Origin: a virus
Taxonomy: Duplodnaviria > Heunggongvirae > Uroviricota > Caudoviricetes
Virus record (IMG/VR): IMGVR_UViG_3300038393_003162
Location: 1-64,000 of that record
Direction: 5' to 3' (one strand)
Length of the DNA: 64,000 nucleotides
Every line of letters begins with the position of its first letter. Within the stretch, counting starts at the first letter, position 1. The notes under the pieces are model-generated. The model saw only the letters and a list, made by a program, of their open reading frames with translations. It did not search any database and was not told the origin of the DNA. This document shows positions 1-64,000 of this stretch, in pieces. The position numbers and the translations under genes were made by a program.

Positions 1-288
1 ATGCGAGTCTACTTGACCAAGGACGTATGCCGCACGGGCAAGATCACCGAGGCGGAAGGGACGGTCTTGACGGGTCATCTCGACCGTATCCAGGTCAATG
101 GCATCTCGTCCCATCGACTCGACCGAGTAGTTCACAAGCCCCATTGGCACGAGACCATGGAAGAAGCCCAGACCGAAGTTCAAGGCAGCTTACAGCGAAT
201 GATCGAAGGTCTGGAGCGGTCGATGTCGCGGGACGCCGAACGGCTCGACAAGGCGAGGCAGTGGTTGGTAAAATTCCAGGAGCAATAG
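1..288 (+). CDS. hypothetical protein
   Basis: 95-aa ORF heading a run of tightly packed plus-strand genes. Confidence 0.6.
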   Translation: MRVYLTKDVCRTGKITEAEGTVLTGHLDRIQVNGISSHRLDRVVHKPHWHETMEEAQTEVQGSLQRMIEGLERSMSRDAERLDKARQWLVKFQEQ

Positions 289-290
289 CG

Positions 291-548
291 ATGGGAATGA
301 TCCGATTCAATACGCTCCCCGGCTTGCCGGGGCTGTGGCGGGCATCTCTGGATAACGCGCCGCACATCGGTGGCACCGGTCACACGCCGGAAGCTGCAGC
401 GGGGTGGATGATCCTCAATAACCCCCAGCAATTCGGGGTCAATCATATCCAATGGGACCAGCCTACTCCCGGCGATCTTGACGGCGTGCCGAGGTATCCC
501 TCGGGATTGCAAGAGGTCGCAGACTTAGCCGAAGAGATCAAAACCTAA
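291..548 (+). CDS. hypothetical protein
   Basis: ATG at 291 after AGGAG, immediately after the previous stop. Confidence 0.55.
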   Translation: MGMIRFNTLPGLPGLWRASLDNAPHIGGTGHTPEAAAGWMILNNPQQFGVNHIQWDQPTPGDLDGVPRYPSGLQEVADLAEEIKT

Positions 549-558
549 GGGAACGACC

Positions 559-999
559 ATGACCATCGACGTTTTTCGCGAAGCCTATGCACGGGGTCGG
601 GAGCAGATTAAGCCGTCGGATGCAAAGATCATCTCGATCCGGACCGAAGCCCGCGAGCGGTACAAGACCGAGCTTGCCGATTTCTTCGCGAAGCTCGCAT
701 CCCGGATCGAGGCGGCGGCTGCCAAGGACGAGACGATCTTGAAAGTCCTGGAAGTCGATCTCAAAGACATCGACATCATCCATAAGGAAAAACCCATTCG
801 CCTCCATGGCTTCCATGCCAAGTTGAAATACGGGAGTCCTGCCGACCTGATCTACTTGGAATTGCGACAGATCGGTCTCGATGCGAAATTAAATTACGCA
901 TGGAAGAAGCGGTTCTTCGGGCTTACCTTGGGACATCCTCTCCGATTCTGGCTCTGGATCGACCTGACCAAACTCTCCAGCATGGAGTCCGTATCATGA
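559..999 (+). CDS. hypothetical protein, paralog family A (1 of 3)
   Basis: EAYARGR...RIEAAA pattern shared with the next two ORFs. Confidence 0.7.
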   Translation: MTIDVFREAYARGREQIKPSDAKIISIRTEARERYKTELADFFAKLASRIEAAAAKDETILKVLEVDLKDIDIIHKEKPIRLHGFHAKLKYGSPADLIYLELRQIGLDAKLNYAWKKRFFGLTLGHPLRFWLWIDLTKLSSMESVS

Positions 1000-1403
1000 T
1001 AACCAAGATGACCTTCGTCGAGGCATTCTCCAGGGGGCAAACTCGCGCGGCGGAAGCCGCCAAGAAGCAGCGTGCCGCGATCTACGAGAAGCACCAGAAG
1101 GAGATCGACGAATTCATCGCCACGCTCCCCGGCAAGATCGAGGAGGCGGTCGCTGCGGGTCAAAGCACCATGCGGGTCATGACCGTCCCCCGTCGCGACC
1201 TAAGCGATGACTTCAACAACCTCAAGCCTCACTCGTTGTCCAGCATCCTGCTGGCATCGTTGAAGGGCTACGGTCTCGATGTCCGACTCCAGACACAGCC
1301 CCGAAATACGTTTTGGGCGAAATTCGTTTTAAACCTCACGAGTCGAATCATCAGAGATACCTATATCTCGATCAACCTGAACGGTCCGATGTACATTCCG
1401 TGA
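996..1403 (+). CDS. hypothetical protein, paralog family A (2 of 3)
   Basis: ATGA overlap with the previous gene; EAFSRGQ...KIEEAV. Confidence 0.7.
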   Translation: MITKMTFVEAFSRGQTRAAEAAKKQRAAIYEKHQKEIDEFIATLPGKIEEAVAAGQSTMRVMTVPRRDLSDDFNNLKPHSLSSILLASLKGYGLDVRLQTQPRNTFWAKFVLNLTSRIIRDTYISINLNGPMYIP

Positions 1404-1452
1404 ATCGGAGTTTTTGGTCTTTCGTCCCTGTCCTTCATTCGAGACCCGTCCA

Positions 1453-1914
1453 ATGAACTTGAACAAGGAATTAGTCCAGGAAGCCATCAAGCGGGGCGAG
1501 AACCGTTTCCGCGCTACTAAACTGTGCAACCAACAGGCGCGTGATGCAAAACGGGAGGAACTGAGGAAGAAGCACGAAGACGACCTCCTTTGGCTTCTTG
1601 CCAACGTGACCAATCGCATCGAGGACGCCGTTGCTCAAGGCGTTTGGAAGCTGAGAGTCGTAGACATCGATTACAACGATCTCAAGGACCATTGGGGAGA
1701 GACCGCCTTCCCCGTTGCCGGATCGCTCGGCGAGGTCATCTGTGACGCCTTGGCGGATGCCGGTCTCACCGTCCTCTGCAAGTACGAAGACGTGGACTCG
1801 TTATCATCCCTTTCCGAATATCTCCGCTTTTACCTCCGCAGGATGTGCTTCCTGAAGCGGAAGGCGTGGATCGAGGTTGTGTTTCGCGAGCTAAAATCGC
1901 CCGTACCAGCCTGA
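1453..1914 (+). CDS. hypothetical protein, paralog family A (3 of 3)
   Basis: EAIKRGE...RIEDAV. Confidence 0.7.
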   Translation: MNLNKELVQEAIKRGENRFRATKLCNQQARDAKREELRKKHEDDLLWLLANVTNRIEDAVAQGVWKLRVVDIDYNDLKDHWGETAFPVAGSLGEVICDALADAGLTVLCKYEDVDSLSSLSEYLRFYLRRMCFLKRKAWIEVVFRELKSPVPA

Positions 1915-1965
1915 GAATCAGTTGCTTCTCGTCCGTTCCTTGGGTCTAGAATCAGGACTTCGCCG

Positions 1966-3123
1966 ATGCCGATGTTCAACCGTCGCGGTCTGTTCAAGTC
2001 GGGGATCTTGGGATTGATCGCCCCGTCGGTGGCGAAAGCCGCCCCGGAAATGGTCGTCGCCGAGACCTCGTTCCTGTCAGTCCCCACGGTCCTGCCGGGC
2101 ATCGGCGAAGTCCAGGTGATCGACCATGTCCAGCAGATCTACTACTTCAAGGATCTTGCCGGAATCCAGAAATGGATGAAGGCTGGTCTCCTTCATCGCG
2201 AGGACGGTCCCGCCAAGATCGACGCAAACGGCAATCGATCTTGGTATCAGGACGACAAGCTCCACCGAATTGACGGACCAGCGATCGAATACACCAACGG
2301 GACCAAGAGTTGGTATCAGGAGGGCATGCTCCATCGCGAGGACGGACCCGCCGTCGAGCATTACGATGGTCGCAAAGAGTGGTATCAGAATGGCAAACTC
2401 CATCGCGAGGATGGACCCGCTATCGAGTATGACAGCGGCGATACGTCTTGGTATCAGAATGGCAAACTTCATCGCGAGGATGGACCCGCTATCGAGTATG
2501 GCAGCGGCGACACGTCTTGGTATCAGAACGGACTACTCCATCGCGAGGATGGACCCGCCGTTGAATGTGGACAATACTATAAGGCTTGGTATCAGAATGG
2601 TAAACTCCATCGTCTCGATGGTCCCGCCAAGATCGAAGGACACTCAGGCAATCCGCAATATAAGCAATACTGGTATCGAAACGGCAAGTGGCATCGCGAG
2701 GATGGTCCCGCCATCGAATGGGCTGATGGTCACAAGGAATGGTGGCTGGACGGCAAGTGGCATCGCGAGGATGGTCCCGCCGTCGAGTATGTTGATGGAA
2801 CCAAGGAATGGCATCAGAATGGCAAACTCCATCGCCTCGACGGTCCCGCCAAAGAATCTAAAAACGGCAAAAGCAAAGGCAATGAATGGTTTATTAACGA
2901 CACGCGACTTGATAAGCCCTATTTCGACCAGGTTGTTAAGCATTTCAAGCCCAGACTCCTTGATCTCAAAATTAACAACGCTATTCTTACCGATCCTCGT
3001 GTCAGGCGACTCGCCCTCGGTCTCACGCTCCGAGCCTTCTGCGAGATTAATAACGTCGACCCGGTGGAGCAGAGGCAGTTGGAGCGGTCGGAACAGCCCT
3101 TACTCGAATCAGCTTCAGCCTGA
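1966..3123 (+). CDS. HREDGPA-repeat protein with Tat-like signal and C-terminal HTH-like segment
   Basis: NRRGLFK followed by a hydrophobic stretch and AKA; about 11 repeats of WYxxGxLHRxDGPAxE; C-terminal RLALGLTLRAFC..QLER. Confidence 0.85.
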   Translation: MPMFNRRGLFKSGILGLIAPSVAKAAPEMVVAETSFLSVPTVLPGIGEVQVIDHVQQIYYFKDLAGIQKWMKAGLLHREDGPAKIDANGNRSWYQDDKLHRIDGPAIEYTNGTKSWYQEGMLHREDGPAVEHYDGRKEWYQNGKLHREDGPAIEYDSGDTSWYQNGKLHREDGPAIEYGSGDTSWYQNGLLHREDGPAVECGQYYKAWYQNGKLHRLDGPAKIEGHSGNPQYKQYWYRNGKWHREDGPAIEWADGHKEWWLDGKWHREDGPAVEYVDGTKEWHQNGKLHRLDGPAKESKNGKSKGNEWFINDTRLDKPYFDQVVKHFKPRLLDLKINNAILTDPRVRRLALGLTLRAFCEINNVDPVEQRQLERSEQPLLESASA

Positions 3124-3134
3124 GGATGTCAGTC

Positions 3135-4127
3135 ATGAACTTCAATCGTCGCGGTCTGTTCAAGTCGGGGATCTTGGGATTGATCGCCCCGTCGGTGGTG
3201 AAGACCGTTCCCAGCGGGGTTGCTTCCGAAACTCCTTTTCTTTCAGCGCCGACGATGCTGAAGGGCGTCGGCGAACTCCAGGTGATCGACCTTGAAAAGC
3301 AGATCATCCGGCTCAAAGACATGGTCGGCACGACCAAATGGATGAAAGACGGTACGTATCATCGCGAGGGCGGTCCTGCCCTCGAAGACGCCAACGGGAA
3401 CAGATGGTGGTATCGGGACGGCAAAATTCATCGGGAAAACGGTCCAGCGATCGAAGGAGCGGATGGTTCGAAGCGGTGGTATCTGAATGGCGAACGCCAT
3501 CGCACCGATGGACCTGCTGTTGAGAAAGCGGATGGCTCGAAGCAGTGGTATCTGAACGGCAAGAAACACCGAATTGATGGTCCCGCTGTGGAAGACCGTA
3601 ACGGAGACCAAGAATGGTGGGTGAATGGAGAACGTCATCGCACCGATGGACCTGCCATCGAGAAGGTTTATGGCGGGAAATATTGGTATCAGAATGGCAA
3701 ACGCCACCGGACTGATGGACCTGCCATCGAGTATGCGACTGGCACCAGGTCATGGTATGTTGACGGGAAACTCCACCGGCTTGACGGTCCTGCCGTTGAG
3801 GACGCCAATGGTGAAAGGAAATGGTTCGTAAACGATCGACTTCATCGGCTCGACGGACCTGCATGTGAATATGCTGATGGGGATGTGGGGTGGTTCATCA
3901 ACGGCAACCGGCTCTCGAAAGCCAAATTCAACAAGATCATCGGTCGCTTCAAGCCCAAGCTCATTGATCTCAAGGTTAACAATGCCATCCTCACGGATCT
4001 ACGTACCCAGCGACTTACCCTTGGTCTCACTTTCCGAGCCTTCTGCAAAATTAATAACGTTAATCCCGTCGAACAGAGGCAGTTGGAGCGGTCGGAACAG
4101 CCCTTACTCGAATCGGCTTCAGCCTGA
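3135..4127 (+). CDS. HREDGPA-repeat protein with Tat-like signal (paralog)
   Basis: same architecture; N- and C-termini near-identical to 1966..3123. Confidence 0.85.
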   Translation: MNFNRRGLFKSGILGLIAPSVVKTVPSGVASETPFLSAPTMLKGVGELQVIDLEKQIIRLKDMVGTTKWMKDGTYHREGGPALEDANGNRWWYRDGKIHRENGPAIEGADGSKRWYLNGERHRTDGPAVEKADGSKQWYLNGKKHRIDGPAVEDRNGDQEWWVNGERHRTDGPAIEKVYGGKYWYQNGKRHRTDGPAIEYATGTRSWYVDGKLHRLDGPAVEDANGERKWFVNDRLHRLDGPACEYADGDVGWFINGNRLSKAKFNKIIGRFKPKLIDLKVNNAILTDLRTQRLTLGLTFRAFCKINNVNPVEQRQLERSEQPLLESASA

Positions 4128-4138
4128 GGACATCGGTC

Positions 4139-5005
4139 ATGAACTTCAATCGTCGTGGTCTGTTCAAGTCGGGGATCGCCGGGCTGTTCACCGGCACGGT
4201 TTCTTCTAAACCGATCAGCCCGGTCGCGTCACCGATCGCAACCCCGACCCTGGTGCCGGGTGTCGGGGTAGTGCAGATCATCGACCCGGTCCAGAAGCTC
4301 GTCTACTTCAAAGACCTTGAGGGAATGTCGAAGTGGATGAAGGACGGGATTTTGCATCGCGAGGATGGTCCTGCAATTGAGGAAGCCGATGGTCGCAAGG
4401 AATGGTATCTGAATGGACAACTCCATCGCGAAGATGGTCCAGCCATCGAATGTGCCAATGGTCGCAAGGAATGGTATCTGAATGGACAACGTCATCGCGA
4501 GGATGGTCCCGCCATCGAGCATTACGATGGAGGCAAGGAATGGTATCAGAACAGCAAGCTTCATCGCGAAGATGGTCCTGCTGTCGAATACGCTGATGGC
4601 ACTAAGGAATGGTATCAGAACGACAATCGGCATCGCATCGATGGTCCAGCCTGCGAATATGCCAATGGTAACAGGAAGTGGTGGGTGAACGGCAAACGAC
4701 ACCGGATCGACGGTCCTGCTGTCGAATACGTTGATGGCACTAAGGAATGGTATCTCGACGGCAGGCAGGTCGGCGAATCCGAATTCCACAGGCTCGTCGC
4801 CAGGTACACCAAGCCTAAGCCCAGGCTCCTCGGAATCCAGGTCGCAGCCCGATCCTTGAGTGATCCCCGAGTTCAAAGACTCGCCCTCGGTCTCACGCTC
4901 CGGACATTTTGCAAGCTCAATGGTCTCGACCCGGTAGAGCGGCGGCAACTCGAACGCTCCACACTCTCCCTCCCGACTCCGATTAATACCAGGGAATTGT
5001 TATGA
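4139..5005 (+). CDS. HREDGPA-repeat protein with Tat-like signal (paralog)
   Basis: same architecture, about 6 repeats. Confidence 0.85.
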   Translation: MNFNRRGLFKSGIAGLFTGTVSSKPISPVASPIATPTLVPGVGVVQIIDPVQKLVYFKDLEGMSKWMKDGILHREDGPAIEEADGRKEWYLNGQLHREDGPAIECANGRKEWYLNGQRHREDGPAIEHYDGGKEWYQNSKLHREDGPAVEYADGTKEWYQNDNRHRIDGPACEYANGNRKWWVNGKRHRIDGPAVEYVDGTKEWYLDGRQVGESEFHRLVARYTKPKPRLLGIQVAARSLSDPRVQRLALGLTLRTFCKLNGLDPVERRQLERSTLSLPTPINTRELL

Positions 5006-5247
5006 CCACCGACTGGACCGAGGACGTCCCCCAGACCGAGGGGCAGTACCCGATCCGGTACAAGTACCGGGGTCAAGGTCCCGTCGAAGCCCTCTGTCGC
5101 GTCATACGGCTAAAGAGCGGGACCGCACTGGTCCTCGCCGACCGCAAGCATCTGTTCACGTACCGCCCCGGCAATCCATACCCACGCGGGGCACACACGC
5201 CGGGATCGAGGATACTCTTCGGTCCCAAAATCCTATCGGAGGAATAG
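5002..5247 (+). CDS. hypothetical protein
   Basis: ATGA overlap; WxxDxPxxxGxY and FGPKI shared with the C-terminal half of the next ORF. Confidence 0.65.
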   Translation: MTTDWTEDVPQTEGQYPIRYKYRGQGPVEALCRVIRLKSGTALVLADRKHLFTYRPGNPYPRGAHTPGSRILFGPKILSEE

Positions 5248-5249
5248 CA

Positions 5250-5723
5250 ATGATCATTACCGCGATCACCGACCAGGGCGAGGAACTCTTGGTCGAGGGT
5301 GCCGACTTCGGAGACCTCGGGGACGCAGCCGGGGGCGACTTCCTCGGCGAACTCTGCGAGCAGCATCCCGGCAAGACCGTGGTCGAATTCCGACTCAAGT
5401 ACACCGACGGCGAGTCGTTCCAGACCGGGGGCGAGCCGAAACAGGAATACTCCCCGTGGTCCAAGGACATACCCACGGAGCAGGGCTGGTACTGGATCGA
5501 GATCGCCATGCCCAACAAGTCCCAACCGTCCGGCAAGTCGGTCACGACCTACCCGTGCCTGGTGACGCCGAATGAGGACGGGACCACTTACATCCAACTC
5601 GTCGAGGGCGCGACTTTCGTCCACCAGCCGAGGATTGGATTGGTCTATCACGCCTCGGGGAAACCGCTTCGCCTGCAGAAGGTCCGCTTCGGTCCTAAAA
5701 TCTCCGACGCGCCTCCCGGTTAA
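5250..5723 (+). CDS. hypothetical protein
   Basis: GGAGG RBS; WSKDIPTEQGWY...FGPKI. Confidence 0.7.
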   Translation: MIITAITDQGEELLVEGADFGDLGDAAGGDFLGELCEQHPGKTVVEFRLKYTDGESFQTGGEPKQEYSPWSKDIPTEQGWYWIEIAMPNKSQPSGKSVTTYPCLVTPNEDGTTYIQLVEGATFVHQPRIGLVYHASGKPLRLQKVRFGPKISDAPPG

Positions 5724-5845
5724 TATCGAGGTTTTACGAACATGCCGGACGACACCCGGCTCCTCTTCAATGCCGGGGAATTCTTCGGGAGGGGAAAATA
5801 TCCCCTCCCACTCCCGATCCGCCCCGAAGAAATAAATATTCACGC

Positions 5846-5874
5846 TTGACACCACGCATCCAAAGAGGTACGAT
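5846..5874 (+). promoter_or_regulatory. sigma70-type promoter
   Basis: TTGACA-17 bp-TACGAT with an AT-rich upstream region; GGAGG RBS and a short ORF follow. Confidence 0.6.
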
Positions 5875-6079
5875 CGATCGAGACGATTTCCATCCTTCCT
5901 TGGAGGTTTACAACCATGACTCGCTCATCCGAGGATCTCACCAGCCGCTCCTCCGACTACGGTCCCCTGACCAGTCTCGCATGGAAGGAAATCTGCCAGC
6001 AAGCTGGGATCGACGGCAAGAACTAGACCAATCCCAGGATCACCGACTTCTTCAAGACACTCCTGAAGAAATGAACGAA

Positions 6080-6470
6080 GGGACCAAATGAATAAACCTC
6101 TCAACGGAAATTTCCGTTGAAAGGTTTTCTTTGTCATGATCGTTGTCGCGACCAGGCAGATGGGACCGAGTTTTAATAGCAAAAAATCAAAGTTATTTCG
6201 GTGTGATTTTGCTGCAAGATGTCGCGTGGGGGATGGGACCAAAGTTCGAGACGGGGTGTGGAACCAAAGACCAGTATGGGGAAATTTTACAAAGATGGGA
6301 CCGGGAATGGAACCAAAGTCCTGTGGCGGGATTTCAAACTAGGTCGGGGATGGGGAAATGTTACAAACTCTGCGGCGGGGGTTGAACTAAGGATGGAGCC
6401 AAAGTCCTGTGGCGGGATTTCAAACTAGGTTTCGGTCCAAGAGAAAGACACTGTGCGGTAGATGTGGAAC
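6080..6470. repeat. non-coding direct-repeat region at a convergent strand switch
   Basis: 38-bp direct repeat at 6307-6344 and 6393-6430; ATGGGGAAATnTTACAAA twice; several GG(A)ACCAAAG-like units. Confidence 0.7.
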
Positions 6471-6626
6471 CCCCGGCGGTTATAACTTATCATCATATAA
6501 AAGTGAATTAATTGTTTGTCCTGTATAAATGATACAATGTTCTTATAATCACTACTACATGTGTTAGGCATAAAGATAGCCGGGGTTGTTAGCCCCGGCT
6601 TATGCTGATCTACTTATACGTAGAGG

Positions 6627-6971
6627 TCAATCTTCCTTGCAGGCTCCCCGTCCCTTGTGCTGGGCGAGCCGTCCGGTTGGGATCTCGCGTCCGCACTTGG
6701 GGCATACGGCAAAGGTGCGATGACGGCTGGACTTGCCGTGATGGTTGCGGCGCTCTTCGGTGGAGTACACCTTGACGGTCCAGGTGCCAGGAACCACCGT
6801 GCCGTCAACCCGGATACGGTCGTGAGGCAAGACAACATCCTTGAATTCCCCCTTGAAGTCGGCAGGCATGTGGGTCGTGCCATACTCCCCTTCAACCTTG
6901 ATGCCAACCAAGCTGAGCAGGAAAGCGATCAACATCGGCTGCCGAACCTTGAAGCGATAGTCACTAGCCAT
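6627..6971 (-). CDS. hypothetical protein with C-terminal CxxC..H..C zinc-finger-like motif
   Basis: CPKCGREIPTGRLAQHKGRGAC; 17-bp motif upstream at 7020; hairpin downstream at 6578-6599. Confidence 0.7.
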   Translation of the reverse strand: MASDYRFKVRQPMLIAFLLSLVGIKVEGEYGTTHMPADFKGEFKDVVLPHDRIRVDGTVVPGTWTVKVYSTEERRNHHGKSSRHRTFAVCPKCGREIPTGRLAQHKGRGACKED

Positions 6972-7154
6972 CTTCGTTACCCCTTGTGTACTTCCTGGCG
7001 AACCCCGCCAGGGTAAGGCTAAGGGTACATCCGGCTAATACAAGTCCTAATCCAAGCATAAACAACAATAAGTATGTTTATTATTCAACGTCTATACGTG
7101 TAAAATGTGCCTGGATACACTCGCATAAGTATCCAGGCACATTTGACAAAATTG

Positions 7155-7583
7155 CTAGGCGTATGCTCGCTTGGCAAGGAAAACGTCAATGCTCTGTTGC
7201 AGGGCGTGGGCGAAGTCATCGGCGGGCATAGGGGTATGGTCCAGCCCGCTAAGATTAAACTCGCACATACCTTGACCGTAGAAATTCAACGCACGTGTCA
7301 CGTCTGGCAACCGGGTCCAGGCGTCGATACGCTTGAAGACGGCTTTGTCTTCCACGCCCATGAACATCATTGCCATGAAGCCGACATTGTTGACGTTGAC
7401 GGTGGACATCATGGCAGCCCACGCCGCAAATTTCATGGGGTCTTTGGTGGTCGAGCAGGTCTTGAGCAGGCGTCCCTTGCGCTTGCCCTTGGAGCAGATT
7501 GCCGAGTGGATCAGGTCGATATCCCTCGGCTCCAGCATGCCCAAGACCAAGCCAAGATCGATCAGCGAATCAAGCCAAAGCAT
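7155..7583 (-). CDS. hypothetical protein
   Basis: motif at 7631, AAGGGG RBS, stop abuts a palindrome. Confidence 0.7.
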   Translation of the reverse strand: MLWLDSLIDLGLVLGMLEPRDIDLIHSAICSKGKRKGRLLKTCSTTKDPMKFAAWAAMMSTVNVNNVGFMAMMFMGVEDKAVFKRIDAWTRLPDVTRALNFYGQGMCEFNLSGLDHTPMPADDFAHALQQSIDVFLAKRAYA

Positions 7584-7706
7584 CACGTTACCCCTTGAGT
7601 TGTCTGCCTGGCACCGTGCCAGGGTAAACCTGAGGGCGTGTCCGGTTATTGAATGACGCAACACCTAAGAACGAGAGCTTGTATGCTCTCGTTCTTAGGC
7701 TCAGAA

Positions 7707-7922
7707 TCAACGAGACACGACGGTCGCCGTTCTGATCGGCTTCTTAAGCCCTCGCTTGAACTTGCCGGTGTACCCTTCGGCGATCAACCACCGCCTTAGA
7801 AGCTTCCGGGCTCCCCTGCGGCAGGGTGTCTCTATCGAGAAACCCTCACACAAATCGACACCAACAGACGACTCGACACTGCCGTTACTGAGGCGGCATT
7901 GTTTGCGATAGAAGGTAAGCAC
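7707..7922 (-). CDS. hypothetical protein
   Basis: motif at 7973; hairpin after the stop. Confidence 0.55.
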   Translation of the reverse strand: MLTFYRKQCRLSNGSVESSVGVDLCEGFSIETPCRRGARKLLRRWLIAEGYTGKFKRGLKKPIRTATVVSR

Positions 7923-8104
7923 GATTCGGTCCTCGGGGTTCGCGGTGTCGAAGTCACTCGCTTCGACACCACAGAGGGTGAATCCGTGTAATATATCCCA
8001 GCCAATAATAAACAGCTACTTGAGTGTTCAAATTTAATTAATTATAGGCGTAAAACGTGCCTGGATATACACTCATAAGTATCCAGGCACGTTTTACAAA
8101 ATTG

Positions 8105-8422
8105 CTAGGCAATCCACTCGCCCTTAACGCCGTGGAATTCCCGTTTGCCCTTGGCTTCAGGGGCGTGGATTTCCGGCCAGTGAACGGTGATCAGTCCCCG
8201 CTGGTTGGGTACGTCGCCAGCGGGGATGACGAGGCAATCCCACGCCGGAGTGTTGTCCGGATGGCTCTTGCACCACTTGCAGTCACACCCGCCGTCGATT
8301 GGTCGCTGAAGCTCCGGGCTCAGCGTGATGTAAACCCTGCCGTCTTCAAGACGCAGGGCATGCATGCTGAGCGAGGACGGCGACAGGCTCTTCGCGATGG
8401 ACTCAGGAGCAACCACGTTCAT
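8105..8422 (-). CDS. hypothetical protein (CxCxxC)
   Basis: motif at 8468, GGAG RBS. Confidence 0.65.
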   Translation of the reverse strand: MNVVAPESIAKSLSPSSLSMHALRLEDGRVYITLSPELQRPIDGGCDCKWCKSHPDNTPAWDCLVIPAGDVPNQRGLITVHWPEIHAPEAKGKREFHGVKGEWIA

Positions 8423-8546
8423 CTCGATCTCTCCGGGGTTATGCCTGGCACCTCGCCAGGACATCGCCAAGGGTACGTCCGGCTATTGGAGGTTTGGGCA
8501 AAGCAAGAGACAGGGGACTGATCCCCTGTCTCTCTGTCCGTCCCGA

Positions 8547-8783
8547 TCAGATGACGAGGCTAACTGGCTCACCGACTTGGGTGCAGACTAGGTCGCCGTC
8601 CTGATTGGGTTCAAAGACGGCAGGCGGGCATTGATAGTGGTCGCGTGCGTAAAGCTCGACCTTGCTCGGGGAATCTTCGTTGCCGTAGATGAGAGCAGCT
8701 TTGTAGTCGGTCGCATTGGGGATCTTGTGGACGTCCTGCAGCCACTTCAGGTCTTCGGTCGTGTCGAGATAAAATACCGACAT
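8547..8783 (-). CDS. hypothetical protein
   Basis: motif at 8822, AGGAG RBS. Confidence 0.7.
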   Translation of the reverse strand: MSVFYLDTTEDLKWLQDVHKIPNATDYKAALIYGNEDSPSKVELYARDHYQCPPAVFEPNQDGDLVCTQVGEPVSLVI

Positions 8784-8845
8784 TTCGATCACTCCTGAGA
8801 GGTTGTTGAACGGAACGTTGTAGAGGGTGTTTCCGGTCTTAGTCT

Positions 8846-9031
8846 TCACCTCCCGATTCCTAGCACGCCGAAAATGAGGAACATTCCTCCACCGATGACG
8901 GCGATCGGCAGCGCCACACTCGCGATTGCAGCGATGATGGCAAGCCCGCAGGTGAGGATGACGAAGACAGGGACACAGAACACTGCCCCGACAATCAACG
9001 CCACCATGATATTCGCAATGAGATCGATCAT
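8846..9031 (-). CDS. small membrane protein (2 TM)
   Basis: 61-aa hydrophobic ORF, AAGGA RBS. Confidence 0.65.
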   Translation of the reverse strand: MIDLIANIMVALIVGAVFCVPVFVILTCGLAIIAAIASVALPIAVIGGGMFLIFGVLGIGR

Positions 9032-9058
9032 TTGATATTCCTTTCTTTCCTGATCTCA

Positions 9059-9087
9059 ATGATACGATTGGTCACGGCAGATGTCAA
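9059..9087 (-). promoter_or_regulatory. sigma70-type promoter
   Basis: TTGACA-17 bp-TATCAT upstream of 8846..9031. Confidence 0.65.
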
Positions 9088-9242
9088 GTGCCGGGGACTT
9101 CGGTATGTCCTCCCTCAAGGGTGTATCCGGTCAATAGCCTCAGCAGGATGACTGATTGCGATTGAGCTTATCTATTCTATAAATGCGTATATGCCTATGT
9201 GTCCACACTCAGTTAGGTGGACACATAGGCATATAGACAAAA

Positions 9243-9425
9243 TTACGAGGCGCGGTCGAAGCGGTCACGCTCTCTCACGTCCCGCAGGGACTCGTGCCGC
9301 CGCAGGCTATGTCGCTCGTAACGGCGGGACTCGCGGTCCTTGCGGTTGGTCGCTTCGGTGACGATCTGGAAGACGTTGTTCTCGGGGTAGTTGAAGACGA
9401 CGTTTTTGCGGAACGTGCGAGCCAT
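9243..9425 (-). CDS. small basic hypothetical protein
   Basis: motif at 9469, GGAG RBS. Confidence 0.65.
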   Translation of the reverse strand: MARTFRKNVVFNYPENNVFQIVTEATNRKDRESRRYERHSLRRHESLRDVRERDRFDRAS

Positions 9426-9596
9426 TGTCCGATTCTCCAGGGAAGGATTTGTCGTCAACTGACGCACTTAAGGGGACATCCGGTTTTAATTCGTCTTAGA
9501 GAACAATAACTCCTGAAGATGTGTTGTTGGTTATAAGCGTTTATGCGTCTACGTATCCATGTTCTCCAGTGAACACGTAGACGCATAAACAAAATA

Positions 9597-9773
9597 CTAG
9601 GCGGGGATGAGTCGGAGTTGATCGAGAGACCGGAGCCGGGCGCGAACTTCGCTCATCTTGACTGGTTTGGGCTGCGGGAAGCGGTCACGCTCCAGCCGGT
9701 CACGCTGGTGCTTGCCGACTTTCTTTCGCTCGGGGACTTGGATCATCGCGCCTTTGGCAATCGTGCGGCTCAT
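9597..9773 (-). CDS. small basic hypothetical protein (58 aa, below the ORF-track cutoff)
   Basis: translated by hand: MSRTIAKGAMIQVPERKKV...LIPA*; AAGGAG RBS; motif at 9813. Confidence 0.6.
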   Translation of the reverse strand: MSRTIAKGAMIQVPERKKVGKHQRDRLERDRFPQPKPVKMSEVRARLRSLDQLRLIPA

Positions 9774-9827
9774 TGGTCTCGCTCCTTAGGGGTGAAGTTG
9801 GGTTTGTGATTCTGAGGGCGTATCCTG

Positions 9828-10016
9828 TTATTGGTAAGCAGGCTCGGGCGAGTAAATCAGTATGAAGACATCGGAGTCATCAGGGGGCATTGCGACGACC
9901 TCATCTATAGACACATTGACATACTTGTAAATGCTGACACAAACCATCGTAACGACAATGGCAACGACAATGCTTTGAACGGCTGCCATGAAAACCGCCT
10001 GGAGGTAATGCCACAC
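9828..10016 (-). CDS. small membrane protein
   Basis: N-terminal TM; stop TAA lies inside the next motif. Confidence 0.6.
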   Translation of the reverse strand: MWHYLQAVFMAAVQSIVVAIVVTMVCVSIYKYVNVSIDEVVAMPPDDSDVFILIYSPEPAYQ

Positions 10017-10132
10017 TGTAATACTCCCTGAAGGTTGTTGATCGATGCTTCGTTGAGGGTATGTCCGGCTTTTAATGAGTTGAGCGAGGCGAAGAGGGGG
10101 ATTTCTCCCCCTCGTTTGCTTTGTTGTTTATA

Positions 10133-10480
10133 TCAGTGGAGCTTGCCGGAGCTCCCCCAGGTGTGGGGCAGGGTCTCGCGATGTCCGTTGCGGTTGATGA
10201 TGCGGGAACGTCGCACGAACCCGGCATAGGGGTTGCCGCAAAGCTCGCAGACGTGTCCGGTCGCGGGGTGTCGGTTCTGTTCGCTCTTGCCGTAGCAGTA
10301 ACGCGCCCGTTCGGCACCACGGCACTTGCGGCACTTGTCGGCAGACGTGTCGAAAGTATAGGTCCTGAAGAAAACGACGCCATTACTGAGCGTCACTTTG
10401 AGGATGACTTTCTCTTTCCAGCTTGCCATCGGATTTTTCTCGTCATAAGCACCTGCTGCCGTGCGATAGATCATGATCAC
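10133..10480 (-). CDS. hypothetical protein with two CxxC motifs
   Basis: CRKC and CELC; motif at 10511. Confidence 0.6.
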   Translation of the reverse strand: MIMIYRTAAGAYDEKNPMASWKEKVILKVTLSNGVVFFRTYTFDTSADKCRKCRGAERARYCYGKSEQNRHPATGHVCELCGNPYAGFVRRSRIINRNGHRETLPHTWGSSGKLH

Positions 10481-11283
10481 TCCAGGAATGGGTTGCGGTT
10501 AATCCGTGGCTAAGGGCGTGTCCGGTTATAGCTAGTATAGATCAGAAAGTAGGGCTGAGGAATTCCCCAGCCCTTTTTGATTGATTGTTTAGAATTATCT
10601 TCGTCGGGGCGAAAGCGGCTTGAGCAACTTGCGAGGTGTCGGGAGCGGTTCGCTTTCCTTTTGGACTGCCTTGAACACGAGGTAAGGCGCGGGGACGACA
10701 ACGACGTTGCTGATTTGGTCGCGAGTCCGAATCGGCATGAAATCAGCGTTCGGACGGTTGAAGATAACGGAGAACACTCTGTCACTCCTTCGGGGTGGGT
10801 TGCGGTTGATCCACCTCGAAGGGTGCGTCCGGCTATTGATCTCCTTTTCGTATTTTTAAGTGAACAGATGTAAAGATTATGATTCTTACATGTGATCATA
10901 AGCGGGCAGTAGTTTATGTATGGATATGCCTGCCCGCTTATGATTAGACAAAATTAACCGTGCGGTCCGGGTCCATCGGAGCAGTTGAGGCAAGGACCGT
11001 CACAGCTGGGGCAACGGCTACCGCCGGTGCAGCACTGGTCGAGCGGTTCGTTACACGTCTCACAGTTGCCGAGTTCTTCGTCTTCGTCGGCGTTACGTCC
11101 GTCAACCAACTTTTCTGTTTCCTTCATCTCAATCTGCTTTGCCATCCTAACACCTCTGTTTGTGTGATCTTTCAATCTTTGTTCTTGACTTCGACATTTC
11201 TAAGGGCGTGTCCGGTTATTGGTCATATGAAACGGACGAAGGGAAGGGGGTTGTTGTCCCCTTCCCTTGCCGTGGTCGTCGGA

Positions 11284-11529
11284 CTAGGCGACGAGCTTCA
11301 GGACGGTCGCCTTGCGGCTGAACTTCTTCATGGAGTGGATGGACGCCGCGCCCTGCGTGGGGAAGCCGGGCTTGAGCAAGTAGATCGAGGTCCCGACCTT
11401 GGCGACGAGGTTCCAGTTGCCCTTGCTGCCGACGAGGTGCAGCTTGCCGTTGGGCAAGAGGTTCTGACGGAGCTTGTTGATCAGGTTTTTGCGGAACTCG
11501 CGGCGGGTGGTCTTGATGGTGCTGCTCAT
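11284..11529 (-). CDS. small basic hypothetical protein
   Basis: motif at 11586; hairpin downstream. Confidence 0.7.
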   Translation of the reverse strand: MSSTIKTTRREFRKNLINKLRQNLLPNGKLHLVGSKGNWNLVAKVGTSIYLLKPGFPTQGAASIHSMKKFSRKATVLKLVA

Positions 11530-11719
11530 CGTTTCGCTTCTTTCCGGGGTTAGGTTGTTGTCGGAGCGACTTGCTTCGACACCTCCAAGGGCGTGTCCGG
11601 TTTTTACCTCTTAAGTGACAAGTAAAAATATGTATTATAGTTTAATCATTCACTTGTGAGTATGTTAATCATGTCTGGATACTTGTGTGTTTGTATCCAG
11701 ACATGATTAACAAAATTGG

Positions 11720-12016
11720 CTAGGACTTAACCGTTCCGACGAAGACGGCGAGTCGCTGGTCGCTCCCGTCACCGATCCAGCCCGCCGAACGCCAGTCGAT
11801 GATACACTCGACCTTGTCGGGGTCAGTCAAGATCCGGTGATCGGCGATTGGTTCGCTGAAGTGGATGAAAGCATACGGCTTGAACGGATCGGTCTTGTTC
11901 TCGCGATGCCAAATCACGAAATCGCGGTCGCCGTTCGTGGCTTTCCCCAGCCCTGTATTCAGAACGTAATCCGGAATGAGGTCAGAATTAGTCTGATTGA
12001 CTTGCCAAAGCGCCAT
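11720..12016 (-). CDS. hypothetical protein
   Basis: motif at 12055, AGGA RBS. Confidence 0.65.
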   Translation of the reverse strand: MALWQVNQTNSDLIPDYVLNTGLGKATNGDRDFVIWHRENKTDPFKPYAFIHFSEPIADHRILTDPDKVECIIDWRSAGWIGDGSDQRLAVFVGTVKS

Positions 12017-12122
12017 GGTTTTATCCTGGAGGGGTGAGTTGTGATCTCCGCTTCTAAGGGCATGTCCGGTTATTGAGGGCAAACGAGACGAGGCAGGGAT
12101 TGCTCCCTGCCTCGTGGTCGTC

Positions 12123-12461
12123 TCAGAGGTCGAACTTGATACCGTCGTGCTTGGCGCGGAGAAGGACGGCAGCCGCGAAGCCGGTCCGGCGAGACAGCAT
12201 CCAGTTGACGATGCCGTATGCTCGGATGACGCCATAGTCCTGTTCGGCGTCGTTGTAGGCGTTGACGACGGTTGCGGCTGCCTCTTGGTCGGCGAGGCTA
12301 ACCGACAACTTGGGACGTATAGCCTGGAGATTCTCCGATTCTCGCAGAATCATTGTACGGACCTTTTCGGTGTCGTCGCAGTCCACTTGCGGGAGAAACT
12401 TGTTGATTTGAGCCGCAGTGATCGGGGATTTGAAGTCGTCGCGAGTGAGTTTCTTGTCCAT
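12123..12461 (-). CDS. hypothetical protein
   Basis: motif at 12509, AAGGA RBS. Confidence 0.65.
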   Translation of the reverse strand: MDKKLTRDDFKSPITAAQINKFLPQVDCDDTEKVRTMILRESENLQAIRPKLSVSLADQEAAATVVNAYNDAEQDYGVIRAYGIVNWMLSRRTGFAAAVLLRAKHDGIKFDL

Positions 12462-12644
12462 GTCTTTTCCTTTGAGTTGGTCTCGGCGACTTGCCAAGCT
12501 TGTGCCTCTAAGGGTACGTCCGGTTATTATCTAACTCAGACAGAAAAACATGTGTTTATGAATTTAGTTGTTCATTTATAACAAGGACGTGACGCTTATG
12601 TATGATAGTATGTGCGTCACGCCCCTCAAGACAAAATAGCCGGG

Positions 12645-12887
12645 TTATACGGGGTTGCCTTCTCCGACGGTGGAGATAACGATTGGTCCGATCCACTTGG
12701 CGGGGTTAACCTTTGCCCACGCTTCACCACACCCCGCGTTGACCTCTCTGATCTTTTCCTGGACTTCGGGATAGCCGTTGGAGATGGTCGACATGTCGAT
12801 CCATCGCCGACCGTCGGTCTCGCGGATTGCCGCCCAATAGCCGTTTTGGACGACGGTCTCTTTCAGTTCCCAATCGTTTTCGGACAT
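12645..12887 (-). CDS. hypothetical protein
   Basis: motif at 12929, GAGGA RBS. Confidence 0.65.
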   Translation of the reverse strand: MSENDWELKETVVQNGYWAAIRETDGRRWIDMSTISNGYPEVQEKIREVNAGCGEAWAKVNPAKWIGPIVISTVGEGNPV

Positions 12888-13000
12888 CTTGATTCCTCTG
12901 AAGTGGTGAGAAGTGTTGCCAACGATATTGAGGGCGTATCCGGCTATTGGTCGTGAGGCGTGAGAAGTCGCCTAGGAGTGTTTCCTAGGCGACTCGTGAG

Positions 13001-13540
13001 TCATCGCACGTAGTTAGGCGGATTGGACGGTTCAACGGCATACTTCTCGATGACTTCCTTCGTCGGACGATAGAGGCTGCAGCCCCGTCCGACCTTGGAC
13101 TTGGGCTTGGCTCCCTGCTCTGCTTTGGCTTTCATGTTCCAAAGCTTTCGATAGGCGAGCGGGGTCGCAGCCTCAATGGCATTGAAGACGAGAGGTTGGG
13201 CGAAGCCTGCCAGACGCATCTCTTCAGCGATTTCTCCGAGCCGATTTAGAGCGTCCTGGACCTGTTGTTCTGTCATCTCGATTGCCCGATAGATCATCTC
13301 AGGCAAGACCGGCGTGTCGAATGAATCAAGATCATCAAACCAATTGCTGAGTTTCTCGCCATGCTTGGCAGCCATCATCTCGGCGACGATACAATCCGCC
13401 ATCTCAAGACGGAATTGCTGCTCCGTCTTGAATTCCTTGTGTGTCCCTTCACTCTCCACATCAGCGAACCGATTTTCATCAGCACGCTGCCCGAAGTAGT
13501 TTCCCCGTTCTTCCAGTCCGTACAGCCCGGCTTCTTTCAT
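13001..13540 (-). CDS. hypothetical protein
   Basis: motif at 13576, AGGGG RBS. Confidence 0.7.
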   Translation of the reverse strand: MKEAGLYGLEERGNYFGQRADENRFADVESEGTHKEFKTEQQFRLEMADCIVAEMMAAKHGEKLSNWFDDLDSFDTPVLPEMIYRAIEMTEQQVQDALNRLGEIAEEMRLAGFAQPLVFNAIEAATPLAYRKLWNMKAKAEQGAKPKSKVGRGCSLYRPTKEVIEKYAVEPSNPPNYVR

Positions 13541-13705
13541 CTGATTGCCCCTGAAGAGTGACGATTGAACGCCTCTAAGGGTACGTCCGGTTATTGCCTC
13601 GTTTAGAAGAAATACATTGAGTAATGTTGATATTGTCGTTAGAGTATACATCAATCATGCCTGAATACTTATGTGCTAGTATTCAGGCATGATTGACAAA
13701 ATAAA

Positions 13706-13942
13706 TCAGTGGCTTTCCCATATCTCCTTAGCCTTTTCGGGCGGTAGGGGAGGGTCGTATTGGCGAGGGATTTCGAAGCCGAGTTTTGCGAACTGCTCGG
13801 TATCGACGAGGTCGCCCTTCTTCTTTTTATTGAGACTGTTCGCAGCGGCTTGCCACATATGCCCCTGCTCGGACATCATGATATGTCCGAAGAGACCGAA
13901 AGAGTTGGTGTTGCTGGAGACCATGAGAACTTTCACGATCAT
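13706..13942 (-). CDS. hypothetical protein
   Basis: motif at 13981. Confidence 0.6.
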   Translation of the reverse strand: MIVKVLMVSSNTNSFGLFGHIMMSEQGHMWQAAANSLNKKKKGDLVDTEQFAKLGFEIPRQYDPPLPPEKAKEIWESH

Positions 13943-14013
13943 GGCATTGTCCTAGGAGTGAGGTACGGTTGATCCTCGTCTAAGGGCGTGTCCGGTTTTA
14001 ATCGTGTTAGGAG

Positions 14014-14041
14014 AAAAAGGGCGGGAGCAATCCCGCCCTTT
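14014..14041 (-). terminator. intrinsic terminator (representative of many in the array)
   Basis: AGGGCGGGA-TTGC-TCCCGCCCT followed by TTTT on the minus strand, directly upstream of motif 13981. Confidence 0.75.
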
Positions 14042-14044
14042 CGA

Positions 14045-14416
14045 TCAATCCCTTTTTAACGGTGTAATCAGATTCTTCAGCTTGAAGACGACGAGGTAAG
14101 GGTCGTCGTGCTTGCCCATATCTTCAATGGGCATGATCTTTTTGAGATTGTAACCTCGTCCGATTCCCCCGGCTCCGTGGTGCCACTGGTCAATGTAAAT
14201 GCCCGACCCAAACGTGTAATCCACGATGATGTACTCATAACCCTGTTTTTCCATCATGGTAATCGCCTCGTCCAATGAGGCGACTTCGGGATAGCCGGGG
14301 GACGCGCCGTGGTGCGGGAAGTAGATCAAATGATCATGAGTATTTTTGCCGTCGTAGGGACGTGCCGTGATGCCGCCCTTGTTAACCTCAATCACGACCT
14401 TGAGCGATTCAGCCAT
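14045..14416 (-). CDS. hypothetical protein
   Basis: motif at 14454, AGGA RBS. Confidence 0.7.
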   Translation of the reverse strand: MAESLKVVIEVNKGGITARPYDGKNTHDHLIYFPHHGASPGYPEVASLDEAITMMEKQGYEYIIVDYTFGSGIYIDQWHHGAGGIGRGYNLKKIMPIEDMGKHDDPYLVVFKLKNLITPLKRD

Positions 14417-14593
14417 GTTCTTGTCCTGAAAGAGTGTGGATTCATCCAGCGTCTAAGGGGACATCCGGCTATTGATCGTGTTCAGAGGAAAAACATTTAG
14501 TGATGCTTATATTGTCGTTAGAGTATACGTCAATCATGCCCGAATACTAACACACAAGTATTCGGGCATGATTGACAAAATTGCGAGCATTAA

Positions 14594-14794
14594 TCACCAC
14601 CTCATGGCAGCATTCCATGCTTTAGGCAATGTGCCACCGCTGGTGAGCCATTCATCAAAATTCAAGCATGCTTCCGCCAAAGCGAGCGAATCTGCCTGTT
14701 TCCATGCTGGACTGGTTGGCGTGCCCTTGCCTTCATTTTGGATACGCCGAGCAGACAAAGTGCGAATCATCTGCAGCAATGCGTTAGGGTCCAT
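14594..14794 (-). CDS. hypothetical phage protein (MDPNA...WLxxGGxLPxAW)
   Basis: degenerate motif at 14836, GAGGA RBS. Confidence 0.65.
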   Translation of the reverse strand: MDPNALLQMIRTLSARRIQNEGKGTPTSPAWKQADSLALAEACLNFDEWLTSGGTLPKAWNAAMRW

Positions 14795-15353
14795 GATTTA
14801 ATCCTCAAGTGTTAAGTAAACAACTTTCCTGTTGCTGAGGATGTATCCTAGTTTAATCCCCGAAACAAGAAAAGGCGGGATTGCTCCCGCCTGATTTTTC
14901 AATCTCCGTTATTCCCACGAAGGGCGTCGGTTAGTGTACGAGTAAGGGCGTCGGTAACGCCTTTCTGCAGTAGCTCGTGAGCGTGAGATTCTAAATAGTC
15001 CCAATATCCCTTGTCGCCGTATCCCTGCTGTTGTGCTTGTCGTGCTGCCAGGCTCTTGTATTCACTCTCGGCAGGCATCTCCATTCCCCTTTCGTTTTGC
15101 TTCCTCTTTGAGCATGAATTGTCTGCACCGCTTAGGGTACGTCCGACTTTAGCACGTCCTAGACCAAATGTAAAGTACAAACTCCGTCGGCTATGCGTGA
15201 ATCAATCCAATAATACGTATGTCTATCGTGCCTGGATACTCGTGATATATCCAGGCACGATAGACAAAATTGCGAGCATATCAACGCCGCTAACCTAACA
15301 GTCCTGAATACCTAATCGTATCCAGGACTGTTAGGTATTGCAAAAATATCCGA

Positions 15354-15755
15354 TCAGTAGTCGTCGCCGTTGTGCTGCTCGGCTTTGGTGTGTCGCTGAT
15401 CGAGCAAGACGGTTGCCGTGTCGAGCGTAGCAAGGTGAGGATTGATCAGCCGATTGAAATCGGTCTGATACCGGGGGTCATAGCTCGCATAGCGAGACGC
15501 TGAACCGTCAGCCGTGGGGACGAGACCGGACGGGGCTGCGGGGTGATCATGCCCCTTGAGGACGAGCAGGAAGGGCTTGGGGTGTCCACCACCCGTGATG
15601 GTGGTCTTACGCTTGCCTTTCTGGTAGAACTCGACGACCTTGTAGCCGGGGCAGGCTTTGTTGTCGGCGATCCGCTCCAGCTTGCCGTAATGCGTGGTGA
15701 TTCCGAACCCACCGGAGATGTACACCGTGACTTTCTCTTTGTCCTTGCTCGCCAT
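15354..15755 (-). CDS. hypothetical protein
   Basis: motif at 15798. Confidence 0.7.
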   Translation of the reverse strand: MASKDKEKVTVYISGGFGITTHYGKLERIADNKACPGYKVVEFYQKGKRKTTITGGGHPKPFLLVLKGHDHPAAPSGLVPTADGSASRYASYDPRYQTDFNRLINPHLATLDTATVLLDQRHTKAEQHNGDDY

Positions 15756-15861
15756 TGTTTCGTTGTCCTAGAGAGGTGAGGTTGATTGATCCTGTTCTCA
15801 GGGCGTGTCCGGTTATTAGTCGCGTTAAAGAAAGAAGGGGGATTTCTCCCCCTTGGTTAAC

Positions 15862-16104
15862 TCAGTCGTAGGTAGCGGTCTTGGGGTAGAGGTTGATGAC
15901 TCTGGCAAAGGCTTCACGTTCCTCCACGCAGACGACCGCATCCTTTTCGCTGGAACCGAAGGGGACACCGACCGATACGACCATGTTAGGATTGGTGGGA
16001 TGGTCGTAAACCGTGACGTCTCGCTGACGCCAGTTGTTTTTGAGTCGCCCGATCACGGGCTTACCCTTGACGGTTTCCAACGTGATGTTTTCGGAGTTTG
16101 CCAT
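15862..16104 (-). CDS. hypothetical protein
   Basis: motif at 16145, AAGGA RBS. Confidence 0.7.
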   Translation of the reverse strand: MANSENITLETVKGKPVIGRLKNNWRQRDVTVYDHPTNPNMVVSVGVPFGSSEKDAVVCVEEREAFARVINLYPKTATYD

Positions 16105-16217
16105 TGTTATGGTCCTTGGGAGGTGAGGTTGATTGATTCGTTACTCAGGGCGTGTCCGGTTATAACTCAGTGCAAGAACAGAAGGGGGAATTTCTTCCCC
16201 CTTGGTCGACTGGTGGT

Positions 16218-16427
16218 TTACTTGGTCTGCTTCGGCGAGGAGAGCTTCATGGCGCTCTTGACGGTGATTTCCCGTCCGGTCTTGAGGTTGGTCGCTCGCC
16301 AGTGAGTCCGTGCCTTGCTATACGTGGTCCCGGAATGCTCGACCTTTTCCAGGATTTTCACCTGAATCTTGCCGCTCGTGTGGTTCATGGTGTACTGCTG
16401 CCCTACCACCACGTCTTTCTTCGTCAT
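16218..16427 (-). CDS. small basic hypothetical protein
   Basis: motif at 16473; W.ATNLKTGREITVKSA. Confidence 0.7.
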   Translation of the reverse strand: MTKKDVVVGQQYTMNHTSGKIQVKILEKVEHSGTTYSKARTHWRATNLKTGREITVKSAMKLSSPKQTK

Positions 16428-16611
16428 GTCTTTGTCCTTGCTAGGTGCCAGAGAAGATGGTTTCAGCGAGACTAAGGGTGCGTCCGTGTTTAACACCAAC
16501 CAAAGAATAAAAACATGAAAGCATTTTAATTATTAAATTTGCTTTTTACTTGTATATGTCAATCATGCCTAGGTGCTTATAATTACACCTAGGCATGATT
16601 GACAAAACAAT

Positions 16612-17103
16612 TCAGAGCTTGCCGTAGATCGGCACATGGGCGATGTAATGGGTCAGAGTCGTGAATGCCGCATGATCCTCCTCAGCCTCTTTCTTGAGCT
16701 TGCCGACGATGCCGAGCAGATTGTCATGGTCTTCTTTGCCGAGCACGATGCCGCCGCGACTGGCGAAGCCGTAGAGGGCGTCAGAATCGTGCCAGGCGTA
16801 GGCGATCCAGATGGCTTGAACGAGTTGGTCGGACTCGTGCGCCGTGGTGATGACGTAGCACTCGCCTTCACGATCGCCGGTCAGGGTCCGGTCCACCCAA
16901 TAGCCACCGAACAACATATGTGGACGTGATCTCCAAGTCCAATCCTTGAAGTATCGCTTTGTGCGGTTGGCGACATCCTCCAGGGTGAACCCGTAGATGA
17001 CCGCCTGCAACCTGTGATCCGGCGTCTCTTTCTTCACGTCCTCCATCGTCATGCGACGAAGGACGAAATGCTTAGACACGGCTTTCGGAACATAGCTCGA
17101 CAT
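16612..17103 (-). CDS. hypothetical protein
   Basis: motif at 17145; stop abuts a palindrome. Confidence 0.65.
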   Translation of the reverse strand: MSSYVPKAVSKHFVLRRMTMEDVKKETPDHRLQAVIYGFTLEDVANRTKRYFKDWTWRSRPHMLFGGYWVDRTLTGDREGECYVITTAHESDQLVQAIWIAYAWHDSDALYGFASRGGIVLGKEDHDNLLGIVGKLKKEAEEDHAAFTTLTHYIAHVPIYGKL

Positions 17104-17399
17104 GTTTCCACTCTCTCAGGGGCAGAAGGTTGATCGTCCGATGCCGAGGGGGTTTCCGGTTATTAGCTCATATCCTTGCGAATGCTGTTTTTCTTCAATC
17201 GCTTGCCGCCGTGTACCGTCCTGGCAACCCAATGCTGTTGTCCGCCCACTACAAACCAAATGATCGTATCATGAGTCTTGCGAATCTCAATGGATTCTCT
17301 CGGAATGCCAAGGTCTTTCGCGATGTCGTCGAGCAAGTCCATTCTATCACCTTGCTTGTTAATGTGGGGCGAGTTGGCTTTCCTCGCCCCTAGGGGTTG

Positions 17400-17708
17400 T
17401 CAGAGCCGCTCGTGTTTGTACGCCTTGAGGTCGTCGAAGAGTCGAATGGCGATGAGATCGACGGCATCACCGATCGCGCGGGTCTTCATCACGCCGGTCT
17501 TATCGTTCCAAGTGGAGTCGGTGAGAGTTGAAACGTAAGTTGTCACGTCCTTAATGCGGTTGACCTCGGTTGCCACGAAGTAGCGAGCGCCTTTGATCAC
17601 GCCGTCGCGATTCTTGTAGGCGAGCGAGAAGATGGTCGTCCCCTTGGGGGCGTACTTCAGGAAGATTGTCTTGTGACGCTCGAACTGTTCTTTGGTTGCG
17701 GTTGGCAT
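17400..17708 (-). CDS. hypothetical protein
   Basis: motif at 17751. Confidence 0.7.
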   Translation of the reverse strand: MPTATKEQFERHKTIFLKYAPKGTTIFSLAYKNRDGVIKGARYFVATEVNRIKDVTTYVSTLTDSTWNDKTGVMKTRAIGDAVDLIAIRLFDDLKAYKHERL

Positions 17709-17765
17709 TGATTCAGGTTCTCTTCGGGATGAGGTTGGTTGATCCGTTGCTGAGGGCGTGTCCGG

Positions 17766-18320
17766 TTATTGTCCGGAAGAATCAAAGTCAAGAATCCCTT
17801 GCTCGTTTTCTCTGTATGTCAGCAGACCGTTTGAAACTCTGGCAGGTTGTGTATACTTATGATGTTTAATCACATCAATCTCCATGATATGGCATACATC
17901 CCAAGACCTGCACTTCAGGAAGTCCGATATCATCGACCGATGACACTTCCACCATACAGCTTCGGAACACATATAGCAAACACTGCTGTCTGTCGCCATC
18001 GTCTCCAACTGTGTGATACCGTTCTCGAAACCGCCTGTCTCCATGTAATCAGCATAACCCCGAAACGATGGATGCCGCCACCGCGTGTTAGGCGAATTCT
18101 TATTCACCTTACGACGACCTCCAAGATCGGTAATATGAACATATTCAATCCCAGATGCGGGGATCGTATTGGACAAATTCTCCTTGTTGAAATGAGGATA
18201 TTTTCTTGATCCCGGAAAAGAACGAACATCCACCAGGATTTGAATATCCTGAGAATGCAACATGTCAATAAGATCGTTCAACGAACGAGTTGAGTGACCA
18301 ATCGTCCAAATCTGAGGCAT
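17766..18320 (-). CDS. DUF488 family protein
   Basis: IWTIGHSTRS, LVDVRSFPGSR, LGGRR, F.GYADYM, MCSEAVWWKCHR are typical DUF488 motifs. Confidence 0.9.
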   Translation of the reverse strand: MPQIWTIGHSTRSLNDLIDMLHSQDIQILVDVRSFPGSRKYPHFNKENLSNTIPASGIEYVHITDLGGRRKVNKNSPNTRWRHPSFRGYADYMETGGFENGITQLETMATDSSVCYMCSEAVWWKCHRSMISDFLKCRSWDVCHIMEIDVIKHHKYTQPARVSNGLLTYRENEQGILDFDSSGQ

Positions 18321-18349
18321 GATTCCGTATCCTAGGGCGTGTCTGGTTG

Positions 18350-18700
18350 TTAACTGATGAACTCGATAAACTCATCCGTGAAAGACCCGTCGTCGTTGAA
18401 GACCGTTTCTTCTCCACCGTCGCCGGTCTTGAAGACGAGAGGATAATTCTCTTTGCTGTTGAGGCACGAGAAAAGAAAGATGTGCTTGTTGTTAGTCTTG
18501 CGAAGATGGAGATTAACGCAGTACAGGTTCCCCGAAGAATCATCACGCTCGATGATGAATCCCGCCTCTGGTGCTATGTGGTCCAGAGCAAGAGGGTATT
18601 TCCCTGGATAGTCGTTGAGGATCAACGCCAACCGCCCCAAACACTTGAGCAGTTTCGACTCGTTAAACAAGTCTCTTGGAATGACACGACGATACGACAT
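18350..18700 (-). CDS. conserved phage hypothetical protein
   Basis: Y.RVIPRDLFNESKLLKCLG; motif at 18739. Confidence 0.7.
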   Translation of the reverse strand: MSYRRVIPRDLFNESKLLKCLGRLALILNDYPGKYPLALDHIAPEAGFIIERDDSSGNLYCVNLHLRKTNNKHIFLFSCLNSKENYPLVFKTGDGGEETVFNDDGSFTDEFIEFIS

Positions 18701-18875
18701 GCTTAACTCTCCTGATGTCTAGGGGATGTCCGCACCTCTAAGGGTACATCCGTCTTTAACACCAACCAACGAATAAAAACATTAGAATATTCAAGTATTT
18801 GAATTTGATTTTTACTGTACGTGTCTATCATGCCTAGATGCTTATAACTACACCTAGGCATGATAGACAAAATAG

Positions 18876-19433
18876 TTACTTCTGGAACTTCTTCCAGGTC
18901 TTCGCGAGTTCAAGGGCGATCTCAACCGGAACGCTGCTGAACTCCAGATTCACCGAATCGCCGTACACCTGGCACTTGTTGATATATCCGAATTCCTTGT
19001 AATCAGTCCTCATGTCGACCTTGACCAGTTCCCCCTTGATCTCGCCGCCAAGAAAGTGAGCGAACTTCTTGAGGTTCTCATCTCGCTTGGTGACAAATTG
19101 GTCGTGCTTGTCACGCTGGATGATCTTCGCCTTGAGTTCCTGTCGGTACTCGGTGAAAAATCGGTTTATAATCTCGCTGGCGATTGCCGTTGCCGTTCGA
19201 TGATCGCCGACCCGGATGGAAGTCTTGATGTCAAACGAAAAGCCATCGATCGCCTTCAGGTCTTCTCCTGATATATCGATCTTCTTTTCTCTCGGCATGT
19301 GAATCAACACGATGCCGAATTGCCTGTCTACACTCCTGTTACCGATGTTGACGATTCGTCCATCATGAGCCTTGACGTAGTAGCTTTCGCCCAAGATCGC
19401 AGCAACTTGCGATCCGAGTATCTTCATGTTCAT
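18876..19433 (-). CDS. hypothetical protein
   Basis: motif at 19475. Confidence 0.7.
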   Translation of the reverse strand: MNMKILGSQVAAILGESYYVKAHDGRIVNIGNRSVDRQFGIVLIHMPREKKIDISGEDLKAIDGFSFDIKTSIRVGDHRTATAIASEIINRFFTEYRQELKAKIIQRDKHDQFVTKRDENLKKFAHFLGGEIKGELVKVDMRTDYKEFGYINKCQVYGDSVNLEFSSVPVEIALELAKTWKKFQK

Positions 19434-19489
19434 TTCCACGGCTAATCTTCTCCAAGAGTTGGTTGATCCGTTGCCTAGGATGTGTCCGG

Positions 19490-19822
19490 TTATTTCTTCT
19501 TTGTCGCATCCAGGCACTCGTGAACAAACGAATTGATCGCTTCGGCGAAACAGGCGTATTCGTGAGGCAACGCCTTAATTGCTGGGTAGCTAACCGGCAT
19601 CGTGTTTGTAATTCCCGCCTTAATGCCGACCCGAATCGCTTCGGCAAGATCGTAGATGCTGCTGATGGGCTTGTTGGAAAGCAAGTCGAGCAATGCCGTC
19701 GAAATGTCCTGTCCGGCTGGAGTCAACTCGGTTTCATCCGGAACGAGTTCGGTCGCGTCAACGTCATCCCGCAGTTTGACCTTGTCGCCAACTTTGAAGT
19801 TGTGTTTGGGCTTCTTGGGCAT
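19490..19822 (-). CDS. hypothetical protein (FKVGDKVK)
   Basis: motif at 19860; stop inside the next motif. Confidence 0.7.
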   Translation of the reverse strand: MPKKPKHNFKVGDKVKLRDDVDATELVPDETELTPAGQDISTALLDLLSNKPISSIYDLAEAIRVGIKAGITNTMPVSYPAIKALPHEYACFAEAINSFVHECLDATKKK

Positions 19823-19874
19823 CTCTCATTCCCCTTTGGGGTGTGACTTGTCCCGTCGTCTAGGGTATGTCCGG

Positions 19875-20234
19875 TTATTGCCGCTTCTTGACCAACCGTC
19901 GTTTATGTGTTCTCATGAAAAACGATTCCCAGATGGCATGATCGGGGTTATCTTCAGGAAACAGGTTGTCTTTCGGATGCTTCGCGTTGCGAGCATGCAA
20001 GTAAATAAGCTGATAGCGTTCTTCAGCCGTGAATTTGTCAGACCGAAATTTCCCTTCCTTGTCAAACACCAGCGAATGAAACTCCGGAGCGTACTCCTGA
20101 ATCCACTGAATCAACGGGGTGTGAAACCGATTGAACCTCTGGCACGCCGTTGTGGCACCTTGCCAAGCGGATTGAGACCGCGCAAAGACCGAACGAATAT
20201 ACTGGATGTTGAACAAATCATCAGCTATCATCAT
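19875..20234 (-). CDS. hypothetical protein
   Basis: own sigma70-like promoter TTGCCA-17-CATGAT at ~20284-20312; stop inside the motif. Confidence 0.6.
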   Translation of the reverse strand: MMIADDLFNIQYIRSVFARSQSAWQGATTACQRFNRFHTPLIQWIQEYAPEFHSLVFDKEGKFRSDKFTAEERYQLIYLHARNAKHPKDNLFPEDNPDHAIWESFFMRTHKRRLVKKRQ

Positions 20235-20388
20235 AGCCTCGCTTTCCGTGTTTGTTGATCGGGATTGCTCTCTCATTCACATCATCATGCCACAGCAAAG
20301 CGGCATTGGCAACCATAGTCATCTGAGCCTCTTGAAATGAAGCCGTAACCGATGGAAGAAAGGGGAGCGAATGCTCCCCCCGAAGAGT

Positions 20389-20925
20389 TTAGTTGTCTTC
20401 GTGCGCTTCCTCGCACTCGTCAGAGCAGAAGTATTTCCGCCCTTCGGGAACGTCCTCGTTACAATGCTGGCAAGTACGCTGGTTCTCCTCGTCAATTGCC
20501 ATCTCGACGCAGTTCTCTGAACAGAAGTCACCAAAATCAGGAAAATCCACGCGATGATAAGTATCCTTCGGGTCCAGGACATCACCACATCGCTCGCACT
20601 TCGGGAGAGCATTCCATCGCTCCTCAGCCCATTCCTTTAGTTCGTCATCCGTTTTTTCAGTCGGCTCAATCTCCATCCCCATTCCGCCCGTCGAACCAAG
20701 CGCGATGTTGATTTCCTCGTCGGGCTCATCCTTACGCCAGGCGTCCCGGATCGCTACTGCCGCCTTGATCGCCTCGCGAGGATCATCATACTCCTTGCCC
20801 TCGCCGAGATTCTTGTAACCGACGCTGAGCATGTCAGCACCCGAGTAGTCGAGTCCGTTCAATTCGACTTCGACAACCCGCTCGCCACTGTAGTAGTAGG
20901 ATTGACGGCTAACGTAGATACCCAC
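20389..20925 (-). CDS. hypothetical protein with two CxxC..FCSxxC zinc-finger-like motifs
   Basis: CERC..FCSENC and CQHC..FCSDEC. Confidence 0.7.
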   Translation of the reverse strand: MGIYVSRQSYYYSGERVVEVELNGLDYSGADMLSVGYKNLGEGKEYDDPREAIKAAVAIRDAWRKDEPDEEINIALGSTGGMGMEIEPTEKTDDELKEWAEERWNALPKCERCGDVLDPKDTYHRVDFPDFGDFCSENCVEMAIDEENQRTCQHCNEDVPEGRKYFCSDECEEAHEDN

Positions 20926-21034
20926 TTGATCAGCCCTCTTAAGTTTGTGTTTTACATCCTCTGTTCAGGGAGTATCCGGTTTTTGGTCTCGGATGTAAAG
21001 AGGGTAGGGGGAATTTCTTCCCCCCTTTCCTCCC

Positions 21035-21574
21035 TCAGATACGATCCGGGTGTTCAACCGCTACCCAATCGCCAAGCACCTTGATATCGGTAATGTTCTC
21101 CACGAGGTAATTCTTGTGAATCACCGGTTTGTCGGTTTCCTGCCTGGTACTCGGCTTGTAGCCGCGAATCCACGGATCGATTTCGTTCGTGTCCTGGACT
21201 TCCCCGTCAATCTCGTACTGGTAGCCGAGAACCGTCTGAATTTTCATCGGCAAGTAAAGCCGACCCCGGTCCTCACGATGGTACGTCAAGATGCTGCCGG
21301 GTTCGTGCTCCGTGTAGAGGTGAGGCAATGCCTCGAAATCCGCCTCGTTTCCTTCCCGCTCGCGTTGACGGTTGACCGAACGAGCATACCAGTAGCCGAC
21401 GACGCCATTGGTCCAAGCCCGCTTCATGACGTTTTGGTCGTAGAACGGGTTTAGCTCCCCGTTGACCTTTTTGTTCATGCTGGGGGACGTGTAGGTCACC
21501 AGAGTGACGACTTTCGCTCCTTTCTTCAGACTCCGAAGCTTGCCTAACAGGTCATCACAGATGATCAGAGCCAT
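21035..21574 (-). CDS. hypothetical phage protein
   Basis: motif at 21605, AGGGG RBS. Confidence 0.7.
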   Translation of the reverse strand: MALIICDDLLGKLRSLKKGAKVVTLVTYTSPSMNKKVNGELNPFYDQNVMKRAWTNGVVGYWYARSVNRQREREGNEADFEALPHLYTEHEPGSILTYHREDRGRLYLPMKIQTVLGYQYEIDGEVQDTNEIDPWIRGYKPSTRQETDKPVIHKNYLVENITDIKVLGDWVAVEHPDRI

Positions 21575-21749
21575 TTCGTTTCCCCTTGGCACTATCGCCA
21601 CCACTTAGGGAGTATCCGGTTATTGACCATCCCAGGAGAATGAAGATAACTAAAGAGATTGACTATAGTTGTATGTGTATATCATGCCTAGGTGCTTATG
21701 ACTACACCTAGGCATGATATACAAAATAGCTCAGACGCTCCGTATGATC

Positions 21750-22298
21750 TCAGAAGTTGGGGATAGGACCACGACGAAGATCATCCCAGCTAGCGGACGC
21801 ATACGGCTCAACTCCGCAAGCCCTGGCAACCGCCCGCACGAAGTAATAAGGGTCTTGATTCCATCCTGCCTCGTCATGCTCCCTGTTGTTGTAGCCGATG
21901 ACCTCTAAGGCTTCGTCAACCAGTTCCATTGCCTTGGCGGGAGCGTCTTCCTTGGAAACAATGTAGTAGCCTGCCCCTTCGATGTATCCGCCCGAATCAG
22001 AGTTGTCAGTGGCATCTAGAACAATTTGCCCGTTGGGCAACTCCGCATAATCGAAGCATCGCATCCAATCACCGCCTTGGTCCCAATCTGATGTGTCTTC
22101 GTCCTCATCGTCGGGACCATACCCCACGGCATATTGAAGCGATCCGTAAGGGCTTGTCAAATCCCTTGCCTGCTTCCGTCCATCATCCTCTCTCACGTCC
22201 TCCCAATCCAAGTAATGTCCGTCAGAATCAACAGGAACCTTGACGCCACCGATCTTCACGAAATTCGTAATGTCCCGATAAAGATAGTCGCTTCCCAT
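21750..22298 (-). CDS. acidic hypothetical protein
   Basis: AGGAG RBS. Confidence 0.7.
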   Translation of the reverse strand: MGSDYLYRDITNFVKIGGVKVPVDSDGHYLDWEDVREDDGRKQARDLTSPYGSLQYAVGYGPDDEDEDTSDWDQGGDWMRCFDYAELPNGQIVLDATDNSDSGGYIEGAGYYIVSKEDAPAKAMELVDEALEVIGYNNREHDEAGWNQDPYYFVRAVARACGVEPYASASWDDLRRGPIPNF

Positions 22299-22959
22299 GA
22301 TCTGCTCTCCTGGTGTGTTAACCGACACCAGACCGAGCCACTTTCTAGTGTGTCCCAAGATCAGAGGGGTCTGCGTTACCGGGCAAGCCGGAATTACGTC
22401 CCATGATCCATTCCCTTGCTTCCCGAACTCAGGTCGGCACATAAGGGAAGCCCGGCATGGTGCCGGGCGGGAAGATCAGCGACTCGAAACGCTTCGAGCC
22501 ATCTCGTCATCCCCCTGAACAGTGAAAGGTTGGTTGATCCGTTGTTGAGGGAGTATCCGGTTATTGACTGTCCTTCTTCAACATGTTCTTATAGACGTTA
22601 GTGAAGTTACGTCCCCATGCCATGATAGAGGCGAAGAGAACGGTGATAACGAGGCTTCCGATCGCCCCTTTCATCATTCCCCACATCTCACAAGCACACA
22701 TCATGTTGTGATAATGCATCAGTCAGTCTCCTTGACGCGACTTTGTAGTAAATATCTTCAACTTCTTCGCAAAGTCATTCGATCTGATCTCGCCTGTAAA
22801 GGCATGTCCCGACCACCACTCCAACAGTCAGCGAAAGGATCATGTACTCCACGAGGTAAAGTAATCCTTTTGATATCAGAATGTAAATCATATATCCTCC
22901 TTGTGTTGACTCCCCTTCCTTGGGGAGTGTCCGGTTATTGTTCTCTTCGCGGTCATGTG

Positions 22960-23547
22960 CTACGGCATATCCACATTGATGCCGCTCGCCTCGATCTCAG
23001 ACAATGTAATGGGTGCCCGCTTGGCTACTGTGAAGCGATAGCAGGCATAATACATCTTGATTTCACCACGTTTCCACCGCTCCCGATCGTCCTTGGTCGC
23101 GGGATCGCCACCGGGGGTCTCGTCCCGGTAGAATTCGATCTCGGTAACGTCTTCGACGTTATGGTCGACAGGAAGCGAGACCTCTTCGATCTCCAATCCG
23201 TAGCCCTTGCCGATCGCCGCGAAGAGATCAGCCAAGGTGGTAGCCGTCAGTTCGATGTTTTCGGCGAAGACCTCTCCGTCGTCATCGCTGCCGATCAATC
23301 CATGCTCGGGATCGTCTAACTGCCGTTCCTTAACGATCTGTGTACAGACGTAGGAGTAGGTCGGCACGTCCATCCCTTCGGGGACAAACTCGTCAGGCAG
23401 GTCATCCGGATCGAGACCAGCCGACTGGAGCAGGTCGCGGGCAGCATTGGCGAGCGTGGTCGCGTTACCATCACCGTCAGGGGCGACGGCATGCCGCCCG
23501 TAAAACAGGGCGAGTACGACGAACTTCAGGGCTTGGTTGATATCCAT
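22960..23547 (-). CDS. acidic hypothetical protein
   Basis: motif at 23590, AAGGA RBS. Confidence 0.7.
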   Translation of the reverse strand: MDINQALKFVVLALFYGRHAVAPDGDGNATTLANAARDLLQSAGLDPDDLPDEFVPEGMDVPTYSYVCTQIVKERQLDDPEHGLIGSDDDGEVFAENIELTATTLADLFAAIGKGYGLEIEEVSLPVDHNVEDVTEIEFYRDETPGGDPATKDDRERWKRGEIKMYYACYRFTVAKRAPITLSEIEASGINVDMP

Positions 23548-23822
23548 CGTTCCTTGTCCTCCCGAGTAGAGGTGAGCGGTTATCCTCATCTAAGGACGTA
23601 TCCGGGTTTAGTTCACTTCTTGATCTTAGTGACCTTCGCCTCGCCGCCTTTCTTGCGAACTTCCTCCACTAAGTCATTTGCCTGTGTCTTGTAGCGGAAT
23701 TTGCGAGGGAAGAAGCCCGCCCTGAAATCATTAATGGTCGGCGTCTTGACCAACTCGACGAGCCACATGATAGTATCACCCTCAGAGGTTGTTATCTCCC
23801 CGTCCTTGGGGAGTATCCGAGT

Positions 23823-24266
23823 TTAGTCCTTGTGAGCCGTGAACGCCATGAATCCATCAACCCACATCGTAATCAACCGAACAATATCGTAATTGTGGTT
23901 CGGTTGTTTCCACCACGCACTCGAACCCGTCAGGTCGCGGCTCTCGATGGGGACCTTATATTCCTCTTCGGTCTCCGTGACTTCCGATACCAAACCCGAA
24001 GGTAACGCCATGACCGACGACGCGAGACGATGAACCTTGCTGCCTCCCTTGACCTCCGTGATACCGTCTAGGCGAATGTAGACACATCCTTTCACGCCAT
24101 GAACGACTTCAGGAAGCAATGGGAATTCCTTCCCAGAGACCGCATCAGCCAACGCCATCCAACGGAATTGTTCCGTGGAGTAACCAGAGTAAGCCGGGGT
24201 TTCCTTGCCGATCTGACTACTGACGATTTGCCCGGCATCGGCTCGAACCTTAACCTTCTTGCCCAT
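23823..24266 (-). CDS. hypothetical protein
   Basis: GGAGG RBS; motif at 24300. Confidence 0.7.
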   Translation of the reverse strand: MGKKVKVRADAGQIVSSQIGKETPAYSGYSTEQFRWMALADAVSGKEFPLLPEVVHGVKGCVYIRLDGITEVKGGSKVHRLASSVMALPSGLVSEVTETEEEYKVPIESRDLTGSSAWWKQPNHNYDIVRLITMWVDGFMAFTAHKD

Positions 24267-24511
24267 GTGTCACCTCCAGAGTTATGTTTCATCCGTGGCT
24301 AAGGGCGTATCCGGTTATTGGTCACATGCCAGAACTATAGCGTCCAGAATTCGGAATGTAAAGCACAATCTTACGCGAGACAAATATGAGTGTACGGATG
24401 TTCCAGACATGGGCGTATAGACAAAATACCTGCAATAAAAAACGGGGAGCGATGAGCAACAAGCCCACCACTCCCCGCCCACCCCACCCCGGAGGAAGTT
24501 TCAACTAAATA

Positions 24512-25114
24512 TCAGCAAGTGTGAGATTGATACATGGGTTTTCCGTTCCAGAGCTTGGCAGCCCCGTGATCCATGCTGATCATTGCTTCGCCCATGAACC
24601 ATTGAACCCGTTTGGTCATGGGTTCGCTGTCTTCCTTGAACTTGTCGCGTCTTGCCACGACGCGCTCCGTCATCCCATGTTCATCATCTTGCTTGACCGT
24701 CTCTTGGCAAATTGCCCTGATGACGATCGACTTCTCCTTAACCTCCACAACTTGGTAAAAGTCGATATTGGTCTGGTCGTATCCCCAACTGTTGTAAATG
24801 ATGTCCCGTTCCTTGAACGGATTCGGCTGATCGGAACCCCGCTTAAGCTTCTCCTCCTGCTTGTGACGATCGGCAAGCCGGTCAAACCAACCGTTAACGG
24901 TCTTCTCTCGAACCTCTTCGCTCGGATAGGAGTTGTGGAAGTCCCACTTGACTTGACGACCACTCTTCCAACCGTAGGCACAGATCATGACCGTACCCTT
25001 GGTCGAAGTCGTCTCGTAAAACCACACCTCAGCCCCAGGAACATCCGTCCGCGTGACTTGACGGGCGGTGTCCTTGCTGGGATAGACTCGCTCCGTTTGC
25101 TTCGGTCTCGCCAC
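24512..25114 (-). CDS. conserved phage hypothetical protein (SWGYDQTNIDFYQV)
   Basis: recognisable phage/plasmid motif; motif at 25151. Confidence 0.7.
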   Translation of the reverse strand: MARPKQTERVYPSKDTARQVTRTDVPGAEVWFYETTSTKGTVMICAYGWKSGRQVKWDFHNSYPSEEVREKTVNGWFDRLADRHKQEEKLKRGSDQPNPFKERDIIYNSWGYDQTNIDFYQVVEVKEKSIVIRAICQETVKQDDEHGMTERVVARRDKFKEDSEPMTKRVQWFMGEAMISMDHGAAKLWNGKPMYQSHTC

Positions 25115-25167
25115 GATCTTGACTCCCTAGGTTGCGTTACCTCACGCCTCTAAGGATGCGTCCGGCT

Positions 25168-25443
25168 TTAGAGAATGTGGAAGACATAGACACGGTCATT
25201 GTGATCGACGAAAAGAATGTCCTGGTCCAGTGAATTGATGTACAGATCGAAATCGATATACTTCAGGAGGTCTTTCTTAACCCCCTCAACCTGCTCAAGA
25301 TAGTATTCCGCATACGCCTGGCGACTCTCGTAATCACCTGAGCATTGTTCCCGGAATCGCTCGACCGTGGCGTGACCCTTGCCGTAGTGTCCGACGTAGG
25401 CAGCCCAGGCTTCCCGCTCTTCTGTGGTGATTTTCTGAGGCAT
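25168..25443 (-). CDS. ArdA-like antirestriction protein (short, C-terminal-domain-like)
   Basis: G.YES...YAEYYLE...LLKYIDFDLY...L...VYVF resembles the ArdA C-terminus; acidic. Confidence 0.6.
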   Translation of the reverse strand: MPQKITTEEREAWAAYVGHYGKGHATVERFREQCSGDYESRQAYAEYYLEQVEGVKKDLLKYIDFDLYINSLDQDILFVDHNDRVYVFHIL

Positions 25444-25611
25444 GGTCGCATTCCTCTGTTGGAGTTGATTTGTCACTAACGTTGAGGGCGCGTCCGGTTT
25501 TAACCTCCTGTCACGTAAAACATCAAGAAGTTCTTTCATGATGGTGCATGTCTATGCCTAGGCATACACATCCAATATATGACGTACATCTAGGCATAGA
25601 CAAAATAATTA

Positions 25612-25812
25612 TTACTTAACGCTCCCTTCGATCTCGTAAATCTTCAGGTGATAGGCGTTAAGGGATTGCTGTTCGGCAAACTTCCTGAGAACGGTTTTAG
25701 CGTCGGGTCCTTTGACGATAACACTGTTATCCTTGCCAAAGATTCGATCCAGAAAGCGAATAGGGGGATTCTGAGCTTTGGCATAATTGAACCGAATTTC
25801 AAACGATCGCAT
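25612..25812 (-). CDS. hypothetical protein
   Basis: 66-aa ORF whose stop abuts a palindrome. Confidence 0.5.
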   Translation of the reverse strand: MRSFEIRFNYAKAQNPPIRFLDRIFGKDNSVIVKGPDAKTVLRKFAEQQSLNAYHLKIYEIEGSVK

Positions 25813-25913
25813 AAACGTATTTGGTCCTTATCCTTGGAGGAAAAAAATACGGTGCCGAGGGTTAGTCGGCACCGTGACAGCCTTACCTATCTTACCAATT
25901 TGTTTTGTGGTAT

Positions 25914-26537
25914 TCAATCGAGTTCTGAAATTTCCTCAGAAGCGGCGAAGACCGCTTCCAGCACCTTTTCGTTGCCGCCAACGTGACGATGCGAGCCGTC
26001 CGGATTGTGAAGTTCGAAGCCCGCCGCGAGTCCGAGGGGCGAGGACGGGACGACGTTCGACTCTTGGGCGACGATATCGGTCACGCCTGCCGTGAGCCAA
26101 GGATGGTATTGTTTCCATCGATACTCACGCAGAACCCCTTCGTACTCCCAGGTCGGCACTCGGTCCTTGAGCGGCTTGTGGTGGGCATACCGCAGGACTT
26201 CCCCGTACAACCCGCGATCCTTGAGCCACTTGACCGCTTCCTCGCGAGTGGCGAAGAACGGATGATAACCGAGGTTGTGCCCGAAGGGGGCGAACTTGGG
26301 ATCATCCGGCTTCTCGATCTCGCCCTGAAGTTCCTTGTTATAGCCGTGGATCGTGTACGAGGCAGTCGTATACATGGTCCCCGACTTGACGAAGATCAGT
26401 GGCAGGTAACAATAGCCGAAATGGTTGTCCTTGGTGCCGTCCCCCACCGTGGTCAACCCCGTTCCATAAAGCGGGGCGTGCCACCGTTGAGGACACTTGT
26501 TCCGATCGGACGGGTCATCGAATCGCATGATGATCAC
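25914..26537 (-). CDS. hypothetical protein
   Basis: motif at 26575. Confidence 0.7.
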   Translation of the reverse strand: MIIMRFDDPSDRNKCPQRWHAPLYGTGLTTVGDGTKDNHFGYCYLPLIFVKSGTMYTTASYTIHGYNKELQGEIEKPDDPKFAPFGHNLGYHPFFATREEAVKWLKDRGLYGEVLRYAHHKPLKDRVPTWEYEGVLREYRWKQYHPWLTAGVTDIVAQESNVVPSSPLGLAAGFELHNPDGSHRHVGGNEKVLEAVFAASEEISELD

Positions 26538-26590
26538 CTTGTGCCAAGGGTGAGAGTGTAGTTCTTCCGTCGCTGAGGGCGTGTCCGGCT

Positions 26591-27220
26591 TTAGAGAATG
26601 TCCTGGTCGAGCTTGGCGTCTTCCTCGTCGGCGTTCTCGTATGAGTCTTTCTCGACAATATGCAGCCAGTGAGCGTCAGAGAACATTTCCCAGACCACGC
26701 GAACAGCAATTGCTGCTGCCTCTACTGGAGTGGTCGCCATGCCCTCCGCTCGGGATTCGACATCATCAGGAGCTTTCGGGTAGTTGCTGATGGTGTGCCA
26801 GGTGTTGACGACCCAGCCCTCACGCTCGTAGAAACCGACAATGCTTTGTGACTCGATTGCTTCAGGATCAATCGTGATGTCGTTTCCGACCTTGATGATC
26901 CCCTCGTCCTCCTCGACCGTCACCGGAAGCCAATGCTCGGAACGTAAAAGCATCTGCATGCCTTGGATGACGAGGTCGCGAATCGTCCCGGCATGCTGCT
27001 TGCCATTCTCACGAACCTTATCAGGGTCCACCGGGCGATAACCGGTGATGTTCTGGTCAAGGAACTCATGTAAACCGCCCTGACCAATCCGAACCATGTG
27101 GACGGTCTTTTTATCCCACCGTTCATAAGACTTATCGTAAGTCGCCGCACTCCAAAACGGCTTCTGATCGTGACCAATCCGCTGCACCTTGACCGCTTCA
27201 CCCTTAACGAATTGACGCAT
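26591..27220 (-). CDS. hypothetical protein
   Basis: motif at 27263, AGGAG RBS; stop at the motif edge. Confidence 0.7.
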   Translation of the reverse strand: MRQFVKGEAVKVQRIGHDQKPFWSAATYDKSYERWDKKTVHMVRIGQGGLHEFLDQNITGYRPVDPDKVRENGKQHAGTIRDLVIQGMQMLLRSEHWLPVTVEEDEGIIKVGNDITIDPEAIESQSIVGFYEREGWVVNTWHTISNYPKAPDDVESRAEGMATTPVEAAAIAVRVVWEMFSDAHWLHIVEKDSYENADEEDAKLDQDIL

Positions 27221-27277
27221 GCTAATGTCTCCTGTATGGGAGTGGCGTTTTACTCCACTCCCATAGGATGTATCCGG

Positions 27278-27634
27278 TTATTGTCCGTCCCGAATCAGCC
27301 GGTCGAGGAGGACGTATTCCTGCGGATCGTCACTCATGAAGACAGCCGAGCCACCATCTTTAAAATCGTGTCGCTTGATGGTGATGGCATTGACATTCTT
27401 CATATGCTGAAGAATGTAGGTTTTTCCATCCTCACCAGTGACGATTGCCGCTTTGCCGCCGTAGGTCCCATAACTCGGCTTACGCCAGATGCCATATTTG
27501 TCGGTTGTCTTCCGACTAACCCGATAGCCGTGGGTCTCGTTGTGTTCCACCTCGAAGACGCACTTGCCCCGATTATTGCCGCCGATCGGGTAGTCGTCAA
27601 TCTCCAACTTCTTAACCGGATTGGAATAGTTCAC
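27278..27634 (-). CDS. hypothetical phage protein
   Basis: GTG start with AAGGA RBS; stop inside the motif. Confidence 0.65.
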   Translation of the reverse strand: MNYSNPVKKLEIDDYPIGGNNRGKCVFEVEHNETHGYRVSRKTTDKYGIWRKPSYGTYGGKAAIVTGEDGKTYILQHMKNVNAITIKRHDFKDGGSAVFMSDDPQEYVLLDRLIRDGQ

Positions 27635-27915
27635 TGTCTTACGTTCCTTAAAGGAGTGTGGTTGATCCGTCGGTGAGGGCGTGTCCGGTTTTAGTCGACC
27701 TTGTCCTTGTTCTGGTCGCACCACTTGTCGAGCGAGCCATTCTCTTCACACGGCAAACAGAAATAATACCGTTTGCCGAGCTTGTCCGGTCGCTTGTCCC
27801 CTACCGAAAGATTCGATTCACTTGACTTGATCTTGCGCTTACAGGTAACGCAAGTGTGCGGCATAACCTTTCGCCCTCCTAGTGATTGTCAGTCCACCAC
27901 TAAGGGCGTGTCCGG

Positions 27916-28365
27916 TTATAGCGAGAGGGCGTGCTGCGACCAAAACGCCTCCGACTCAGCCCGTTGTTCCTTCGGCAAACTCGCATCATGCGGCTCGCGT
28001 GGTGCGTACGGACCTCCATATGCAGTAAACAAAATATGTTTGCCTTTGTACTTGCCGCCGATCACCGTCACGGTACGCATAGGACGAGTCGGTCGATCGA
28101 CCATGCGACTCGGGTATCTCCGTCCTTCCCGAATCTTATAAACAACCTCGGATTCGGGGACAGGTGGACCGCCGGTGCTGGGACCGTGAATGCCGCACTC
28201 AGCCGTCATCCCTTTGGGAAGCTCGATCGTTTCGGCTATGAAGTCCTCGATGCGGTTGGCATACCGTTCCGCGATGAACGCCAAGACTTCAGATGAGACG
28301 TGGTCGATGTGTGAATTCTCAAGATCGATGATCAAAACATGGTCCTTATATGAATAAACACCCAT
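27916..28365 (-). CDS. conserved phage hypothetical protein
   Basis: CGIHGP..GG.PVPESEV.Y..R..R...SR; LFTAYGGP.APREP. Confidence 0.7.
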   Translation of the reverse strand: MGVYSYKDHVLIIDLENSHIDHVSSEVLAFIAERYANRIEDFIAETIELPKGMTAECGIHGPSTGGPPVPESEVVYKIREGRRYPSRMVDRPTRPMRTVTVIGGKYKGKHILFTAYGGPYAPREPHDASLPKEQRAESEAFWSQHALSL

Positions 28366-28369
28366 CCTG

Positions 28370-29143
28370 ATCTAAGACCAAGATGGGCGTTCCCCATTCG
28401 CGAAGCCGATGAATCACACCTGACTACTCGTTTCTTGTTACGGTCCTCGTGGGTGTGAAACGCCCTAGGGCGTGAAATTAAATGATCACGGTCCTCGCGT
28501 CATAACCGGCGTCCTCCGGTCTAGGGTCTGGTTCCCCGTCCGTCAATGAGCTATAGCTCTCGGGAGAGGAACATCAACCGTGTTCAAGGTTCTCCGCAGG
28601 GCATCACAAGCCCAAGACTCAGGGACTCGCTCGGATTGGCACGGGTGACCTCCCGTCGTTAAGGTCGCGGTTGTTTCTTGCGTGCGTCTCTGACAGAGAG
28701 TTGCGCGATTGAAAGACCAAACGGGACCAGTGTGAGAGTTAGTCCCGTTTGGTTTTGTCTCAGAAGGGCGGGGATCGAATCATGGGAAGCGTTCCCAAAG
28801 TAAGTGATACCCTAAAGCCCACTCAAGGTCTACCGCTAGAGCTTGCTAGCGGGCTTTAGGGTTCGCCGCAATGTGGGCGGTCGCGCCGGGCAGGAGATCA
28901 AGCATTCAAAGAAAGGACAAGCATGAAATGTTTAATTGTCCACCCCCTTTCTTCGTTAGAGAATTGGAACCTCTCGCCGATCAACATGGCTAGACCCGAG
29001 GACTAAGAGCCGAAACACTTTCACTCTCTTGGTCCCCACACGAATGAGTGAGTGACAGGTCGACAGCATCGTTTTGTCGTTGCGCGTGTTTGGCGATGAC
29101 TTCGCCCGTCAGCATCACTCGTCCGTCTCGTTTCGGACACCCT
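28370..29143 (-). ncRNA. putative large structured ncRNA (~770 nt)
   Basis: no ORF of 60 aa or more in any frame; starts directly after motif 29144; many stems, e.g. ACCAAACGGGAC/GTCCCGTTTGGT (28716-28753) and CCCTAAAGCCC/GGGCTTTAGGG (28810-28861). Confidence 0.55.
28453..28489 (-). CRISPR. solitary degenerate copy of the array-2 CRISPR repeat
   Basis: GTGTGAAACGCC-CTAGGGCGTGAAATTAAATGATCAC versus array-2 GTGTTAAACGCCTCTAGGGCGTGGAATGAGGATCAC. Confidence 0.7.
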
Positions 29144-29401
29144 TAAGGGTGAATCCGGCTTTAACAATGATAGCTCTGGGCGATGCCCTTGTAAACCCCT
29201 AGCGTCTAAAAACCGGATTCACCCTCGCATTAAAAAACGAAAAAATAAAACCCCTGCACCTCCCGAAATGGAAGGACAGAGGTTTTATTGGGTAAAGGCG
29301 AATTTTGCGTCTCGTCCTATAGTCCGTCCCTGTATGCGTGTCCTTGGTAGACACAAATGGTTAACAAACAACACCTCTGAAAGCTAATCACCTTCAGAGA
29401 G

Positions 29402-29545
29402 CTCCCGAGGGGGGAATTGAACCGCCCGACCTCCAGCTTATAAGGCTGGCGCTCTATCGCATCAAAGGCATTGGTCATACTTCGCCAGGGTGAAGACATA
29501 ACCAATGTCGTTGTTCCCTTAATGCTACCACTGAGCTACTCGGGA
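29402..29545 (-). tRNA. tRNA-Ile(UAU) with a 71-nt insertion in the D-loop
   Basis: acceptor TCCCGAG/CTCGGGA, D stem GCTC/GAGC, anticodon arm CCAGC-CTTATAA-GCTGG, T loop TTCAATT; insert ~29455-29525; no encoded CCA; upstream TTTACA-18-TATAGT promoter. Confidence 0.8.
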
Positions 29546-29706
29546 AAATATTGTCAGACGTGAAACCCGCATCATATAAAGTGACAACGCCTTGGGCTTT
29601 TGCTTTTGGCTACCGATCGCTCGGCTGTCGGGGTTTCAGGTCTCACGCCTGACACTTTATACTATAACGTCGCCATCCCTCCGATGTAAACCTCCTTCTA
29701 ACAAAA

Positions 29707-30711
29707 TTATGCCGCCTGATGAGGAATCCCTAACGTCCCAATGACCTTCCCCACGACCCACTCAGCCGCCGCAGGCACTACCGCATTTCCCAACTGCTCC
29801 AGAGCGTACGTCTTGCGAGGATCGAGGATGTAGCCTTTCGGGAACCCCATCGCTTGACGATACTCATCAAGTGTCAACATTCTCATCCACTTATGATCTT
29901 CCGAGATCAAACTGTATCGATCCTTTTTTGTGACAGTCCCCAGAGGGCGGTTGATGCTCCTGGCTTTCCCGACCGTGCGATTCGAGCCAAAGTAAGGGAG
30001 TAAGAACTTCTCGCCCACGGGGAACACCTTGCGAGACATCCGCTTGACGAATGCCTGTGTTGCCTCGCAATTGTCCCTGACCAGGCTCCACCCCGGTCCC
30101 TTGTCCCGACGCATGATCCTCTTGTAAGGCACATGCTTGACAGAAGGATAGACGAACTCAAGCGGTGCCTTAGCCACGTCAGCACGCAAGAAAACCATGA
30201 ACAATCGTTCTCGGTTCTGAGGCACGCCGAGGTCGGCTGCGTCCAGGATGATCGACGAGAAGTGATAGCCCGGTCCTATGTTCTGAATCAGGTCTATCCA
30301 GGTACGATAGACGCTCCCCTTCAATGCCTTGTCGTCACTCTCATTCCACGCCTGGAACTCAGGCACATTCTCAACGACGGCAGCAAGGGGTCGCTTGCGT
30401 GCGATACACTCATGAACACACCATGCCGTCTGACGACTCTTCGCGTGGTTCCAGTCTTTCGTCTTGCCCTTAGCGCGAGAATGCCCTTGACAACATGGAG
30501 ATGCCAGTAAGATGTCATGATTTGGAACTTTGGTCCAGTCGGCGAGTTGGAGGTCCTGGCACGAGTGAACCGTATCGGGATGGTTCTTCGCATGTGCAGT
30601 CACGGCATCCAGGTTGTGGTTTGCCGCCCAGATGACGCTAACCCCGGCTTTCGTCGCCCCGGTGGTAAACCCCCCAGCACCAGCAAATAAGTCAATTGCT
30701 GACACCTTCAT
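29707..30711 (-). CDS. DNA cytosine-C5 methyltransferase
   Basis: DLFAGAGG, SPCCQGHS, ENV, QNRERLF, LGNAV. Confidence 0.93.
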   Translation of the reverse strand: MKVSAIDLFAGAGGFTTGATKAGVSVIWAANHNLDAVTAHAKNHPDTVHSCQDLQLADWTKVPNHDILLASPCCQGHSRAKGKTKDWNHAKSRQTAWCVHECIARKRPLAAVVENVPEFQAWNESDDKALKGSVYRTWIDLIQNIGPGYHFSSIILDAADLGVPQNRERLFMVFLRADVAKAPLEFVYPSVKHVPYKRIMRRDKGPGWSLVRDNCEATQAFVKRMSRKVFPVGEKFLLPYFGSNRTVGKARSINRPLGTVTKKDRYSLISEDHKWMRMLTLDEYRQAMGFPKGYILDPRKTYALEQLGNAVVPAAAEWVVGKVIGTLGIPHQAA

Positions 30712-30783
30712 CTATAGCTCCATAAAGAAAGGGATGAGTTGTTGTCCTCATCCCTAGAGGGAGTATCCGGTTATTGGACTATC

Positions 30784-31464
30784 CTAGATGGTGATCTCGC
30801 CGAAGTGGTAGCTCTCGACCTCGTCCCGCTTCTCCAGGATAGCTTTCACCCGCTCGACATTATCAACAGGGATGTAGAAAAGCACATCCTGATGATTCGC
30901 CATTTGATATCTGTCATAAGCGGGTTCGCCGATCGCATTGCCGAGAGCGATGGTCTCCTTAACTCCCATATCCTTACTCACAACCACCGTAAGCAAGGAC
31001 ATCGGCTCTTCCTCATCCTCGTCATCGAGGGAATCAGGAAGAATTGCTCTCACTTCCATGACCGCCCCGTCATCATCCTTGACGAGTTGAAGGTCGGTAA
31101 CATTGACATCGGGCAAGCCGCTCCCTGTGAGCGACAAGACCAAGACGGTATCGCCACCAAGGGGAGAATCCTTGATGGCTTGTTGAATCTTGGCGAGTGC
31201 CATATCCAACGTCACAGGCATTTTGATACTCCTATCTTTCCACCTTGATGTTCGGATACTTCTCGGCTTTGTCAACGACGTTAGTTTGAACACTTTGTAA
31301 CGATCCGACACAACCCATGCCGAGATTCCTTGTGATTTCGCCCACTCAGAATCCGCAACCACCTCAAACAGTTTCTTCAGATGTGGGAACGCGACTCCCT
31401 TCTCCGCATCATTGATTGCCGCTTGAAGATCAGAAGGATTGACTTTCTTCATGGGTCTCGACAT
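30784..31464 (-). CDS. hypothetical protein
   Basis: motif at 31515, GAGG RBS. Confidence 0.6.
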   Translation of the reverse strand: MSRPMKKVNPSDLQAAINDAEKGVAFPHLKKLFEVVADSEWAKSQGISAWVVSDRYKVFKLTSLTKPRSIRTSRWKDRSIKMPVTLDMALAKIQQAIKDSPLGGDTVLVLSLTGSGLPDVNVTDLQLVKDDDGAVMEVRAILPDSLDDEDEEEPMSLLTVVVSKDMGVKETIALGNAIGEPAYDRYQMANHQDVLFYIPVDNVERVKAILEKRDEVESYHFGEITI

Positions 31465-31946
31465 CAATAATTCCCTCAAAAACGTCCATAGGGATGAGTG
31501 GGCTTTCCTCATCCCTATGGGCGTTTCCGGTTTTAGTCTAGCCGACGGCTCTCGATGCTTCGATGCTCTCTCTCGATGTCAGACCAGCCCTGACGCACCA
31601 AACAAATGAGGCACATATCGATCATTCGTTGATCTGGTTCTTGATCCCCCCACGGATTCAGAGCCAAGGTCTCCATGCACTCGAAGTGTCCAGAATCAAC
31701 CGTGGTATAACCTACCTCTGTGATCTGGATAGTGTCGAAGATCGTCGCGTCATTAAAGTTGACAAAATTAATCGAGTACCCCACCATCGGCTAAATAGCG
31801 AGATTTGCTTCCCGTTCAGCCAAAACATACTCACCGTTCTTGTCGAACAACATGAACTTAACTCTGTACATTACTGTTCAATCTCCACAAAGAAAGGGAT
31901 GAGTTGGCTTTCCTCATCCCTAGAGGGTGTGTCCGGTTGTTGTCAC

Positions 31947-32702
31947 TCAGAGAGCGTCGAAGTCCTGCCCGCCGTTGTGATCGGGCGGAATGTCACGATG
32001 ACTCGGATCATAAGACTCGTCTTCAGGCGAGATCGGATCGGGATACCTCGATCCCGGTCCCCCTTCGACATCCTTATCAGGAAAGTAGAACTGGTCATAC
32101 GTCATCGAAACCATCTTCTCCACCCACGCTGCCGCGTTTCGCTTCAAGGCAAGCATGATCATGTCATCATGATTGCCGGGAACCGCATCGCCTTTCAGGT
32201 CGAGACGATAAGCCAAATCCCGAAGCGACCGTGTGTTCAGCCTCGCCTTGTTCGCGAGATTCGTGACCAATTCCGCCGTGATTGGTCCATTGAACTTGAT
32301 CTGGAGCCACCGTCCCCACTTGGGATAGCCTCCCTCGATCCAAGCAAACCGCTCCGCTGGGTTGTTGGGTCCGACCCATGTGTGATCATGGATCTCGTCG
32401 GGAGGCGGCTGAATGTTGTTCTCGTGTCCTTCCTTGAGAAACGGATCGTCTCCGCTCTCGTCGCTGTCCAAGTGCTTCTCCGCACAGTCCTCGCACGCGA
32501 CCATGTCGGACATCACATCTTCTTTGACGAAGAAGTTGGGAACCCAATACTGTTCCTCAGCTTCCGACTGCTCTACCTGCTTGTTACAGAAACAGCAGGT
32601 CACGATTGGGTCATTGTCCCACTCATCCAGAATGTTGGCTAGCGCACTCAATTCCCCTGTTACACGATTGAGTGCCGTCATCAGTCGCTCACGCAATTTC
32701 AT
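31947..32702 (-). CDS. hypothetical protein, paralog of 32816..33553
   Basis: CCFC..CEDC; IQPP.DEI.D.TWVGPN.PAER.AWIEG.YPKWG. Confidence 0.75.
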   Translation of the reverse strand: MKLRERLMTALNRVTGELSALANILDEWDNDPIVTCCFCNKQVEQSEAEEQYWVPNFFVKEDVMSDMVACEDCAEKHLDSDESGDDPFLKEGHENNIQPPPDEIHDHTWVGPNNPAERFAWIEGGYPKWGRWLQIKFNGPITAELVTNLANKARLNTRSLRDLAYRLDLKGDAVPGNHDDMIMLALKRNAAAWVEKMVSMTYDQFYFPDKDVEGGPGSRYPDPISPEDESYDPSHRDIPPDHNGGQDFDAL

Positions 32703-32815
32703 GGCTCTTTGGTCTCACTTAGAGGTAAGGTTGTTCCACCACTCAGGGCGTATCCGGTTTTTAGCAAGTAAAAGAAACAGAGGGGGAATATATTCCCCCT
32801 CGTTCCTGTGGTCAC

Positions 32816-33553
32816 TTACTTGCCGACACCGTAGTATTGGTCATAGGTCAGCGACAGAACCGAGTCGAGGTGATCCGACGGGTTCTGTTTCAAGGCACGA
32901 ATGATCATGTCCTCGAAATCGCCCGGAACGTTCTCACCCTTCAAACCGAGACGGTAAGCCAGGTCTTTAAGAGAGACGACGTTCTTTTTCGCCTTCTCCA
33001 TCAGCCCCTTGACCAATTCCTCCGTAATTGGACCGCTGAACTTGATCCGGAGCCACTGTCCCCACTTGGGATAGTTCCCCTCGATCCAGGCAAGCCGCTC
33101 AGCCGGATCGTTAGGTCCAACCCACGTCGAATCGTAGATCTCATCCCGAGGCGGCTGAATCTCGTCCTCGTGTCCTGCCTTCAGGAAAAATCCCGCAGCC
33201 CCGAGATACTGGATGTGTTCACTGGCACAACTCCCGCATGACGCCAAGCCCGCCCTGGTCTCGGGAGCGACGTAGAAATCCGAAAGCCATTCTTCCTGAT
33301 GTGACTCAACCAATGTCGCCGTGCGACAGCAGAAACAGCACGACACGAGCGGCTGCTCTTCCGGAATCCCCTTCTCGATCACTTTGGTCAAGTTGCTGAT
33401 GGCGGGGTCGAAATGTCCCAGCAAGACAACCCCCGACGCGATCACCGTCAAAGGCGACGGCTTGACGTGTTCCGACTCCGACAACCGAGCGATCATTGCC
33501 CTCTTCGCCCGATCCGTCGCCTCTCTGATTTGTTGGTTTCTTGTCTTTTCCAC
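32816..33553 (-). CDS. hypothetical protein, paralog of 31947..32702
   Basis: same conserved block; start approximate. Confidence 0.7.
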   Translation of the reverse strand: MEKTRNQQIREATDRAKRAMIARLSESEHVKPSPLTVIASGVVLLGHFDPAISNLTKVIEKGIPEEQPLVSCCFCCRTATLVESHQEEWLSDFYVAPETRAGLASCGSCASEHIQYLGAAGFFLKAGHEDEIQPPRDEIYDSTWVGPNDPAERLAWIEGNYPKWGQWLRIKFSGPITEELVKGLMEKAKKNVVSLKDLAYRLGLKGENVPGDFEDMIIRALKQNPSDHLDSVLSLTYDQYYGVGK

Positions 33554-33609
33554 GTGCGTTGAACTCCCTAAGGTGAACTTAATCTCACCCCTAAAGGATG
33601 TATCCGGGT

Positions 33610-34062
33610 TTAGGACTGGTCCTTCTCGATCGCGACCAATTCCCGCAACTGAACCCGCATTCCCTCGCACTGCTCTCGAAGAGTCACGGGATCAATTCCC
33701 CCGAGCCGTTTACGATTCCGACTCTCGTTGTCAATCATATAACTAATGATGTTGTATTTAGATCCAGTCCCCATATCCAATTTCGTCAACACCATCCACA
33801 CGCTCGACACGCTCAGACGACCCCCGCCCATCGCATGCTTGGCAGGCGGAACGTAAGCAGGATTCTTGATGATGCCAAGCCACTTCTCAGTCTCTTGTTC
33901 AAGCTCCTGGATAAGTGGATCATCCTTCCCCAACAACAACCCAGCCGCGTTGACCAACGACCCTATCAGAGTCGGATCGGATGAGTCCAGACGTTTCCGG
34001 ATCTCAGCGACGATCTTGGCTTCAAGCTTCTTCACCTTCTCAGGCTTTTGTCCCTTGCTCAT
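33610..34062 (-). CDS. hypothetical protein
   Basis: motif at 34097, GGGGAG RBS; stop at the motif. Confidence 0.7.
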   Translation of the reverse strand: MSKGQKPEKVKKLEAKIVAEIRKRLDSSDPTLIGSLVNAAGLLLGKDDPLIQELEQETEKWLGIIKNPAYVPPAKHAMGGGRLSVSSVWMVLTKLDMGTGSKYNIISYMIDNESRNRKRLGGIDPVTLREQCEGMRVQLRELVAIEKDQS

Positions 34063-34324
34063 CGTATCTCCCCTTGTGTTGACTTTACTTCACCACGCAG
34101 GGCGTATCCGGTTATTGGTCGCTTCAACCCAACACTACCTGTAACCTTGTTCATCTCGTCAAGTTTGCTCTCAACCGTCACGTTTACCTGTATCTCCCAA
34201 CGCGGGCGGGTCGCCTGACACCCACAAGCACATACACACATACACAAAATAAACAATCTCATATCTGTTCCTCCATGAAAAAAGGGGAGTGAGAATGTTC
34301 TCACTCCCCTTGATGTCGATCCGA

Positions 34325-35545
34325 TTACTTGCCGTTGCGAGCCGGGATCGAGGTCTGGTTCGCTCGCACCAACTTGTGAAGCGACTCGAAGTCGGCTTCA
34401 TCGTTGAGCAGTCCGTTCTCCTTCAGGAAGACGAACATGGTTTTCTGCGAGTCCCTCACAAGCTTGTACAAGATACGTTCAAGCTCTTTTTCGCCCGTCT
34501 TCTCGCCCGTGAGGAACTTCTTCGTCAGAGTCGTGCAGAACTCCCGAACCGCAACGAATTCGCCAGGACTGATCATGTTCTCAGCCCACTTGCGAACCAT
34601 CTTGGTCGACACCTGCATCCGGGGGTTGGTGCCGTTCCCCTCGCCCTCTTTCTTACCCTTGCCTTTGCCTTTGCCTTTGCCGCCGCCCTTGCCGGAACCC
34701 GAAGAGCCGTTGGTCTCCCCCTCGTCTCCCTCGTCTCCCGAATCCCCGTTATCTCCCTCGTCGCCATTCTCGTCGAACGGGGAATTGTCGTCTTCGTTGT
34801 CGTCGTCGGTGTCCATGTCCTCGGTCGCATCGGCGAGACGGAACTTGATCAGTTCCAGCGTCACCTTCTTGCCCTCACGGATCATGCCGTAGAACTCCTC
34901 CTGGAGTGACTCCGACAATTCCGTGATCTTAGCACAGACACGCCACGAAAGCTTATTGGGGGCGTTCTTGGCAGGAACCCGAGCGAGTCGCTCCTGAATG
35001 TCGCTCGGGCATTCCAGAAGCTTCGCGTACTGGCTCACCACCGATTGGTCGTAGCCGATGATCTCTGTGGCGATCTGCTTGGACGTCATCCCGCACACGT
35101 CCCGAGCATACTTGATGAGCCCCGCGTAGTCCATCGCGGTCATCGGCTCGCGGTCGAGGTTCTCACCCTTGTTGTACTTCAGCCGGTCAATGTTGTTCCC
35201 TTTCGGGACCAAATTAACCTTTAACTTGAAGTCGGGCTCATGGACGTGGATAACCTTGCCGTCCTCATCCGTATAATCGAACCCGTTGACGATCAGCATC
35301 CCCGCCGCGTGACGATTGAAACCCGCAACCACATCTAGGCTTTTGTCGGGAAGCCGCGTAACGTCGATCGGATCGCGGTTGCCCTCGATCGACATCCGAT
35401 ATGCGAGCTTCGGAACCCACTGATCCTCCGGGTCCACACCCGCCGAAAACCACCGTGAGTGGTTGTTCTTCGGATCAGCCGAAATGTGAAGCGGGGACAC
35501 CATCGTGATCGACTTCACATCGATGACATTCGGGTCTTTCGCCAT
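34325..35545 (-). CDS. ParB/Spo0J-like protein (ParB N-domain plus HTH) with acidic and G/K-rich linker
   Basis: DVVAGFNRHAA, ENLDREPMTAMD, MTSKQIATEIIGYDQSVVSQYAKLL. Confidence 0.75.
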   Translation of the reverse strand: MAKDPNVIDVKSITMVSPLHISADPKNNHSRWFSAGVDPEDQWVPKLAYRMSIEGNRDPIDVTRLPDKSLDVVAGFNRHAAGMLIVNGFDYTDEDGKVIHVHEPDFKLKVNLVPKGNNIDRLKYNKGENLDREPMTAMDYAGLIKYARDVCGMTSKQIATEIIGYDQSVVSQYAKLLECPSDIQERLARVPAKNAPNKLSWRVCAKITELSESLQEEFYGMIREGKKVTLELIKFRLADATEDMDTDDDNEDDNSPFDENGDEGDNGDSGDEGDEGETNGSSGSGKGGGKGKGKGKGKKEGEGNGTNPRMQVSTKMVRKWAENMISPGEFVAVREFCTTLTKKFLTGEKTGEKELERILYKLVRDSQKTMFVFLKENGLLNDEADFESLHKLVRANQTSIPARNGK

Positions 35546-35783
35546 GATCAAACCTCTCTCACTTGAAAATGTGTTCAGAACTCGTTTGTCGCGTCAGTCT
35601 CGTTTCCGACACCCCGAAGGATGTATCCGGGTTTTCTTGACCGATCCGATGGGCTTATTCTAGACTCGCCCATTCCAATCCGTCAACCAATTTCTTCACA
35701 ATCGGTCACATTTTTTCCTGGTAGTGTACACTCGTTCCTAACATTGTACACTACCAGGAAACGTAACCGCATTGACAAAATAC

Positions 35784-36371
35784 CTAGGGCTTGCTTCTCA
35801 ACCCGCCCTCGTACAGTATCCGATGGATCGCACGCCAAACCATGTCGTCCTCGATGTTGCCGCCCCCATCAGCTTCCGCCCACGAGACAATCAACTCCAT
35901 CAACTCGTTTTTCTTCTCCCGGAGTAACCGATTTGCCGCCTCACGGTTACCCTTGCGAAGACGCTTGATGATCTCCTGTCCCGTAAGATAAACAGACGTC
36001 CGAGGATAGCTCTCCGCGTCATACACGTAATCACGACTCAAGTCCAACCGCCCGACCACCGCACCATCCTTGCCATCCTTGAAGAGATCCGACGATGCCG
36101 CCTTGCAGGTCGACTCCACCATCGGCCAGGCGTTCAACTCGATCAGAGGGAACACGTCATCCTTCCAAACCGAAGTCCACGGCAACCTCTCACACATCTT
36201 CAGGAAATCCGCCCGCGACGGTGGACGGCTGAAGTTAAAGACGGACGGGCGGTAATACGCCGGGTTCGTCTCAATGTCAGACGGATAGCCCGCAATCTCC
36301 AGCGGCTGCACCCCCGCCTCGACCGCCCGTGACCAATCACTAACCTTCAACACCCAAATCTCTGTCCTCAT
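35784..36371 (-). CDS. hypothetical protein
   Basis: motif at 36412, AGGGGG RBS. Confidence 0.7.
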   Translation of the reverse strand: MRTEIWVLKVSDWSRAVEAGVQPLEIAGYPSDIETNPAYYRPSVFNFSRPPSRADFLKMCERLPWTSVWKDDVFPLIELNAWPMVESTCKAASSDLFKDGKDGAVVGRLDLSRDYVYDAESYPRTSVYLTGQEIIKRLRKGNREAANRLLREKKNELMELIVSWAEADGGGNIEDDMVWRAIHRILYEGGLRSKP

Positions 36372-36438
36372 CAGATTGTTCCCCCTTATGATTTGGTCAT
36401 CTCTTCATCACTAAGGATGTGTCCGGCTATTACTCAAA

Positions 36439-36744
36439 TCAGAGCGACAATGCCAAGCCCGTCTCTTCGCTGATGATCCGATGAAGATCGCTCACGAACA
36501 CACCAGCAACCGACTTCTCGGAGAGCCTGAAGCCAGGCGCACGACCAATTTTGTAAAACGTCACCGTGTACGGATCGTCTGGCGTCAACTCCACCTTGAT
36601 CTTCTTCCACTGCCGACAACCACGAATGTTGAAGACCAAAGCGTTCGTGTCGGCAATGTAATCCGTCGTCCCCATCATCACAAACGCCTTATGACCAATC
36701 TGATCCTTGATCGTCTGAGCAACCCTGTGCTTAGTCAGCGTCAT
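36439..36744 (-). CDS. conserved phage hypothetical protein
   Basis: AQTIKDQIG..AFVMMG...I.VEL..DD.YTVTF; GAGG RBS. Confidence 0.7.
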   Translation of the reverse strand: MTLTKHRVAQTIKDQIGHKAFVMMGTTDYIADTNALVFNIRGCRQWKKIKVELTPDDPYTVTFYKIGRAPGFRLSEKSVAGVFVSDLHRIISEETGLALSL

Positions 36745-36906
36745 TGGCAACACCTCAGATGAAGAGTGTTCGGTCTTACACCCCAAAGGGTGAATCCGGT
36801 TTTAATCTCGCTCTAAAATTATAAAAAAACCGGATCAGCAAACCATAAAGGTCTACCGATCCGGTTCATTGAATTGATATGATGTGATGCCGGAATGCTC
36901 AGAAGA

Positions 36907-37536
36907 TCAGGCTTGAACCAAGCTGTTCTTCACGTTCCCGCGACCCTTCTTGGGAGCGGGAATCGCTTCGGTCTTGGACGCCTGACCCTTCTTGACGACC
37001 ACGGATACCGGAGCGTCAACCTTGCGTGGTCGTCCAGGTCCCCGCTTCGTGACAGCCACGGACACCGGAGCGTCAACCTTACGAGGACGACCCACCGGAC
37101 GCTTCGCCTCGTCAGACGGTCGCGTGTCGAACACTATCCAGCCGTTGCGTCCCTTCCTCGCGTCCACCTTGTGAGGGAAGTGGAGGTTGACGAGCTCCGG
37201 ATATGCCCGGAAAAACTTCGTGACCGAGGCACGAAGCCGACGCTCGCTGTTGCCGTGCCGCCCGAGAATCAACCCCTGGTCGGAATCCGCCACGTCCTTC
37301 CGAATCCCCACCTGTCCCGTACTGGCATCGAAGCCAAGACGGATCTTATCCCCCCAGGCTAACCCGAACTTCTCCAACGCCACCGCACCGAAGATCAGCA
37401 TGTAACCGGGGCGATCCGGCTTGCCCGTCTTGATGAACTGGACCCACGGTCCGCGCCGACCCTCGCCCGACGGAGCCGACTTGCCATTGGTCTTCGTCGC
37501 ACCCGTCGCTTTCTTCTCGTACAACTCGAAAGCCAT
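36907..37536 (-). CDS. AT-hook-containing DNA-binding protein
   Basis: KRPVGRPRK and KRGPGRPRK within a duplicated GRPRKVDAPVSV unit. Confidence 0.7.
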   Translation of the reverse strand: MAFELYEKKATGATKTNGKSAPSGEGRRGPWVQFIKTGKPDRPGYMLIFGAVALEKFGLAWGDKIRLGFDASTGQVGIRKDVADSDQGLILGRHGNSERRLRASVTKFFRAYPELVNLHFPHKVDARKGRNGWIVFDTRPSDEAKRPVGRPRKVDAPVSVAVTKRGPGRPRKVDAPVSVVVKKGQASKTEAIPAPKKGRGNVKNSLVQA

Positions 37537-37774
37537 CGGAACACCTTCTTTCTGTGATGAACTGGTTGAATGCCCCTCACAACTACGGCAAAGGGCGTGT
37601 CCGGTTTTTGGTCTTGATGACCTTGTTCTTGAAACCTAGCCGACAAATCATCTCTTCGGCTAGACGCGGCTCACAACAAGCAAGTCCTGTGCCCGTCCAC
37701 GATCACGATGACAAAATAATTTCAGGCACCACACCCTCTATACGGACAAGACCCGGATCAGGTTCAGACAATTC

Positions 37775-38146
37775 TCAGAGAATCGTCAAAATTCGATCCG
37801 AGTTGAACCGGAGAAATCTCCCCGACCCGTCATACTCCGCATAGTAGCCACGATGACATGTGGGACAATAAATATGGCATCGCTTCAACTCCCCCTTAAC
37901 CATCGCATGCCATACCGTAGCGTCACGCTCGCACCGGACCTGAACGACTAACAAGTCGCTAACCTCGTAGGTCGCCACCGTCGTTGGATTGCCAGGTGAT
38001 CGCCCCTTGATCGCTTCTCCCTTCCCTAAGTCCTTATCAGACATAGGATAAGGCATGCTGATTGTCTCCAAAATCTCTCCCGTCGATATCTGACGGACCA
38101 GCATGTTCGGTTTCAGTGTCACTGATTCGACACGCTTTTTCATCAC
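37775..38146 (-). CDS. hypothetical protein
   Basis: AGGGGG RBS; TTGACT..TATTAT promoter at ~38181-38210. Confidence 0.6.
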   Translation of the reverse strand: MMKKRVESVTLKPNMLVRQISTGEILETISMPYPMSDKDLGKGEAIKGRSPGNPTTVATYEVSDLLVVQVRCERDATVWHAMVKGELKRCHIYCPTCHRGYYAEYDGSGRFLRFNSDRILTIL

Positions 38147-38399
38147 GCCCCCTTTCAGAAACGACCGTTCTTATGCCTTAATAATAAGCGTTACGTTGCG
38201 GCAGAGTCAACAGAATAATTCAAAGTCGTTAAAGTTTCTATTTCGAACACCTACTACTACAGCAGTAAAATCCTGACATGTTTACCATAAACAACATTTA
38301 TTGTGTTACGATCCCTCAAAAGCCCTCGCTGCCATTCAAGAATTCTCCGTAAATGAGCCGAAAAGCAACGATTTGCTCATTTACGGAGAATTCCCCTGC

Positions 38400-38723
38400 T
38401 CACCCCTTCACAGAAACATGCTCTCCTGTGATCGTATGACCAGAGTGAACAACCGCTTCAAGCGTGTCCACAATGCAGGTCATCCCGTAACAATTCAACT
38501 CGCCCCCACTCGCTACATGAGAAGCAACCTTCAAGAAATCGCCCTGTAGCCGTTCCGCCTCTTCCAGGTCCCCATGAACGACAACTACCGCCTTAGCCAT
38601 CATCTTCAATGCCGTAGCCGTCGGGTCGTCCAACGAACCGAAGACCCGAATAACAATCTGGTAACGACGCTGTTTGTCGTACAGCTTGCCGCTTGCTGTC
38701 CGATCCCGAGCGAACATGTTCAT
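38400..38723 (-). CDS. hypothetical protein
   Basis: motif at 38770, GGAG RBS. Confidence 0.65.
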   Translation of the reverse strand: MNMFARDRTASGKLYDKQRRYQIVIRVFGSLDDPTATALKMMAKAVVVVHGDLEEAERLQGDFLKVASHVASGGELNCYGMTCIVDTLEAVVHSGHTITGEHVSVKG

Positions 38724-38789
38724 TCTGTTAACTCCATCCCTTTGAGCGTGGGAGATACACTTTCCACGCTCAAAGGGTGCGTCCTGTCA

Positions 38790-40202
38790 TTAACCGTTGA
38801 ACGACTCTTCCATCAGCATGCCCGAAACACGAAAGCTGAAGTCCTGTAGGTCGCGTGTACAGTCCCCCGACTTCGTGATCGCATGGCTGAACTCTTCCAG
38901 CACGACCTTGATGAACAGGTAGCCGGTCGACTCCAACGTGTCACGGGACAGCCCCACCGTATCCCGCCGATGATCGTAGTAGCCGCCTACAACCCGTCCA
39001 GCGTCCATCACATCGGCATAGCCTTCCAAGACAGGCATCGCACGCCCCCGAGTCAAGCCCAGCCGCTCCAGACACTTCCACACCCGCTGGCACTTCTCCA
39101 GGTGCTTGGCGGTCAAGTCCACCTTCACCCGACCCAATGCCTCGAAATGATCCAAGACATCGATCGCCGTCTTCACGCCCATAGACGCCAGAGTCTCGTG
39201 AAGCTCCGAAGAGACGACAACAGCCGTATGCCCCTTCATCTCCACCGCATCCACGAAACGGCTCTCCTCGCAGCACACCGCCTGCTCGCCGAATACCTCC
39301 TTCCATGCTTGGAGCCACCGCTGCGACACCTCAACCCCATCCGTATCGTATGAGCGAATCTTCATATAATACGAATCAAGTTCCATCTCGTAGGCGTTCA
39401 GGTCCCCTCCCGGTCTCAGGTTCCGGAGATACTCGACCAAAATCGAAACCGGAGCGTTCCGGATCGCACGACCAATCACCTCGCGAGAATCGCTCTCGCT
39501 GATGATCCGTGCCTCGTTCAGATGGATCTCGTTCAGGTTGTAGTCGAACAGCGACCGACTCCCGAACTCCCCAACCAAAACACCCTTGCGATAGACTCGC
39601 GCCGGTGTCCCGTCGATCCGCTTCGGCATGATCGGCTCGGACGGCTCCCAATCGCGATTGAACATGAGGAAATGCTTGGCGAGCTCGTTGTAGTACGCTT
39701 GGACGGCTGACGTTCCCTCAATGTAGATCCGCGTGACATCCTTCTTCGCCCGAATCTCTTCCTCTTCCACCCACGTAACCTTGGCATTCTTCGTGTCGAT
39801 CCCCTGAATCACGCAACCGTCGATCGCGTTCGACACGAACTCGCGAACCGCCATCCCGACATCGGTCCAGTCGATCGCACCGAACCCCATGTCAAAACCC
39901 AACGGCTTCGACTTCCGCCCAGATCCCGAAATCTGCTTCATGACCACTTCGTTGACGGAAACCCGACGCCCCGCCGCATCCTTCGTTGCTCGTGAGTCCG
40001 TCTCGAACTCGAACCCGTCATTCCCAAGGTAAACCCGGAACTCGACGCCCTTCCTCAAAAGAAGAGCAATCGAGAACTTGAACCCACTCCCGAACTGTCC
40101 AATCAGGCTCTCGTTGCCACGTGCCGCCGACGCTCCAACAATCGTCAACAGTTCCGTGCCAACGACGCCGGGATTCTCGATGAGAAGGTACGTCTTGCTC
40201 AT
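38790..40202 (-). CDS. GHKL (HATPase_c-like) ATPase with permuted motif order and HExxH-like C-terminus
   Basis: IENPG, IGQFGSGFK, then AVREFVSNAID; C-terminal VVLEEFSHA. Confidence 0.7.
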   Translation of the reverse strand: MSKTYLLIENPGVVGTELLTIVGASAARGNESLIGQFGSGFKFSIALLLRKGVEFRVYLGNDGFEFETDSRATKDAAGRRVSVNEVVMKQISGSGRKSKPLGFDMGFGAIDWTDVGMAVREFVSNAIDGCVIQGIDTKNAKVTWVEEEEIRAKKDVTRIYIEGTSAVQAYYNELAKHFLMFNRDWEPSEPIMPKRIDGTPARVYRKGVLVGEFGSRSLFDYNLNEIHLNEARIISESDSREVIGRAIRNAPVSILVEYLRNLRPGGDLNAYEMELDSYYMKIRSYDTDGVEVSQRWLQAWKEVFGEQAVCCEESRFVDAVEMKGHTAVVVSSELHETLASMGVKTAIDVLDHFEALGRVKVDLTAKHLEKCQRVWKCLERLGLTRGRAMPVLEGYADVMDAGRVVGGYYDHRRDTVGLSRDTLESTGYLFIKVVLEEFSHAITKSGDCTRDLQDFSFRVSGMLMEESFNG

Positions 40203-40265
40203 GGGGATCTCGCTTTCCTGGGGTGAGAGAATGTCTATCCGTCGCTACTCAGGGCGAATCCGGTT

Positions 40266-40523
40266 TTAATCACCAAACCACCACATCGCATGATATCGGC
40301 AATAAACCCGGTTCTGAAGACTATCGATCAATCGGTCGTATCCATGGCGTGTGCCATCCGTCTGCAGTGACATGTCCGTATACAAAATATCTCGACTTAA
40401 TGGCATCTCGCAGAATCGACAACATACTTCCCTCTTTAAGAGGATGTCGTCGATCCTTTGAAGCCCATAGCCGTTGACGATCTCTCGCCACTTGGTCTTG
40501 TCTCCTCCCCTGTTCTTCACCAT
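40266..40523 (-). CDS. hypothetical protein (CRFC..CRYH)
   Basis: GGAGG upstream; motif at 40560. Confidence 0.6.
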   Translation of the reverse strand: MVKNRGGDKTKWREIVNGYGLQRIDDILLKREVCCRFCEMPLSRDILYTDMSLQTDGTRHGYDRLIDSLQNRVYCRYHAMWWFGD

Positions 40524-40684
40524 CGCTCATCCGCCCTCCATCTAATGCCTACCTCGCCTCAAAGGGTGAATCCGGTTTTTGCCCGGCATTTTAAAAAATA
40601 AAAATGCGGTTGCGGTCCATTGTGCCACAACGACACACGGACCGCAACCGCATAATAACCGCCTACAGGATTGACAAAATATCT

Positions 40685-40960
40685 TCAGTACGTCCCCATA
40701 ATCACAGCAACAGCCGCCTTGTTCTGCCTCGGGTGGTCGTTCGGATCGATGAAGTACATGTCGAGCAGGTAAATCACCCCGTCTGACAAGAGGTTATAAC
40801 CCCTTTTCTTGAACGCCAGCCTGGTCTCATAGCACCACGCCCTTATACTGTCCGGCGTCACCTTCCCCGTCAGCTTGACCGGAGGCAGCCCGTCCGGTAT
40901 CCTAATGTCCCTAAGCTTCCTCTCTTGCTGCGGCTCCTTCTGCGACCGTTCCTTTGCCAT
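40685..40960 (-). CDS. hypothetical protein
   Basis: AGGAG RBS; motif at 41003. Confidence 0.65.
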   Translation of the reverse strand: MAKERSQKEPQQERKLRDIRIPDGLPPVKLTGKVTPDSIRAWCYETRLAFKKRGYNLLSDGVIYLLDMYFIDPNDHPRQNKAAVAVIMGTY

Positions 40961-41167
40961 GGGTCTCGCTCCTGATCGTGGAAAATTTCGACGCATTTCG
41001 GCAAAGGGTACATCCGGTTTTTGCCTGCGTCAAGACCAATCTGAAATAAACGATTGGTCTCATGTTCAACCAACTAACTAATTACACGATCAAATAACCA
41101 ACTCTTTATACACATGTCCACACACATACACAAAATATAATGTGATCGCAGGCATACACAAAATAAT

Positions 41168-41995
41168 TCAGATACCAGCGATCTTCCTATACTTCTCCAG
41201 GACATCGCTGCGATCCAGGAACGGTCGCTGGGTGAAGTAGGCGAAATGACTGACGAGGGCATTCCCCGCGATCATCACCGGTCTCTTGGTCTCCGTCGGT
41301 CTCGTCACCGTCAACCACTCCTCTTCCTCTGCTTCCACCTTCCCATCAAACGCCTGGAAGTCCTCACCCATGAACGCGAAGCAATTGATGCTGAACCTCT
41401 GGATCGGGTCCAGATGCCAATAAGGAAACGAATACTTATAAACTTCCTTCTTCTCATGATAGTCGAAGAATATCTCATGGACCGTCTTCGCGAACTCGCC
41501 GCTCGCCCACCCCAGAGAATCCAGGCAATGATGCGTCACGATCCCCTTCTCCCTCGTGACCACTCCCATCCTCTGATGGATATGCGTACAAATCGCATTG
41601 TTGACGATATTCGCACAGACCAAAAACGGCTCGCGGTTGCCCAGCCTCGCGTTACAGAGGGCAGGGATCGCCGTGGGATGAACATACACGATATCGTCAT
41701 CGAACCTCACATAGACCGTATTCTTCTTTGTACAATTCTTGAAGAACTGGAAGATCGAATACGCCTGGAAGTCCTCGTTCACCGGCTCGGTCGGATATTC
41801 GAGCTTGATGAACTTGGGATGATCCTTGGCTGTCGCTTCCATCCACTTGATATCATCCTGGTCGGTCGTGTTCACCCACAGACGCCACTCGTCTAGAACG
41901 CCCTTGTTGCTGAGCATGTAGGGCAACAGGACTTCAAGGTAGCGTCGGCGTCCTGCCGGTGTCACTGCCACCACCTTGTGATCGCGATATCCCAT
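41168..41995 (-). CDS. glycosyltransferase-like protein (GT-A fold, DDD motif)
   Basis: VTPAGRRRYL, YVRFDDDIVYV, FSINCF, HFAYFTQ. Confidence 0.65.
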   Translation of the reverse strand: MGYRDHKVVAVTPAGRRRYLEVLLPYMLSNKGVLDEWRLWVNTTDQDDIKWMEATAKDHPKFIKLEYPTEPVNEDFQAYSIFQFFKNCTKKNTVYVRFDDDIVYVHPTAIPALCNARLGNREPFLVCANIVNNAICTHIHQRMGVVTREKGIVTHHCLDSLGWASGEFAKTVHEIFFDYHEKKEVYKYSFPYWHLDPIQRFSINCFAFMGEDFQAFDGKVEAEEEEWLTVTRPTETKRPVMIAGNALVSHFAYFTQRPFLDRSDVLEKYRKIAGI

Positions 41996-41999
41996 GGTC

Positions 42000-42272
42000 T
42001 CAGTCTCGCTCCCCGATCAGTTCCAAAAGCATCTTGGGATCAACCAACTTCAAGTCGTTGATGAACGTCATCGCCCGGTCATAGCCACCGAGAAGCTCGT
42101 AAAGTCTCTCTGCGACCTCCTTGTACTCACAGTCCAGCCAGCACGGCTCCGGTTCCTGGTCCAATGCCTTGTATTTGAACTCATGAAGATGCTCGGAGAT
42201 GGTCTCAATCTCGTTCACTCTCGCCGACAACCCGTTGGGAAATTCCCTGATTTTTTCTTGTTTTTTATCCAT
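42000..42272 (-). CDS. hypothetical acidic protein
   Basis: 90-aa ORF starting 40 nt after a solitary repeat. Confidence 0.55.
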   Translation of the reverse strand: MDKKQEKIREFPNGLSARVNEIETISEHLHEFKYKALDQEPEPCWLDCEYKEVAERLYELLGGYDRAMTFINDLKLVDPKMLLELIGERD

Positions 42273-42311
42273 AAATTTAAATGAGTAATGTATAGATATT
42301 ATTGAGTTGAA

Positions 42312-42347
42312 GTGCTATAAACCTTGAGAATAATCAAGATTCTGCAC
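42312..42347 (-). CRISPR. solitary degenerate copy of the array-1 repeat
   Basis: GTGCTATAAACCTTGAGAATAATCAAGATTCTGCAC, 227 bp beyond the array end. Confidence 0.8.
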
Positions 42348-42574
42348 CTGATTTAATCATGTAAACTCTTCACTCGCCTTAGGAAAAGATTACACATGAT
42401 CATTTTTGGATATGGTAGTATCTAGACGTGAGGATGTAGTGTATTGCATATACTTGAATACGAGCGAGGCACCCCCACCTACCCTAGAACATCACTTAGA
42501 CAATCTTAGCTCGTAGTATGTTGTTGTGTAATCCCCACATACGGTGTACGAAATATTCCTACTTTATGAGCAAT

Positions 42575-43189
42575 GTGCTATGCCTATCGAGAATAATCAA
42601 TAGGCTGCACTCTTGAGCAACCGCTTCAAAGGGTTCTTTGGGATGTGCTATGCCTATTGAGAATAATCAGTAGGCTGCACGCAATAACCCTATCAGGATC
42701 GTCGCCAAGAGACTTCGTGCTATGCCTATTGAGAATAATCAATAGGCTGCACCTGTTTCGAAGACGAGTTTGGTGGATGGGTCGCTTGGTGCTATGCCTA
42801 TTGAGAATAATCAGTAGGCTGCACCCCACCAGTAATGTTGGAGGCACCACCATTCAAAGTGTGCTATGCCTATCGAGAATAATCAATAGGCTGCACTAGA
42901 TCAGGCGGTTCCATAGATCAGAGTTGATCTCGTGCTATGCCTATCGAGAATAATCAATAGGCTGCACCACCTTGAGGGCTTGGAGATCCTCAAACAGAGC
43001 CGTGTGCTATGCCTATCGAGAATAATCAATAGGCTGCACAGGCGTCCTTTGATCCTAAGTTAGCATGGGAATATGTGCTATGCCTATCGAGAATAATCAA
43101 TAGGCTGCACCTGCTGCCGGGCTTATTGTGAGTATGTGAGTAGCGGGCTCCAAGTGCTATGCCTATCGAGAATAATCAATAGGCTGCAC
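42575..43189 (-). CRISPR. CRISPR array 1 (type V): 9 repeats of 36 bp, 8 spacers of 34-43 bp
   Basis: minus-strand repeat GTGCAGCCTATTGATTATTCTCGATAGGCATAGCAC; plus-strand starts 42575, 42645, 42717, 42789, 42861, 42932, 43004, 43075, 43154; leader between the array and the cas gene. Confidence 0.97.
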
Positions 43190-43326
43190 TGGGGTTTTCT
43201 AACCTATTAACCGACAAAGGGTTGCGATTCTACTTTTCAAGCATCTCGTGATGTTGCCTGTTGGGATTTAAAGTATGCCTGTTTACCATGAGATATCATT
43301 GCCCTAAGTCGGTATTGTTTTTGAGT

Positions 43327-46101
43327 TTAAGCCGAATCAAGCATCTCTTGTGGGGTGATATTGCTGGAAGTTGGTGTTTGCCAGAGGGTTAGATGCGATT
43401 TATCGTCATTTGGCTGTTGTTGCTGGGAGGTCCATGATTCCTTAAGTTCCTTTCGCAAGAGTTGATGCTGTTTCCATGGCAACCACTCATCATAGTGTCT
43501 ATAGAACGGGCGTCTATTGGTTCCTTGTGCGTGGCTGGCGTATTCCTTGAGTTTCTTGGCTGTGACTTCCTCTAGTTCTCCTACGAGGTTTTTGCCGAGT
43601 TTGAGGACGAAGGTGTTGTATCCGAGTCTGGTCATAGCGGCTTTGAATCGTTTGCCCTCTTGATCGGGGACATAGAGGGATCGCGGTTCGATGCCATCCT
43701 TGACGACGGTTCTCATCCAGATCGAGTTGGCATCCTGATATCTGGTCCAGAATCTTCGTTGAAGGTTCTGTGCGGCATTGAGGTCTGAGTCGACCGTGGT
43801 CACATTGCCTTCCCTCTGGACGTAGAGGATTTCCTTCTCATTCTCGTCCCTGAATCCGTACTCACCGGTCTGGGCATCGATCTGTGAGGAATCCCTCGGG
43901 TCGATGAGTTGGAGAGCGATCCCGTGGGGCGTGAGGAAGTCCACGAGGTAATTCTTGATTTCCCTTGCCGACCAGACTTCGAGCAACTGGTTTTCCTGTT
44001 TGGTTCGTGCGAGCGAGAACTTGAAGTTTTCGAGGTCTTCGATGAGGACGACGTGTGCCTGTTGATAGAGTGCGTAGTGTGCGATAGCGGCGGCGATCTT
44101 CTTGATTTGGTCCTTCTTGATGTTCCTGAGGGTTCTGAGATGTCTGGAGAAGTGCCTTGGGTCTCTCCGTAGTCCCGGCTGGAGTGGTTCTTGGTCTTTG
44201 TATCTCCATGACTTCATGAGGGAGATGTATTTTTTGTAGACCATGATATACTTGATTGAGTCGGCTGAGACGCCTGTATGCCTGTGGGTATAAGTTCTCA
44301 GGTTCCTGAAATGTCTGGCGATATTGCCGATTGTGCTGTTGAGTTCGTTGAGGAGGTCATAGGGTTGGCTCGTGGGATTGATTCCGGCGAGCTTGAATGC
44401 CTTGTCGTAAGGTTTGAGGTCTTCGTCTTGGTTTTTCTGTAGGTCTTTATAGAGGTAGATGAGTTTCTTAGCGGCGTAGATCTTGTCGTCGAGGTTCTTG
44501 ATTTGGTCTACGAATTCTTGGGAGTGGATGGTCCCGATCTTGATTTCCTCGATCTTGGTGGCTTGCCCGAGGTTGGGTACTTGGTAATCGTCTTTTGTGG
44601 CTGTGTGATTGTCTTTGAGTTGATAGGTTGTGAGGGCGAGTGTCGGATTGATGTTGAGGTCGACGGAGATTGCCTTGAGACCTACCTTGATGTCTGGGAG
44701 ATATTGGTCAGCTTTCTTGTCATTTGCGGCGGTGTTGAAGTAGGTGATGGTATTCTTAAGAGGCTTGAAGTCGAGGGCTTGGTTGCCTTTCTTGTCGGTC
44801 TTGTAGTTCTCATAGAGTGGGTCATTGAATTTGGTCTGGACATTGAGTGGGAGCGAGAGGTAGACTTGCCCGAGGTATCCGTTGGCGAAGTTGGTTGGAT
44901 CGATGGTCCTGAGCAGTTGGTTATTGAATCTGAGATAGGGTTCTTTAAGGATGGCGGTCGTGGGAGTTTGCCTGAGGTTTCCGGTTTTGTATTGGAACTG
45001 GAAGTTCTTAGTTCCCTTGATCGGTTGGATTTCGAGGTCGATGAAGTATCTTGATGGCAGGAGTTCGAGGGTATGGGACTTGAGTTGGGTGATATTCCTA
45101 TGGTCTAGAAGTTCGAGGGTTGCGTAGAGTTTGCTATTGGTTTGCTTGATGGAGAATCCGAGGTAATTTTCCCCGAAGTGAGCGTCTTGGGGGAGATTGT
45201 GCGTGTGGGGGGTTGGGACGCTGGCGTTTTGCTTTGCGTCTTCGTTGAGATATCTGACGGCTTCATCTCTTTCAGTGAAGAGGGCGATGAAGTCGATTTC
45301 CTGGAGGTTGAGCCAGAGGTCTTGATATTGGTCTTGAAGTAGGTTGTAGGGTGTTTGGTTGGGGGCTTGCCCTTTGATGAGTTTCTGCCTGGTTTTTTGC
45401 CATCGTGCGAGGAATTTGGCATTTGCCTTGAACTTGGGGTCTTGTTCGGCTTGCTGCTTCCATTCCTGGTAGAGATTCTCTTGGGTGGGGAATTGATTGG
45501 CGTGGTCGACGATCTTCTGTGTGTCTTCTTTTAGGGCTTGATACTCTTTCTGGGTATTTTCATCGTTGGCTCGCCAGTTGCGGAAGAGTGCGATTGCGGC
45601 GCAATATGCGGACTTGTGTAACTTGAAGGGGAGTTGCTTGGTGTTATTGGTGTTAGTCAGTGGGAAGATATTTTCATCCCAGAGTTTTCTCAATGCCTTG
45701 AGTGGGGGCGAGGCGTTTTCTTTGCCGCCCGATTCGATGAGGCTGCCGTTTTCCTTGAATCTCCTTGCGAGCATTGCCTGGTAATAGAATGGATTTGGGT
45801 CTTTTTGGATACCATCGATGAGTTGGTCGAAGAGTGGGAATGCCTGGTCGGGGTCCATGTGCTTGGCGTAGTTGGTTCTCTTCTGGTCGAGTAGTTCTTG
45901 GGAGACTTGCTCGCCTTTGGTGGTGGTATAAGGCTGGTTGTTAAGGGTCATGAAGAGGTCAAAGAGTTGTGCAACCAGATCATTGTGGCAGATGTGTGTC
46001 GCGGCGATATCCTTCCGGACCTCGTCGGGGATGAATCGGAACCTGAGGTTGGTACTCTTGAGGCACGCGGGCTTGAGGCTGTTGTCTTTATCGTTTGCCA
46101 T
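43327..46101 (-). CDS. cas12: type V CRISPR effector, Cas12b/Cas12h-related, 924 aa
   Basis: RuvC-I AISVDLNIN, RuvC-II VLIEDLENF, ENQLLEVWS, SSQIDAQTG, RuvC-III DSDLNAAQNLQRRFW; adjacent array with a repeat ending in GCAC. Confidence 0.9.
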   Translation of the reverse strand: MANDKDNSLKPACLKSTNLRFRFIPDEVRKDIAATHICHNDLVAQLFDLFMTLNNQPYTTTKGEQVSQELLDQKRTNYAKHMDPDQAFPLFDQLIDGIQKDPNPFYYQAMLARRFKENGSLIESGGKENASPPLKALRKLWDENIFPLTNTNNTKQLPFKLHKSAYCAAIALFRNWRANDENTQKEYQALKEDTQKIVDHANQFPTQENLYQEWKQQAEQDPKFKANAKFLARWQKTRQKLIKGQAPNQTPYNLLQDQYQDLWLNLQEIDFIALFTERDEAVRYLNEDAKQNASVPTPHTHNLPQDAHFGENYLGFSIKQTNSKLYATLELLDHRNITQLKSHTLELLPSRYFIDLEIQPIKGTKNFQFQYKTGNLRQTPTTAILKEPYLRFNNQLLRTIDPTNFANGYLGQVYLSLPLNVQTKFNDPLYENYKTDKKGNQALDFKPLKNTITYFNTAANDKKADQYLPDIKVGLKAISVDLNINPTLALTTYQLKDNHTATKDDYQVPNLGQATKIEEIKIGTIHSQEFVDQIKNLDDKIYAAKKLIYLYKDLQKNQDEDLKPYDKAFKLAGINPTSQPYDLLNELNSTIGNIARHFRNLRTYTHRHTGVSADSIKYIMVYKKYISLMKSWRYKDQEPLQPGLRRDPRHFSRHLRTLRNIKKDQIKKIAAAIAHYALYQQAHVVLIEDLENFKFSLARTKQENQLLEVWSAREIKNYLVDFLTPHGIALQLIDPRDSSQIDAQTGEYGFRDENEKEILYVQREGNVTTVDSDLNAAQNLQRRFWTRYQDANSIWMRTVVKDGIEPRSLYVPDQEGKRFKAAMTRLGYNTFVLKLGKNLVGELEEVTAKKLKEYASHAQGTNRRPFYRHYDEWLPWKQHQLLRKELKESWTSQQQQPNDDKSHLTLWQTPTSSNITPQEMLDSA

Positions 46102-46154
46102 GGTTGGTTGATTTCTGTTATGTGGTTAGTTTTGTGCGACTGATTATACGTTGT

Positions 46155-46189
46155 GTGCTGTAGACCTCAGGTATAATTGAGTCTTGCAT
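46155..46189 (-). CRISPR. second solitary degenerate array-1-type repeat upstream of cas12
   Basis: GTGCTGTAGACCTCAGGTATAATTGAGTCTTGCAT; about 24/36 identical to the 42312 copy, with compensatory stem CTCA/TGAG. Confidence 0.55.
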
Positions 46190-46356
46190 GATTCATGACT
46201 TGGGGAGACATTTATTTCAGCCTCCCCAAGTCATGGTTTAATTCTAGCATAAGTCTTATTTGGTGTCTAGGTCAATTGTTGTTGTTTTAGGGTCTAAAAC
46301 TCGATCAGAGTCTCTTGTCGGCGATCTCGATAGTGTTCGCCGACGAGATTGCGGCT

Positions 46357-46563
46357 TTAGTTGTACAGGATGTATAGGTCTTCGAGCGTCTGCACTCCCA
46401 CCTGGTAGAGCATCTTATAGATTGAGTATTCGAGGAGTTCGTATCCTTCGCTAGGGAGATAGTCCTTGGTGCTATGGAGTATGCCTTGGTATTGGTCGAC
46501 GATTGCCTTGAATGCTGGGATGTTCTTGAGTTGTTCTAATTCATGTTCTTGTGCTTCTGTCAC
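46357..46563 (-). CDS. hypothetical protein
   Basis: GTG start with AAGGA RBS. Confidence 0.5.
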   Translation of the reverse strand: MTEAQEHELEQLKNIPAFKAIVDQYQGILHSTKDYLPSEGYELLEYSIYKMLYQVGVQTLEDLYILYN

Positions 46564-46808
46564 AGGACATATCCTTCCGTAAGTGACTTATTGATTTTTC
46601 TTTGGATTTCCTGACAGTCGTCCTTCACCTGTTTGGTCATGTGGCTGACGACGGCTTGTTCGTAGGCGTTGAACGCGGCATCGATTAGGGCTTCATCGTC
46701 TTTCCTCCATAAACGCCCTCTACGAGACTTCTATCATGGGTACGGGGGATTCGTCGTTTTACCTGTCCGGATCGCGTCACGGGGCTTCTGGGAGCCTTCC
46801 TGGGCATC

Positions 46809-47360
46809 CTAGCCTGGGGCATTGGGTTCGGAGATCATTTCGTTTTTCCTTCTGAAGTTTTGGATATAGGATTTGAGGTTTTGGAGTTGGGTTTGTTGTT
46901 GTTCATTTTGTTGTTTATTTGGGATGAGTAAGTCGTATGAATCCTGTGCGAGTTTTATCATTATTTTCATGTTTGTTGTGTCATTGGCTGTGAATTGTAA
47001 TTGGTGCAGTTGGACTTTGGTTCTATAGTGGATTTGGTTGTCGTTCTTGGTTTCCCAGATATAGAGTCTAGGTTTTAGGGTTGAGGAGGTGGTAATGACG
47101 AAGTGGAGAGAGTGGTCTGTGTGATTTGGATGTTTGGTCTGATAGTGTTTCGCGGGTTCCCAAGAGGTCTTGATATTTTCGTTGATTTTTTTGAGGGAGT
47201 CATTGATGTGTTCTTTTCTGTCGATTTCCACGAGGTGTTTATTTTTCATGGTATAGACGGCGTCGATTGTGGAGATATAGGTTGTATTTTCTTGTTGATT
47301 CTGCTTGATGAAGGCGAGGTCCCAGCGGGCGAGATTCTTGGGGATAGTGGTATACATCAA
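46809..47360 (-). CDS. C-terminal-signature family protein
   Basis: LQNLKSYIQNFRRK; close paralog of the next ORF. Confidence 0.75.
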   Translation of the reverse strand: MMYTTIPKNLARWDLAFIKQNQQENTTYISTIDAVYTMKNKHLVEIDRKEHINDSLKKINENIKTSWEPAKHYQTKHPNHTDHSLHFVITTSSTLKPRLYIWETKNDNQIHYRTKVQLHQLQFTANDTTNMKIMIKLAQDSYDLLIPNKQQNEQQQTQLQNLKSYIQNFRRKNEMISEPNAPG

Positions 47361-47929
47361 TATTTCCTTCTGAAGTCATGGACCTGGGATTTGAGGTTTT
47401 GGAGTTGGGTTTGTTGTTTGAGGTCTTGTGGATTCTGGGTGATTTCGGTCTGTTGTGTTTCTTTGGTCTTGCAGGATTGTGCGGTTCTTCTTTGGACATC
47501 TTTGAGTGCGGCTGGGACATTATCGGAGTAGGTATAGGTTCTGAATGGGCGTTTGAGGTCTTTGTAGGTGAAGTGTTGCGCGTGGTTGTATTGGAACGGG
47601 ACATCGAGTACGTAGAGTTTGAGTGTATGGCTGTGTGGTGTGGCGAAGAAGTGGAGTGAGTGGTCTGGGTGATTTGGGTTTGTGGTCTGATAGTGCCTGA
47701 TAGTTTCCCAGAGGAGTGTGCTTTCTATTTTTTTGTGGTCGATTTGGTCGAAGAGGGTGCAGGCGTAGCTGCCCTTGTCGGCTTTTTCGAGGTGATGGTG
47801 TTGGAGTGTGAAGATGATGGAGTCGTAGGTGATGTAGGTAATTTCTTCGATTTGGATTTTGTAGGCATAATCCCAATTTTGGATTTCGGGTACATTCATT
47901 CGATTATTTTCTCCGGTAGCGTGTATCAT
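47357..47929 (-). CDS. C-terminal-signature family protein
   Basis: LQNLKSQVHDFRRKY. Confidence 0.75.
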   Translation of the reverse strand: MIHATGENNRMNVPEIQNWDYAYKIQIEEITYITYDSIIFTLQHHHLEKADKGSYACTLFDQIDHKKIESTLLWETIRHYQTTNPNHPDHSLHFFATPHSHTLKLYVLDVPFQYNHAQHFTYKDLKRPFRTYTYSDNVPAALKDVQRRTAQSCKTKETQQTEITQNPQDLKQQTQLQNLKSQVHDFRRKY

Positions 47930-47944
47930 GTATTTTGTTCCGAC

Positions 47945-48469
47945 TCATTCGATTTGCATCGAGTTGCTTTGCCTGAAGGTTTGGATTGCCTTGAGGGTTT
48001 CTTGTTTGTATTGGTCTTGATTGTGCTTATGTTTATGCTTGGTTGGTTCGAGGGAATCGAAGGCTTGCTTGAATGCGTAGTAGGCGTTGGGGATCGAGAA
48101 TCTTTCGTAGGTTCCGATGACCTGGGTGGCGGCGAGGTTGTTTGGGTCGAATCGTCTTGAGATGAGTGTGGGGTTATCCCGCTGGGGCTTGTAGAGGAGA
48201 TAGGCGAGGATTTGCCCGTTCTCGATGGTGGGGTGCGGGAGTTCGATTGCCTGGATACTGTCGATGTTATTGGGCGACGGCTTGTAATAGTTGACGAGGT
48301 CGTTATAGGCTTGGTGCCTGTCGTAACTGGCGTGGAGGGTTTTGATTTGGTCGATATTGTTCATAAAGGGATTGACGGTGTAGAGGTATTTGTCGGTGAT
48401 GATGAAGGTGCTGCCGGGGGTGACGATGAAATAGGCTTGGGTCCAGTTGTAGAGTGGTGGGACGGGCAT
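47945..48469 (-). CDS. C-terminal-signature family protein
   Basis: MPVPPLYNW...KQETLKAIQTFRQ. Confidence 0.75.
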   Translation of the reverse strand: MPVPPLYNWTQAYFIVTPGSTFIITDKYLYTVNPFMNNIDQIKTLHASYDRHQAYNDLVNYYKPSPNNIDSIQAIELPHPTIENGQILAYLLYKPQRDNPTLISRRFDPNNLAATQVIGTYERFSIPNAYYAFKQAFDSLEPTKHKHKHNQDQYKQETLKAIQTFRQSNSMQIE

Positions 48470-48479
48470 TGTGTTGGTC

Positions 48480-48974
48480 CTAGTAATTGGTTCGGAAGTG
48501 GTTGATTGCTTTCTTGAGGTCTTGTTTGCGTTGGATCTGGGTGTTTGTGGTGTCATCTTGCGGCGGCTTACCTATGAGGCTGTCGTATATCTTCTGGGCG
48601 GTGGCGACGACTTGGTCCTTTTGGAGTTTGATCTGGATATGGGCTTGTTGTTGGTCGGTCTCGTAGGGTGAGAAGTGATAGAGTGCGAAGTAGCTGGAGA
48701 TATTGATGTCGGGGATGGCGACGAAGAGTCTCGGCTTCGAGGCGAATAGCCTGTGATATTTTGCCGGTTTCCAGTCGAGCTTACCTTCTTTCAGGTCGAT
48801 TTCCTGCTTGATTCGAAGGTACGAGAAGTTATAGACTGTGTTTTGGGTGATGGCACCCGAGAACCGGTCGATGCAGAATACTCTGGTGGTGGTGACGATG
48901 TATCGTTTATCGGGGGTGTAAGCGGTCTGGGCATCGATCCATTGGTCTAGCTCAGGAAAATTTTTGCGTGGCAT
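48480..48974 (-). CDS. C-terminal-signature family protein
   Basis: KQDLKKAINHFRTNY. Confidence 0.75.
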   Translation of the reverse strand: MPRKNFPELDQWIDAQTAYTPDKRYIVTTTRVFCIDRFSGAITQNTVYNFSYLRIKQEIDLKEGKLDWKPAKYHRLFASKPRLFVAIPDINISSYFALYHFSPYETDQQQAHIQIKLQKDQVVATAQKIYDSLIGKPPQDDTTNTQIQRKQDLKKAINHFRTNY

Positions 48975-49026
48975 TTTCGTCGATCCTGTTAGTTGACGAG
49001 TCCGCGTGGGTTTAGTTTATTTGGTC

Positions 49027-49536
49027 TCAGGGGTTTAGGGTCCGGAAATTGTCGATAATATTCCTGAGGGATTTCCTGTTGGTTTCCTTGAATTGGGCGA
49101 CTTCCTCTGGCTCTTGGGCTGGGGGATAGAATTGGTCGAAGAATTCCTGGAGGAGTCTATGGTCGCGAGAGAGTGATCCAGCGGCGAATTCGAACCGGTT
49201 GGTTGGTCCTAGGTGGTTGGGTTTACTCCTCGTGAAGACGCGGACGACGTTCGTGTAGGTTTGCTCATTGTAAGTGAGGAGGAGTTGGAGGTAGTTCTCC
49301 GGTTCGTCGGGGTGAGGGAACCCCAAGTGGCGGAAGTAGAATGTCTTGGTGTTCACGGTTGCGTCCCTGATCGCCTGGAACTTCTGGGTCCTGGATTTGT
49401 GGGGGACTGCCGTGAACACCTGGTCTTTGTTATTAGTGAGTATATATGCATATTCTTCGGTGACGAAATAGGTGTAAAGATCGGTTTGGATGGCTTTGGC
49501 GATGAGCCACTGGCTGAAGGGCGGTATGACGGGCAT
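49027..49536 (-). CDS. C-terminal-signature family protein
   Basis: RKSLRNIIDNFRTLNP. Confidence 0.75.
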   Translation of the reverse strand: MPVIPPFSQWLIAKAIQTDLYTYFVTEEYAYILTNNKDQVFTAVPHKSRTQKFQAIRDATVNTKTFYFRHLGFPHPDEPENYLQLLLTYNEQTYTNVVRVFTRSKPNHLGPTNRFEFAAGSLSRDHRLLQEFFDQFYPPAQEPEEVAQFKETNRKSLRNIIDNFRTLNP

Positions 49537-49545
49537 TTTTAGTCC

Positions 49546-50031
49546 TTAAAAATTGGCTTCCCGGAAGTGTTTTGCTGCGCGGATGACATCCTGCCGGAAC
49601 TGTCGTTGTTGGTCGGTGTTCATTTTAACATTTATGGGTTTTTTGTCAAGGAATCTCCGGAGGATCTCGTTAGCTTTGGGGATGATTTCGGGTCCTTTGA
49701 GGCTGGCGACGATTTTGGCATAAACATCAGGCTTATTCGGGTCGAAGTGGTAGAGGAAGGTTCCCAGGAACGTGGTGGTTGGAATGAGTATGAAATGGAG
49801 TTGGTCGTTTTGGTCATTGATGTAGGCTTCGGTCCAGAGGAGGTTTTGGTGGACGGAGGTCTCGATGGCTTGGATCGTATTCAGCACGTGGTAGATGGGC
49901 TGGTCGTAGATGATCCGATTGGTATTGCGGTTGGTCTGGATGAGTCGATTGTCGGTGACGACGTACCTTGTGTCGATGGTATGAGCGGTTTTGGCTTTGG
50001 TCCATTGGTCGAGTCCGGAAATCTCTGGCAT
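49546..50031 (-). CDS. C-terminal-signature family protein
   Basis: RQDVIRAAKHFREANF. Confidence 0.75.
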   Translation of the reverse strand: MPEISGLDQWTKAKTAHTIDTRYVVTDNRLIQTNRNTNRIIYDQPIYHVLNTIQAIETSVHQNLLWTEAYINDQNDQLHFILIPTTTFLGTFLYHFDPNKPDVYAKIVASLKGPEIIPKANEILRRFLDKKPINVKMNTDQQRQFRQDVIRAAKHFREANF

Positions 50032-50042
50032 CTTTTGGTCCT

Positions 50043-50570
50043 TTAGAAATTGGCTCTTCGGAAGTCGGCGATTGCCTGCTGGATGGTTTTGCGATAGACC
50101 AGCAAGGATTCCTGGTTCTGGATTTCCTTGAGTGATTGCTTGTGTTTGTATATTTCATTGGCTTTGATGGCGGCGACGGTGAGGGTCGCGTGGTTTTCGA
50201 TCTGGACTTGCTTGGTGACGGGATCGATGAGGATGAGTTGCACTTGGTCGGTCGTCACGACGACATATTCCGGGAACTCTGCGTCTTTCTCTGACGGTTT
50301 TGCGGAGCTACCGCAGTCGGCGTAGGCGACGTTGAGGTCGACCGGCAGAGTTTCGTAGGCTTTGATGATCTCCTCGTGGTGGGAGAATCTGCGGGGTTCC
50401 TCGGAAGCGGTCATGCTGTTCGGGTCGATCTTGAGTATCTTCCAAGGGTTCATGGGGTGGTCATTGCTGAAGTAGGTGATGAGGTAGGGGGTACCGGGTG
50501 TCGCATGTTTCACCGGGACGAACACCTTAATCATGGTCCAGCCGATATCATAGATCGATCGTTTGGGCAT
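50043..50570 (-). CDS. C-terminal-signature family protein
   Basis: RKTIQQAIADFRRANF. Confidence 0.75.
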   Translation of the reverse strand: MPKRSIYDIGWTMIKVFVPVKHATPGTPYLITYFSNDHPMNPWKILKIDPNSMTASEEPRRFSHHEEIIKAYETLPVDLNVAYADCGSSAKPSEKDAEFPEYVVVTTDQVQLILIDPVTKQVQIENHATLTVAAIKANEIYKHKQSLKEIQNQESLLVYRKTIQQAIADFRRANF

Positions 50571-50580
50571 TGTATGGGTC

Positions 50581-51087
50581 CTAATAATTAATTCTGAAGT
50601 TATGAATAGCTTGTTGGACGGTATGCTTGTTCTGGAGGAGTCGTCGTTGATTGGTCTCTTGGGGTTTGTCCGATAGTCCGGATACCAGCCGTTCGGCTGT
50701 GACGAATTGGAGTGCGTTCCGGTTGAGGCTGGAATAGTACAGGATGTTCGTTTCGTTCTTGCGATGACGGACATAGGTCATGTGGTATTTGAGCCAAGGG
50801 TTTGTCTGGGTTCGCTCATGGATGAAGAAATAGTGTTGCTCCAGGGTATGCCAGTCGATGTGGCATGAGACCAGGGCATCTTTCTTCCACGAGAGGTTCT
50901 CTGCGGGTTCTCCGAGTATAGTCGTGACCCAAGAAACCGCTTGATCGCGGGTGGCATTCGATCGCGAACGGAATAAATTACACTGCTGGTTGATGACATA
51001 GGAAATGGGCATATTTCCTTGCAGCAGGAAGGCGAATAGACCTCTAGGGTCATCGAGGACTTCGGCATTCATCCATTGGAGGGGCAT
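50581..51087 (-). CDS. C-terminal-signature family protein
   Basis: MPLQW...KHTVQQAIHNFRINY. Confidence 0.75.
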   Translation of the reverse strand: MPLQWMNAEVLDDPRGLFAFLLQGNMPISYVINQQCNLFRSRSNATRDQAVSWVTTILGEPAENLSWKKDALVSCHIDWHTLEQHYFFIHERTQTNPWLKYHMTYVRHRKNETNILYYSSLNRNALQFVTAERLVSGLSDKPQETNQRRLLQNKHTVQQAIHNFRINY

Positions 51088-51098
51088 TGTTTGGTCCT

Positions 51099-51674
51099 TT
51101 AGAAACTGGTCCTGAAATTCTCGATGGCATTCTTGAGGTCTTGTTTGTTCTGGATGAGTTTTTCGGGGTCCGGGTCTGGTTGTTTCGGGACTGATTTCGG
51201 GCGCGGCTTGGGCATGTAGCTTTTCTCCTGTGCCGTGAAGGTGAGTTCCTCGGCGAGTGTGTGAGCGGCGGTCATACTTGGCAGGTACCATTTGTGGATC
51301 TGCCTTGAGTTCTTGCTGCTGGTGTAGACATAGAGCAAGCAATACGGGTTGGCTTCAAACCGTGCTTTCGAAATCTCGCTGGGGAAGGTGTCGGGCGGTG
51401 TCCGGCGAAAGGCATAGAACTGGACATTTTCGAGCGTATTCTCGGTCATGTCGATGGCATGGTTGGCATCATCGGACCACTTGAGTTCGGCGGCAGTGGT
51501 CTCGAATTTCTCGGACACGTAGCTTTCGAGTTGATTCGGCGTCGCGTGGACCTTGGCATCCACGTCGGTCGTGATCGTGTTGATGGTATAAGTATGCGAA
51601 GAGTGTTGGAAGCAAAGGACGTTTTGCTTCGACGGTTTTTCAAACACTCTTATCGGGGACCATTTTAATGGCAT
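51099..51674 (-). CDS. C-terminal-signature family protein
   Basis: MPLKW...KQDLKNAIENFRTSF. Confidence 0.75.
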   Translation of the reverse strand: MPLKWSPIRVFEKPSKQNVLCFQHSSHTYTINTITTDVDAKVHATPNQLESYVSEKFETTAAELKWSDDANHAIDMTENTLENVQFYAFRRTPPDTFPSEISKARFEANPYCLLYVYTSSKNSRQIHKWYLPSMTAAHTLAEELTFTAQEKSYMPKPRPKSVPKQPDPDPEKLIQNKQDLKNAIENFRTSF

Positions 51675-51695
51675 CTTGTGTTCCTTTGATTTGAT

Positions 51696-52817
51696 TCACT
51701 TGATAAGGTCGCGGAAATTCTGGATCGCCTTGAGGGTGGTTTCCTTGTTCTGGACGAGTTGCTGTTGGTCCGGTTCCCGAGGCTCGTCATCCAGTCGCTT
51801 CTTTCGCCTATACGAATACGAAAAATTCTCAATATACGAGGAATATTTCCTGGTCGAAAACTTCCCGAAAGTGGAAAGGTGGTTGAAGTTGAAAGTATAA
51901 CTTTGGTTTTGGTTGAATGTGTCGGCGTCGTGCTTGTCGGCAGCGGTCTTGGCATCCATCAGGAGATTGAATACTTGCGTGGTATTATGGGTTGCCTGGG
52001 TGTCTTCATGTCCGAGCGTGTAGAGGGTGTAAAGATTTTTCTTGTCAGCCGAGCAAACTTCGATGAAATAAAAGATATTCTTCGACAAGTCTGTGTTTCT
52101 GGTACACACGACCGAGTGTTTCGTGTATCCGCCTGGGAGCTTTGCCTTGGCATGAGCCTCGATAGCGGCGATGTAATTAAAGTCAAGACACTCGACCTTG
52201 ACAGTGCAGTCGTTGGGGGTAAAGAAGAAAGCCTTGAGGATCGGGTCATCACCCGACTTCGAAGTCGCGATGAAGCAATGCGGTTCGTCGGGGTTATTGG
52301 GCTTAAGGAGGAATCCCGATCGCCAGACGAGGAGATTCTCGGGATTCTTCTTGGTCGGGGCTTGGTCTTGGATGACTTCCGTGATTTCGGTTTGGTCTGG
52401 CATCGTTTCTTGCCCTTCGTTGGTCGATGCGTTGTTAAGGATGTTGTTGGCTGTTTTGATGACATCATCCTTGGAGTCGCAAATCACTTGGGTCGGAATG
52501 TTCTTGGAGTTAGCATCAAAATGGACGAGAAGGAATTCCTCCGTGGGAGTTCGTTTGTAGAAGAAAATATGCCCCTTACTTTCGGAGAATGCGACTGCAT
52601 ACTTCCACTGGAGAGTGCGACCGGCTCTCGCCTCGGCGTCGTCGGTCGCGGTGGAAATGAGCATGAACGTCTGGCTATAATGATGGTGTTCCTGTTTGCT
52701 GAGGATATGGAGGCGAGGGGTCCAAGTCGAGGTGTTGATGAAATAATAATGGGAATCGGTCTCTGCGACCTTACAGTAGTCCCACGCGAGAACTTGTCCT
52801 TGGTCTGGCATAGTCAT
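51696..52817 (-). CDS. C-terminal-signature family protein (double length)
   Basis: KETTLKAIQNFRDLIK. Confidence 0.75.
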   Translation of the reverse strand: MTMPDQGQVLAWDYCKVAETDSHYYFINTSTWTPRLHILSKQEHHHYSQTFMLISTATDDAEARAGRTLQWKYAVAFSESKGHIFFYKRTPTEEFLLVHFDANSKNIPTQVICDSKDDVIKTANNILNNASTNEGQETMPDQTEITEVIQDQAPTKKNPENLLVWRSGFLLKPNNPDEPHCFIATSKSGDDPILKAFFFTPNDCTVKVECLDFNYIAAIEAHAKAKLPGGYTKHSVVCTRNTDLSKNIFYFIEVCSADKKNLYTLYTLGHEDTQATHNTTQVFNLLMDAKTAADKHDADTFNQNQSYTFNFNHLSTFGKFSTRKYSSYIENFSYSYRRKKRLDDEPREPDQQQLVQNKETTLKAIQNFRDLIK

Positions 52818-52832
52818 GTCCTTATGGTTTGG

Positions 52833-53552
52833 TCAGAATTCATTTTCGTTTTGGAAGTCCCACGGATCGATTTCCCAATCATCGTCTTCGACCACATCGA
52901 CATTTACAGGGGTCGGGGCAGGCGGGGGTGCAGGCTCAGAGTCATCATCCTCATCATCATCACCCATCTGGAAAAGTTTATCCAAGAATGTGTGGTTGAC
53001 GATGCTGGGATCGTCGATTGGGATGGCGGCAGTTTCCTCGTCGATGATCCCGCCGAGCTTTTCGACGAGGTTGCAGAGCTTGACGGCAACGCACTCGATC
53101 GTGTCGAAGGTCCCGAAGGTAGTGAAGTTCTTCGCCTTCCGGAGTTGCCCGAGGAATTCGCTGGTGTCCTGGGGGGTGCTGCACCGATGCTCCAATTCTT
53201 TTCGCATCATCTCCAGCGTCTCGACCAGTTTCTCGACATCGATTTGCTTCGTCTCGGTCACTGCTTCACCCTGCTGGGGGATGTAGCCTTCTTCGTAGGT
53301 GGCTCCGAGGGACATGCCTGGTTCGACCAGATGGTTATGGACCAATTGGGCGACTTCTTTGGCGTCCTCTGGAGACTTGAATGGTCCCCGAGTCCCGTCA
53401 CCCTTGCCGTTATCCAGGACGACGGAGAAGTTCCAGCCCCCGCTCGGATTTTTCTCGACCCTGTACCGGGCATTGGGGTTATCCTGTGCGTGCGCGGTAA
53501 AAACTTTCCCGTATCCCAGCTTGTTCCATTTGAGTTTCTGCGGCTCTGGCAT
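52833..53552 (-). CDS. hypothetical protein (EEGYI subfamily, acidic tail)
   Basis: AAGGAG RBS; MPEPQKLKW; YEEGYI. Confidence 0.75.
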   Translation of the reverse strand: MPEPQKLKWNKLGYGKVFTAHAQDNPNARYRVEKNPSGGWNFSVVLDNGKGDGTRGPFKSPEDAKEVAQLVHNHLVEPGMSLGATYEEGYIPQQGEAVTETKQIDVEKLVETLEMMRKELEHRCSTPQDTSEFLGQLRKAKNFTTFGTFDTIECVAVKLCNLVEKLGGIIDEETAAIPIDDPSIVNHTFLDKLFQMGDDDEDDDSEPAPPPAPTPVNVDVVEDDDWEIDPWDFQNENEF

Positions 53553-53648
53553 CTCGATCTCCTTCTTGGTCAGCCTCTTGACAGGTCTTCAATATACGAT
53601 TTCGCTTAGTGTGGTCCGATGTTGACTTCGTTTCATCCCATTTGTTGG

Positions 53649-54383
53649 TCACATGTAGCCTTGGATTACCGAAAGATAATTGCTGAGTTCGTAAAATTCG
53701 GTCATGAGGTTCGGCTCGATCTCCTTAAGATCGAGTGCCACTTGTTCGTAACTATCGCGATCGGCTCTGAGCGACTTGATTTGCTCGATGAGGTCTCGCT
53801 GGCATCGGATGAATCGTTCGAGCGGGGATTCGTCTCCCTTGGCGACTTCAGTTCCAGCTTCTTCTTCGTAGTTGGCGATGTAGCATTCCCCGTATTCCTT
53901 GGTTTCCTTGGTCTTCTTAGGTTTGGGTTTGGTGAGAATCTGATAGTTGCACTTATCAGCCATGATCTTGACATCCGCCATGGAATCATAAGTCAACGGC
54001 AATTTCCAATATCCCCCTTCCGGCTTATAAATTACGAGCGTTGCCTTATTGTCTGTTACATAAGTATGGACTATGAAGAAATATCCTGCCTGGTTCTGGG
54101 CTTCCGACCGAAGGTTTGTAATCGCGTTCCATTCTAGTTTGCCCACCGACTTGATGTGTTCTTGGTCTATTTTCTCAGCTAAAAGGCGTGCTTCTTTTGG
54201 GTTTTCGCAAAGACGGACCCGCCCTACCCCGTCGTCTCCGGTGTATACAAGTCGGGTGATCAGATTGTTAGGACCGGAACTGACCTCGACAGTGTATTCC
54301 TTCTCGGTGACCGTGCTGGTGCCGTAATGCGTGGTATATTTCCCGCCTTGAGAAACCTTCCATTCGAATGCGACTAAAAACAT
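53649..54383 (-). CDS. hypothetical protein (ECYI subfamily)
   Basis: AAGGA RBS; YGECYI. Confidence 0.7.
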   Translation of the reverse strand: MFLVAFEWKVSQGGKYTTHYGTSTVTEKEYTVEVSSGPNNLITRLVYTGDDGVGRVRLCENPKEARLLAEKIDQEHIKSVGKLEWNAITNLRSEAQNQAGYFFIVHTYVTDNKATLVIYKPEGGYWKLPLTYDSMADVKIMADKCNYQILTKPKPKKTKETKEYGECYIANYEEEAGTEVAKGDESPLERFIRCQRDLIEQIKSLRADRDSYEQVALDLKEIEPNLMTEFYELSNYLSVIQGYM

Positions 54384-54513
54384 GAGGTCATCCTTTCGTT
54401 TTGGTTTCAAAACATCATATCAAAAAACACGCTCCAGGTCAAGCCAGGAGCGTCTCTTGGGTCGGGATGGTGGAACAGGACGTTTTCTTCGGGTCGCTGG
54501 TTCTGGGGGCATT

Positions 54514-55494
54514 CTAGAAGGATTCCCGGAAGGCAGCGATGGCTTTGAGGGTCGATTGTTTGTTTCGATTGAGTAATTCCTGGGAGACCGGCTCTGGGCG
54601 TCGTTCCTCGGTCGGGAGATGCTTTAGATTTTCTTTGGCTTGGGCGTCTTCCTTGGCTTCGTGGACCGACTTAAAATGACTGACGACCGGCTTCGCGCTG
54701 TCGTTGGCGAACATCGTTTGCCGGTATTTGTCCAGGAAAGGATAGATGAGCCAGAAATGGGTCTTCATCGGAGTGACAGAGATTGCGTTGATCATCATGT
54801 GAAGTGGTCGCCAGGACAAATAATCATGACCAACGAACTTCTCGAATGCTTTCTTGGCACCTTCTTCCGTGACATAGGGCGTGACACTGACCTTGGACTT
54901 TCCATCGCGGAAAATGTAGAGAAGACTGATGTTGTTGCTGGGGATGAGGGCGGCATAAGCGAGTTGGTTTTCGTTATGGACGTATGACGATGTGTAGATG
55001 CCTTCGAACCACTTGGGTGAAGTGGTCGTTTTCGATTTGGGGAGAGGCTTGAGGGATTTGAAGTTGTTGGCTGCGGTCCTTGCTTTGGGCAGACTAGTGT
55101 ATTCTCCTCGGTCTCGGGGCGAATCGTAATTGGCGTTGAGGTGGACGAGCTTCCACAGGTGGTCGTTGGCTGTGATCACGAAACAATCGAACGCTTCTTT
55201 GTCGTCGGCGTCTTCCTTGACCGTTTTGGCATATGATCCCGATACCCAATTGAGAGAGATGACTTTGGCGGTCGAGAGGGCGTGGATGGTCGCTCCAAGT
55301 TGATTCTGATGAATGGTGACGACCGGCTTCGAGTATGCCTTGGGGATGACCGCGAGAATCCGGTAATTATGGGTGGTTTCTTCGCCATCCGCGACCGCCT
55401 TGACATAATAGTTGGTCGCATCCTGGGCGATGCGTGCTGGCTTCCAGTCGAGGGCTGTATCTGCGTCTGGCATGGTTCGCATCCTTTGGGGCAT
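54514..55494 (-). CDS. C-terminal-signature family protein (double length)
   Basis: KQSTLKAIAAFRESF. Confidence 0.75.
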   Translation of the reverse strand: MPQRMRTMPDADTALDWKPARIAQDATNYYVKAVADGEETTHNYRILAVIPKAYSKPVVTIHQNQLGATIHALSTAKVISLNWVSGSYAKTVKEDADDKEAFDCFVITANDHLWKLVHLNANYDSPRDRGEYTSLPKARTAANNFKSLKPLPKSKTTTSPKWFEGIYTSSYVHNENQLAYAALIPSNNISLLYIFRDGKSKVSVTPYVTEEGAKKAFEKFVGHDYLSWRPLHMMINAISVTPMKTHFWLIYPFLDKYRQTMFANDSAKPVVSHFKSVHEAKEDAQAKENLKHLPTEERRPEPVSQELLNRNKQSTLKAIAAFRESF

Positions 55495-55545
55495 TAATAA
55501 CGCAAAACTTCATGTTATTAATGCGGATTAGGGTGTCGGTCGGCG

Positions 55546-56148
55546 TTACCAATTGTCTGTGATGATGATCGCTTCTTCTTCGGCGATTTCCGGTGGCGGC
55601 GAGGGCTGCTGATTGATTTTGTGGAATGTCAGAGAAAGGTTATAGAGGATATCGTCGAGGACGATGATTTCCTCCAAGATATCGCACGGGGCATTTGGGT
55701 CATTGGTTCGGAGCATATTTTTGGCTAGTTGTTCGTTCTTCTTTGGCGATCCGCCTACTTTCTTCAATTCGGCAGCGAGGTCTTTGATGGTTTGTGCGAG
55801 TCGGGCGGCTTCCTGGAGGGGTGTTTCTTCGGCGACATCCGTCGTGATATAGCATTCTTCGAAAGGCATGTTGTCCGGCTCCTTCTTTTGGTCACGTCGC
55901 ATTGTATTGAAATATGACAAGTCCCACCGATTGGCATATCTTACGGCTTCGTTCCAGTCGGCATGGAATGTCGCCTGTTCTCCGGAGGCTTTGAGGAATG
56001 TCGTAAGCTGATAATTTTGAGCCATGCCAAGATATTTAATTTTGAAATTTGTAGATTCGTTTCTTTTACTTTGAGAGGTCCATGTGGAGAAGTCATCCAC
56101 TGGATGATGTGCTTTCCATGTGAGATTCAGGTCCTTTTGTTCCGGCAT
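55546..56148 (-). CDS. hypothetical protein (EECYI subfamily)
   Basis: MPEQKDLNLTW; FEECYI. Confidence 0.7.
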   Translation of the reverse strand: MPEQKDLNLTWKAHHPVDDFSTWTSQSKRNESTNFKIKYLGMAQNYQLTTFLKASGEQATFHADWNEAVRYANRWDLSYFNTMRRDQKKEPDNMPFEECYITTDVAEETPLQEAARLAQTIKDLAAELKKVGGSPKKNEQLAKNMLRTNDPNAPCDILEEIIVLDDILYNLSLTFHKINQQPSPPPEIAEEEAIIITDNW

Positions 56149-56268
56149 TGCTTCTTCGCCTTTTTTGATCGGCTAAAAACTGATTGGATGTCAATTACCT
56201 ATTGTAGCACAGGTCTAAATTTAGGTCAATAGGTCATTAATAAGTAATCGAAGTTTAATTTATTCTAG

Positions 56269-56976
56269 GTGATCGCTATTCAGTATTTCGGGGGCAAGGG
56301 AAAGGTCTGTCGGGAATTGGCTGGTTACATCAATTCGCGGCTTGGGGATGGTCAGGCGTATTGGGAGCCATTCTGCGGTGCGTGCTGGGTCATGAGCAAT
56401 GTATGTGGGTCGATGCGTATCGCGAGCGACCTGCATCCGGAGTTGATTGCGATGTGGCGGGCGTTACAGACGGGCTGGGAGCCGCCTGCTGTGGTCACAG
56501 AGTCGGAGTATCAATTGATACGGGCGGGGACGGACATGGCATTGCGTGGCTTCGTGGGTTTCGGCTGTAGTAACAGTGGTAAATGGTTTGGCGGATACGC
56601 TAGGAACAAGACTGGTCGTAATTACGCATCGAACGCCAGGAATTCGTTGAAGAAGAAGATGATGGGCTTAGGGGATGTGCGGTTCGAGTGCGGGGGTTAC
56701 AATGAGGTCGAGGTGCCGAGCGGGTCATTGATCTACTGCGATCCTCCTTATCGGGGGACGGTGGGGTATTCGGTGGGTCGGTTCGACCATGATCGGTTCT
56801 GGGAATGGGTGCGGAAGAGGTCGGTTGAGAATACGGTCTTGGTCTCGGAGTATAGTGCTCCTGAGGATTTCACTTGTGTATGGGAGATTGAGACCAAGAC
56901 CGATATCAAGGATAGGACGGGGGAGAAGTCGAGGCGGGTTGAGCAGTTGTTTGAACACTCTTCGAGTGTGGAATGA
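56269..56976 (+). CDS. DNA adenine methyltransferase (D12/Dam-like)
   Basis: QYFGGKGK, WEPFCG, IYCDPPY, VLVSEY. Confidence 0.9.
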   Translation: MIAIQYFGGKGKVCRELAGYINSRLGDGQAYWEPFCGACWVMSNVCGSMRIASDLHPELIAMWRALQTGWEPPAVVTESEYQLIRAGTDMALRGFVGFGCSNSGKWFGGYARNKTGRNYASNARNSLKKKMMGLGDVRFECGGYNEVEVPSGSLIYCDPPYRGTVGYSVGRFDHDRFWEWVRKRSVENTVLVSEYSAPEDFTCVWEIETKTDIKDRTGEKSRRVEQLFEHSSSVE

Positions 56977-57011
56977 GAGATAGTCTTAGATGGAGAGGGA
57001 CGCGGCGCAAA

Positions 57012-57888
57012 GTGTTAAACGCCTCTAGAGCGTGGAATGAGGATCACCAGAGGCTTTTCAACTCCGATGGCGGTCCGTGTTAAACGCCTCTAGGGCGTGG
57101 AGTGAGGATCACCCTCTTGCCAACACACGATTCCTCCCGGCTTGGTGTGCTAAACGCCTCTAAGGCGTGGAGTGAGGGTTACTTTCATTTGAAATCGAAC
57201 TCAACAGTGTTAAACGCCTTTAGACCGTGGAATGAAAGTCATGCGTGCATAATTCGCCGGACGTCCTGGTTTTCGTCCTGTGTCGAACGCCTCTAGGGCG
57301 TGGAGTGAGGATCAGGTTAACTTATTGGTTGACGTCCTCAACTGACCGCTTGTGTTAAACGCCTCTGAGACGTGGAGTGAAGATCACCACGGCGCGTCCG
57401 ATGTCGTGTCGCGCGGACCGGATGAGTGTTAAACACCTCTAGGGCGTGGAATGAGGATCACTTCTTCGTCTAGCAATATCCTAATAATTTGGTATGTGTT
57501 AAACACCTCTAGGGCGTGGAATGAGGATCACTCCACTATTTCAAGGGCATCTACTCGAAGATGCATGTGTTAAACGCCTCTAGGGCGTGGAATGAGGATC
57601 ACCGTGATTGAGCGTACACGTCGAAGGTATGTTCTCGGTGTTAAACGCCTCTAGGGCGTGGAATGAGGATCACCATCCAAGGACCACCTCCCTGATCTGC
57701 GCCACCGGGCGTGTTAAACGCCTCTAGGGCGTGGAATGAGGATCACCTCGTGCGTGATGCCATACATCCGCCGCACCTCGTGTGTTAAACGCCTCTAGGG
57801 CGTGGAATGAGGATCACCAGATACGCTCCCACAGCCAAGCTGTATTAGGGTCGTGTTAAACGCCTCTAGGGCGTGGAATGAGGATCAC
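57012..57888 (-). CRISPR. CRISPR array 2 (orphan): 13 repeats of 36 bp, 12 spacers
   Basis: plus-strand repeat GTGTTAAACGCCTCTAGGGCGTGGAATGAGGATCAC at 57012, 57077, 57147, 57207, 57280, 57352, 57426, 57496, 57567, 57638, 57711, 57782, 57853; degenerate copies on the left imply the leader is on the right. Confidence 0.97.
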
Positions 57889-58183
57889 TGCCTCATCTTA
57901 AGCTCTTGATGTCCAACCACTTAGACACTTGGTTTTCAAGCATCTTGCTCATCGGCATCAACAAGGCAATAAGATGAAGCATTGGCGTGAGCCATCATAG
58001 CCAGAACGTCTTGTCAAAGAACAACTTACGAAGAATCATGCACCTGGGATTCGGACTTTCAGCCTTAAGTCCTTATTTTGAAAGAGATTTAAGACAATTT
58101 GGCAATCTTACTCTCTGATCCTGGAAAGGTACTTGATTTCCCAGCATTTAGTATACCAAGTCGAACGACTTTTGCCAACTAAA

Positions 58184-58747
58184 TCAACAACAGCTTGCCT
58201 CGAAATATAGTTCCGTCGGAAGTCCGTCCACGAATTTGCCTGCTAGGATGTTCCAGTTTCCCGCATCTCCCCAGATATTATTATATGTAACCAAGTGTTT
58301 GCAGGGATTACCTTCGCTATCAGCGGGGAAGTATTCGCCCTGAATCCACCGAGGTTGACCGAAGAATTGGGTGACTCCGTAATCCCGATATCTCCGAGTC
58401 CCCTTGGTGCCAGCGAAATATTTGGTCTCGGGATCATCGGTCTCGACAAAGACAGCTTCCTTATCCCCTGCTTCCCAATTTTCGCTCCAGGCGTCTTCTT
58501 TGATGGTGAGTCGATATCGTTTGTCCCCCAATGGGATTACGATTTCGCCACTGTTGCGTGTATTGTAGTGCCGAGGTAGGGCGATCTCGGGCAATAGGCG
58601 TTTCTGGTGGAACTCGGGACGGAATTGGTCCCATCCGTGGACATCATACCACTCTTGGTCCTCGGAGGAGAATGTATCAACCATCTCCAAGAGATTAAAA
58701 TCATAGCTTTTTGTCTCGTGTATGTTTCTTAATGGGATTACAAACAT
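58184..58747 (-). CDS. hypothetical protein (possibly YwqG/DUF1963-like C-terminus)
   Basis: FFGQPRWIQGE..P...WGDAG. Confidence 0.55.
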   Translation of the reverse strand: MFVIPLRNIHETKSYDFNLLEMVDTFSSEDQEWYDVHGWDQFRPEFHQKRLLPEIALPRHYNTRNSGEIVIPLGDKRYRLTIKEDAWSENWEAGDKEAVFVETDDPETKYFAGTKGTRRYRDYGVTQFFGQPRWIQGEYFPADSEGNPCKHLVTYNNIWGDAGNWNILAGKFVDGLPTELYFEASCC

Positions 58748-58765
58748 TCCAATTTCCTTAATTAA

Positions 58766-59062
58766 TCATTCTTCCCAGCGATAATATAACATTTGTTTGT
58801 GGTCAGTAAGGACAGTTTCTTGGTCCCCATCGGTTTTGGATGGCTTGTCATGGTTTGACGAAGGTTCGGTTTTCTGGAGGCAACCTTGCCAGATGATTCG
58901 GGTTAGGTAGGTGGTATTGAAGATGGTCCCCAGCAGGACGAAGCCAAATCGAGAGAACGTACCCAGGAGAAGCGTGATTATGGTTAAATAGGACCAATAA
59001 TCGTTGAGTGAGTACGCGAATTTGGCTAGTCGGCGATTCCTTCTCACTTCGGTCTGATTCAT
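58766..59062 (-). CDS. small membrane protein
   Basis: AAGGA RBS; hydrophobic core. Confidence 0.5.
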   Translation of the reverse strand: MNQTEVRRNRRLAKFAYSLNDYWSYLTIITLLLGTFSRFGFVLLGTIFNTTYLTRIIWQGCLQKTEPSSNHDKPSKTDGDQETVLTDHKQMLYYRWEE

Positions 59063-59320
59063 CGCGACGTCCTTGTTTCAAAGGGACTCCGAATCGCTAC
59101 TGAGAACGATTCGGAGTCCCTTTTGGTCGACCATGCGGGCGAAGATGGAACTAGCTGCTGTACATAGGAAGAAGAGAACCTTGAATATACCAAAACTTAG
59201 TTCCATCGGCATATTCAACAGCAGGACCATCCTCGCGGTGAAGCTTACCATCTATATACCAAAACTTAGTTCCATCGGCACATTCGATGGCGGGACCATC
59301 CTCGCGATGGAGTTGCCTAT

Positions 59321-61150
59321 TCAGCCACCACCTCTTGGTGCCATTGGCATCTGTAGGCAAACCGGCTGCTCCTTCTCGGGCGACTTGGGCTTGATGACAT
59401 CGGCTTCTGTGACTTGCTTGTTGTTCAGCCACCATTCCTTGCGACCATTGACATATTCGATGGCGGGACCATCCTCGCGATGGAATTGTCCGTTCAGATA
59501 CCAAGCTTTGTAACCATTAGCATATTCAACAGCAGGACCATCCTCGCGGTGAAGCTTACCATCTATATACCACCTCTTGGTGCCATCGGCACATTCGATG
59601 GCAGGTCCATCAGTCCGGTGGCGTTTGCCATTCTGATACCAATATTTCCCGCCATAAACCTTCTCGATGGCAGGTCCATCGGTGCGATGACGTTCTCCAT
59701 TCACCCACCATTCTTGGTCTCCGTTACGGTCTTCCACAGCGGGACCATCTTCGCGATGGAGTTGTCCGTTCAGATACCATTGCTTGAAACCATGGGCATA
59801 TTCGATGGCAGGACCATCTTCGCGATGGAGTTGTCCGTTCAGATACCATTCCTTGCCTCCATCGTAATGCTCGATGGCGGGACCATCCTCGCGATGACGT
59901 TGTCCATTCAGATACCACCTCTTGGTGCCATCGGCATCTGTTTCGCAGACGGGCTGCTCCTTCTCGGGCGACTTGGGCTTGATGACATCGGCTTCTGTGA
60001 CTTGCTTGCCGTTCAACCGCCATTCCTTGTGACCACCAGCCCATTCGATAGCGGGACCATCCTCGCGATGGAGTTGTCCGTTCCGATACCATTTCTTGTG
60101 ACCACCAACCCATTCAACGGCAGGACCATCTTCTCTATGGCGTTGTCCGTTCAGATACCAGCATTTATCGCCATTGACATGTTCGATGGCTGGACCATCC
60201 TCGCGATGGAGTTGTCCGTTCTGATGCCATTCCTTGCGACCATTGGCACATTCGATGGCTGGACCATCTTCTCTATGAAGTTGTCCATTCAGATACCACC
60301 TCTTGGTGCCAATGGCATCTGTTTCGCAGACCGGCTGTTCCGTGGGAGATGATGGAGCAACCTTCAGGTACTTCTGATACTTGGTCGCAATCTTCTGCCA
60401 CATATCCATATTCAGATGAAGCGAGGGGATCATAAACCCATTCAAATCATCCTCGCTCATCACTTTTTCGACTGATTCTTTCATCTCATCGAAAATGAAA
60501 TCGATGACCTGCGATACCTCCTTGAGCGATTTCAAATGTTTCATCAGGATCGAGAGCCGAGCCGCTGACGAGGTCCCGATCGTGGTCTCGTCCTGAGCGG
60601 TCATGTTCTCCAGGGCGATTCGCACCGCTTCCCGAGAGACCGATTTCTGGACCTTGTTCTCTGGCTTCGCTTCCGTCAGATTCTTAATCTGGTCGCGGTA
60701 AACGTTGGTCTGAAACACATTCATGAGTTGCGTGAACTCGAAGAATTTCTTGACCAACTCTGCATCCGACTTGTGTAAGTCGTAGAACTCGTGGACCTGC
60801 GGCGAGGATGCCCCGTGTTCCATAGCGAGCAGGGCGAACTGGAACGGGATATCCTCCTTCGTCGTTGCGATCTTCTTGATCAACGAGGGGTCGACATCGA
60901 CCGATTCCTTGTCGCCCTCGTAAGGAATCACATCGGAAACATATAAACCAAACTTATCCTCAAACCCAAACACCTTGAAACTAATGAAGTTCCAGGCGGA
61001 AATGGTGTCCACCTTGACGACATCCCCGGCTCGCAAAGTGAACAATGTGCTCGGGTGTGAACCGGGTTTGGCATACGAATGCTCTTTCCAGGCGACATCG
61101 GGTCGAACTTGGACCTTGTCGCCAACCTTGATCTGCTTCGACGAAGCCAT
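59321..61150 (-). CDS. HREDGPA-repeat protein with unrelated N-terminal domains; frameshifted near the 3' end
   Basis: about 10 repeats in two blocks, each opened by QPVCETDA; repeats continue in another frame to 59151. Confidence 0.8.
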   Translation of the reverse strand: MASSKQIKVGDKVQVRPDVAWKEHSYAKPGSHPSTLFTLRAGDVVKVDTISAWNFISFKVFGFEDKFGLYVSDVIPYEGDKESVDVDPSLIKKIATTKEDIPFQFALLAMEHGASSPQVHEFYDLHKSDAELVKKFFEFTQLMNVFQTNVYRDQIKNLTEAKPENKVQKSVSREAVRIALENMTAQDETTIGTSSAARLSILMKHLKSLKEVSQVIDFIFDEMKESVEKVMSEDDLNGFMIPSLHLNMDMWQKIATKYQKYLKVAPSSPTEQPVCETDAIGTKRWYLNGQLHREDGPAIECANGRKEWHQNGQLHREDGPAIEHVNGDKCWYLNGQRHREDGPAVEWVGGHKKWYRNGQLHREDGPAIEWAGGHKEWRLNGKQVTEADVIKPKSPEKEQPVCETDADGTKRWYLNGQRHREDGPAIEHYDGGKEWYLNGQLHREDGPAIEYAHGFKQWYLNGQLHREDGPAVEDRNGDQEWWVNGERHRTDGPAIEKVYGGKYWYQNGKRHRTDGPAIECADGTKRWYIDGKLHREDGPAVEYANGYKAWYLNGQFHREDGPAIEYVNGRKEWWLNNKQVTEADVIKPKSPEKEQPVCLQMPMAPRGGG

Positions 61151-61237
61151 GGCAATGTTCCTTGTTCTGGTCGCAAGAACGACCTGTATTTCGTGGAATG
61201 TCAGTTCTAATCAACAGTCGAACAGATGGTGGTGATG

Positions 61238-61924
61238 TTATTGTTTAGGAGCAAGTTCAACCTGAACGAGATCGCCATTCAGCCACCATTCTTTGGTGCC
61301 GTTTTCGCGTTCTATGGCTGGACCATCTACTCGATGGTATCTGTCATTTAGGCTCCACGCTTTATAGCCGTCGGCGTGTACGACGGCTGGTCCATCTTCG
61401 CGATGACGCCTGCCATTCAACCACCATTCTTTGCTGCCATCGGCATGCTCAATGGCAGGTCCATCTTCGCGATGCTTTTTGCCATCCTGATACCAATATT
61501 TGGCTCCGCTGGGACATTCGATGGCGGGTCCGTCTGCTCGATGAAACTCATCAGCTTGATACCATTCTTTGATACCATCAGCCCGTTCGATGGCTGGACC
61601 GTCTTCTCGGTGGAGCTTGCCGTTTTGATACCATCTCCTCGTACCATCTGGCTCGATGATTGCCGGTCCATCGTCACGGTGAAGCTCACCATCCTTCAGC
61701 CACTTCATCTTGCCCTTGAGGGTCTTGATGTAGATGATCTGTTGGATCATATCGATGACCTGGATCTCGCCGACTCCCTTGAGAGTCATCAATGGCGTTG
61801 AGAGCAAGGGAGCCATGGGAACCACCGAGGCACCAGCAATCGCCACAACCGGAGTGGTCGCGACTGCACCGCCCGCGATAGTCGCCTTCAGCATCTCCCG
61901 ACGATTGAGATTGGAATCAGTCAT
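61238..61924 (-). CDS. HREDGPA-repeat protein with Tat-like signal
   Basis: LNRREMLK followed by a hydrophobic stretch; GVGEIQVID block shared with the 2-5 kb paralogs; 6 repeats. Confidence 0.85.
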   Translation of the reverse strand: MTDSNLNRREMLKATIAGGAVATTPVVAIAGASVVPMAPLLSTPLMTLKGVGEIQVIDMIQQIIYIKTLKGKMKWLKDGELHRDDGPAIIEPDGTRRWYQNGKLHREDGPAIERADGIKEWYQADEFHRADGPAIECPSGAKYWYQDGKKHREDGPAIEHADGSKEWWLNGRRHREDGPAVVHADGYKAWSLNDRYHRVDGPAIERENGTKEWWLNGDLVQVELAPKQ

Positions 61925-61929
61925 TGAAC

Positions 61930-62133
61930 TTATCCTTCTTCAACGGCATCATACCGATCGAAAGTCATCCGCATGAGGACATCGACGAGGAGCAAGGGCA
62001 GCCACCACAGGACCAACGCGACGTTGAAGTAGCCGCCCAAGATCACCGACCAATCTTCCAGCCACTTAGCGCCCTCGAAGATGCCGTGGCAGGCAACACC
62101 AATCAGCAGGTAGATGACGACCACAGAGATCAT
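61930..62133 (-). CDS. small membrane protein
   Basis: MISVVVIYLLIG... after AGGA; start approximate. Confidence 0.5.
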   Translation of the reverse strand: MISVVVIYLLIGVACHGIFEGAKWLEDWSVILGGYFNVALVLWWLPLLLVDVLMRMTFDRYDAVEEG

Positions 62134-62599
62134 TCCTGATGCCCTCGACACGCGAAGAATTCGACGCAACCCAAGTAACAGAAGAGTCCGGCGTAGTAGA
62201 CAAGAACGAAAGCTAACAAGGTAGGCTTTAGCATCTGAAAATCCTTTCTCAGTATAGACCGTCGCCTTTATGGGTAATTCTAGGTCTACGCCACGAATTT
62301 CCAAATCAAGGTAGAGTCTTAAGCTGTCCTAGCAGTGTGTTTCGTATTACCCACCAGGTCGTGAGGTTACACGTTGCCTGGATTTAAATTATCACACATC
62401 TAGAATGCTGGTCCGACGTAAACCAGTGGGCACAGCTATCTGCAAGAATATGCTTGCATTATTCAGAAGCACGCTTAAAGACCACATCGACAAAGCGTCA
62501 GCAATAATTTATTTAATTGTCTATTACGAGAATTTTTATGGTGGTCGTTTTTCGCTTACTGAGTTAGACCTACAAACTCCATAAAGAAGTCTGAGGAGG

Positions 62600-62628
62600 A
62601 ATTTACCATATTAAGCAATTGATGTCAA
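62600..62628 (-). promoter_or_regulatory. sigma70-type promoter
   Basis: TTGACA-17 bp-TAAATT with extended TG. Confidence 0.6.
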
Positions 62629-62655
62629 GGTAACATTGAGTCTTTTATAGTGATA

Positions 62656-62725
62656 GTAAGTCCTGTTTAGGCAGGCAATTGGTTGGATAGGAAGCCCCGA
62701 CCCTAAAGGGTCGGGGCTAGTTCAC
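62656..62725 (+). mobile_element. IS200/IS605-family right-end (TnpB omegaRNA 3'-end-like) remnant
   Basis: GTAAGTCC...AGGCA...GGAAGCCCCGACCCTAAAGGGTCGGGGCTAGTTCAC; no tnpA or tnpB ORF adjacent. Confidence 0.6.
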
Positions 62726-62748
62726 AAGGCAGGAATTTCAGACTCAGG

Positions 62749-63627
62749 TCATCGGACCGGGACTGCCGTCTCGCGTGTCGCAATTGCCGCGTAGCACCGC
62801 TTGAGTCGATCGGCTTCGATCCGCATGTACTCGTTCCAGTCCGTCTCGGGTTCCCAAGCCTGCTGGAACGACGGGATGTGACCTGGCTGGTAGTGGCTCG
62901 AAATGTCCTTGAGCCGATGGAACAGCCTTCGCTGCTCATTGATGTCCGTCTGGTCGGGACGGTCTTCCGGGTCTAAAGAAGTCTCGAACAGGTATTGGAT
63001 GTGCCTCAAGGACCCCATCCAGACTGCCAACTGCTGGTGTTGGAGTTCGCGAGGCATATCCTTGTAGCAGGGGAAGACGCGGTCGATCTCAGCCGACAGG
63101 TAGCGAAGCCTTCCTCTCAGCCCCAGCGCCAGTTCCACGTCCTGGTCGCTCTCCTCGGTCAGCAATTCCGAATCGAGGTCCAGCCGTCTGGCTTGCTCCA
63201 CCAGAGCCTCGTAGGCGACCCTCGAAGCCTTGTCTTCCTTCCTCGCCTCAGCCAGCGCCTTGCTGATCTCGTCGTACCGCGCCCGTGTCGCCTCTTCCTT
63301 GGCGTCCACTTCCATTTTGGAACTCACCACCAAGGCTTCGGCTTGCTCCCGTTCCTTCGCGGAGAGATCCTTGCGGAACTTCGCCAAATCCTTGACCATC
63401 CGTTCCAGGTTGGTTCGATCCTTATCGCACTCCTCGATCTGCGACTTGAGGACGCTCGCCTCTTGGTCGAAGCAGGTCTTGGCTTTTCGGAGGTTTGAAA
63501 TCGCCCTGGCGCGTCGGTCCTTGGCATCGGCAAGATCCTGTTCGATCTTGCCGCCCTTGGTCTTGGCTTCTGCCTTGCGGACGAGTTGAGCCAACTTGGA
63601 CATGGAGTTGAGTTGATCGAGAGACAT
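62749..63627 (-). CDS. coiled-coil hypothetical protein
   Basis: E/K/A/R-rich helical ORF; AGGA RBS. Confidence 0.7.
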   Translation of the reverse strand: MSLDQLNSMSKLAQLVRKAEAKTKGGKIEQDLADAKDRRARAISNLRKAKTCFDQEASVLKSQIEECDKDRTNLERMVKDLAKFRKDLSAKEREQAEALVVSSKMEVDAKEEATRARYDEISKALAEARKEDKASRVAYEALVEQARRLDLDSELLTEESDQDVELALGLRGRLRYLSAEIDRVFPCYKDMPRELQHQQLAVWMGSLRHIQYLFETSLDPEDRPDQTDINEQRRLFHRLKDISSHYQPGHIPSFQQAWEPETDWNEYMRIEADRLKRCYAAIATRETAVPVR

Positions 63628-64000
63628 TCCTAGCTGTCCTTTTGCTATTTTGTGCCGTCGCGGCACGAAGTTAAGCAGAGCAGAAGTTAGAACGACAACT
63701 AATAAAAGAAACCCGTTGAAAAACCTTCAAATGTTTTCAACGGGTTTCTGAGAGGGCATCAGACTCTTCGGACATCGAGCAAGGGGTGATCCGGAAAGGT
63801 CAGATCACTTCTTGCTCTTTTCCTTCGCGTCAGGATCGAATTCGTGGGGCGCGGCGGTGGTTTTTGTCTCAGGACCGGCATGGGGGAAGTCGCCGTCCCT
63901 CGTTTCAGGAGTCGCCACCTTCTTCTCGGGGATGTCCATATTCTGAGCCGCCGCCATGACGACGTGTTTCGCATCGGCGCTGAGGTTGTTGCGTTCGCCG

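Follow-up and report, generated by a model that had tools for sequence, protein, structure and literature searches.

A repeated motif, probably a phage-private promoter, heads a row of 58 small gene units in a T4-like huge phage

The present study asks why one short sequence recurs in a single orientation ahead of almost every gene in a 34-kb row of viral DNA, and what might read it. The window analyzed is the whole stretch of 64,000 nucleotides at positions 1 to 64,000 of the 253-kb IMG/VR record IMGVR_UViG_3300038393_003162, which covers part of the genome of an uncultured, huge T4-like soil phage; the record represents 43% of that genome by CheckV, with about 57% missing. Patterns detected point, with a probability that we put at roughly 0.7, to a phage-private promoter used by the host RNA polymerase together with a phage-made specificity factor, from which almost all the small genes of the row would each receive a transcript of their own, starting about 8 nt past a terminal CCCT. 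No published description of the motif or of the phage family was found in the literature searched, mostly open papers.

An iterated weight matrix identified 58 minus-strand copies of YWAWARCCGGAYRYRCCCT in the window, from 7037 to 41020, in agreement with a preliminary description of about 58 co-oriented copies at 7.0–41.0 kb; the earlier pattern, allowing up to 2 mismatches, matched 48 times in the window, compared with a mean of 0.20 and a maximum of 2 in shuffled sequence. The motif is contiguous as first described, but its conserved block is 19 bp, not 17, and is followed by a looser YAG and then by a conserved Y|R step 7–8 nt past the final T; upstream of the block, from −19 to −40, no column is conserved. 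It is asymmetric and not palindromic. The 58 co-oriented units occupy 7014..41023 (minus strand), the block lying at p−15..p+3 and the predicted start site at p−23 for p = 7037, 7648, 7990, 8485, 8839, 9133, 9486, 9830, 10071, 10528, 10835, 11218, 11603, 12072, 12526, 12946, 13593, 13998, 14471, 14853, 15149, 15815, 16162, 16490, 17162, 17768, 18349, 18756, 19492, 19877, 20982, 21622, 22563, 22937, 23608, 23823, 24317, 25168, 25500, 26591, 27280, 27691, 27918, 29161, 30773, 31533, 31939, 32760, 33610, 34114, 35633, 36429, 36802, 37607, 38789, 40266, 40578 and 41020. Uniform orientation holds for these 58 but not for a lone plus-strand copy at 29210 (29207..29225), which diverges from the copy at 29161, a sigma70-type TTTACA-17-TATCAT lying between the two. 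Nor is the motif restricted to the row, as had been supposed, since six strong copies lie elsewhere in the record (89.7, 97.0, 99.1, 103.1, 106.3 and 107.4 kb), and solitary copies beyond the row head sigma, helicase and ATPase genes. Density is 1.7 per kb within the row compared with 0.03 per kb in the remaining record, and just 1 of 64 cores falls inside a called gene. The exact motif had no match in viral contigs; in metagenomes it matched 13 times, always as a lone copy, and these matches were taken as chance or coding.

The row is a hyperplastic region of small ORFans in a T4-type phage. One called gene follows the motif at 48 of the 58 copies, two at 4, three at 1 and none at 5; all 59 called genes are on the minus strand, their proteins have a median length of 113 aa compared with 184 aa elsewhere, and 7 of the 57 scanned matched a PHROG at E≤0.001. 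Motif-headed genes include ArdA-like, ArdC-like and methyltransferase genes. Recognizable members, all on the minus strand, are a DUF488-family gene at 17766..18320 in the unit of motif 18349 (PF04343, E 3e-32), an ArdA-like anti-restriction gene at 25168..25443 headed by motif 25500 (PF07275, E 5e-7; phrog_2059), a C5 cytosine DNA methyltransferase gene at 29707..30711 headed by motif 30773, and a ParB-like gene at 34325..35545 headed by motif 35633 (phrog_1033, E 1e-5). Two adjacent paralogous units at 31947..33553 (minus strand; 74.6% identity over 299 nt) are consistent with unit duplication. Rfam gave no match and ARAGORN no tRNA in the window.

Upstream context falls into three groups: 21 of the 58 motifs abut the preceding stop codon, 21 follow a WTTTTGT element that is mostly accompanied by a long hairpin, and the remaining 16 lie behind some other gap, about 13 of these with a short GC hairpin (judged by eye). 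The WTTTTGT element sits just past a stop codon and is followed by a hairpin (stem about 15–25 bp), an AT-rich stretch and the motif. Its clear copies, on the minus strand within 7093..25606, start at 7152, 8102, 9243, 9595, 10954, 11716, 12637, 13702, 14581, 15270, 18873, 21727 and 25606, and looser copies extend to 41164; the row has 24 on the minus strand vs 3 on the plus strand, and across 7–16 kb they alternate with short GC hairpins. Thirteen long hairpins lie within the first 20 kb, and the arrays of relatives are not enriched for them. The motif had been reported to lie often just after an intrinsic terminator, which applies to a minority of copies; terminator-like sites overall do not exceed shuffles (23 vs 18.0±4.0; 20 vs 15.8±4.0). 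The leader sequence said to be shared by many units is likewise limited: 4 leaders have exact CGGATCAACC and 6 have GGATCAACC; where present, its first base is the predicted start site.

Relatives were reached through a 470-aa gene at 38790..40202 (minus strand), which has motif-headed orthologues in the related genomes G001, G002, G003 and G006 and whose protein is also encoded on a full-length 585,064-bp contig. All 38 GTDB loci found for this gene are from Planctomycetota, the likely host phylum. The record is colinear with G001, G003 and LR756511.1, and the last of these (595 kb) carries the same array; its sequence opens at the array, which may or may not be the physical genome end, and no terminal repeat was found in it. 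G003 encodes T4-like Gp23, Gp20 and sheath and a gp55-like sigma; although rated 100% complete, it has no counterpart of G001 14–80 kb, and no absence was therefore argued from it. A homologous signal with a TGTAC core occupies the matching syntenic spot in five relatives. The spacing WWWAR-N5-YRYRCCCT in this phage matches TTTAG-N5-TGTACCCT of G003, and 3 copies here read TGTACCCT while 5 read CGTACCCT.

A fixed-offset step downstream of the block is one indication of a promoter. Counting from the T of CCCT and with a Y|R background of 0.225, a Y|R step occurs at +7/+8 in 49 of 64 sites of this phage (p 6e-20), in 58/60 of G001, 56/61 of G002, 13/14 of G003, 35/35 of the further relative C4 and 5/8 of G006, and LR756511.1 peaks at the same register (67% of 54 terminal sites). 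Translation signals fall in register with it: an ORF-opening ATG lies exactly at +8 in G001 (2), G002 (2) and C4 (3), with LR756511.1 showing one there or a base later at 7/54 and 10/48 sites, and a Shine-Dalgarno box starts exactly at +8 in 8 of 45 G001 leaders. The leaderless cases come from relatives only, no ATG at +8 being found in this phage, where leaders run 23–129 nt with a median of 35 (56 sites, one with a box at +1 having been dropped). We infer a start about 8 nt after CCCT with the geometry of a bacterial polymerase, the element then covering −26 to −8 without a −35 box and its YRYRC core (TGTAC in the family) lying at −15 to −11. This signature, together with the lack of enrichment in host genomes, supports the earlier proposal of a dedicated non-sigma70 promoter with one copy per gene.

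The reader, host polymerase with a phage factor that would recognize the 19-bp motif, was arrived at by elimination only. The search for a phage sigma factor suggested in the preliminary description was productive, with sigma-like genes of 373 aa and 168 aa in the record. The leading candidate, at somewhat less than even odds, is the divergent 373-aa sigma70-family protein encoded at 97.9–99.0 kb of the record, whose gene is headed by the motif both in this phage (G000) and in LR756511.1. It matches phrog_351 (E 2e-7), its profile matches SigA across regions 1.2–4.2 (E 1e-17), its model hits sigmaA chains, and a profile search returned 699 relatives, while a direct homologue search gave no match. 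The protein is present in this phage, G001, G003 and LR756511.1. In G001 and G003, however, another promoter stands before its gene, an ECF-like one (GAACY-N16-STCT), so that the sigma need not read the motif class there. Phage sigma cascades with private promoters are known from Bacillus phage SPO1 (gp28 and gp33/34) and from T4 (gp55), the SPO1 middle promoters being bipartite and the T4 late promoter being 8 bp and heading structural genes. The proposed sigma would likewise redirect host core polymerase to a consensus that the host lacks, and the motif resembles the gp55 promoter as a contiguous, −10-only element, but it is at least 19 bp and heads accessory genes, and the relatives have a separate gp55-like sigma. 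A more specific and more tentative suggestion is that a fast-evolving, full-length sigma of T4-like huge Planctomycetota phages reads the compact −26 to −8 block without a −35, the block doubling as the crossover point of a 55–60-unit exchange array. We know of no sigma70-family protein with such a promoter geometry.

An alternative explanation, unlikely in our view but the likeliest of the rivals, is that the planctomycete host supplies the reader, either an alternative sigma or its sigma70 aided by a T4 MotA-like phage activator bound at −26 to −16. This would need no phage sigma when infection begins, and in G001, G002, G003 and G006 the −10 region is TACCCT or a near variant, in keeping with TAnnnT, and the discriminator is G-rich. 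In this phage, however, just 30 of 64 sites have A at the position matching A-11 and 51 of 64 have C immediately before it, a composition that sigma70 would not accept, and the final T is not retained in LR756511.1. The consensus is no promoter class enriched in the 301 Planctomycetota genomes searched, among which the true host is not necessarily sampled: the motif had 3 hits vs 4 in reversed controls and the family form 3 vs several dozen. Canonical sigma70-type promoters form a separate class, with TTGACA-17-TATCAT at 9059..9087 (minus strand) and others at 15174, 24362, 29195 and 29690. The ECF-type GAACY-N16-STCT, also separate from the motif, occurs 7 times in this record (about 6 estimated by chance) vs 35 times in G001 and 42 in G003; an ECF-type bipartite promoter (GAAC −35, GTC −10, about 16–17 bp) does not fit the motif, and a sigma54 promoter was rejected for lack of GG at −24/−25. 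With the motif masked, a second bipartite private promoter was not found in this record.

Less probable still is a promoter for a single-subunit or virion RNA polymerase of T7/SP6 type, encoded in the missing 57% of the genome and starting right past CCCT. T7, SP6 and T3 promoters are contiguous blocks with an AT-rich 5′ end, transcription beginning at the block's 3′ end behind an AT-rich melting segment, and the motif shares with them the AT-rich 5′ end, a similar block length, the absence of a −35, a phage-specific middle and a family-wide 3′ part. In its favor, too, 63 of 64 sites have a purine at +3, this phage shows another Y|R peak at +2 (56%; at +1 in G001 and G002, 95–97%), and 12 of 64 sites carry a hairpin with its 5′ arm starting between −4 and +2; such hairpins would fit either a start just past CCCT or an action only in read-through RNA. 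The register conserved across phages is nevertheless +8, not +1 or +2, with the relatives' leaderless ATGs and Shine-Dalgarno starts at +8, and the putative start lies 8 nt beyond the block after a GC-rich segment (CCCT plus G-rich). The family is moreover T4-like and carries several sigmas. No T7-like polymerase was found in the 43%-complete record (control silent), in G001 or G003, or, recognizably, in whole-length LR756511.1 with its array, where the searches run recognized no multi-subunit polymerase either. There, PF00623 was absent (controls detected), PF00940 reached just 11 bits in the Pol A gene (positive control silent), none of 43 long proteins scanned belonged to a polymerase family, and neither DFDGD/NADxDGD nor a T7 motif-B pattern was found; several long LR756511.1 and G003 proteins received no family assignment, and an atlas look-up for one of them, a 947-aa G003 protein, had no usable hit. 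The T7/SP6 analogy first drawn is thus not upheld.

We give very little weight to a repressor or roadblock (stoperator-like) site or an RNA-processing signal, for which an asymmetric, co-oriented, intergenic motif would be suitable, with several leaders whose CCCT could base-pair with the Shine-Dalgarno downstream, and with CACGCCCT(T)AGAGG common to the motif and the phage's second CRISPR repeat. A fixed-offset start signature with leaderless ATGs over seven related records is unexpected for an operator, and about 13 copies lie directly behind a terminator-like hairpin with no other promoter before the gene. Relatives' motifs lack the CRISPR-like letters, and kinship with that repeat was rejected as probably chance.

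Between the close pair G001 and C4, 15 of 22 internal alignment block ends come no farther than 35 nt from a copy of the signal (p 3e-7 against a background of 0.18), spread from −20 to +33 around the anchor and not at one bond; whole units have been gained, lost or exchanged at this homologous signal. This bears out, for the homologous signal in these relatives, the earlier suggestion of a platform for gene capture and shuffling, but such turnover was not seen in this phage's own copies; four DNA runs over 6.5–24.5 kb gave short, low-depth same-strain contigs with three weak joints (side 20–55 nt) and were set aside. The least credible reading makes the motif chiefly a site for site-specific recombination in an integron-like gene-capture array: breakpoints do cluster at the signal and the motif often overlaps the preceding stop codon, but block ends are scattered, there is no attC-like palindrome, single copies outside the row head sigma, helicase and ATPase genes, and the recombinase search first proposed found no integrase family in the 247 of about 362 called proteins scanned. 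A common short sequence at each unit head would instead permit homologous exchange between copies to excise, insert or swap whole promoter-gene units, and expression would survive it, as with the PeSLs of RB49/phi1. PeSL (promoter-early stem-loop) cassettes are described in T4-type phages RB49/phi1, T4/PST and KVP40/nt-1, with promoters that match the E. coli sigma70 consensus and an AT-rich UP region, each with a terminator stem-loop attached, and with mini-circles arising from exchange between adjacent elements (PMC2839356, PMC4122927). The row is similar in its T4-like phage, its hyperplastic small-ORFan region, its repeated putative promoter per unit, often beside a hairpin, and the insertions, deletions and replacements bounded by the repeat (here G001 vs C4). 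It differs in a motif without −35 and with a non-sigma70 −10, in a terminator before a minority of copies only, and in its far greater density, with 58 units in 34 kb.

Since PeSL cassettes and phage sigma cascades are already known, the surprise is limited. The genes of the row would be early or middle accessory and anti-defence genes, for which archaeal viruses offer a parallel: early anti-defence genes near the SIRV2 termini share a regulatory sequence (PMC11065993), and halovirus HF2 has promoter-bearing intergenic repeats (PMC8707807). Unrelated small genes there too each stand behind a virus-specific conserved regulatory sequence, but one built on the TATA/BRE core of the archaeal host, whereas the motif is likely a bacterial and apparently non-host promoter. 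The analysis fixes a predicted start site and names a candidate reader. If a sigma does read the −35-less block, this would be a new promoter geometry, the phage's anti-defence gene set would be recognizable by the motif alone, and the orthogonal sigma-promoter pair could serve as an expression part. By the same logic as for SIRV2, the motif may directly list anti-defence candidates for a host phylum that is unstudied, and a signal seemingly unused by its hosts could let a phage of about 585 kb run some 60 obscure genes, each as a separate and exchangeable unit.

The block that heads genes in this phage, YWAWARCCGGAYRYRCCCT, was matched 48 times in the window by the pattern of the preliminary description (up to two mismatches), against a mean of 0.20 in shuffles, and a weight matrix iterated over the whole 253,022-bp record counted 58 copies on the minus strand, the outermost at 7037 and 41020, which bears out the repeated, co-oriented motif first noticed, together with a single plus-strand copy at 29210. 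The same matrix found six strong copies beyond the window, at record 89.7–107.4 kb, in addition to the row at 7.0–41.0 kb, outside which the preliminary description had seen none. The genes headed by these outlying copies encode a sigma, a UvrD-like helicase and an AAA ATPase, the last with an ArdC-like gene behind it. Of 64 cores, one lies inside a gene. All 59 called genes of the row lie on the minus strand and 48 of the 58 copies head exactly one. No conserved columns were present 19–40 nt upstream of the block's last T in the aligned sites, and sigma70-type promoters formed a class apart, as had been proposed. That copies often lie just after a terminator was correct only for some: of the 58, 21 touch the stop codon of the gene before, 21 come after a WTTTTGT element with which a long hairpin usually begins, and the other 16 have a different upstream gap, in about 13 cases with a short GC hairpin as judged by eye. 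The WTTTTGT elements, on the minus strand of window 7093–25606, stand directly after stop codons with near-perfect hairpins (stems of about 15–25 bp, variable loops, G-U pairs at the base) and alternate with short terminators; they showed no enrichment in the arrays of relatives.

Relatives carry a related signal. G001 has 62 copies of TAGGTCYAGTGTACCCTAG at the spot syntenic with this row, G002 has 61 copies of a similar form, and C4, closely related to G001, has 35 in the fetched part of its contig; G003 has 14 copies of TTTAG-N4-TTGTACCCTA and G006 eight of TTTAG-N4-TTGTACCTACAGG. The first 20 kb of LR756511.1 hold 55 plus-strand copies of WWAAGCTGTAC, at the head of small units whose direction is convergent with that of a minus-strand block. 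The spacing of WWWAR-N5-YRYRCCCT in this phage equals that of the G003 signal, and eight copies here read YGTACCCT; from these sequence comparisons we read the motif as a form of the family element that has gained an invariant CCGGA. At most of 80 viral loci, the 10 kb around the marker gene, which encodes a 470-aa protein of the row, contained no such array. In G003, at 214–233 kb, an inverted half-site (GGTACAA) lies about 23–24 nt upstream of most copies, and a full inverted copy occurs at a few G001 and C4 sites.

The register of the predicted start site was measured from the last T of CCCT. Positions +7/+8 after it are a pyrimidine-purine step (background about 0.23) in 49 of 64 sites in this phage, in 58/60 in G001, 56/61 in G002, 13/14 in G003, 35/35 in C4 and 5/8 in G006, with a peak at the same register in LR756511.1 (67% of 54 sites). 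An ATG opens a reading frame exactly at this base in 2, 2 and 3 cases in relatives, and at this base or the next one at 7/54 and 10/48 sites in LR756511.1, while a Shine-Dalgarno box begins there in 8 of 45 G001 leaders; no leaderless gene at the start base was found in this phage. Bacterial multi-subunit polymerases use a geometry in which 7 nt separate the end of a −10-like element from the Y|R start and the spacer is G-rich. Since the predicted +8 start matches this geometry, the promoter element would span about −26 to −8, lack a −35 box and direct transcription from +8. A second pyrimidine-purine step, at +1 or +2, speaks against this, as do the lack of leaderless genes in this phage and the hairpins that begin at −4 to +2 at 12 of 64 sites. 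Of these 12, 8 abut a stop codon, 2 have a T-rich tail, and in several the Shine-Dalgarno box is the partner of CCCT; because of this placement they would form only in read-through RNA, which they could stop or silence, and the placement fits a +8 start without proving it.

By elimination, the likely reader is the host core polymerase with a phage specificity factor, since no phage polymerase was found in the records scanned, the motif was not above control in the Planctomycetota genomes searched and host sigma70 is unlikely. The phage family encodes several sigmas. One of 333–373 aa (373 aa here, record 97.9–99.0 kb) is present in 4/4 large records, has 699 relatives, aligned to SigA across regions 1.2–4.2 and resembles sigmaA in fold. 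Its gene is headed by the motif in this phage and in LR756511.1, as expected of an autoregulated sigma, and we give the 373-aa protein a probability a little below one half of being the reader. This candidacy is weakened by G001 and G003, where the same gene is headed instead by GAACY-N16-STCT, which we take to be an ECF-like promoter class and which is at chance level in this record and LR756511.1; the reader could instead be a 165–180-aa FliA-like sigma or a non-sigma factor. A second candidate sigma of this record, with 168 aa, is encoded at record 231.4–231.9 kb. What makes host sigma70 an unlikely reader here is the position corresponding to A-11, at which only 30 of 64 sites have A; among 301 Planctomycetota genomes the motif had 3 matches against 4 for controls, and the family form 3 against several dozen. 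The T7/SP6-type polymerase of the preliminary description is judged unlikely, given the +8 register and that none was recognised in the 595-kb LR756511.1 despite its array (PF00623 absent with controls detected, PF00940 at 11 bits on the Pol A gene, a polymerase family in 0 of 43 long proteins scanned with a few long proteins unassigned, no catalytic-motif pattern), nor was any RpoB-type or T7-type family found in this record, G001 or G003, where the T7 control gave no signal. G001 and G003 have two more stereotyped promoter classes, spread genome-wide: TTTACA-N15-GGTA (58 and 39 matches, with 3 in this record and 7 in LR756511.1) and GAACY-N16-STCT (35 and 42). The former tracks an intact 315–322-aa RpoD-like sigma, which is frameshifted in the LR756511.1 record and was not found in this one.

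At an estimated completeness of 43%, the record is part of a virus genome. Homologues of the 470-aa protein, which occurs also on a 585,064-bp contig, led by alignment to the 80 viral loci and to 38 GTDB loci; the host phylum is likely Planctomycetota because all 38 of the latter belong there. Colinear relatives are G001 (340 kb), G003 (533 kb) and LR756511.1 (595 kb), with matches for 64, 49 and 66 of the 362 called proteins, and G003 encodes T4-like Gp23, Gp20, sheath and terminase and a gp55-like sigma. Array proteins are short, with a median of 113 aa against 184 aa elsewhere in the record, and mostly without known family (PHROG matches in 7 of 57 scanned), the recognisable ones being ArdA-like, DUF488, C5 methyltransferase and ParB-like; from this content we infer early or middle timing. 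Four low-GC phages in which one array gene recurs have rows of their own with one promoter per gene, built on TTGTAAACTTTTTT and a TAnnTTTG box, the form of the Bacteroidota host promoter.

Several other features were noted. Directly upstream of the row, at 42311–46101 on the minus strand, are a 924-aa Cas12b-like type V effector (PADLOC Cas12b E 2e-34, Pfam C2c1 RuvC E 5e-15) and, after this gene, a CRISPR array at 42.6–43.2 kb with nine good repeats, one degenerate repeat and spacers of 34–43 nt. A second array with a different 36-bp repeat (57020–57890, minus strand) has no recognised cas gene nearby; solitary or partial copies of its repeat occur at window 28455–28490 and record 99.9, 107.4 and 143.6 kb, that at 107.4 kb beginning about 10 nt past the predicted start of motif copy 107428 and resembling the solitary repeats of RNA anti-CRISPRs. 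Motif 29161 and a sigma70-type promoter lie upstream of about 700 nt of little coding potential (28400–29140, minus strand), which possibly encode a non-coding RNA, with no Rfam match. A tRNA-shaped gene (29400–29545, minus strand; anticodon UAU) carries in its D-loop an inserted hairpin of about 70 nt and folds at z −3.8; ARAGORN and Rfam missed it. MORN-like repeats of 69 bp (DUF6745) mark genes at 1966–5005 (plus) and 59321–61924 (minus), several of whose products begin with a twin-arginine-like segment. Strand skew is strong at 42000–56200 (extremes of 0.38 for GC and −0.38 for AT), spanning the Cas12 gene and a run of 160–370-aa genes without confident families, many beginning MP.

Exchange of units was evident between G001 and C4, which are 79–97% identical across aligned blocks. 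Blocks typically stop about 20 nt past one signal and restart about 16 nt before another, with entire units absent or replaced, and 15 of 22 internal block ends, not all independent, lie within 35 nt of a signal (background 0.18, p 3e-7). The suggested shuffling platform is supported by signal-bounded loss and replacement in relatives rather than in this phage, where hints in the same direction come from junctions that are duplicated and from two neighbouring units of the row that are paralogues. Since 247 of about 362 proteins were scanned and none was recognised as an integrase, general homologous recombination is the likely route. In its workings the layout resembles the PeSL cassettes of RB49 and phi1, but promoters there match the sigma70 consensus, unlike this motif, and the units are therefore not PeSLs (PMC2839356; PMC4122927); further parallels are the regulatory sequence common to the anti-defence genes of SIRV2 (PMC11065993) and the repeats of HF2 (PMC8707807). 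The passages on promoter and sigma in a huge-phage survey describe no such motif (PMC7162821), and no paper on the motif or phage family was among those listed by a literature search. Of the dedicated transcription system first envisaged, a T7-type polymerase is unlikely; the row likely gives each gene a private promoter of its own and likely serves as a platform on which genes are shuffled.

Follow-up and report, generated by a model that had tools for sequence, protein, structure and literature searches.

An expressed, uncatalogued large RNA gene of a phage with a degenerate CRISPR repeat near its predicted 3' end

An expressed and uncatalogued large RNA gene was identified in the genome of a phage, with RNA seen over its 5' ~450 nt only. 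The gene lies in the window analysed here, the first 64 kb (64,000 nt) of the 253,022-nt IMG/VR record IMGVR_UViG_3300038393_003162, which is classed as a provirus and is 43% complete. As an explanation that we tentatively favour, the gene could give one folded RNA of ~800 nt that is cut by the Cas6 of the host, leaving a 700-nt decoy for the host CRISPR proteins in the manner of an oversized RNA anti-CRISPR. The initial annotation of this stretch had overlooked a cassette at its 3' end, consisting of a degenerate CRISPR repeat, a 35-nt spacer-like stretch and a terminator-like hairpin, which is the only part of the unit with a recognisable mechanism.

The phage contig was recovered in soil and rhizosphere sequencing runs. 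It carries genes for IleRS, GluRS, Ro60, RlaP, RNA ligases, tRNA-His guanylyltransferase, a weak sigma-factor match and a Cas12b/h-like nuclease, together with ~27 tRNAs at Rfam level, the main cluster of which is at contig 188-223 kb. For the phage GluRS, the named entries among its 120 best relatives were Isosphaeraceae, Tautonia and Planctomycetaceae (53-56% identity), from which a planctomycete was deduced as the probable host, with Planctomycetia as the likely class. The nuclease (window 43327-46101, minus strand) is a 924-aa type V protein most like Cas12b and Cas12h, scoring below the Cas12b cut-off, and the array beside it (42312-43203) has a 36-nt repeat and no spacer match in the contig. 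The unit was also considered as a tracrRNA for this type V array and rejected, as the complementarity was no longer than 9-12 nt.

No ORF of at least 60 aa was found on either strand between 28366 and 29316, and this 951-nt gap is the longest of its kind in the whole contig, confirming the ORF-free stretch that had been described from the letters alone. The strong motif copy that had been placed at the start of the unit is also there, on the minus strand, with a sigma-70-like promoter immediately upstream of it (Table 1); the expression from this motif that had been supposed was not borne out. Sigma-70-like sites were found within 70 nt of 7 of the 40 motif copies. Two such sites were found against 1.1 expected, a count that is not significant, and both directly precede an RNA gene in the correct orientation. 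A host-type promoter would fit an RNA made by a quiet provirus, in which it could stay on. At the other end, the terminator-like hairpin is likely, from its predicted fold, to be the end of the transcript. As promoter, repeat and terminator-like hairpin are all oriented in the same way, we infer transcription from the minus strand. As a separate observation, ~60 oriented copies of the contiguous 19-nt motif are spread over window 7000-42000 (minus strand) and contig 89-107 kb, mostly 21-39 nt ahead of a ribosome-binding site and in one case before a sigma-factor-like gene, so the motif could be a phage promoter or operator.

Table 1. Positions in the window of the features discussed in the text
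Feature	Position	Strand	Remarks
Whole unit	28357..29160	-	Predicted ~800-nt transcript, promoter to terminator-like hairpin; ORF-free; both ends predicted
Sigma-70-like promoter	29167..29195	-	10/12 consensus matches, 17-nt spacer; predicted start near 29160
Repeated, oriented intergenic phage motif, strong copy	29146..29160	-	31.7 bits (matrix of 39 other copies); putative phage promoter/operator
Divergent copy of phage motif	29211..29225	+	17.2 bits
Long interrupted stem, 5' part	29040..29126	-	Pair probabilities 0.83-0.99
Interrupted hairpin named in the initial annotation	28998..29037	-	Probabilities 0.5-0.9
Hairpin with A/U loop	28907..28955	-	Helix probability 0.96
15-bp helix with apical hairpin	28809..28862	-	Probability 0.99
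14-bp hairpin between 5' and 3' parts; possible internal terminator/boundary	28716..28753	-	Probability 0.98; bridged by RNA contig X10
Three stems of the initial annotation	28861-28851/28820-28810; 28753-28742/28727-28716; 29036-29026/29009-28999	-	Located in the sequence
Part covered by exact RNA contigs	28672..29118	Not given	All 7 runs cover 28774-28924
Hairpin with palindromic tip, 3' part	28531..28572	-	Probabilities 0.98-0.99
Ribosome-binding site and five-codon mini-ORF ending in repeat	28486..28517	-	Such a site in 18.7% of unit shuffles; probably chance
Possible self-target	28486..28503	-	ATG, then 12/15 match to spacer start; positions 1 and 3 mismatch
Degenerate CRISPR repeat, 37 nt	28453..28489	-	5-bp stem, 4-nt loop, 8-nt handle-like end; stem probabilities 0.81-0.96
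Spacer-like stretch, 35 nt	28418..28452	-	No full target found
Start of possible second, very worn repeat	28406..28417	-	Weak: 1.3% of random sites score as well
Terminator-like hairpin	28357..28391	-	16-17 bp, short U run; pair probability 0.98-0.99; not flagged by terminator scan
139-aa gene downstream of unit	27916..28335	-	Widespread phage family; no own motif copy
tRNA-Ile(UAU)-like gene	29401..29545	-	60-75-nt hairpin insert in D-loop; called in 65/80 trial removals of insert
Cas-less CRISPR array of phage, source of reference repeat	57012..57888	-	13 copies, score 22-36; 36-nt repeat

Expression of the unit was seen in community RNA. Among the 20 listed runs containing the unit, 11 were metatranscriptomes, and in all seven of these that were examined, from rhizosphere, the exact contigs (eight in total) fell within the part given in Table 1. 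No exact RNA contig was found elsewhere in 24001-34000 (four runs) or 25001-45000 (three runs), where the other records were imperfect pieces of 30-39 nt, leaving 9-19 kb of flank free of exact RNA contigs. The DNA control run X9 gave 31 records at least 99% alike, with depth in 28 of 30 bins. The low-coordinate ends of the contigs were also clustered, with six out of seven at 28762-28774, within 12 nt of each other (0 of 2,000,000 random placements). The RNA runs were selected for containing a 1-kb query, which does not explain the shared 28774-28924 or the clustered ends; they are all 2025 rhizosphere samples that may come from one campaign, and contigs give neither level nor strand. In contig X14, a remnant that we take to be sequencing adapter fits minus-strand RNA if the library was of the usual stranded kind. 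The large non-Rfam RNA that had been proposed for this stretch is therefore supported over the 5' ~450 nt, but the 3' part has no RNA contig (28352-28671); at depths of 2-7 such a gap is uninformative, and libraries of this kind would not retain a 104-nt product.

These contigs also bear on whether the stretch acts as DNA. An origin or operator cluster between the divergent motif copies, with the RNA signal resulting from DNA carry-over, would account for these copies and for several perfect palindromes; both strands fold about equally, and RNA libraries can contain DNA. However, the exact RNA contigs are confined to 447 nt with a 150-nt core common to all seven runs, while the DNA contigs are spread evenly, making a DNA element highly improbable as the explanation.

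Folding of the unit was predicted from the single sequence, with pair probabilities taken from the ensemble. In comparison to shuffled sequences, the unit had z-scores of -4.8 on the minus strand and -4.2 on the plus strand (20 shuffles per strand). The background of the contig for 385-nt windows was z -1.26 (sd 1.86), and values as low as those of the 5' half (z -2.7) and the 3' half (z -3.9) were reached by 9 and 5 of 60 contig windows, respectively, so the predicted folding exceeds the contig's own background only moderately. The three stems that had been noted are all present (Table 1), but the pair described as nested within one of them (28852-28846/28839-28833) overlaps the outer arm by 2 nt and is not favoured by the ensemble, which prefers a different set of inner pairs inside the 15-bp helix 28862:28809. 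Tetraloops were few in the prediction, and loop-loop complementarity was nearly absent. The only loop-loop match within the RNA body is between the A/U loop (28937-28931) and the single-stranded 5' half of the degenerate repeat (28482-28476), a weak complementarity of 7 nt, all A-U.

A possible alternative, although we hold it to be on the doubtful side, is that the unit gives two products: a stable, ornate RNA of ~400-450 nt (29160 to ~28760-28711) that would serve as a scaffold or sponge in the manner of GOLLD or ROOL, and a 3' part that is a separate minor read-through, an independent solitary-repeat unit or a repeat relic. The RNA contigs concentrate in the 5' part, and the six clustered ends, 9-21 nt before the 14-bp hairpin, weakly suggest a border between two RNAs. 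The region 28711-29160 folds independently (z -4.4 alone), and the available text of PMC12286853 gives the precedent of GOLLD and ROOL as large phage RNAs without known function that are often near tRNAs. On the other hand, contig X10 spans the 14-bp hairpin and reaches 44 nt beyond it, and the 3' part has no promoter-like site of its own. The bridging by X10, together with the lack of any motif copy or sigma-70-like site found inside the unit, was counted in favour of a single molecule. Furthermore, the helix that would close the 5' part is predicted (0.89) only with a start near 29146 and a stop near 28758, and falls to 0.00-0.03 with the start at 29160.

No relative of the unit was identified among known RNA families. 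The Rfam scan that had been suggested as a check was run with 4227 models and gave no hit that reached the gathering score and none of note at E<=10, including RNase P, tmRNA, SRP, OLE, group I and II introns, small ribozymes and Y RNA. No hammerhead core or group II domain V motif was found in the unit. A Y RNA was considered, as the phage encodes Ro60, and rejected, given the negative Rfam result and because folding from the predicted start does not favour the closing helix. The kinship with GOLLD and ROOL that the initial annotation had raised did not hold up against either model. For GOLLD (RF02032, a model of the conserved 3' domain), there was no match at E<=10 in the unit or the contig, with the model weakly positive in 5 of 14 control genomes; for ROOL (RF03087), there was likewise none at E<=10 in either, with all control genomes blank, so for this model the contig scan alone is weak. 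The unit is like GOLLD and ROOL in its size class, its phage or provirus origin, its many helices, the nearby tRNA gene and its detection in community RNA. It differs in matching neither model, in lying outside the main tRNA cluster, in its few tetraloops and near lack of loop-loop complementarity, and in carrying a CRISPR repeat; the stable presence in cells that marks large ornate RNAs was seen, from contigs, for the 5' 450 nt only.

Searches for homologues were also negative. Using blastn with the unit, phages gave tRNA matches only and plasmids gave none. DNA patterns of the unit were absent from viral contigs and matched metagenome contigs twice, both in coding sequence. With unit and repeat patterns in species genomes, one search gave nothing and the other gave at least 120 single matches from about two thirds of the collection, with no array. 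No homologue was found through single-protein locus searches, in 22 phage records with the family of the 139-aa gene, in 5 of 34 records with GluRS relatives, or in 301 Planctomycetia genomes at the DNA level. The contig itself contains only a 43-nt likeness to the unit's 5' end, at window 35634-35592 (minus strand) ahead of a ParB-like gene, which spans the motif and the first hairpin, with the hairpin kept through a two-sided change. The 5' 650 nt match nothing known, and no account of a large structured RNA fused to a CRISPR repeat was found in the accessible literature that was searched.

The cassette, in comparison, could be connected to the phage's own array and to arrays of the probable host class. 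Against the repeat of the phage's cas-less array, the degenerate repeat scored 22, compared with null maxima of 12 in the shuffled contig and 14 in 2000 unit shuffles, which argues firmly for a link to this array. In the array (57888-57012), the repeat is I-MYXAN-like and the leader contains a sigma-70-like promoter. Another clear solitary copy of the repeat is at contig 107398, behind a promoter (score 27), with weaker ones at 143574, 120120 and 99870 (scores 16, 15 and 13). Of the solitary copies outside the unit, two each lie behind a sigma-70-like site (L003:3363-3398, minus strand, and L004:19574-19609, plus strand), the former also directly behind the phage motif; both are classic Racr or Cracr candidates. 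The cassette of the unit folds at z -5.7 with the repeat stem exposed in a junction.

In Planctomycetia, the Cas6 family PF09559 was present in 49 of 401 genomes. Arrays with 32-36-nt repeats scoring 3-14 against the phage repeat were found at 16 of 20 Cas6 loci (null mean -5.6, sd 3.8, maximum 8), and one locus typed gene by gene was I-MYXAN; the phage array repeat therefore resembles, at the sequence level, the type I-MYXAN repeats of Planctomycetia. When compared with 12 Planctomycetia repeats, the degenerate repeat was identical at 14-15 of the last 21 nt and had a full 5-bp stem (5/5 pairs) in the same 4-nt-loop register as all 12. Stems were compared by position because MAFFT aligned the phage repeats one base out of register with the host repeats. 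The commonest host spacer length is 35 (175 of 527), equal to that of the spacer-like stretch. The handle of the phage repeat differs from that of the 12 aligned host repeats and, with host repeats alone as reference, the site in the unit scored 14.4 bits, second best in the contig and reached by 6 of 20 shuffled contigs; the link to the Cas6 of a given host is therefore a putative one. No host array with the phage's own repeat was found among the genomes and metagenome contigs searched: its pattern occurred in the 401 Planctomycetia genomes at counts like those of the reversed control, and no such array was present in the 20 loci inspected. The array repeat also has no Rfam model. Neither Cas6 (two models) nor Cas7 was matched in the available contig, and as this is 43% complete, the phage itself could encode matching Cas proteins.

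Cas6 leaves an 8-nt handle, a rule that matches the layout of the host repeats. Applied to the degenerate repeat, it predicts a cut between 28461 and 28460, which would release 700 nt upstream and 104 nt downstream. In the explanation that we favour, transcription would proceed on the minus strand from the sigma-70-like promoter through to 28357, and the type I-MYXAN Cas6 of the host would bind and cut the degenerate repeat. The 700-nt upstream piece would keep Cas6 bound to its 3' hairpin and could be loaded there with Cas7, in the way that RacrIF1 is, while the handle of the 104-nt downstream piece would fold away. The folded body could keep the decoy stable and may have a second role. For RacrIF1, the available text of PMC10651486 describes a piece upstream of the cut that binds Cas6f and a filament of Cas7f, but neither Cas5f nor Cas8f, and that is in competition with crRNAs. 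As RacrIF1 acts through its upstream piece, a stabilised decoy was favoured over two RNAs, a guide, a leader or mini-ORF and a DNA element. Against a single decoy, the repeat is ~670-680 nt from the nearest promoter-like site, and expression was seen for 28672-29118 only.

By the account of Racrs (RacrIF1, RacrIC1) in the available text of PMC10651486, the unit resembles them in having a lone repeat, its Cas6-type stem intact, between genes of a phage, downstream of a promoter and with no adjoining cas gene. The mobile element here indeed carries one repeat-like unit at a distance from cas genes and arrays, with a faint second repeat that may follow and within a contig that is 43% complete. 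However, ~670 nt of folded RNA lie between the promoter and the repeat, whereas the Racrs tested in that text were chosen with a promoter within 250 bp, and no promoter lies within ~250 bp upstream of this repeat. The products of RacrIF1 are 70-76 nt in that text, as opposed to the predicted 700-nt decoy, and the types also differ, as the unit is I-MYXAN-like and 'I-B' is absent from the main text of PMC10651486. By analogy, the unit would most likely work like a Racr; it was not classed as one because the promoter is too distant and inhibition is a prediction only. In its most far-reaching form, which seems to us rather unlikely in its entirety, the unit would be a fusion between a CRISPR repeat and a large structured phage RNA from a class not yet described. 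The host Cas6 would both mature and cap this RNA, which would serve as a stabilised giant anti-CRISPR produced even when the provirus is otherwise silent, and would connect large ornate phage RNAs with counter-defence against CRISPR for the first time.

The 104-nt piece could instead be the active product, as a crRNA-like guide of the Cracr or CreR type that loads the Cascade of the host and acts as a repressor of a promoter. This promoter could be in the host cas operon or at the partial match behind the ATG at 28500, which lies 48 nt upstream of the spacer-like stretch. Likeness to Cracr, CreR and CreA (bioRxiv 10.1101/2024.10.29.618823 and 10.1101/2023.03.10.532045, in their available text) includes the degenerate repeat, the spacer-sized stretch, the faint sign of a second repeat and, close by, a partial match preceded by ATG, as in host mini-arrays; phage Cracrs include type I-B cases in the available text of the former. 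Two-repeat mini-arrays near cas6 were found in 4 of 20 host loci, and in two of these four the spacer matches 10 seed positions behind ATG, ~80-115 nt upstream. Since the self-matches lie behind ATG, the PAM is given and such regulators exist in this host group; the CreR-like mini-arrays are those beside cas6 in the I-MYXAN loci L193, L195, L196 and L200. For the unit, an ATG-flanked match like its own arose within 200 nt in 7 of 3000 random trials, and anywhere in the contig in 15%.

However, this match breaks at seed positions 1 and 3, was noticed post hoc and can also be explained by an alternative RNA pairing. No full target of the spacer-like stretch was found in the contig, no ATG-flanked seed over 8 in the 20 cas loci, and no ATG with a 12/14 seed match in the 401 Planctomycetia genomes, among which the true host is not sampled. 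Matches of at least nine PAM-proximal positions to a cas or toxin promoter, as for Cracr and CreR, were absent from the contig, the 20 cas loci and the 401 genomes. In addition, the second repeat is weak, the 104-nt product is predicted to fold with its handle paired and, unlike the known guides in the available text of those preprints, the cassette ends a much larger RNA. A guide function is therefore improbable to us, and the decoy remains our preferred reading.

The position of the unit ahead of the 139-aa gene could also suggest a long cis-acting leader or attenuator for this gene, which lies behind the terminator-like hairpin and has no motif copy of its own, and the 3' arm of the repeat is complementary to the 5' arm of the terminator over 7 nt. 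Yet truncated transcripts formed no anti-terminator in the predictions, in which the terminator pairs at 0.98. A CreT-like toxic mini-ORF can be placed in the same category, as five codons with a ribosome-binding site end in the repeat, but such a site is at chance level in shuffles and its codons are not rare in this phage, in contrast to the rare codons of CreTA. Both a leader and a mini-ORF are very unlikely. The family of the 139-aa protein comprises 702 relatives, at most 60% identical apart from the protein itself, with no Pfam, PADLOC, NCBIfam or PDB match.

On the other side of the unit, the tRNA neighbour that had been reported is present as a tRNA-Ile(UAU)-like gene ~240 nt upstream, but its supposed connection to the unit was not upheld. 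As it has its own promoter-like (29690-29661) and terminator-like (29400-29374) sites, the gene probably forms a separate transcript, judging from sequence. ARAGORN found no tRNA in the window, and the Rfam tRNA score was 25.1 bits, below the threshold of 29. The D-loop insert is a possible non-canonical tRNA intron, and an uninterrupted tRNA-Ile(UAU) is at contig 211060-210989. Elsewhere, four tRNA-like genes lie just downstream of the Ro60 gene (L007:780-1500, minus strand; contig 184.8-185.5 kb), each with an insert of 50-65 nt of similar shape in the 5' anticodon arm and only a weak YrlA score; these inserts could be phage tRNA introns or Ro60 partners. Near-perfect 19-bp inverted repeats were also seen in intergenic gaps at window 15220-15266, 16557-16604, 18822-18869 and 21676-21723.

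To summarise, if the cut and the inhibition hold, the reach of RNA anti-CRISPRs would widen to include I-MYXAN systems, as well as RNAs that are ten times longer than RacrIF1. The unit offers a testable handle, with a predicted Cas6 site at a known position and a CRISPR type present in 49 of 401 Planctomycetia genomes. Even if the cut or the inhibition fails, there would still be a large RNA that is expressed and uncatalogued, from a huge phage whose host group has been little studied.

Follow-up and report, generated by a model that had tools for sequence, protein, structure and literature searches.

In a contig of a large, uncultured jumbo phage, present in soil and rhizosphere runs, the stretch between a large structured RNA and a conserved phage gene carries a near-copy of a CRISPR repeat (R1), a 35-nt spacer and a remodelled second repeat (R2), which together, judged from their letters, form what is a degenerate two-repeat mini-array. 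We propose, at a probability of roughly 0.4, that this unit is a degenerate type I-B (I-MYXAN) CRISPR element whose RNA serves as a decoy and a cleavage site for a Cas6, probably that of the host, and that it was likely born when a repeat was joined to a spacer from the adjacent phage DNA. The DNA analysed here, called the window, comprises the first 64 kb of the 253,022-bp contig (C1). The features discussed are collected in Table 1.

Table 1. Features of the repeat unit, its surroundings and related loci (window positions unless C1 or another contig is named)
Feature	Position	Strand	Description
Predicted promoters	29137..29195	-	sigma-70-like site 29195-29167; early-motif copy at 29166
41-codon ORF	28990..29115	-	ends in the 5' strand of the closing stem; PHROGs none
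~490-nt structured RNA	28511..29014	-	closing stem of 14 bp (29003-28990 with 28524-28511), one mismatch
ATG and 13-nt near-copy of spacer start	28488..28503	-	mismatches at positions 1 and 3
R1	28453..28489	-	near-copy of the array-2 (I-B/I-MYXAN-like) repeat
Spacer, 35 nt	28418..28452	-	initial 13 nt similar to the DNA directly upstream of R1
R2	28350..28417	-	repeat start 28417-28409, 17-bp hairpin, handle lost
Downstream gene, ~139 aa	27916..28335	-	conserved phage protein; likely TTG start at 28335 behind AAGGA site
Array 1	42575-43189		adjoins 924-aa Cas12b/Cas12h-like gene
Array 2	57012..57888	-	13 repeats, 12 spacers, no adjoining cas gene
Lone copy L004	C1 107365-107433	-	repeat 107365-107393; 29 identical bases of the array-2 repeat
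Lone copy L006	C1 143572-143693	+	18/19 nt common with R1 where both depart from array 2
L050 (other phage contig)	2979-3096	+	ATG, 19 nt, canonical I-MYXAN repeat, same 19 nt, worn second repeat
L079 (other phage contig)	1443-1570	+	repeat between terminase and portal-like genes, behind sigma-70-like site

R1 is identical to the array-2 consensus at 31 of 38 columns and runs on the minus strand in the array-2 orientation, as the first-pass annotation had reported. Letter-by-letter inspection bore out this near-copy together with the rest of the described anatomy: exactly 35 nt after R1 and then GTGATTC (28417-28411), a 10-nt direct repeat at 28440 and 28488, and an ATG (28503-28501) ahead of an 11/13 match. 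The annotation had also named comparison with shuffled controls as a check, and the R1 fit score of 49 was reached by none of 150 shuffled repeats in the real contig and by none of 40 Markov genomes. The R1 stem (ACGCC/GGCGT; 28473-28469 with 28464-28460) is intact, the loop has 4 nt as compared to 5 in array 2, and the handle (28460-28453) has kept seven of its eight letters, with one change; taken alone, the spared stem is not significant (P 0.094). R1 was covered, in identical letters, by contigs of two of four DNA runs (X6, 28406-28929; X7, 27524-28712), and it is therefore not an assembly slip. The DNA runs, possibly from one campaign, hold no variant at the unit.

The repeat had been described as solitary, which does not hold, because a remodelled second repeat follows the spacer and four further lone copies lie elsewhere in the contig. 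R2 matches the repeat start at 6/7 letters and places 27 nt ahead of its stem, versus 14 in the array repeat (13 nt extra). Its hairpin (fold z -7.6) has a stem 12 bp longer than that of array 2 and a base of ACGCC/GGTGT, followed by TTA, the first handle letters. By post hoc estimates, a repeat start would occur by chance at +33 to +38 in 1.0% of cases, and the stem-base pattern would occur in a 60-nt window with a frequency of 7-9e-5. The idea that the 17-bp hairpin masks a start codon was dropped, since homologues indicate the TTG start of the downstream gene.

The spacer begins like the phage DNA directly upstream of R1, and the adjacent site is the best 13-nt match to the spacer start among AYG sites of the contig. 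This self-match stops at 13 nt, and both of its mismatches fall in the seed (positions 1 and 3), neither being a wobble pair. An 11/13 match no more than 25 nt upstream was found in 174 of 200,000 random windows, and one that also had an AYG PAM in 10 of 200,000, figures that are post hoc. Without the PAM, 11/13 matches are common in this genome, where the eight best 13-mer matches score 11 or 12. No AYG site in the contig offers a perfect seed at positions 1-5 and 7-8, and the spacer pattern was found neither in IMG/VR nor in 50,697 GenBank phage records nor in plasmids. We read the self-match as a fossil of origin, left when a repeat was joined to a spacer from that site, with a seed that is now disabled.

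Array 2 is the source or a sister of R1. Its worn repeats lie at the low-coordinate end, and it is therefore read on the minus strand; its spacers are mostly 35 nt long. By repeat sequence and hairpin geometry, the array-2 repeat belongs to type I-B (I-MYXAN), sharing 27 identical positions with the Synechocystis PCC 6714 I-MYXAN repeat and 24 with a Nostoc repeat, each beside an annotated operon. Like the Synechocystis repeat, it has 36 nt, GTG...CAC ends and a hairpin directly before an 8-nt handle, whereas its 5-nt loop and the letters ahead of its stem differ. Since the Synechocystis I-B Cascade prefers AYG as its PAM, according to the accessible part of that report (PMC11096372), both the repeat type and the PAM that the first-pass annotation had named proved correct.

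The contig, estimated to be ~43% complete, yielded neither a cas6 nor a Cascade gene. Pfam scans of 217 ORFs detected no type I cas gene in the 253 kb, and a Cas1 search (control 7/14) detected no cas1. A tblastn search of the contig with 14 I-MYXAN proteins gave a best E of 0.19; as a control, six of seven Synechocystis queries found the Nostoc locus. Pfam was also used to look for Cas6 in the contig, but as the control was positive in 0/14, this search is uninformative. The 12 + 8 array spacers had no match in the contig, and array 2 had none among phage records. A tracrRNA anti-repeat for the phage Cas12 was rejected, as R1 is in the array-2 sense and not its complement, and the 30 best short matches to the array-1 repeat all fall outside the RNA region. 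A lone, worn array-1 repeat is present at 42312, 263 nt ahead of array 1.

Searches for a host and for relatives of the locus were largely negative. Repeat-core patterns gave no match in IMG/VR or in JGI metagenomes (the second pattern required a 5-nt loop) and a single, chance-like match in GTDB, and a GluRS search for the host reached ~36% identity at most. Soil hosts are thinly sampled, and the absence of the repeat from these collections says little. At 36 loci where the downstream gene has a relative (35 of the 36 records searched), there was no homologue of R1 or of the ~490-nt RNA, only four short matches of 18-25 nt. A homologous locus was likewise absent from GenBank phages and plasmids, and there is therefore no covariation evidence.

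The module from 28395 to 28503 gave a fold z of -3.3 and is predicted to be closed by the near-copy beside the ATG, which would pair with 28410-28398, the insertion in R2. The R1 stem had pair probabilities of 0.85-1.0 in a 191-nt fold and 0.56-0.66 in an 871-nt fold. The predicted partner of the handle is the end of the spacer, and the native letters gave more handle pairing than the array letters, both uncut (0.84 vs 0.55) and after two cuts (0.73 vs 0.19). When the array handle was placed in the unit, the seed was predicted to be paired instead (0.85). Handle pairing of 0.73 was reached by seven of 300 random spacers, and it was equally high in two of 12 array-2 crRNAs, both from the worn end. 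For the upstream piece, pairing is predicted to persist after the cut (-58.7 vs -46.7 kcal/mol).

The structured RNA of ~490 nt (fold z -3.7) ends 21 nt before R1. Its strand was assigned from promoters and neighbours, and it has no Rfam match at E<=5. Each of the four RNA runs examined contributed one contig, and these jointly span 28672-29014; the repeat unit was covered by none of the four, which does not argue against its expression, as such contigs reveal neither short RNAs nor strand nor level. RNA runs made up 11 of the 20 runs among the matches listed, each with 7-13% of the words. A retron was rejected for this RNA, as no RT was found in the contig (control 3/14), and so were tmRNA, RNase P RNA and a group I intron, whose motifs were not found by eye.

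The predicted promoters lie ~680 nt upstream of the R1 unit. They are consensus matches only, with two sigma-70 sites found versus 1.1 expected, and on these motifs the unit would be expressed early. The downstream gene has no early motif of its own and is therefore likely read through the unit. Its product has 24 homologues, a model with a pLDDT of 92.9 and 25 invariant columns in 22 sequences (S-H-x-D-H, Y-G-G-P-x-A-P-R-E); by sequence it has no solved relative, and a weak Atlas link to DUF3228 and an RNase A-like cluster stayed below the naming bar. The neighbours of the unit have no Pfam or PHROGs names, and the nearest ArdA-like gene is at a distance of 2.9 kb.

Scanning with a matrix derived from all 13 array-2 repeats located the four further lone copies at 107365, 120085, 143584 and 99836 of the contig, with 40.0, 26.8, 25.3 and 23.6 bits, respectively, versus a maximum of 19.4 in a null of 60 shuffled matrices. 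By whole-repeat score, only the copy at 107365 cleared the null; the other three were inside its tail (scores of 42, 40 and 37, reached by 2, 3 and 41 of 150), and two of these weak copies carry a stem mismatch. Including R1, all five copies lie outside called ORFs, which is true of 12% of 36-nt windows, and all five are in sense, 11-117 nt ahead of a start codon, one of them before a plus-strand gene. They are nearer to the phage's own array (R1: 31 columns) than to any other repeat seen (20-24). The flanking duplication is absent at all four other copies, and at none of the four was the copy's own hairpin the main fold when its flanks were included, a test in which array repeats were also mispaired. 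The 107365 copy (L004) stands directly behind an early motif and 88 nt ahead of an 80-aa ORF, and from this arrangement it appears to be a better candidate for an RNA anti-CRISPR (Racr) than the R1 unit. At L006, a 13/16 echo of the repeat core occurs 91 nt further on, inside the next ORF.

The early motif is a dispersed 20-nt element, with 65 copies before early genes at window positions 7013-41025 (minus strand) and at 89-107 kb of C1; it is likely a phage promoter, and it gave no match in IMG/VR. Its 3' half (CACGCCCT-AG) is identical to the array-2 repeat core, at the positions where array 2 departs from other I-MYXAN repeats, and the motif copies at 13594 and 25169 continue with AGAGGCGT. 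The only plus-strand copy (29205-29234) is back to back with the copy at 29166 and faces the terminator of a tRNA-like element. This element (29401-29545, minus strand) has an Ile UAU arm and a hairpin of ~70 nt inserted in the D loop, and it was missed by default ARAGORN. A tRNA close to a Ro60 gene (C1 185135) has 20/21 nt in common with this element, and two tRNAs near that position also have insertions of ~65 nt.

To place the flanking duplication in context, we surveyed lone repeats and mini-arrays of the I-MYXAN type in IMG/VR and in plasmids, with duplicates merged by eye. The order PAM, copy, repeat, copy recurred in two of 12 independent loci (L050 and L079), versus 0.01 expected. Loci L063, L068 and L074 were omitted because their flanks were too short, and L069 and L073 because they are long arrays. 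Also omitted were eight of the 12 hits of one lone-repeat search, which were single matches and either not CRISPR-repeat-like or unclear. At L050 the self-match is intact (19/19, ATG PAM, offset -19), and the repeat occupies the 5' leader of a terminase operon in antisense orientation. The duplication restores this leader, and the copied stretch is therefore native phage DNA. At L079 the duplication is 12/13 at the same offset of -19, with TTA and no AYG at the place of the PAM. We found no description of this layout in titles and abstracts, and the published SRU (PMC10651486) and Cracr tables may already list L050, L079 or the present locus.

From the anatomy and its statistics, which are what was observed, we infer transcription through the unit, folding, cutting and inhibition in the following order. 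The PAM, the 13-nt copy, R1, the 35 nt and R2, which stand between the structured RNA and the gene, would belong to a single minus-strand transcript started at the promoters near 29166. The transcript is predicted to form a closed module that exposes the R1 hairpin and conceals the 8-nt handle. By analogy with known Cas6 biology, Cas6 would then cut at 28461/28460 and perhaps at the base of the R2 stem (28359/28358), which would release a ~100-nt piece from between the large RNA and the mRNA. In RacrIF1, according to the accessible text of PMC10651486, it is the product upstream of the Cas6 cut that inhibits, holding Cas6 and Cas7 without Cas5 or Cas8, and the handle is dispensable. Similarly, Cas6, perhaps with Cas7, may be retained here on hairpin-ended products that lack a free handle, so that no productive Cascade would form and the products would compete with host crRNAs.

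In favor of such a decoy, R1 stands above chance with its stem kept, R2 retains a repeat start and stem base and lacks a handle, the single change in the R1 handle raises the predicted handle pairing, and all five copies are outside ORFs and in sense. The suggestion of a Racr-like or Cas6-substrate role in the first-pass annotation agrees with the intact hairpin and the sense, intergenic placement, whereas its accompanying suggestion of a mini-guide to the adjacent site is not supported. Against a decoy, the seven kept handle letters and the 35-nt spacer would be required in a guide but not in a decoy, and array 2 of the phage itself would face competition from the RNA as well. Cas6 may ignore a loop 1 nt shorter in R1 or a stem 12 bp longer in R2, and as the contig is ~43% complete, the phage itself may encode the cognate cas genes.

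The kept handle and spacer length would be explained if the unit were a working crRNA-like guide, similar to Cracr or CreR or to a mini-array against a rival phage, in which Cas6 frees the handle, the 35 nt and R2, and Cascade is directed to the promoter of a host cas or toxin gene or to another virus. We consider this somewhat unlikely. A first repeat that keeps its handle and a second that keeps its 5' part and stem reproduce the divergence pattern of creA in the accessible text of PMC8501985, the spacer has the length of most array-2 spacers, candidates for phage Cracrs include I-B in the portion available of 10.1101/2024.10.29.618823, and the design of repeat, spacer and partial repeat is also seen in other viral I-MYXAN loci. 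However, every fold tried predicted pairing of either the handle or the seed, the stem of R2 is preceded by 27 nt and not by 14, the first letters of the spacer come from adjacent phage DNA and not from a host promoter, and the searches of IMG/VR, GenBank phages, plasmids and the contig's own AYG sites yielded no target. If, instead, the RNA guided Cascade to the ATG-flanked site just upstream, it would throttle its own transcript. The correct PAM, the best 13-nt match among the AYG sites of the contig, the chance estimate of 10/200,000 and the perfect 19-nt version at L050 speak for this idea. CreA-type repression, in the accessible part of PMC8501985, requires positions 1-5 and 7-11, and the seed is mismatched at 1 and 3 by pairs that are not wobbles; present-day self-repression is therefore unlikely. 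Moreover, the match ends at 13 nt and the site overlaps no promoter motif, so that we regard self-repression as barely credible.

The unit could also be an inert scar, in which a past recombination with a CRISPR repeat-spacer unit aimed at this site split the PAM from the full protospacer and left a remnant that drifts without function. Such an event would yield a PAM, a partial copy, a repeat and a full copy, the excess of this layout in the survey (2/12 loci vs 0.01) is in line with it, and 2 nt at the junction of the unit fit both sides. On the other hand, a scar would be expected in either orientation, yet 5/5 copies are in sense (1 in 32); the four other copies lack the flanking duplication; and further, fitted changes would be required for R2 and for a closed fold built with letters from both repeats. 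We therefore judge a scar unlikely. A different possibility is that the five lone copies are processing sites for a Cas6 encoded in the missing part of the phage genome and have no role as anti-CRISPRs. The repeat variant is absent from the host and virus collections scanned, the copies match the phage's own array best and lie between or ahead of genes, and the contig is ~43% complete, but no cas gene was found beside array 2 or in the 253 kb, and we hold this to be very unlikely. An attachment site for integration into a host CRISPR array, a precedent for which is given in the accessible part of 10.1101/2020.10.09.333658, was rejected because no tyrosine integrase was found in the contig (control 14/14) and the flanks are RNA-module-like; as the contig is partial, it is best called not favored.

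A bolder version of the proposed Cas6 decoy, which we put forward as improbable on present evidence, is that the phage seeded five I-B repeat copies in its own transcripts as sites for host Cas6. These would serve both as decoys and in CRISPR-dependent RNA processing, freeing the ~490-nt RNA and the mRNA while Cas6 is trapped on a handle-locked scaffold. The shared layout at this locus and in two unrelated phage contigs would then be the birth record of such RNA anti-CRISPRs, made when a phage protospacer was joined to a host repeat. Viral mimics of repeats are already known; what the present unit adds is a visible trace of origin that recurs in two of 12 other I-MYXAN loci and touches on the question of how such units arise. 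If host Cas6 cuts the unit, the phage would be using an immune nuclease to process its own RNAs. If the unit is a scar, it is a warning that some predicted Racrs are fossils.

Among known systems, as far as the accessible text of PMC10651486 describes them, the unit resembles the Racr/SRU elements RacrIF1 and RacrIC1 in being an intergenic phage mimic of a repeat that has kept its hairpin, adjoins no cas gene and is a predicted Cas6 substrate without a usable handle. In the same text, the tested Racrs are of types I-C, I-E, I-F and V-A, with none of I-B, and the criterion for an SRU is that it has no association with another (partial) repeat. In contrast, the present unit has a second, partial repeat, its handle is predicted to be hidden by pairing, and its promoter is ~680 nt away, behind a large RNA; the usual Racr layout, directly behind a promoter, is found at the 107365 copy and not at the R1 unit. 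With one normal-length spacer and an apparent reliance on host Cas proteins, it is also similar to the viral mini-arrays against rival viruses, in the available parts of PMC11656645 and 10.1101/2023.03.03.530964; however, its repeats are not identical, and its spacer matches no other virus searched and begins like adjacent phage DNA. The crlRNAs CreA, CreR and Cracr, in the portions accessible of PMC8501985, 10.1101/2023.03.10.532045 and 10.1101/2024.10.29.618823, share with it two divergently worn repeats around one spacer, the first keeping its handle and the second its 5' part and stem, though here with insertions, and a PAM-flanked partial match nearby. Unlike theirs, its only match is seed-broken and in no promoter, and R2 is lengthened. 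Because the proposed action is Racr-like but a second repeat is present, and the build is CreA-like but the seed fails, we file the unit between the decoy (Racr) and regulatory-guide (CreA/CreR/Cracr) classes, as a member of neither.

Follow-up and report, generated by a model that had tools for sequence, protein, structure and literature searches.

A phage-borne type V CRISPR locus with a divergent Cas12 effector and solitary repeat-like hairpins upstream of phage genes

Does a compact type V effector, carried by a phage next to its own CRISPR array, act solely as a guided nuclease, or may it also bind lone copies of its repeat elsewhere in the phage genome? We addressed this question in a 64-kb window and in the 253-kb virus record (IMG/VR) to which it belongs, which is only 43% complete, the other 57% of the phage genome perhaps being absent. 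The record displays the traits of a huge phage (>200 kb, 34 tRNAs, IF3, two tRNA synthetases and a T4-like RNA ligase); scans of 65 and of 40 of its ~327 ORFs revealed no capsid, portal or terminase gene, and the search for a host gave none. The reading that we favor, with a probability of about 60%, is a minimal type V system in which hairpin crRNAs would guide the effector, and in which solitary repeat units would provide further binding sites. These units, rather than the effector, are the more unusual part of the locus.

The effector and its relatives

The effector gene (43327..46101, minus strand) is open across 924 aa, and one contig of soil run X2 covers positions 43161-46600 with zero differing letters. 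As claimed by the sequence-only reading that preceded this work, the RuvC D-E-D triad (D481/E688/D773) is intact, with the motifs VDLN (480), IEDL (687) and DSDLNAA (771); D481 and E688 are invariant across 23 aligned relatives, and D773 in a 9-row alignment. That reading had also quoted two Cas12b-style motifs, of which SSxxDAxTG is present as given, while the other reads ENxLLxxW, one residue longer than ENxLLxW. A single split RuvC with its D-E-D triad, adjoining a CRISPR array, identifies the locus as type V, and a low-confidence atlas model of the protein (pTM 0.55) suggests a C2c1/Cas12f-like neighborhood. A weak tblastn match near 230.7 kb of the genome was considered as a second effector and judged not to be one.

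The best family HMM for the effector is Cas12b (NF033949, PF22126), with 86.2 bits against an NCBIfam cut-off of 150. Full-length profile matches connect the protein to four known clades, and its nearest full-length relatives share ~24–28% identity with it. Our trees, built with 79 and 111 of the 151 collected proteins excluded and with backbones that are unresolved, place it outside the Cas12b, Cas12h, Cas12X2 and Cas12j19 clades, with Cas12X2 and a close Cas12j19 relative among the tree proteins, and with 100/100 support for each of the Cas12b, Cas12X2 and Cas12j19 clades. The profile matches and the trees, together with the huge-phage traits of the record, thus support the proposal of a divergent, V-B- and V-H-related effector, which on its sequence is a deep new branch of the already known Cas12b/Cas12h/Cas12X/Cas12j19 radiation. 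The novelty of kind implied by the further suggestion of a possible new clade is overstated: 20 other proteins score below 1e-30 against the effector, and the size and locus type are already occupied by Cas-delta, Cas12h1 and Cas12X/Cas12X2/Cas12j19. In addition, a 982-aa protein of the Cas12b clade has been reported from a soil huge phage (PMC11748809). We found no locus of a close relative in the viral contigs or in INPHARED phages. A metagenome scan recovered 35 loci, apparently Cas12b proper, with complete ORFs mostly of 1089–1251 aa, which served as controls only.

The absence of adaptation genes, previously stated for the vicinity of the array, extends to the whole 253-kb record, in which, at 43% completeness, no cas1, cas2 or cas4 was detected by a test in which control genomes scored. 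Spacer acquisition would presumably rely on Cas1-Cas2 of the host or on genes that lie in the portion of the genome absent from the record.

The array, its hairpin repeat and its spacers

The array (42575..43189, minus strand as inferred) comprises nine repeats, as had been described, each of 36 nt, six of them identical, one with one change and two with two changes, separated by eight spacers of 34–36 nt, bar one of 43 nt. The internal stem quoted before corresponds to the minus-strand reading, in which the repeat forms a closed hairpin of 13 pairs with a fold z score of −6.2; its self-fold of −16.6 kcal/mol compares with −2.3 to −13.7 for 16 Cas12b-type repeats. One repeat variant folds better on the plus strand. 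The plus-strand orientation of the array is less likely, given that the repeat and the two clear solitary units described below fold better on the minus strand; most likely, the array is read from the minus strand, with a repeat that forms a closed hairpin.

A gap of 137 nt (43190..43326, minus strand), a putative leader, separates the effector stop from the first repeat. Between gene and array, no canonical anti-repeat was found on the sense strand (leader −16.8, best shuffle −23.2), using a test that flags 10 of 16 Cas12b-type control loci and misses 6; on the opposite strand, pairing between leader and repeat is about as strong as in the best shuffle (−26.3 vs −26.5). No Rfam family was detected in the window or around infC. 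Cas12h1 works with a 36-nt stem-loop that lacks a 5′ flank (PMC11830025). The self-paired repeat and the lack of a sense-strand anti-repeat above shuffles agree with the earlier expectation that the system is probably tracr-free, and we consider it quite likely that the effector is a tracr-free guided DNase or nickase. According to this model, the array would be read on the strand of the gene, each 36-nt repeat forming a closed stem held by the protein, as in Cas12h1 with its 36-nt repeat, and the effector would be guided without tracrRNA to cut or nick foreign DNA.

We found that one spacer (42825..42860, minus strand) has a protospacer on another contig, present in runs X2, X5 and X7, i.e., in three of the four soil runs covered by the search, of 10 listed. 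Its 5′ flank, in crRNA sense, ends in CCTT; the hint of a T-rich PAM rests on one old spacer, with four mismatches over 40 nt and one at spacer position 3. Apart from this protospacer, the spacer search that had been suggested gave nothing above chance in phages and in plasmids, and exact-pattern scans of viral contigs with two of the eight spacers and one target flank returned no match. The targets would be other DNAs of the same soils, beside a T-rich PAM as inferred from this single protospacer. A role in inter-phage competition, put forward by the sequence-only reading, gains no support from the sole protospacer-bearing contig (5.6 kb in run X5), which was assignable to neither phage nor host. 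The array's own spacer at 42681-42716 shows a partial match of 24 of 29 positions at 46309..46337 (plus strand), ~205 nt upstream of the effector start, a score reached by none of 120 shuffled spacers.

Solitary repeat-like units and their possible roles

The previous statement that there is no anti-repeat stood for a canonical one, and overlooked solitary repeat-like units, of which the record holds two clear ones (B and C) and a weak one (A) besides the array. B and C are lone repeat-like copies outside the array that keep the hairpin, as in the solitary repeat units (SRUs) described elsewhere. Unit B (42312..42347, minus strand) lies at the trailer end of the array, 39 nt upstream of a putative gene of 90 aa with no known family (ORF 42000..42272, minus strand), and shares the dot-bracket structure of the repeat on the minus strand only. 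All nine of its substitutions fall in the 9-bp stem with every pair kept, three pairs being changed on both sides; only 2 of 2,000,000 random draws of nine changes fell entirely in stems with all pairs kept. The covariation count rests on four rows and is reached by 7 of 500 shuffles.

Unit C, ~200 kb from the locus, sits directly against the predicted ribosome-binding site of the phage gene for IF3 (infC), ending one base before its Shine-Dalgarno-like AAGGA; the GTG start of this gene is backed by close IF3 homologues. A model built without unit C recovered it (E = 0.002). It keeps nine of nine inner pairs and retains the 10-pair stem, the loop and the 3′ end, having lost most of the terminal stem and gained a 2-nt insertion. 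For IF3 relatives with DNA, we found none in viral contigs, and three distant bacterial genes at 43–46%. The units rest on one genome, since the search for loci of close relatives gave none.

Unit A (46155..46189, minus strand) lies in the effector 5′ region, 53 nt upstream of the ATG. It is weak (E = 3.3 genome-wide, 0.27 in 20.8 kb), its descriptor score is reached by 1 of 40 shuffled genomes, and its fold is slightly more stable on the plus strand (−9.1 vs −7.1). Directly 5′ of it is a 16-bp hairpin (46194..46235, minus strand), which closely follows the best match to a sigma70-like promoter (46241..46269, minus strand; 10/12 with TG, a consensus match only), in a region with eight sigma70-like sites against 5.3 in shuffles. 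Units A, B and C thus precede same-strand starts by 53, 39 and 12 nt, respectively; 16–22% of intergenic positions are that near a start, and since unit A was found by looking there, two units count. Across IMG/VR, the repeat motif gave 29 matches, all single, without a stem and with no Cas12 nearby, the inner pairs being kept in 0 of 29, and we treat these matches as probable chance occurrences.

From the preserved structure of units B and C, it is reasonably probable that the effector binds them. That such binding regulates the downstream mRNAs is a good deal more doubtful. Free effector would bind or process the leaders carrying solitary units, and on unit C it would cover the IF3 ribosome site because the unit ends one base before AAGGA. 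Extended to its full form, this model would turn a Cas12 into an RNA-level regulator, in which free effector binds or cuts hairpins in the cas12, small-ORF and IF3 leaders, coupling effector supply, crRNA load and the takeover of translation initiation, a scheme that we put forward as slightly more tentative still.

Other explanations of the units are less probable. The units might be CreR/Cracr-type guides, a processed crRNA-like RNA steering the effector to repress a promoter of the phage, the host or a competitor, with the host infC start region as a possible target for unit C. In type V-A systems, two reports describe single degenerate repeats with a short-match guide that repress cas12a promoters (10.1101/2023.03.10.532045, 10.1101/2024.10.29.618823); the solitary units do retain the spacer-proximal 3′ end, and huge-phage spacers may target host transcription and translation genes (PMC7162821). 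However, the longest seed matches of four pseudo-spacers in the phage genome span 9–10 nt, and in four promoter/leader regions no best-scoring site has a run of more than 5 nt, whereas CreR/Cracr pseudo-spacers match a cas promoter at ~10 or more PAM-proximal positions. Self-targeting of this type within the available phage genome was therefore rejected for want of a promoter target. Moreover, the “guide” of unit C would be the IF3 gene's own ribosome site and start codon, and we consider such guides unlikely.

Less likely again, the units could be decoys that titrate free effector and leave the adjoining genes unaffected (SRU/Racr-like), as has been proposed for the SRUs that precede cas12a, for which no conserved target was identified (10.1101/2023.03.03.530964). 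Decoys would account for a preserved structure followed by sequence that lacks a target, but they leave unexplained why the units lie so close (12, 39 and 53 nt) ahead of starts on the same strand. To the same low degree, they might be relics of array duplication or recombination beside an effector that is a plain anti-competitor nuclease, as the sequence-only reading had it: unit B sits at the trailer end, where repeats decay, unit A is weak, and remnant SRUs have been described in Francisella (10.1101/2023.03.03.530964), but decay would neither confine all nine changes to the stem without breaking a single pair nor preserve the loop, 3′ end and a 10-pair stem ~200 kb away. Least probable is a Cas12b-like, tracrRNA-dependent system whose anti-repeat is transcribed from the plus strand across either unit B or unit A, or across the leader. 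In its favor, Cas12b is the best family HMM, pairing between the repeat and plus-strand unit B reaches −36.6 kcal/mol, the leader plus strand equals the best shuffle and unit A folds slightly better on that strand. Against it, the repeat is fully self-paired, unlike Cas12b-type repeats, the changes in unit B keep its own stem but lower complementarity to the repeat, and the effector is outside the 100/100 Cas12b clade.

Comparison with known systems

Returning to the favored reading of a minimal, hairpin-guided type V system, its effector most resembles Cas12j19/Cas12-2/Cas12X (PDB 8XCA, 8XCC, 8WRU, 8ZQB) and Cas12X2 (PDB 8ZQC, 9IX6), which are the best matches both among solved structures (E = 4e-44 and 4.5e-27) and in profile-profile comparison (~800 columns, E = 3e-96 and 9e-71). 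These proteins have a similar size (908–957 aa vs 924), share ~24% identity with the effector, which falls in neither clade, and were compared by protein alone. Cas12b resembles it in the best family HMM, the RuvC motifs and an array downstream of the gene, but is larger (~1100–1250 aa), and the locus described here has no cas1-cas4/cas2, a self-paired repeat and an effector outside the Cas12b clade.

Cas12h shares the size of ~900 aa, the lack of an adaptation module and the 36-nt closed stem-loop repeat (PMC11830025). The effector is outside its clade (PADLOC profile score 74.5 bits vs 290–748 for members), and the Cas12h1 PAM is 5′-DHR (PMC11830025), while the single flank found here, from one mismatched protospacer, is T-rich. 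A purine-rich PAM of this kind and a preference for nicking are typical of Cas12h. The phage origin suggested by the authors of Cas12h1 (PMC11830025) fits our locus, such that a Cas12h1-like type of locus is now seen in a virus record. One Cas12h system worked solely as its native operon (10.64898/2026.03.27.714800). Cas-delta is alike in size (867–936 aa), in lacking cas1/2/4, in using crRNA only and in having Cas12b as its closest fold (PMC12721324), and its ~36-nt repeats, with GTGC start and GCAC(T) end (PMC12721324 Table S1), are of the same type as those described here. It differs in its RYR PAM and in its sources, which are sludge, marine and porewater metagenomes (PMC12721324); by eye, Cas-delta N-termini share a motif with Cas12h-scoring proteins that is absent from the effector, and Cas-delta was outside the sampling of our trees. 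In vitro, two of three Cas-delta proteins yielded no PAM (PMC12721324). To these families the effector adds a phage-borne, probably single-RNA, putative nuclease of less than 1000 aa between Cas12b, Cas12h and Cas12X, for which a probable repeat orientation and a PAM hint are already in hand.

The solitary units matter more than the effector, as one of them borders directly on the ribosome site of a gene that can be identified, and a simple reporter would suffice to assess its role. What lone repeats do in the vicinity of cas12 genes is still an open question (10.1101/2023.03.03.530964). Gene control through repeats inserted into 5′ UTRs has reportedly been engineered (PMC12191184); in the literature searched, we found neither natural Cas12 gene control through 5′-UTR repeats nor a distant translation gene with a solitary repeat, and preprint supplements might list more SRU cases. 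The closest parallels are the type V-A SRUs and CreR/Cracr, in which degenerate repeats likewise stand alone and retain their hairpin, with one such repeat located upstream of cas12 (10.1101/2023.03.03.530964; 10.1101/2023.03.10.532045; 10.1101/2024.10.29.618823). They differ from the units described here in effector lineage, in a promoter target, which was not found in the available phage genome, and in their stem letters, which are identical there and covary here; in addition, one of our units lies ~200 kb off, at the IF3 ribosome site. If regulation by the solitary units proves true, the phage would possess a naturally occurring Cas12 regulon of mRNAs that extends 200 kb past the CRISPR locus.

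A compact cas12 gene beside a self-folding repeat array

The ORF call and its translation place the effector gene (cas12, 924 residues) at 43327-46101 on the minus strand. Its RuvC acidic residues, D481, E688 and D773, sit in the motifs that the sequence-only reading had named; D481 and E688 are invariant across 23 aligned relatives, and D773 across 9 aligned sequences. One contig of soil metagenome run X2 spans the whole gene with zero differing letters, but this run is possibly the source sample of the record, so that the contig is not independent proof. In run X5, a single contig (depth about 4) has a 9-base in-frame insertion at 45637, either an allele or an error. At least half of the sampled words are contained in six of the ten listed runs, all from soil or rhizosphere.

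As the same reading had described, an array of nine repeats adjoins the gene. The repeats (42575-43189) are 36 nt long and start 137 nt beyond the stop codon; six are identical, and each of the other three differs by one or two changes. The consensus repeat folds on the minus strand into a closed hairpin of 13 pairs (-16.6 kcal/mol, z -6.2), compared with -13.6 on the plus strand, which gives a slightly better fold for one variant repeat. The variants lie at the gene-distal end of the array, as would be expected of a trailer. Self-folding of 16 Cas12b-type control repeats reached merely -2.3 to -13.7 kcal/mol, and in 10 of these 16 loci the pre-array sense strand beat the best of 10 shuffles in an anti-repeat test. 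The sense strand before the present array scored -16.8 vs -23.2 for its best shuffle, and the opposite strand equaled its best shuffle, the shuffles being sampled more coarsely than the real sequence. Because the repeat folds on itself and the sense strand pairs less well than its best shuffle, unlike in those 10 control loci, we favor, short of proof, a tracr-free system.

Solitary repeat-like hairpins outside the array

Genome-wide, the loop motif of the repeat has 12 matches, throughout on one strand, of which nine are the array and two are hairpins outside it. Two solitary units, B and C, both known from a single genome, show structure-preserving change. Unit B (42312-42347, minus strand) differs from the consensus repeat at nine positions, in the inner stem only, yet keeps all pairs, three of them changed on both sides; its fold is that of the repeat on the minus strand, and its plus-strand fold differs. 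Among 2,000,000 random nine-change draws, 1871 keep all pairs and 2 also have every change in stems, while the tool's own shuffle control for covariation is weaker (7 of 500 shuffles, four rows). The ORF downstream of unit B has no known relative.

Unit C lies outside the window, on the minus strand (G000:C1 246709-246748 in the whole record; L001 3710-3749), and was located by a covariance model trained on the array and unit B alone (E 0.002, roughly calibrated). It retains 9/9 inner pairs, two of them changed on both sides, together with the loop and the seven bases at the 3' end, and the outer stem is mostly lost; none of 29 chance IMG/VR matches to the same motif exceeds 7/9 pairs. Unit C ends 12 nt ahead of the GTG start of the IF3 gene (G000:C1 246154-246696), a start supported by close homologues, and a single base separates it from a Shine-Dalgarno-like AAGGA. 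Six retrieved IF3 proteins (P0156-P0161), all on short contigs, are 65-74% identical to the phage IF3, compared with about 50% for named bacterial IF3, and are probably from related phages.

A third unit, A (46155-46189), 53 nt ahead of the effector ATG and behind the best promoter match, is only a candidate, because it was spotted by eye, scores E 3.3 genome-wide (0.27 locally), is equaled in 1 of 40 shuffled genomes and folds slightly better on the plus strand. Long stable hairpins with GGGGAG in the 5' arm directly precede units A (46194-46235, -30.5 kcal/mol) and C (G000:C1 ~246750-246790, -21.8 kcal/mol). Each of the three units has a same-strand start no more than 55 nt downstream, as do 16-22% of intergenic positions, a placement independent of the search place for units B and C only.

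We propose that the crRNA alone would guide the effector, that the latter would cut or nick DNA next to a T-rich PAM, and that the same protein may bind the units, given that hairpin shape, loop and spacer-proximal end are what these conserve. Since unit C sits against the ribosome site, direct control of the mRNA through this unit may be the foremost reading of its role; we found no natural Cas12 case of mRNA control in the literature searched, in which subscription papers, patents and the supplements of bioRxiv preprints were mostly absent. Lone repeats without known target lie upstream of cas12a in about one-third of V-A loci, for which a decoy role was proposed (10.1101/2023.03.03.530964). 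CreR-type repression depends on a guide that matches a promoter (10.1101/2023.03.10.532045; 10.1101/2024.10.29.618823), and the unit guides have no such match in the 253-kb record, a search that excludes the host and the other 57% of the phage.

Spacer targets and genome context

The spacer at 42825-42860 has a protospacer on another contig, of phage or host, in runs X2, X5 and X7 and not in X8. The match is old and imperfect, with 4 mismatches over 40 nt (including 7 repeat bases) plus one at spacer position 3, and in crRNA sense its 5' flank ends in CCTT. The spacer search proposed earlier for deriving a PAM gave this one flank; matches in phages and plasmids did not exceed chance, and viral contigs, scanned for two of the eight spacers, held no exact match. 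Spacer 42681-42716 matches the phage's own DNA at 24 of 29 bases (46309-46337), with its first two bases mismatched; the site is some 205 nt before the start of the effector and upstream of the predicted cas12 promoter. None of 120 shuffled spacers reaches 24, which is marginal over eight spacers.

The record (253,022 bases, IMG/VR class "provirus," 43% complete), of which the window is the first 64 kb, encodes 34 tRNAs, IF3, two tRNA synthetases, a T4-like RNA ligase and an NAD ligase. Such genes have been described from huge phages (PMC7162821). Calling this genome a phage depends on the record and on these genes, because no capsid, portal or terminase was found among the ORFs scanned (65 with Pfam and 40 with PHROGs, out of about 327). 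The lack of cas1, cas2 and cas4 first noticed near the effector extends to the whole 253-kb record, by a search that scores in 6-8 of 14 control genomes.

Immediately upstream of cas12, tandem minus-strand ORFs without known family (46809-52817) share its strong strand skew, from which the DNA leftward differs, and 9 of 10 translated stretches close with a similar helix whose last residues are FR. A CUA-anticodon tRNA (ARAGORN: tRNA-Pyl) lies outside the main tRNA cluster (G000:C1 118149-118222); there is no sign of genome-wide recoding, coding density being 85% under table 11. The T4-like RNA ligase, an RlaP-type nucleotidyltransferase and Ro60 (G000:C1 121262-122356, 171317-172342 and 185976-187598) possibly form an RNA-repair set.

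Relation of the effector to known Cas12 proteins

Cas12b ranks first in a family profile search, at 86 bits vs a cut-off of 150. PADLOC gives 117 bits for Cas12b and 74.5 for Cas12h, whereas real members score 910-1117 and 290-748 bits, respectively (51 proteins scanned). The nearest solved structures are Cas12X2 (E 4e-44), then Cas12j19/Cas12-2/Cas12X (4.5e-27), with weaker matches to Cas12b (2.6e-17) and Cas12h1 (1.6e-3). Among 1.84 billion representatives, 242 proteins match at E <=0.001 and 21, the effector included, at <=1e-30; P0014 was identified as Cas12X2 and P0024 as a close Cas12j19 relative. A 90% cluster search returns only the effector itself. In trees of the RuvC lobe (72 rows) and of full-length proteins (40 rows), four groups (Cas12b, Cas12h, Cas12X2, Cas12j19) are all recovered with top support. 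The effector (P0001) falls inside none of them, grouping weakly (90/82) with four uncharacterized proteins on an unresolved backbone. Profile-profile alignments cover about 800 columns with each group, Cas12j19 being the best. From these profiles, trees and alignments, the effector probably works like these proteins, yet appears to be a member of none as tested. What had been observed from the sequence holds up, and the earlier V-B/V-H placement was broadly right in seeing a divergent relative, but the protein lies outside both clades and closer to the Cas12X2 and Cas12j19 structures.

As for the novelty then suggested, the best long alignments have 24-28% identity and the branch is new; its kind is already known. 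Cas-delta proteins (867-936 aa) lack adaptation genes, need crRNA only and use repeats of about 36 nt with four-base ends identical to those here, and no PAM was obtained for two of three members (PMC12721324). Cas12h1, for which its authors suggest a phage origin, holds a 36-nt stem-loop lacking a 5' flank and prefers nicking (PMC11830025). Cas12h-like proteins fall within the Cas12b subtree (PMC10691335), and a Cas12b-clade protein of 982 aa, with no accessory genes beside it, has been reported from a soil huge phage (PMC11748809). The portions covered of the 2025 classification name no variant matching the effector (PMC12669027). Given Cas-delta, Cas12h1 and the 982-aa protein, the effector is one further divergent protein in a radiation that is already under exploration, and the covarying solitary units, chiefly that before IF3, raise the interest of the locus above that of the effector alone.
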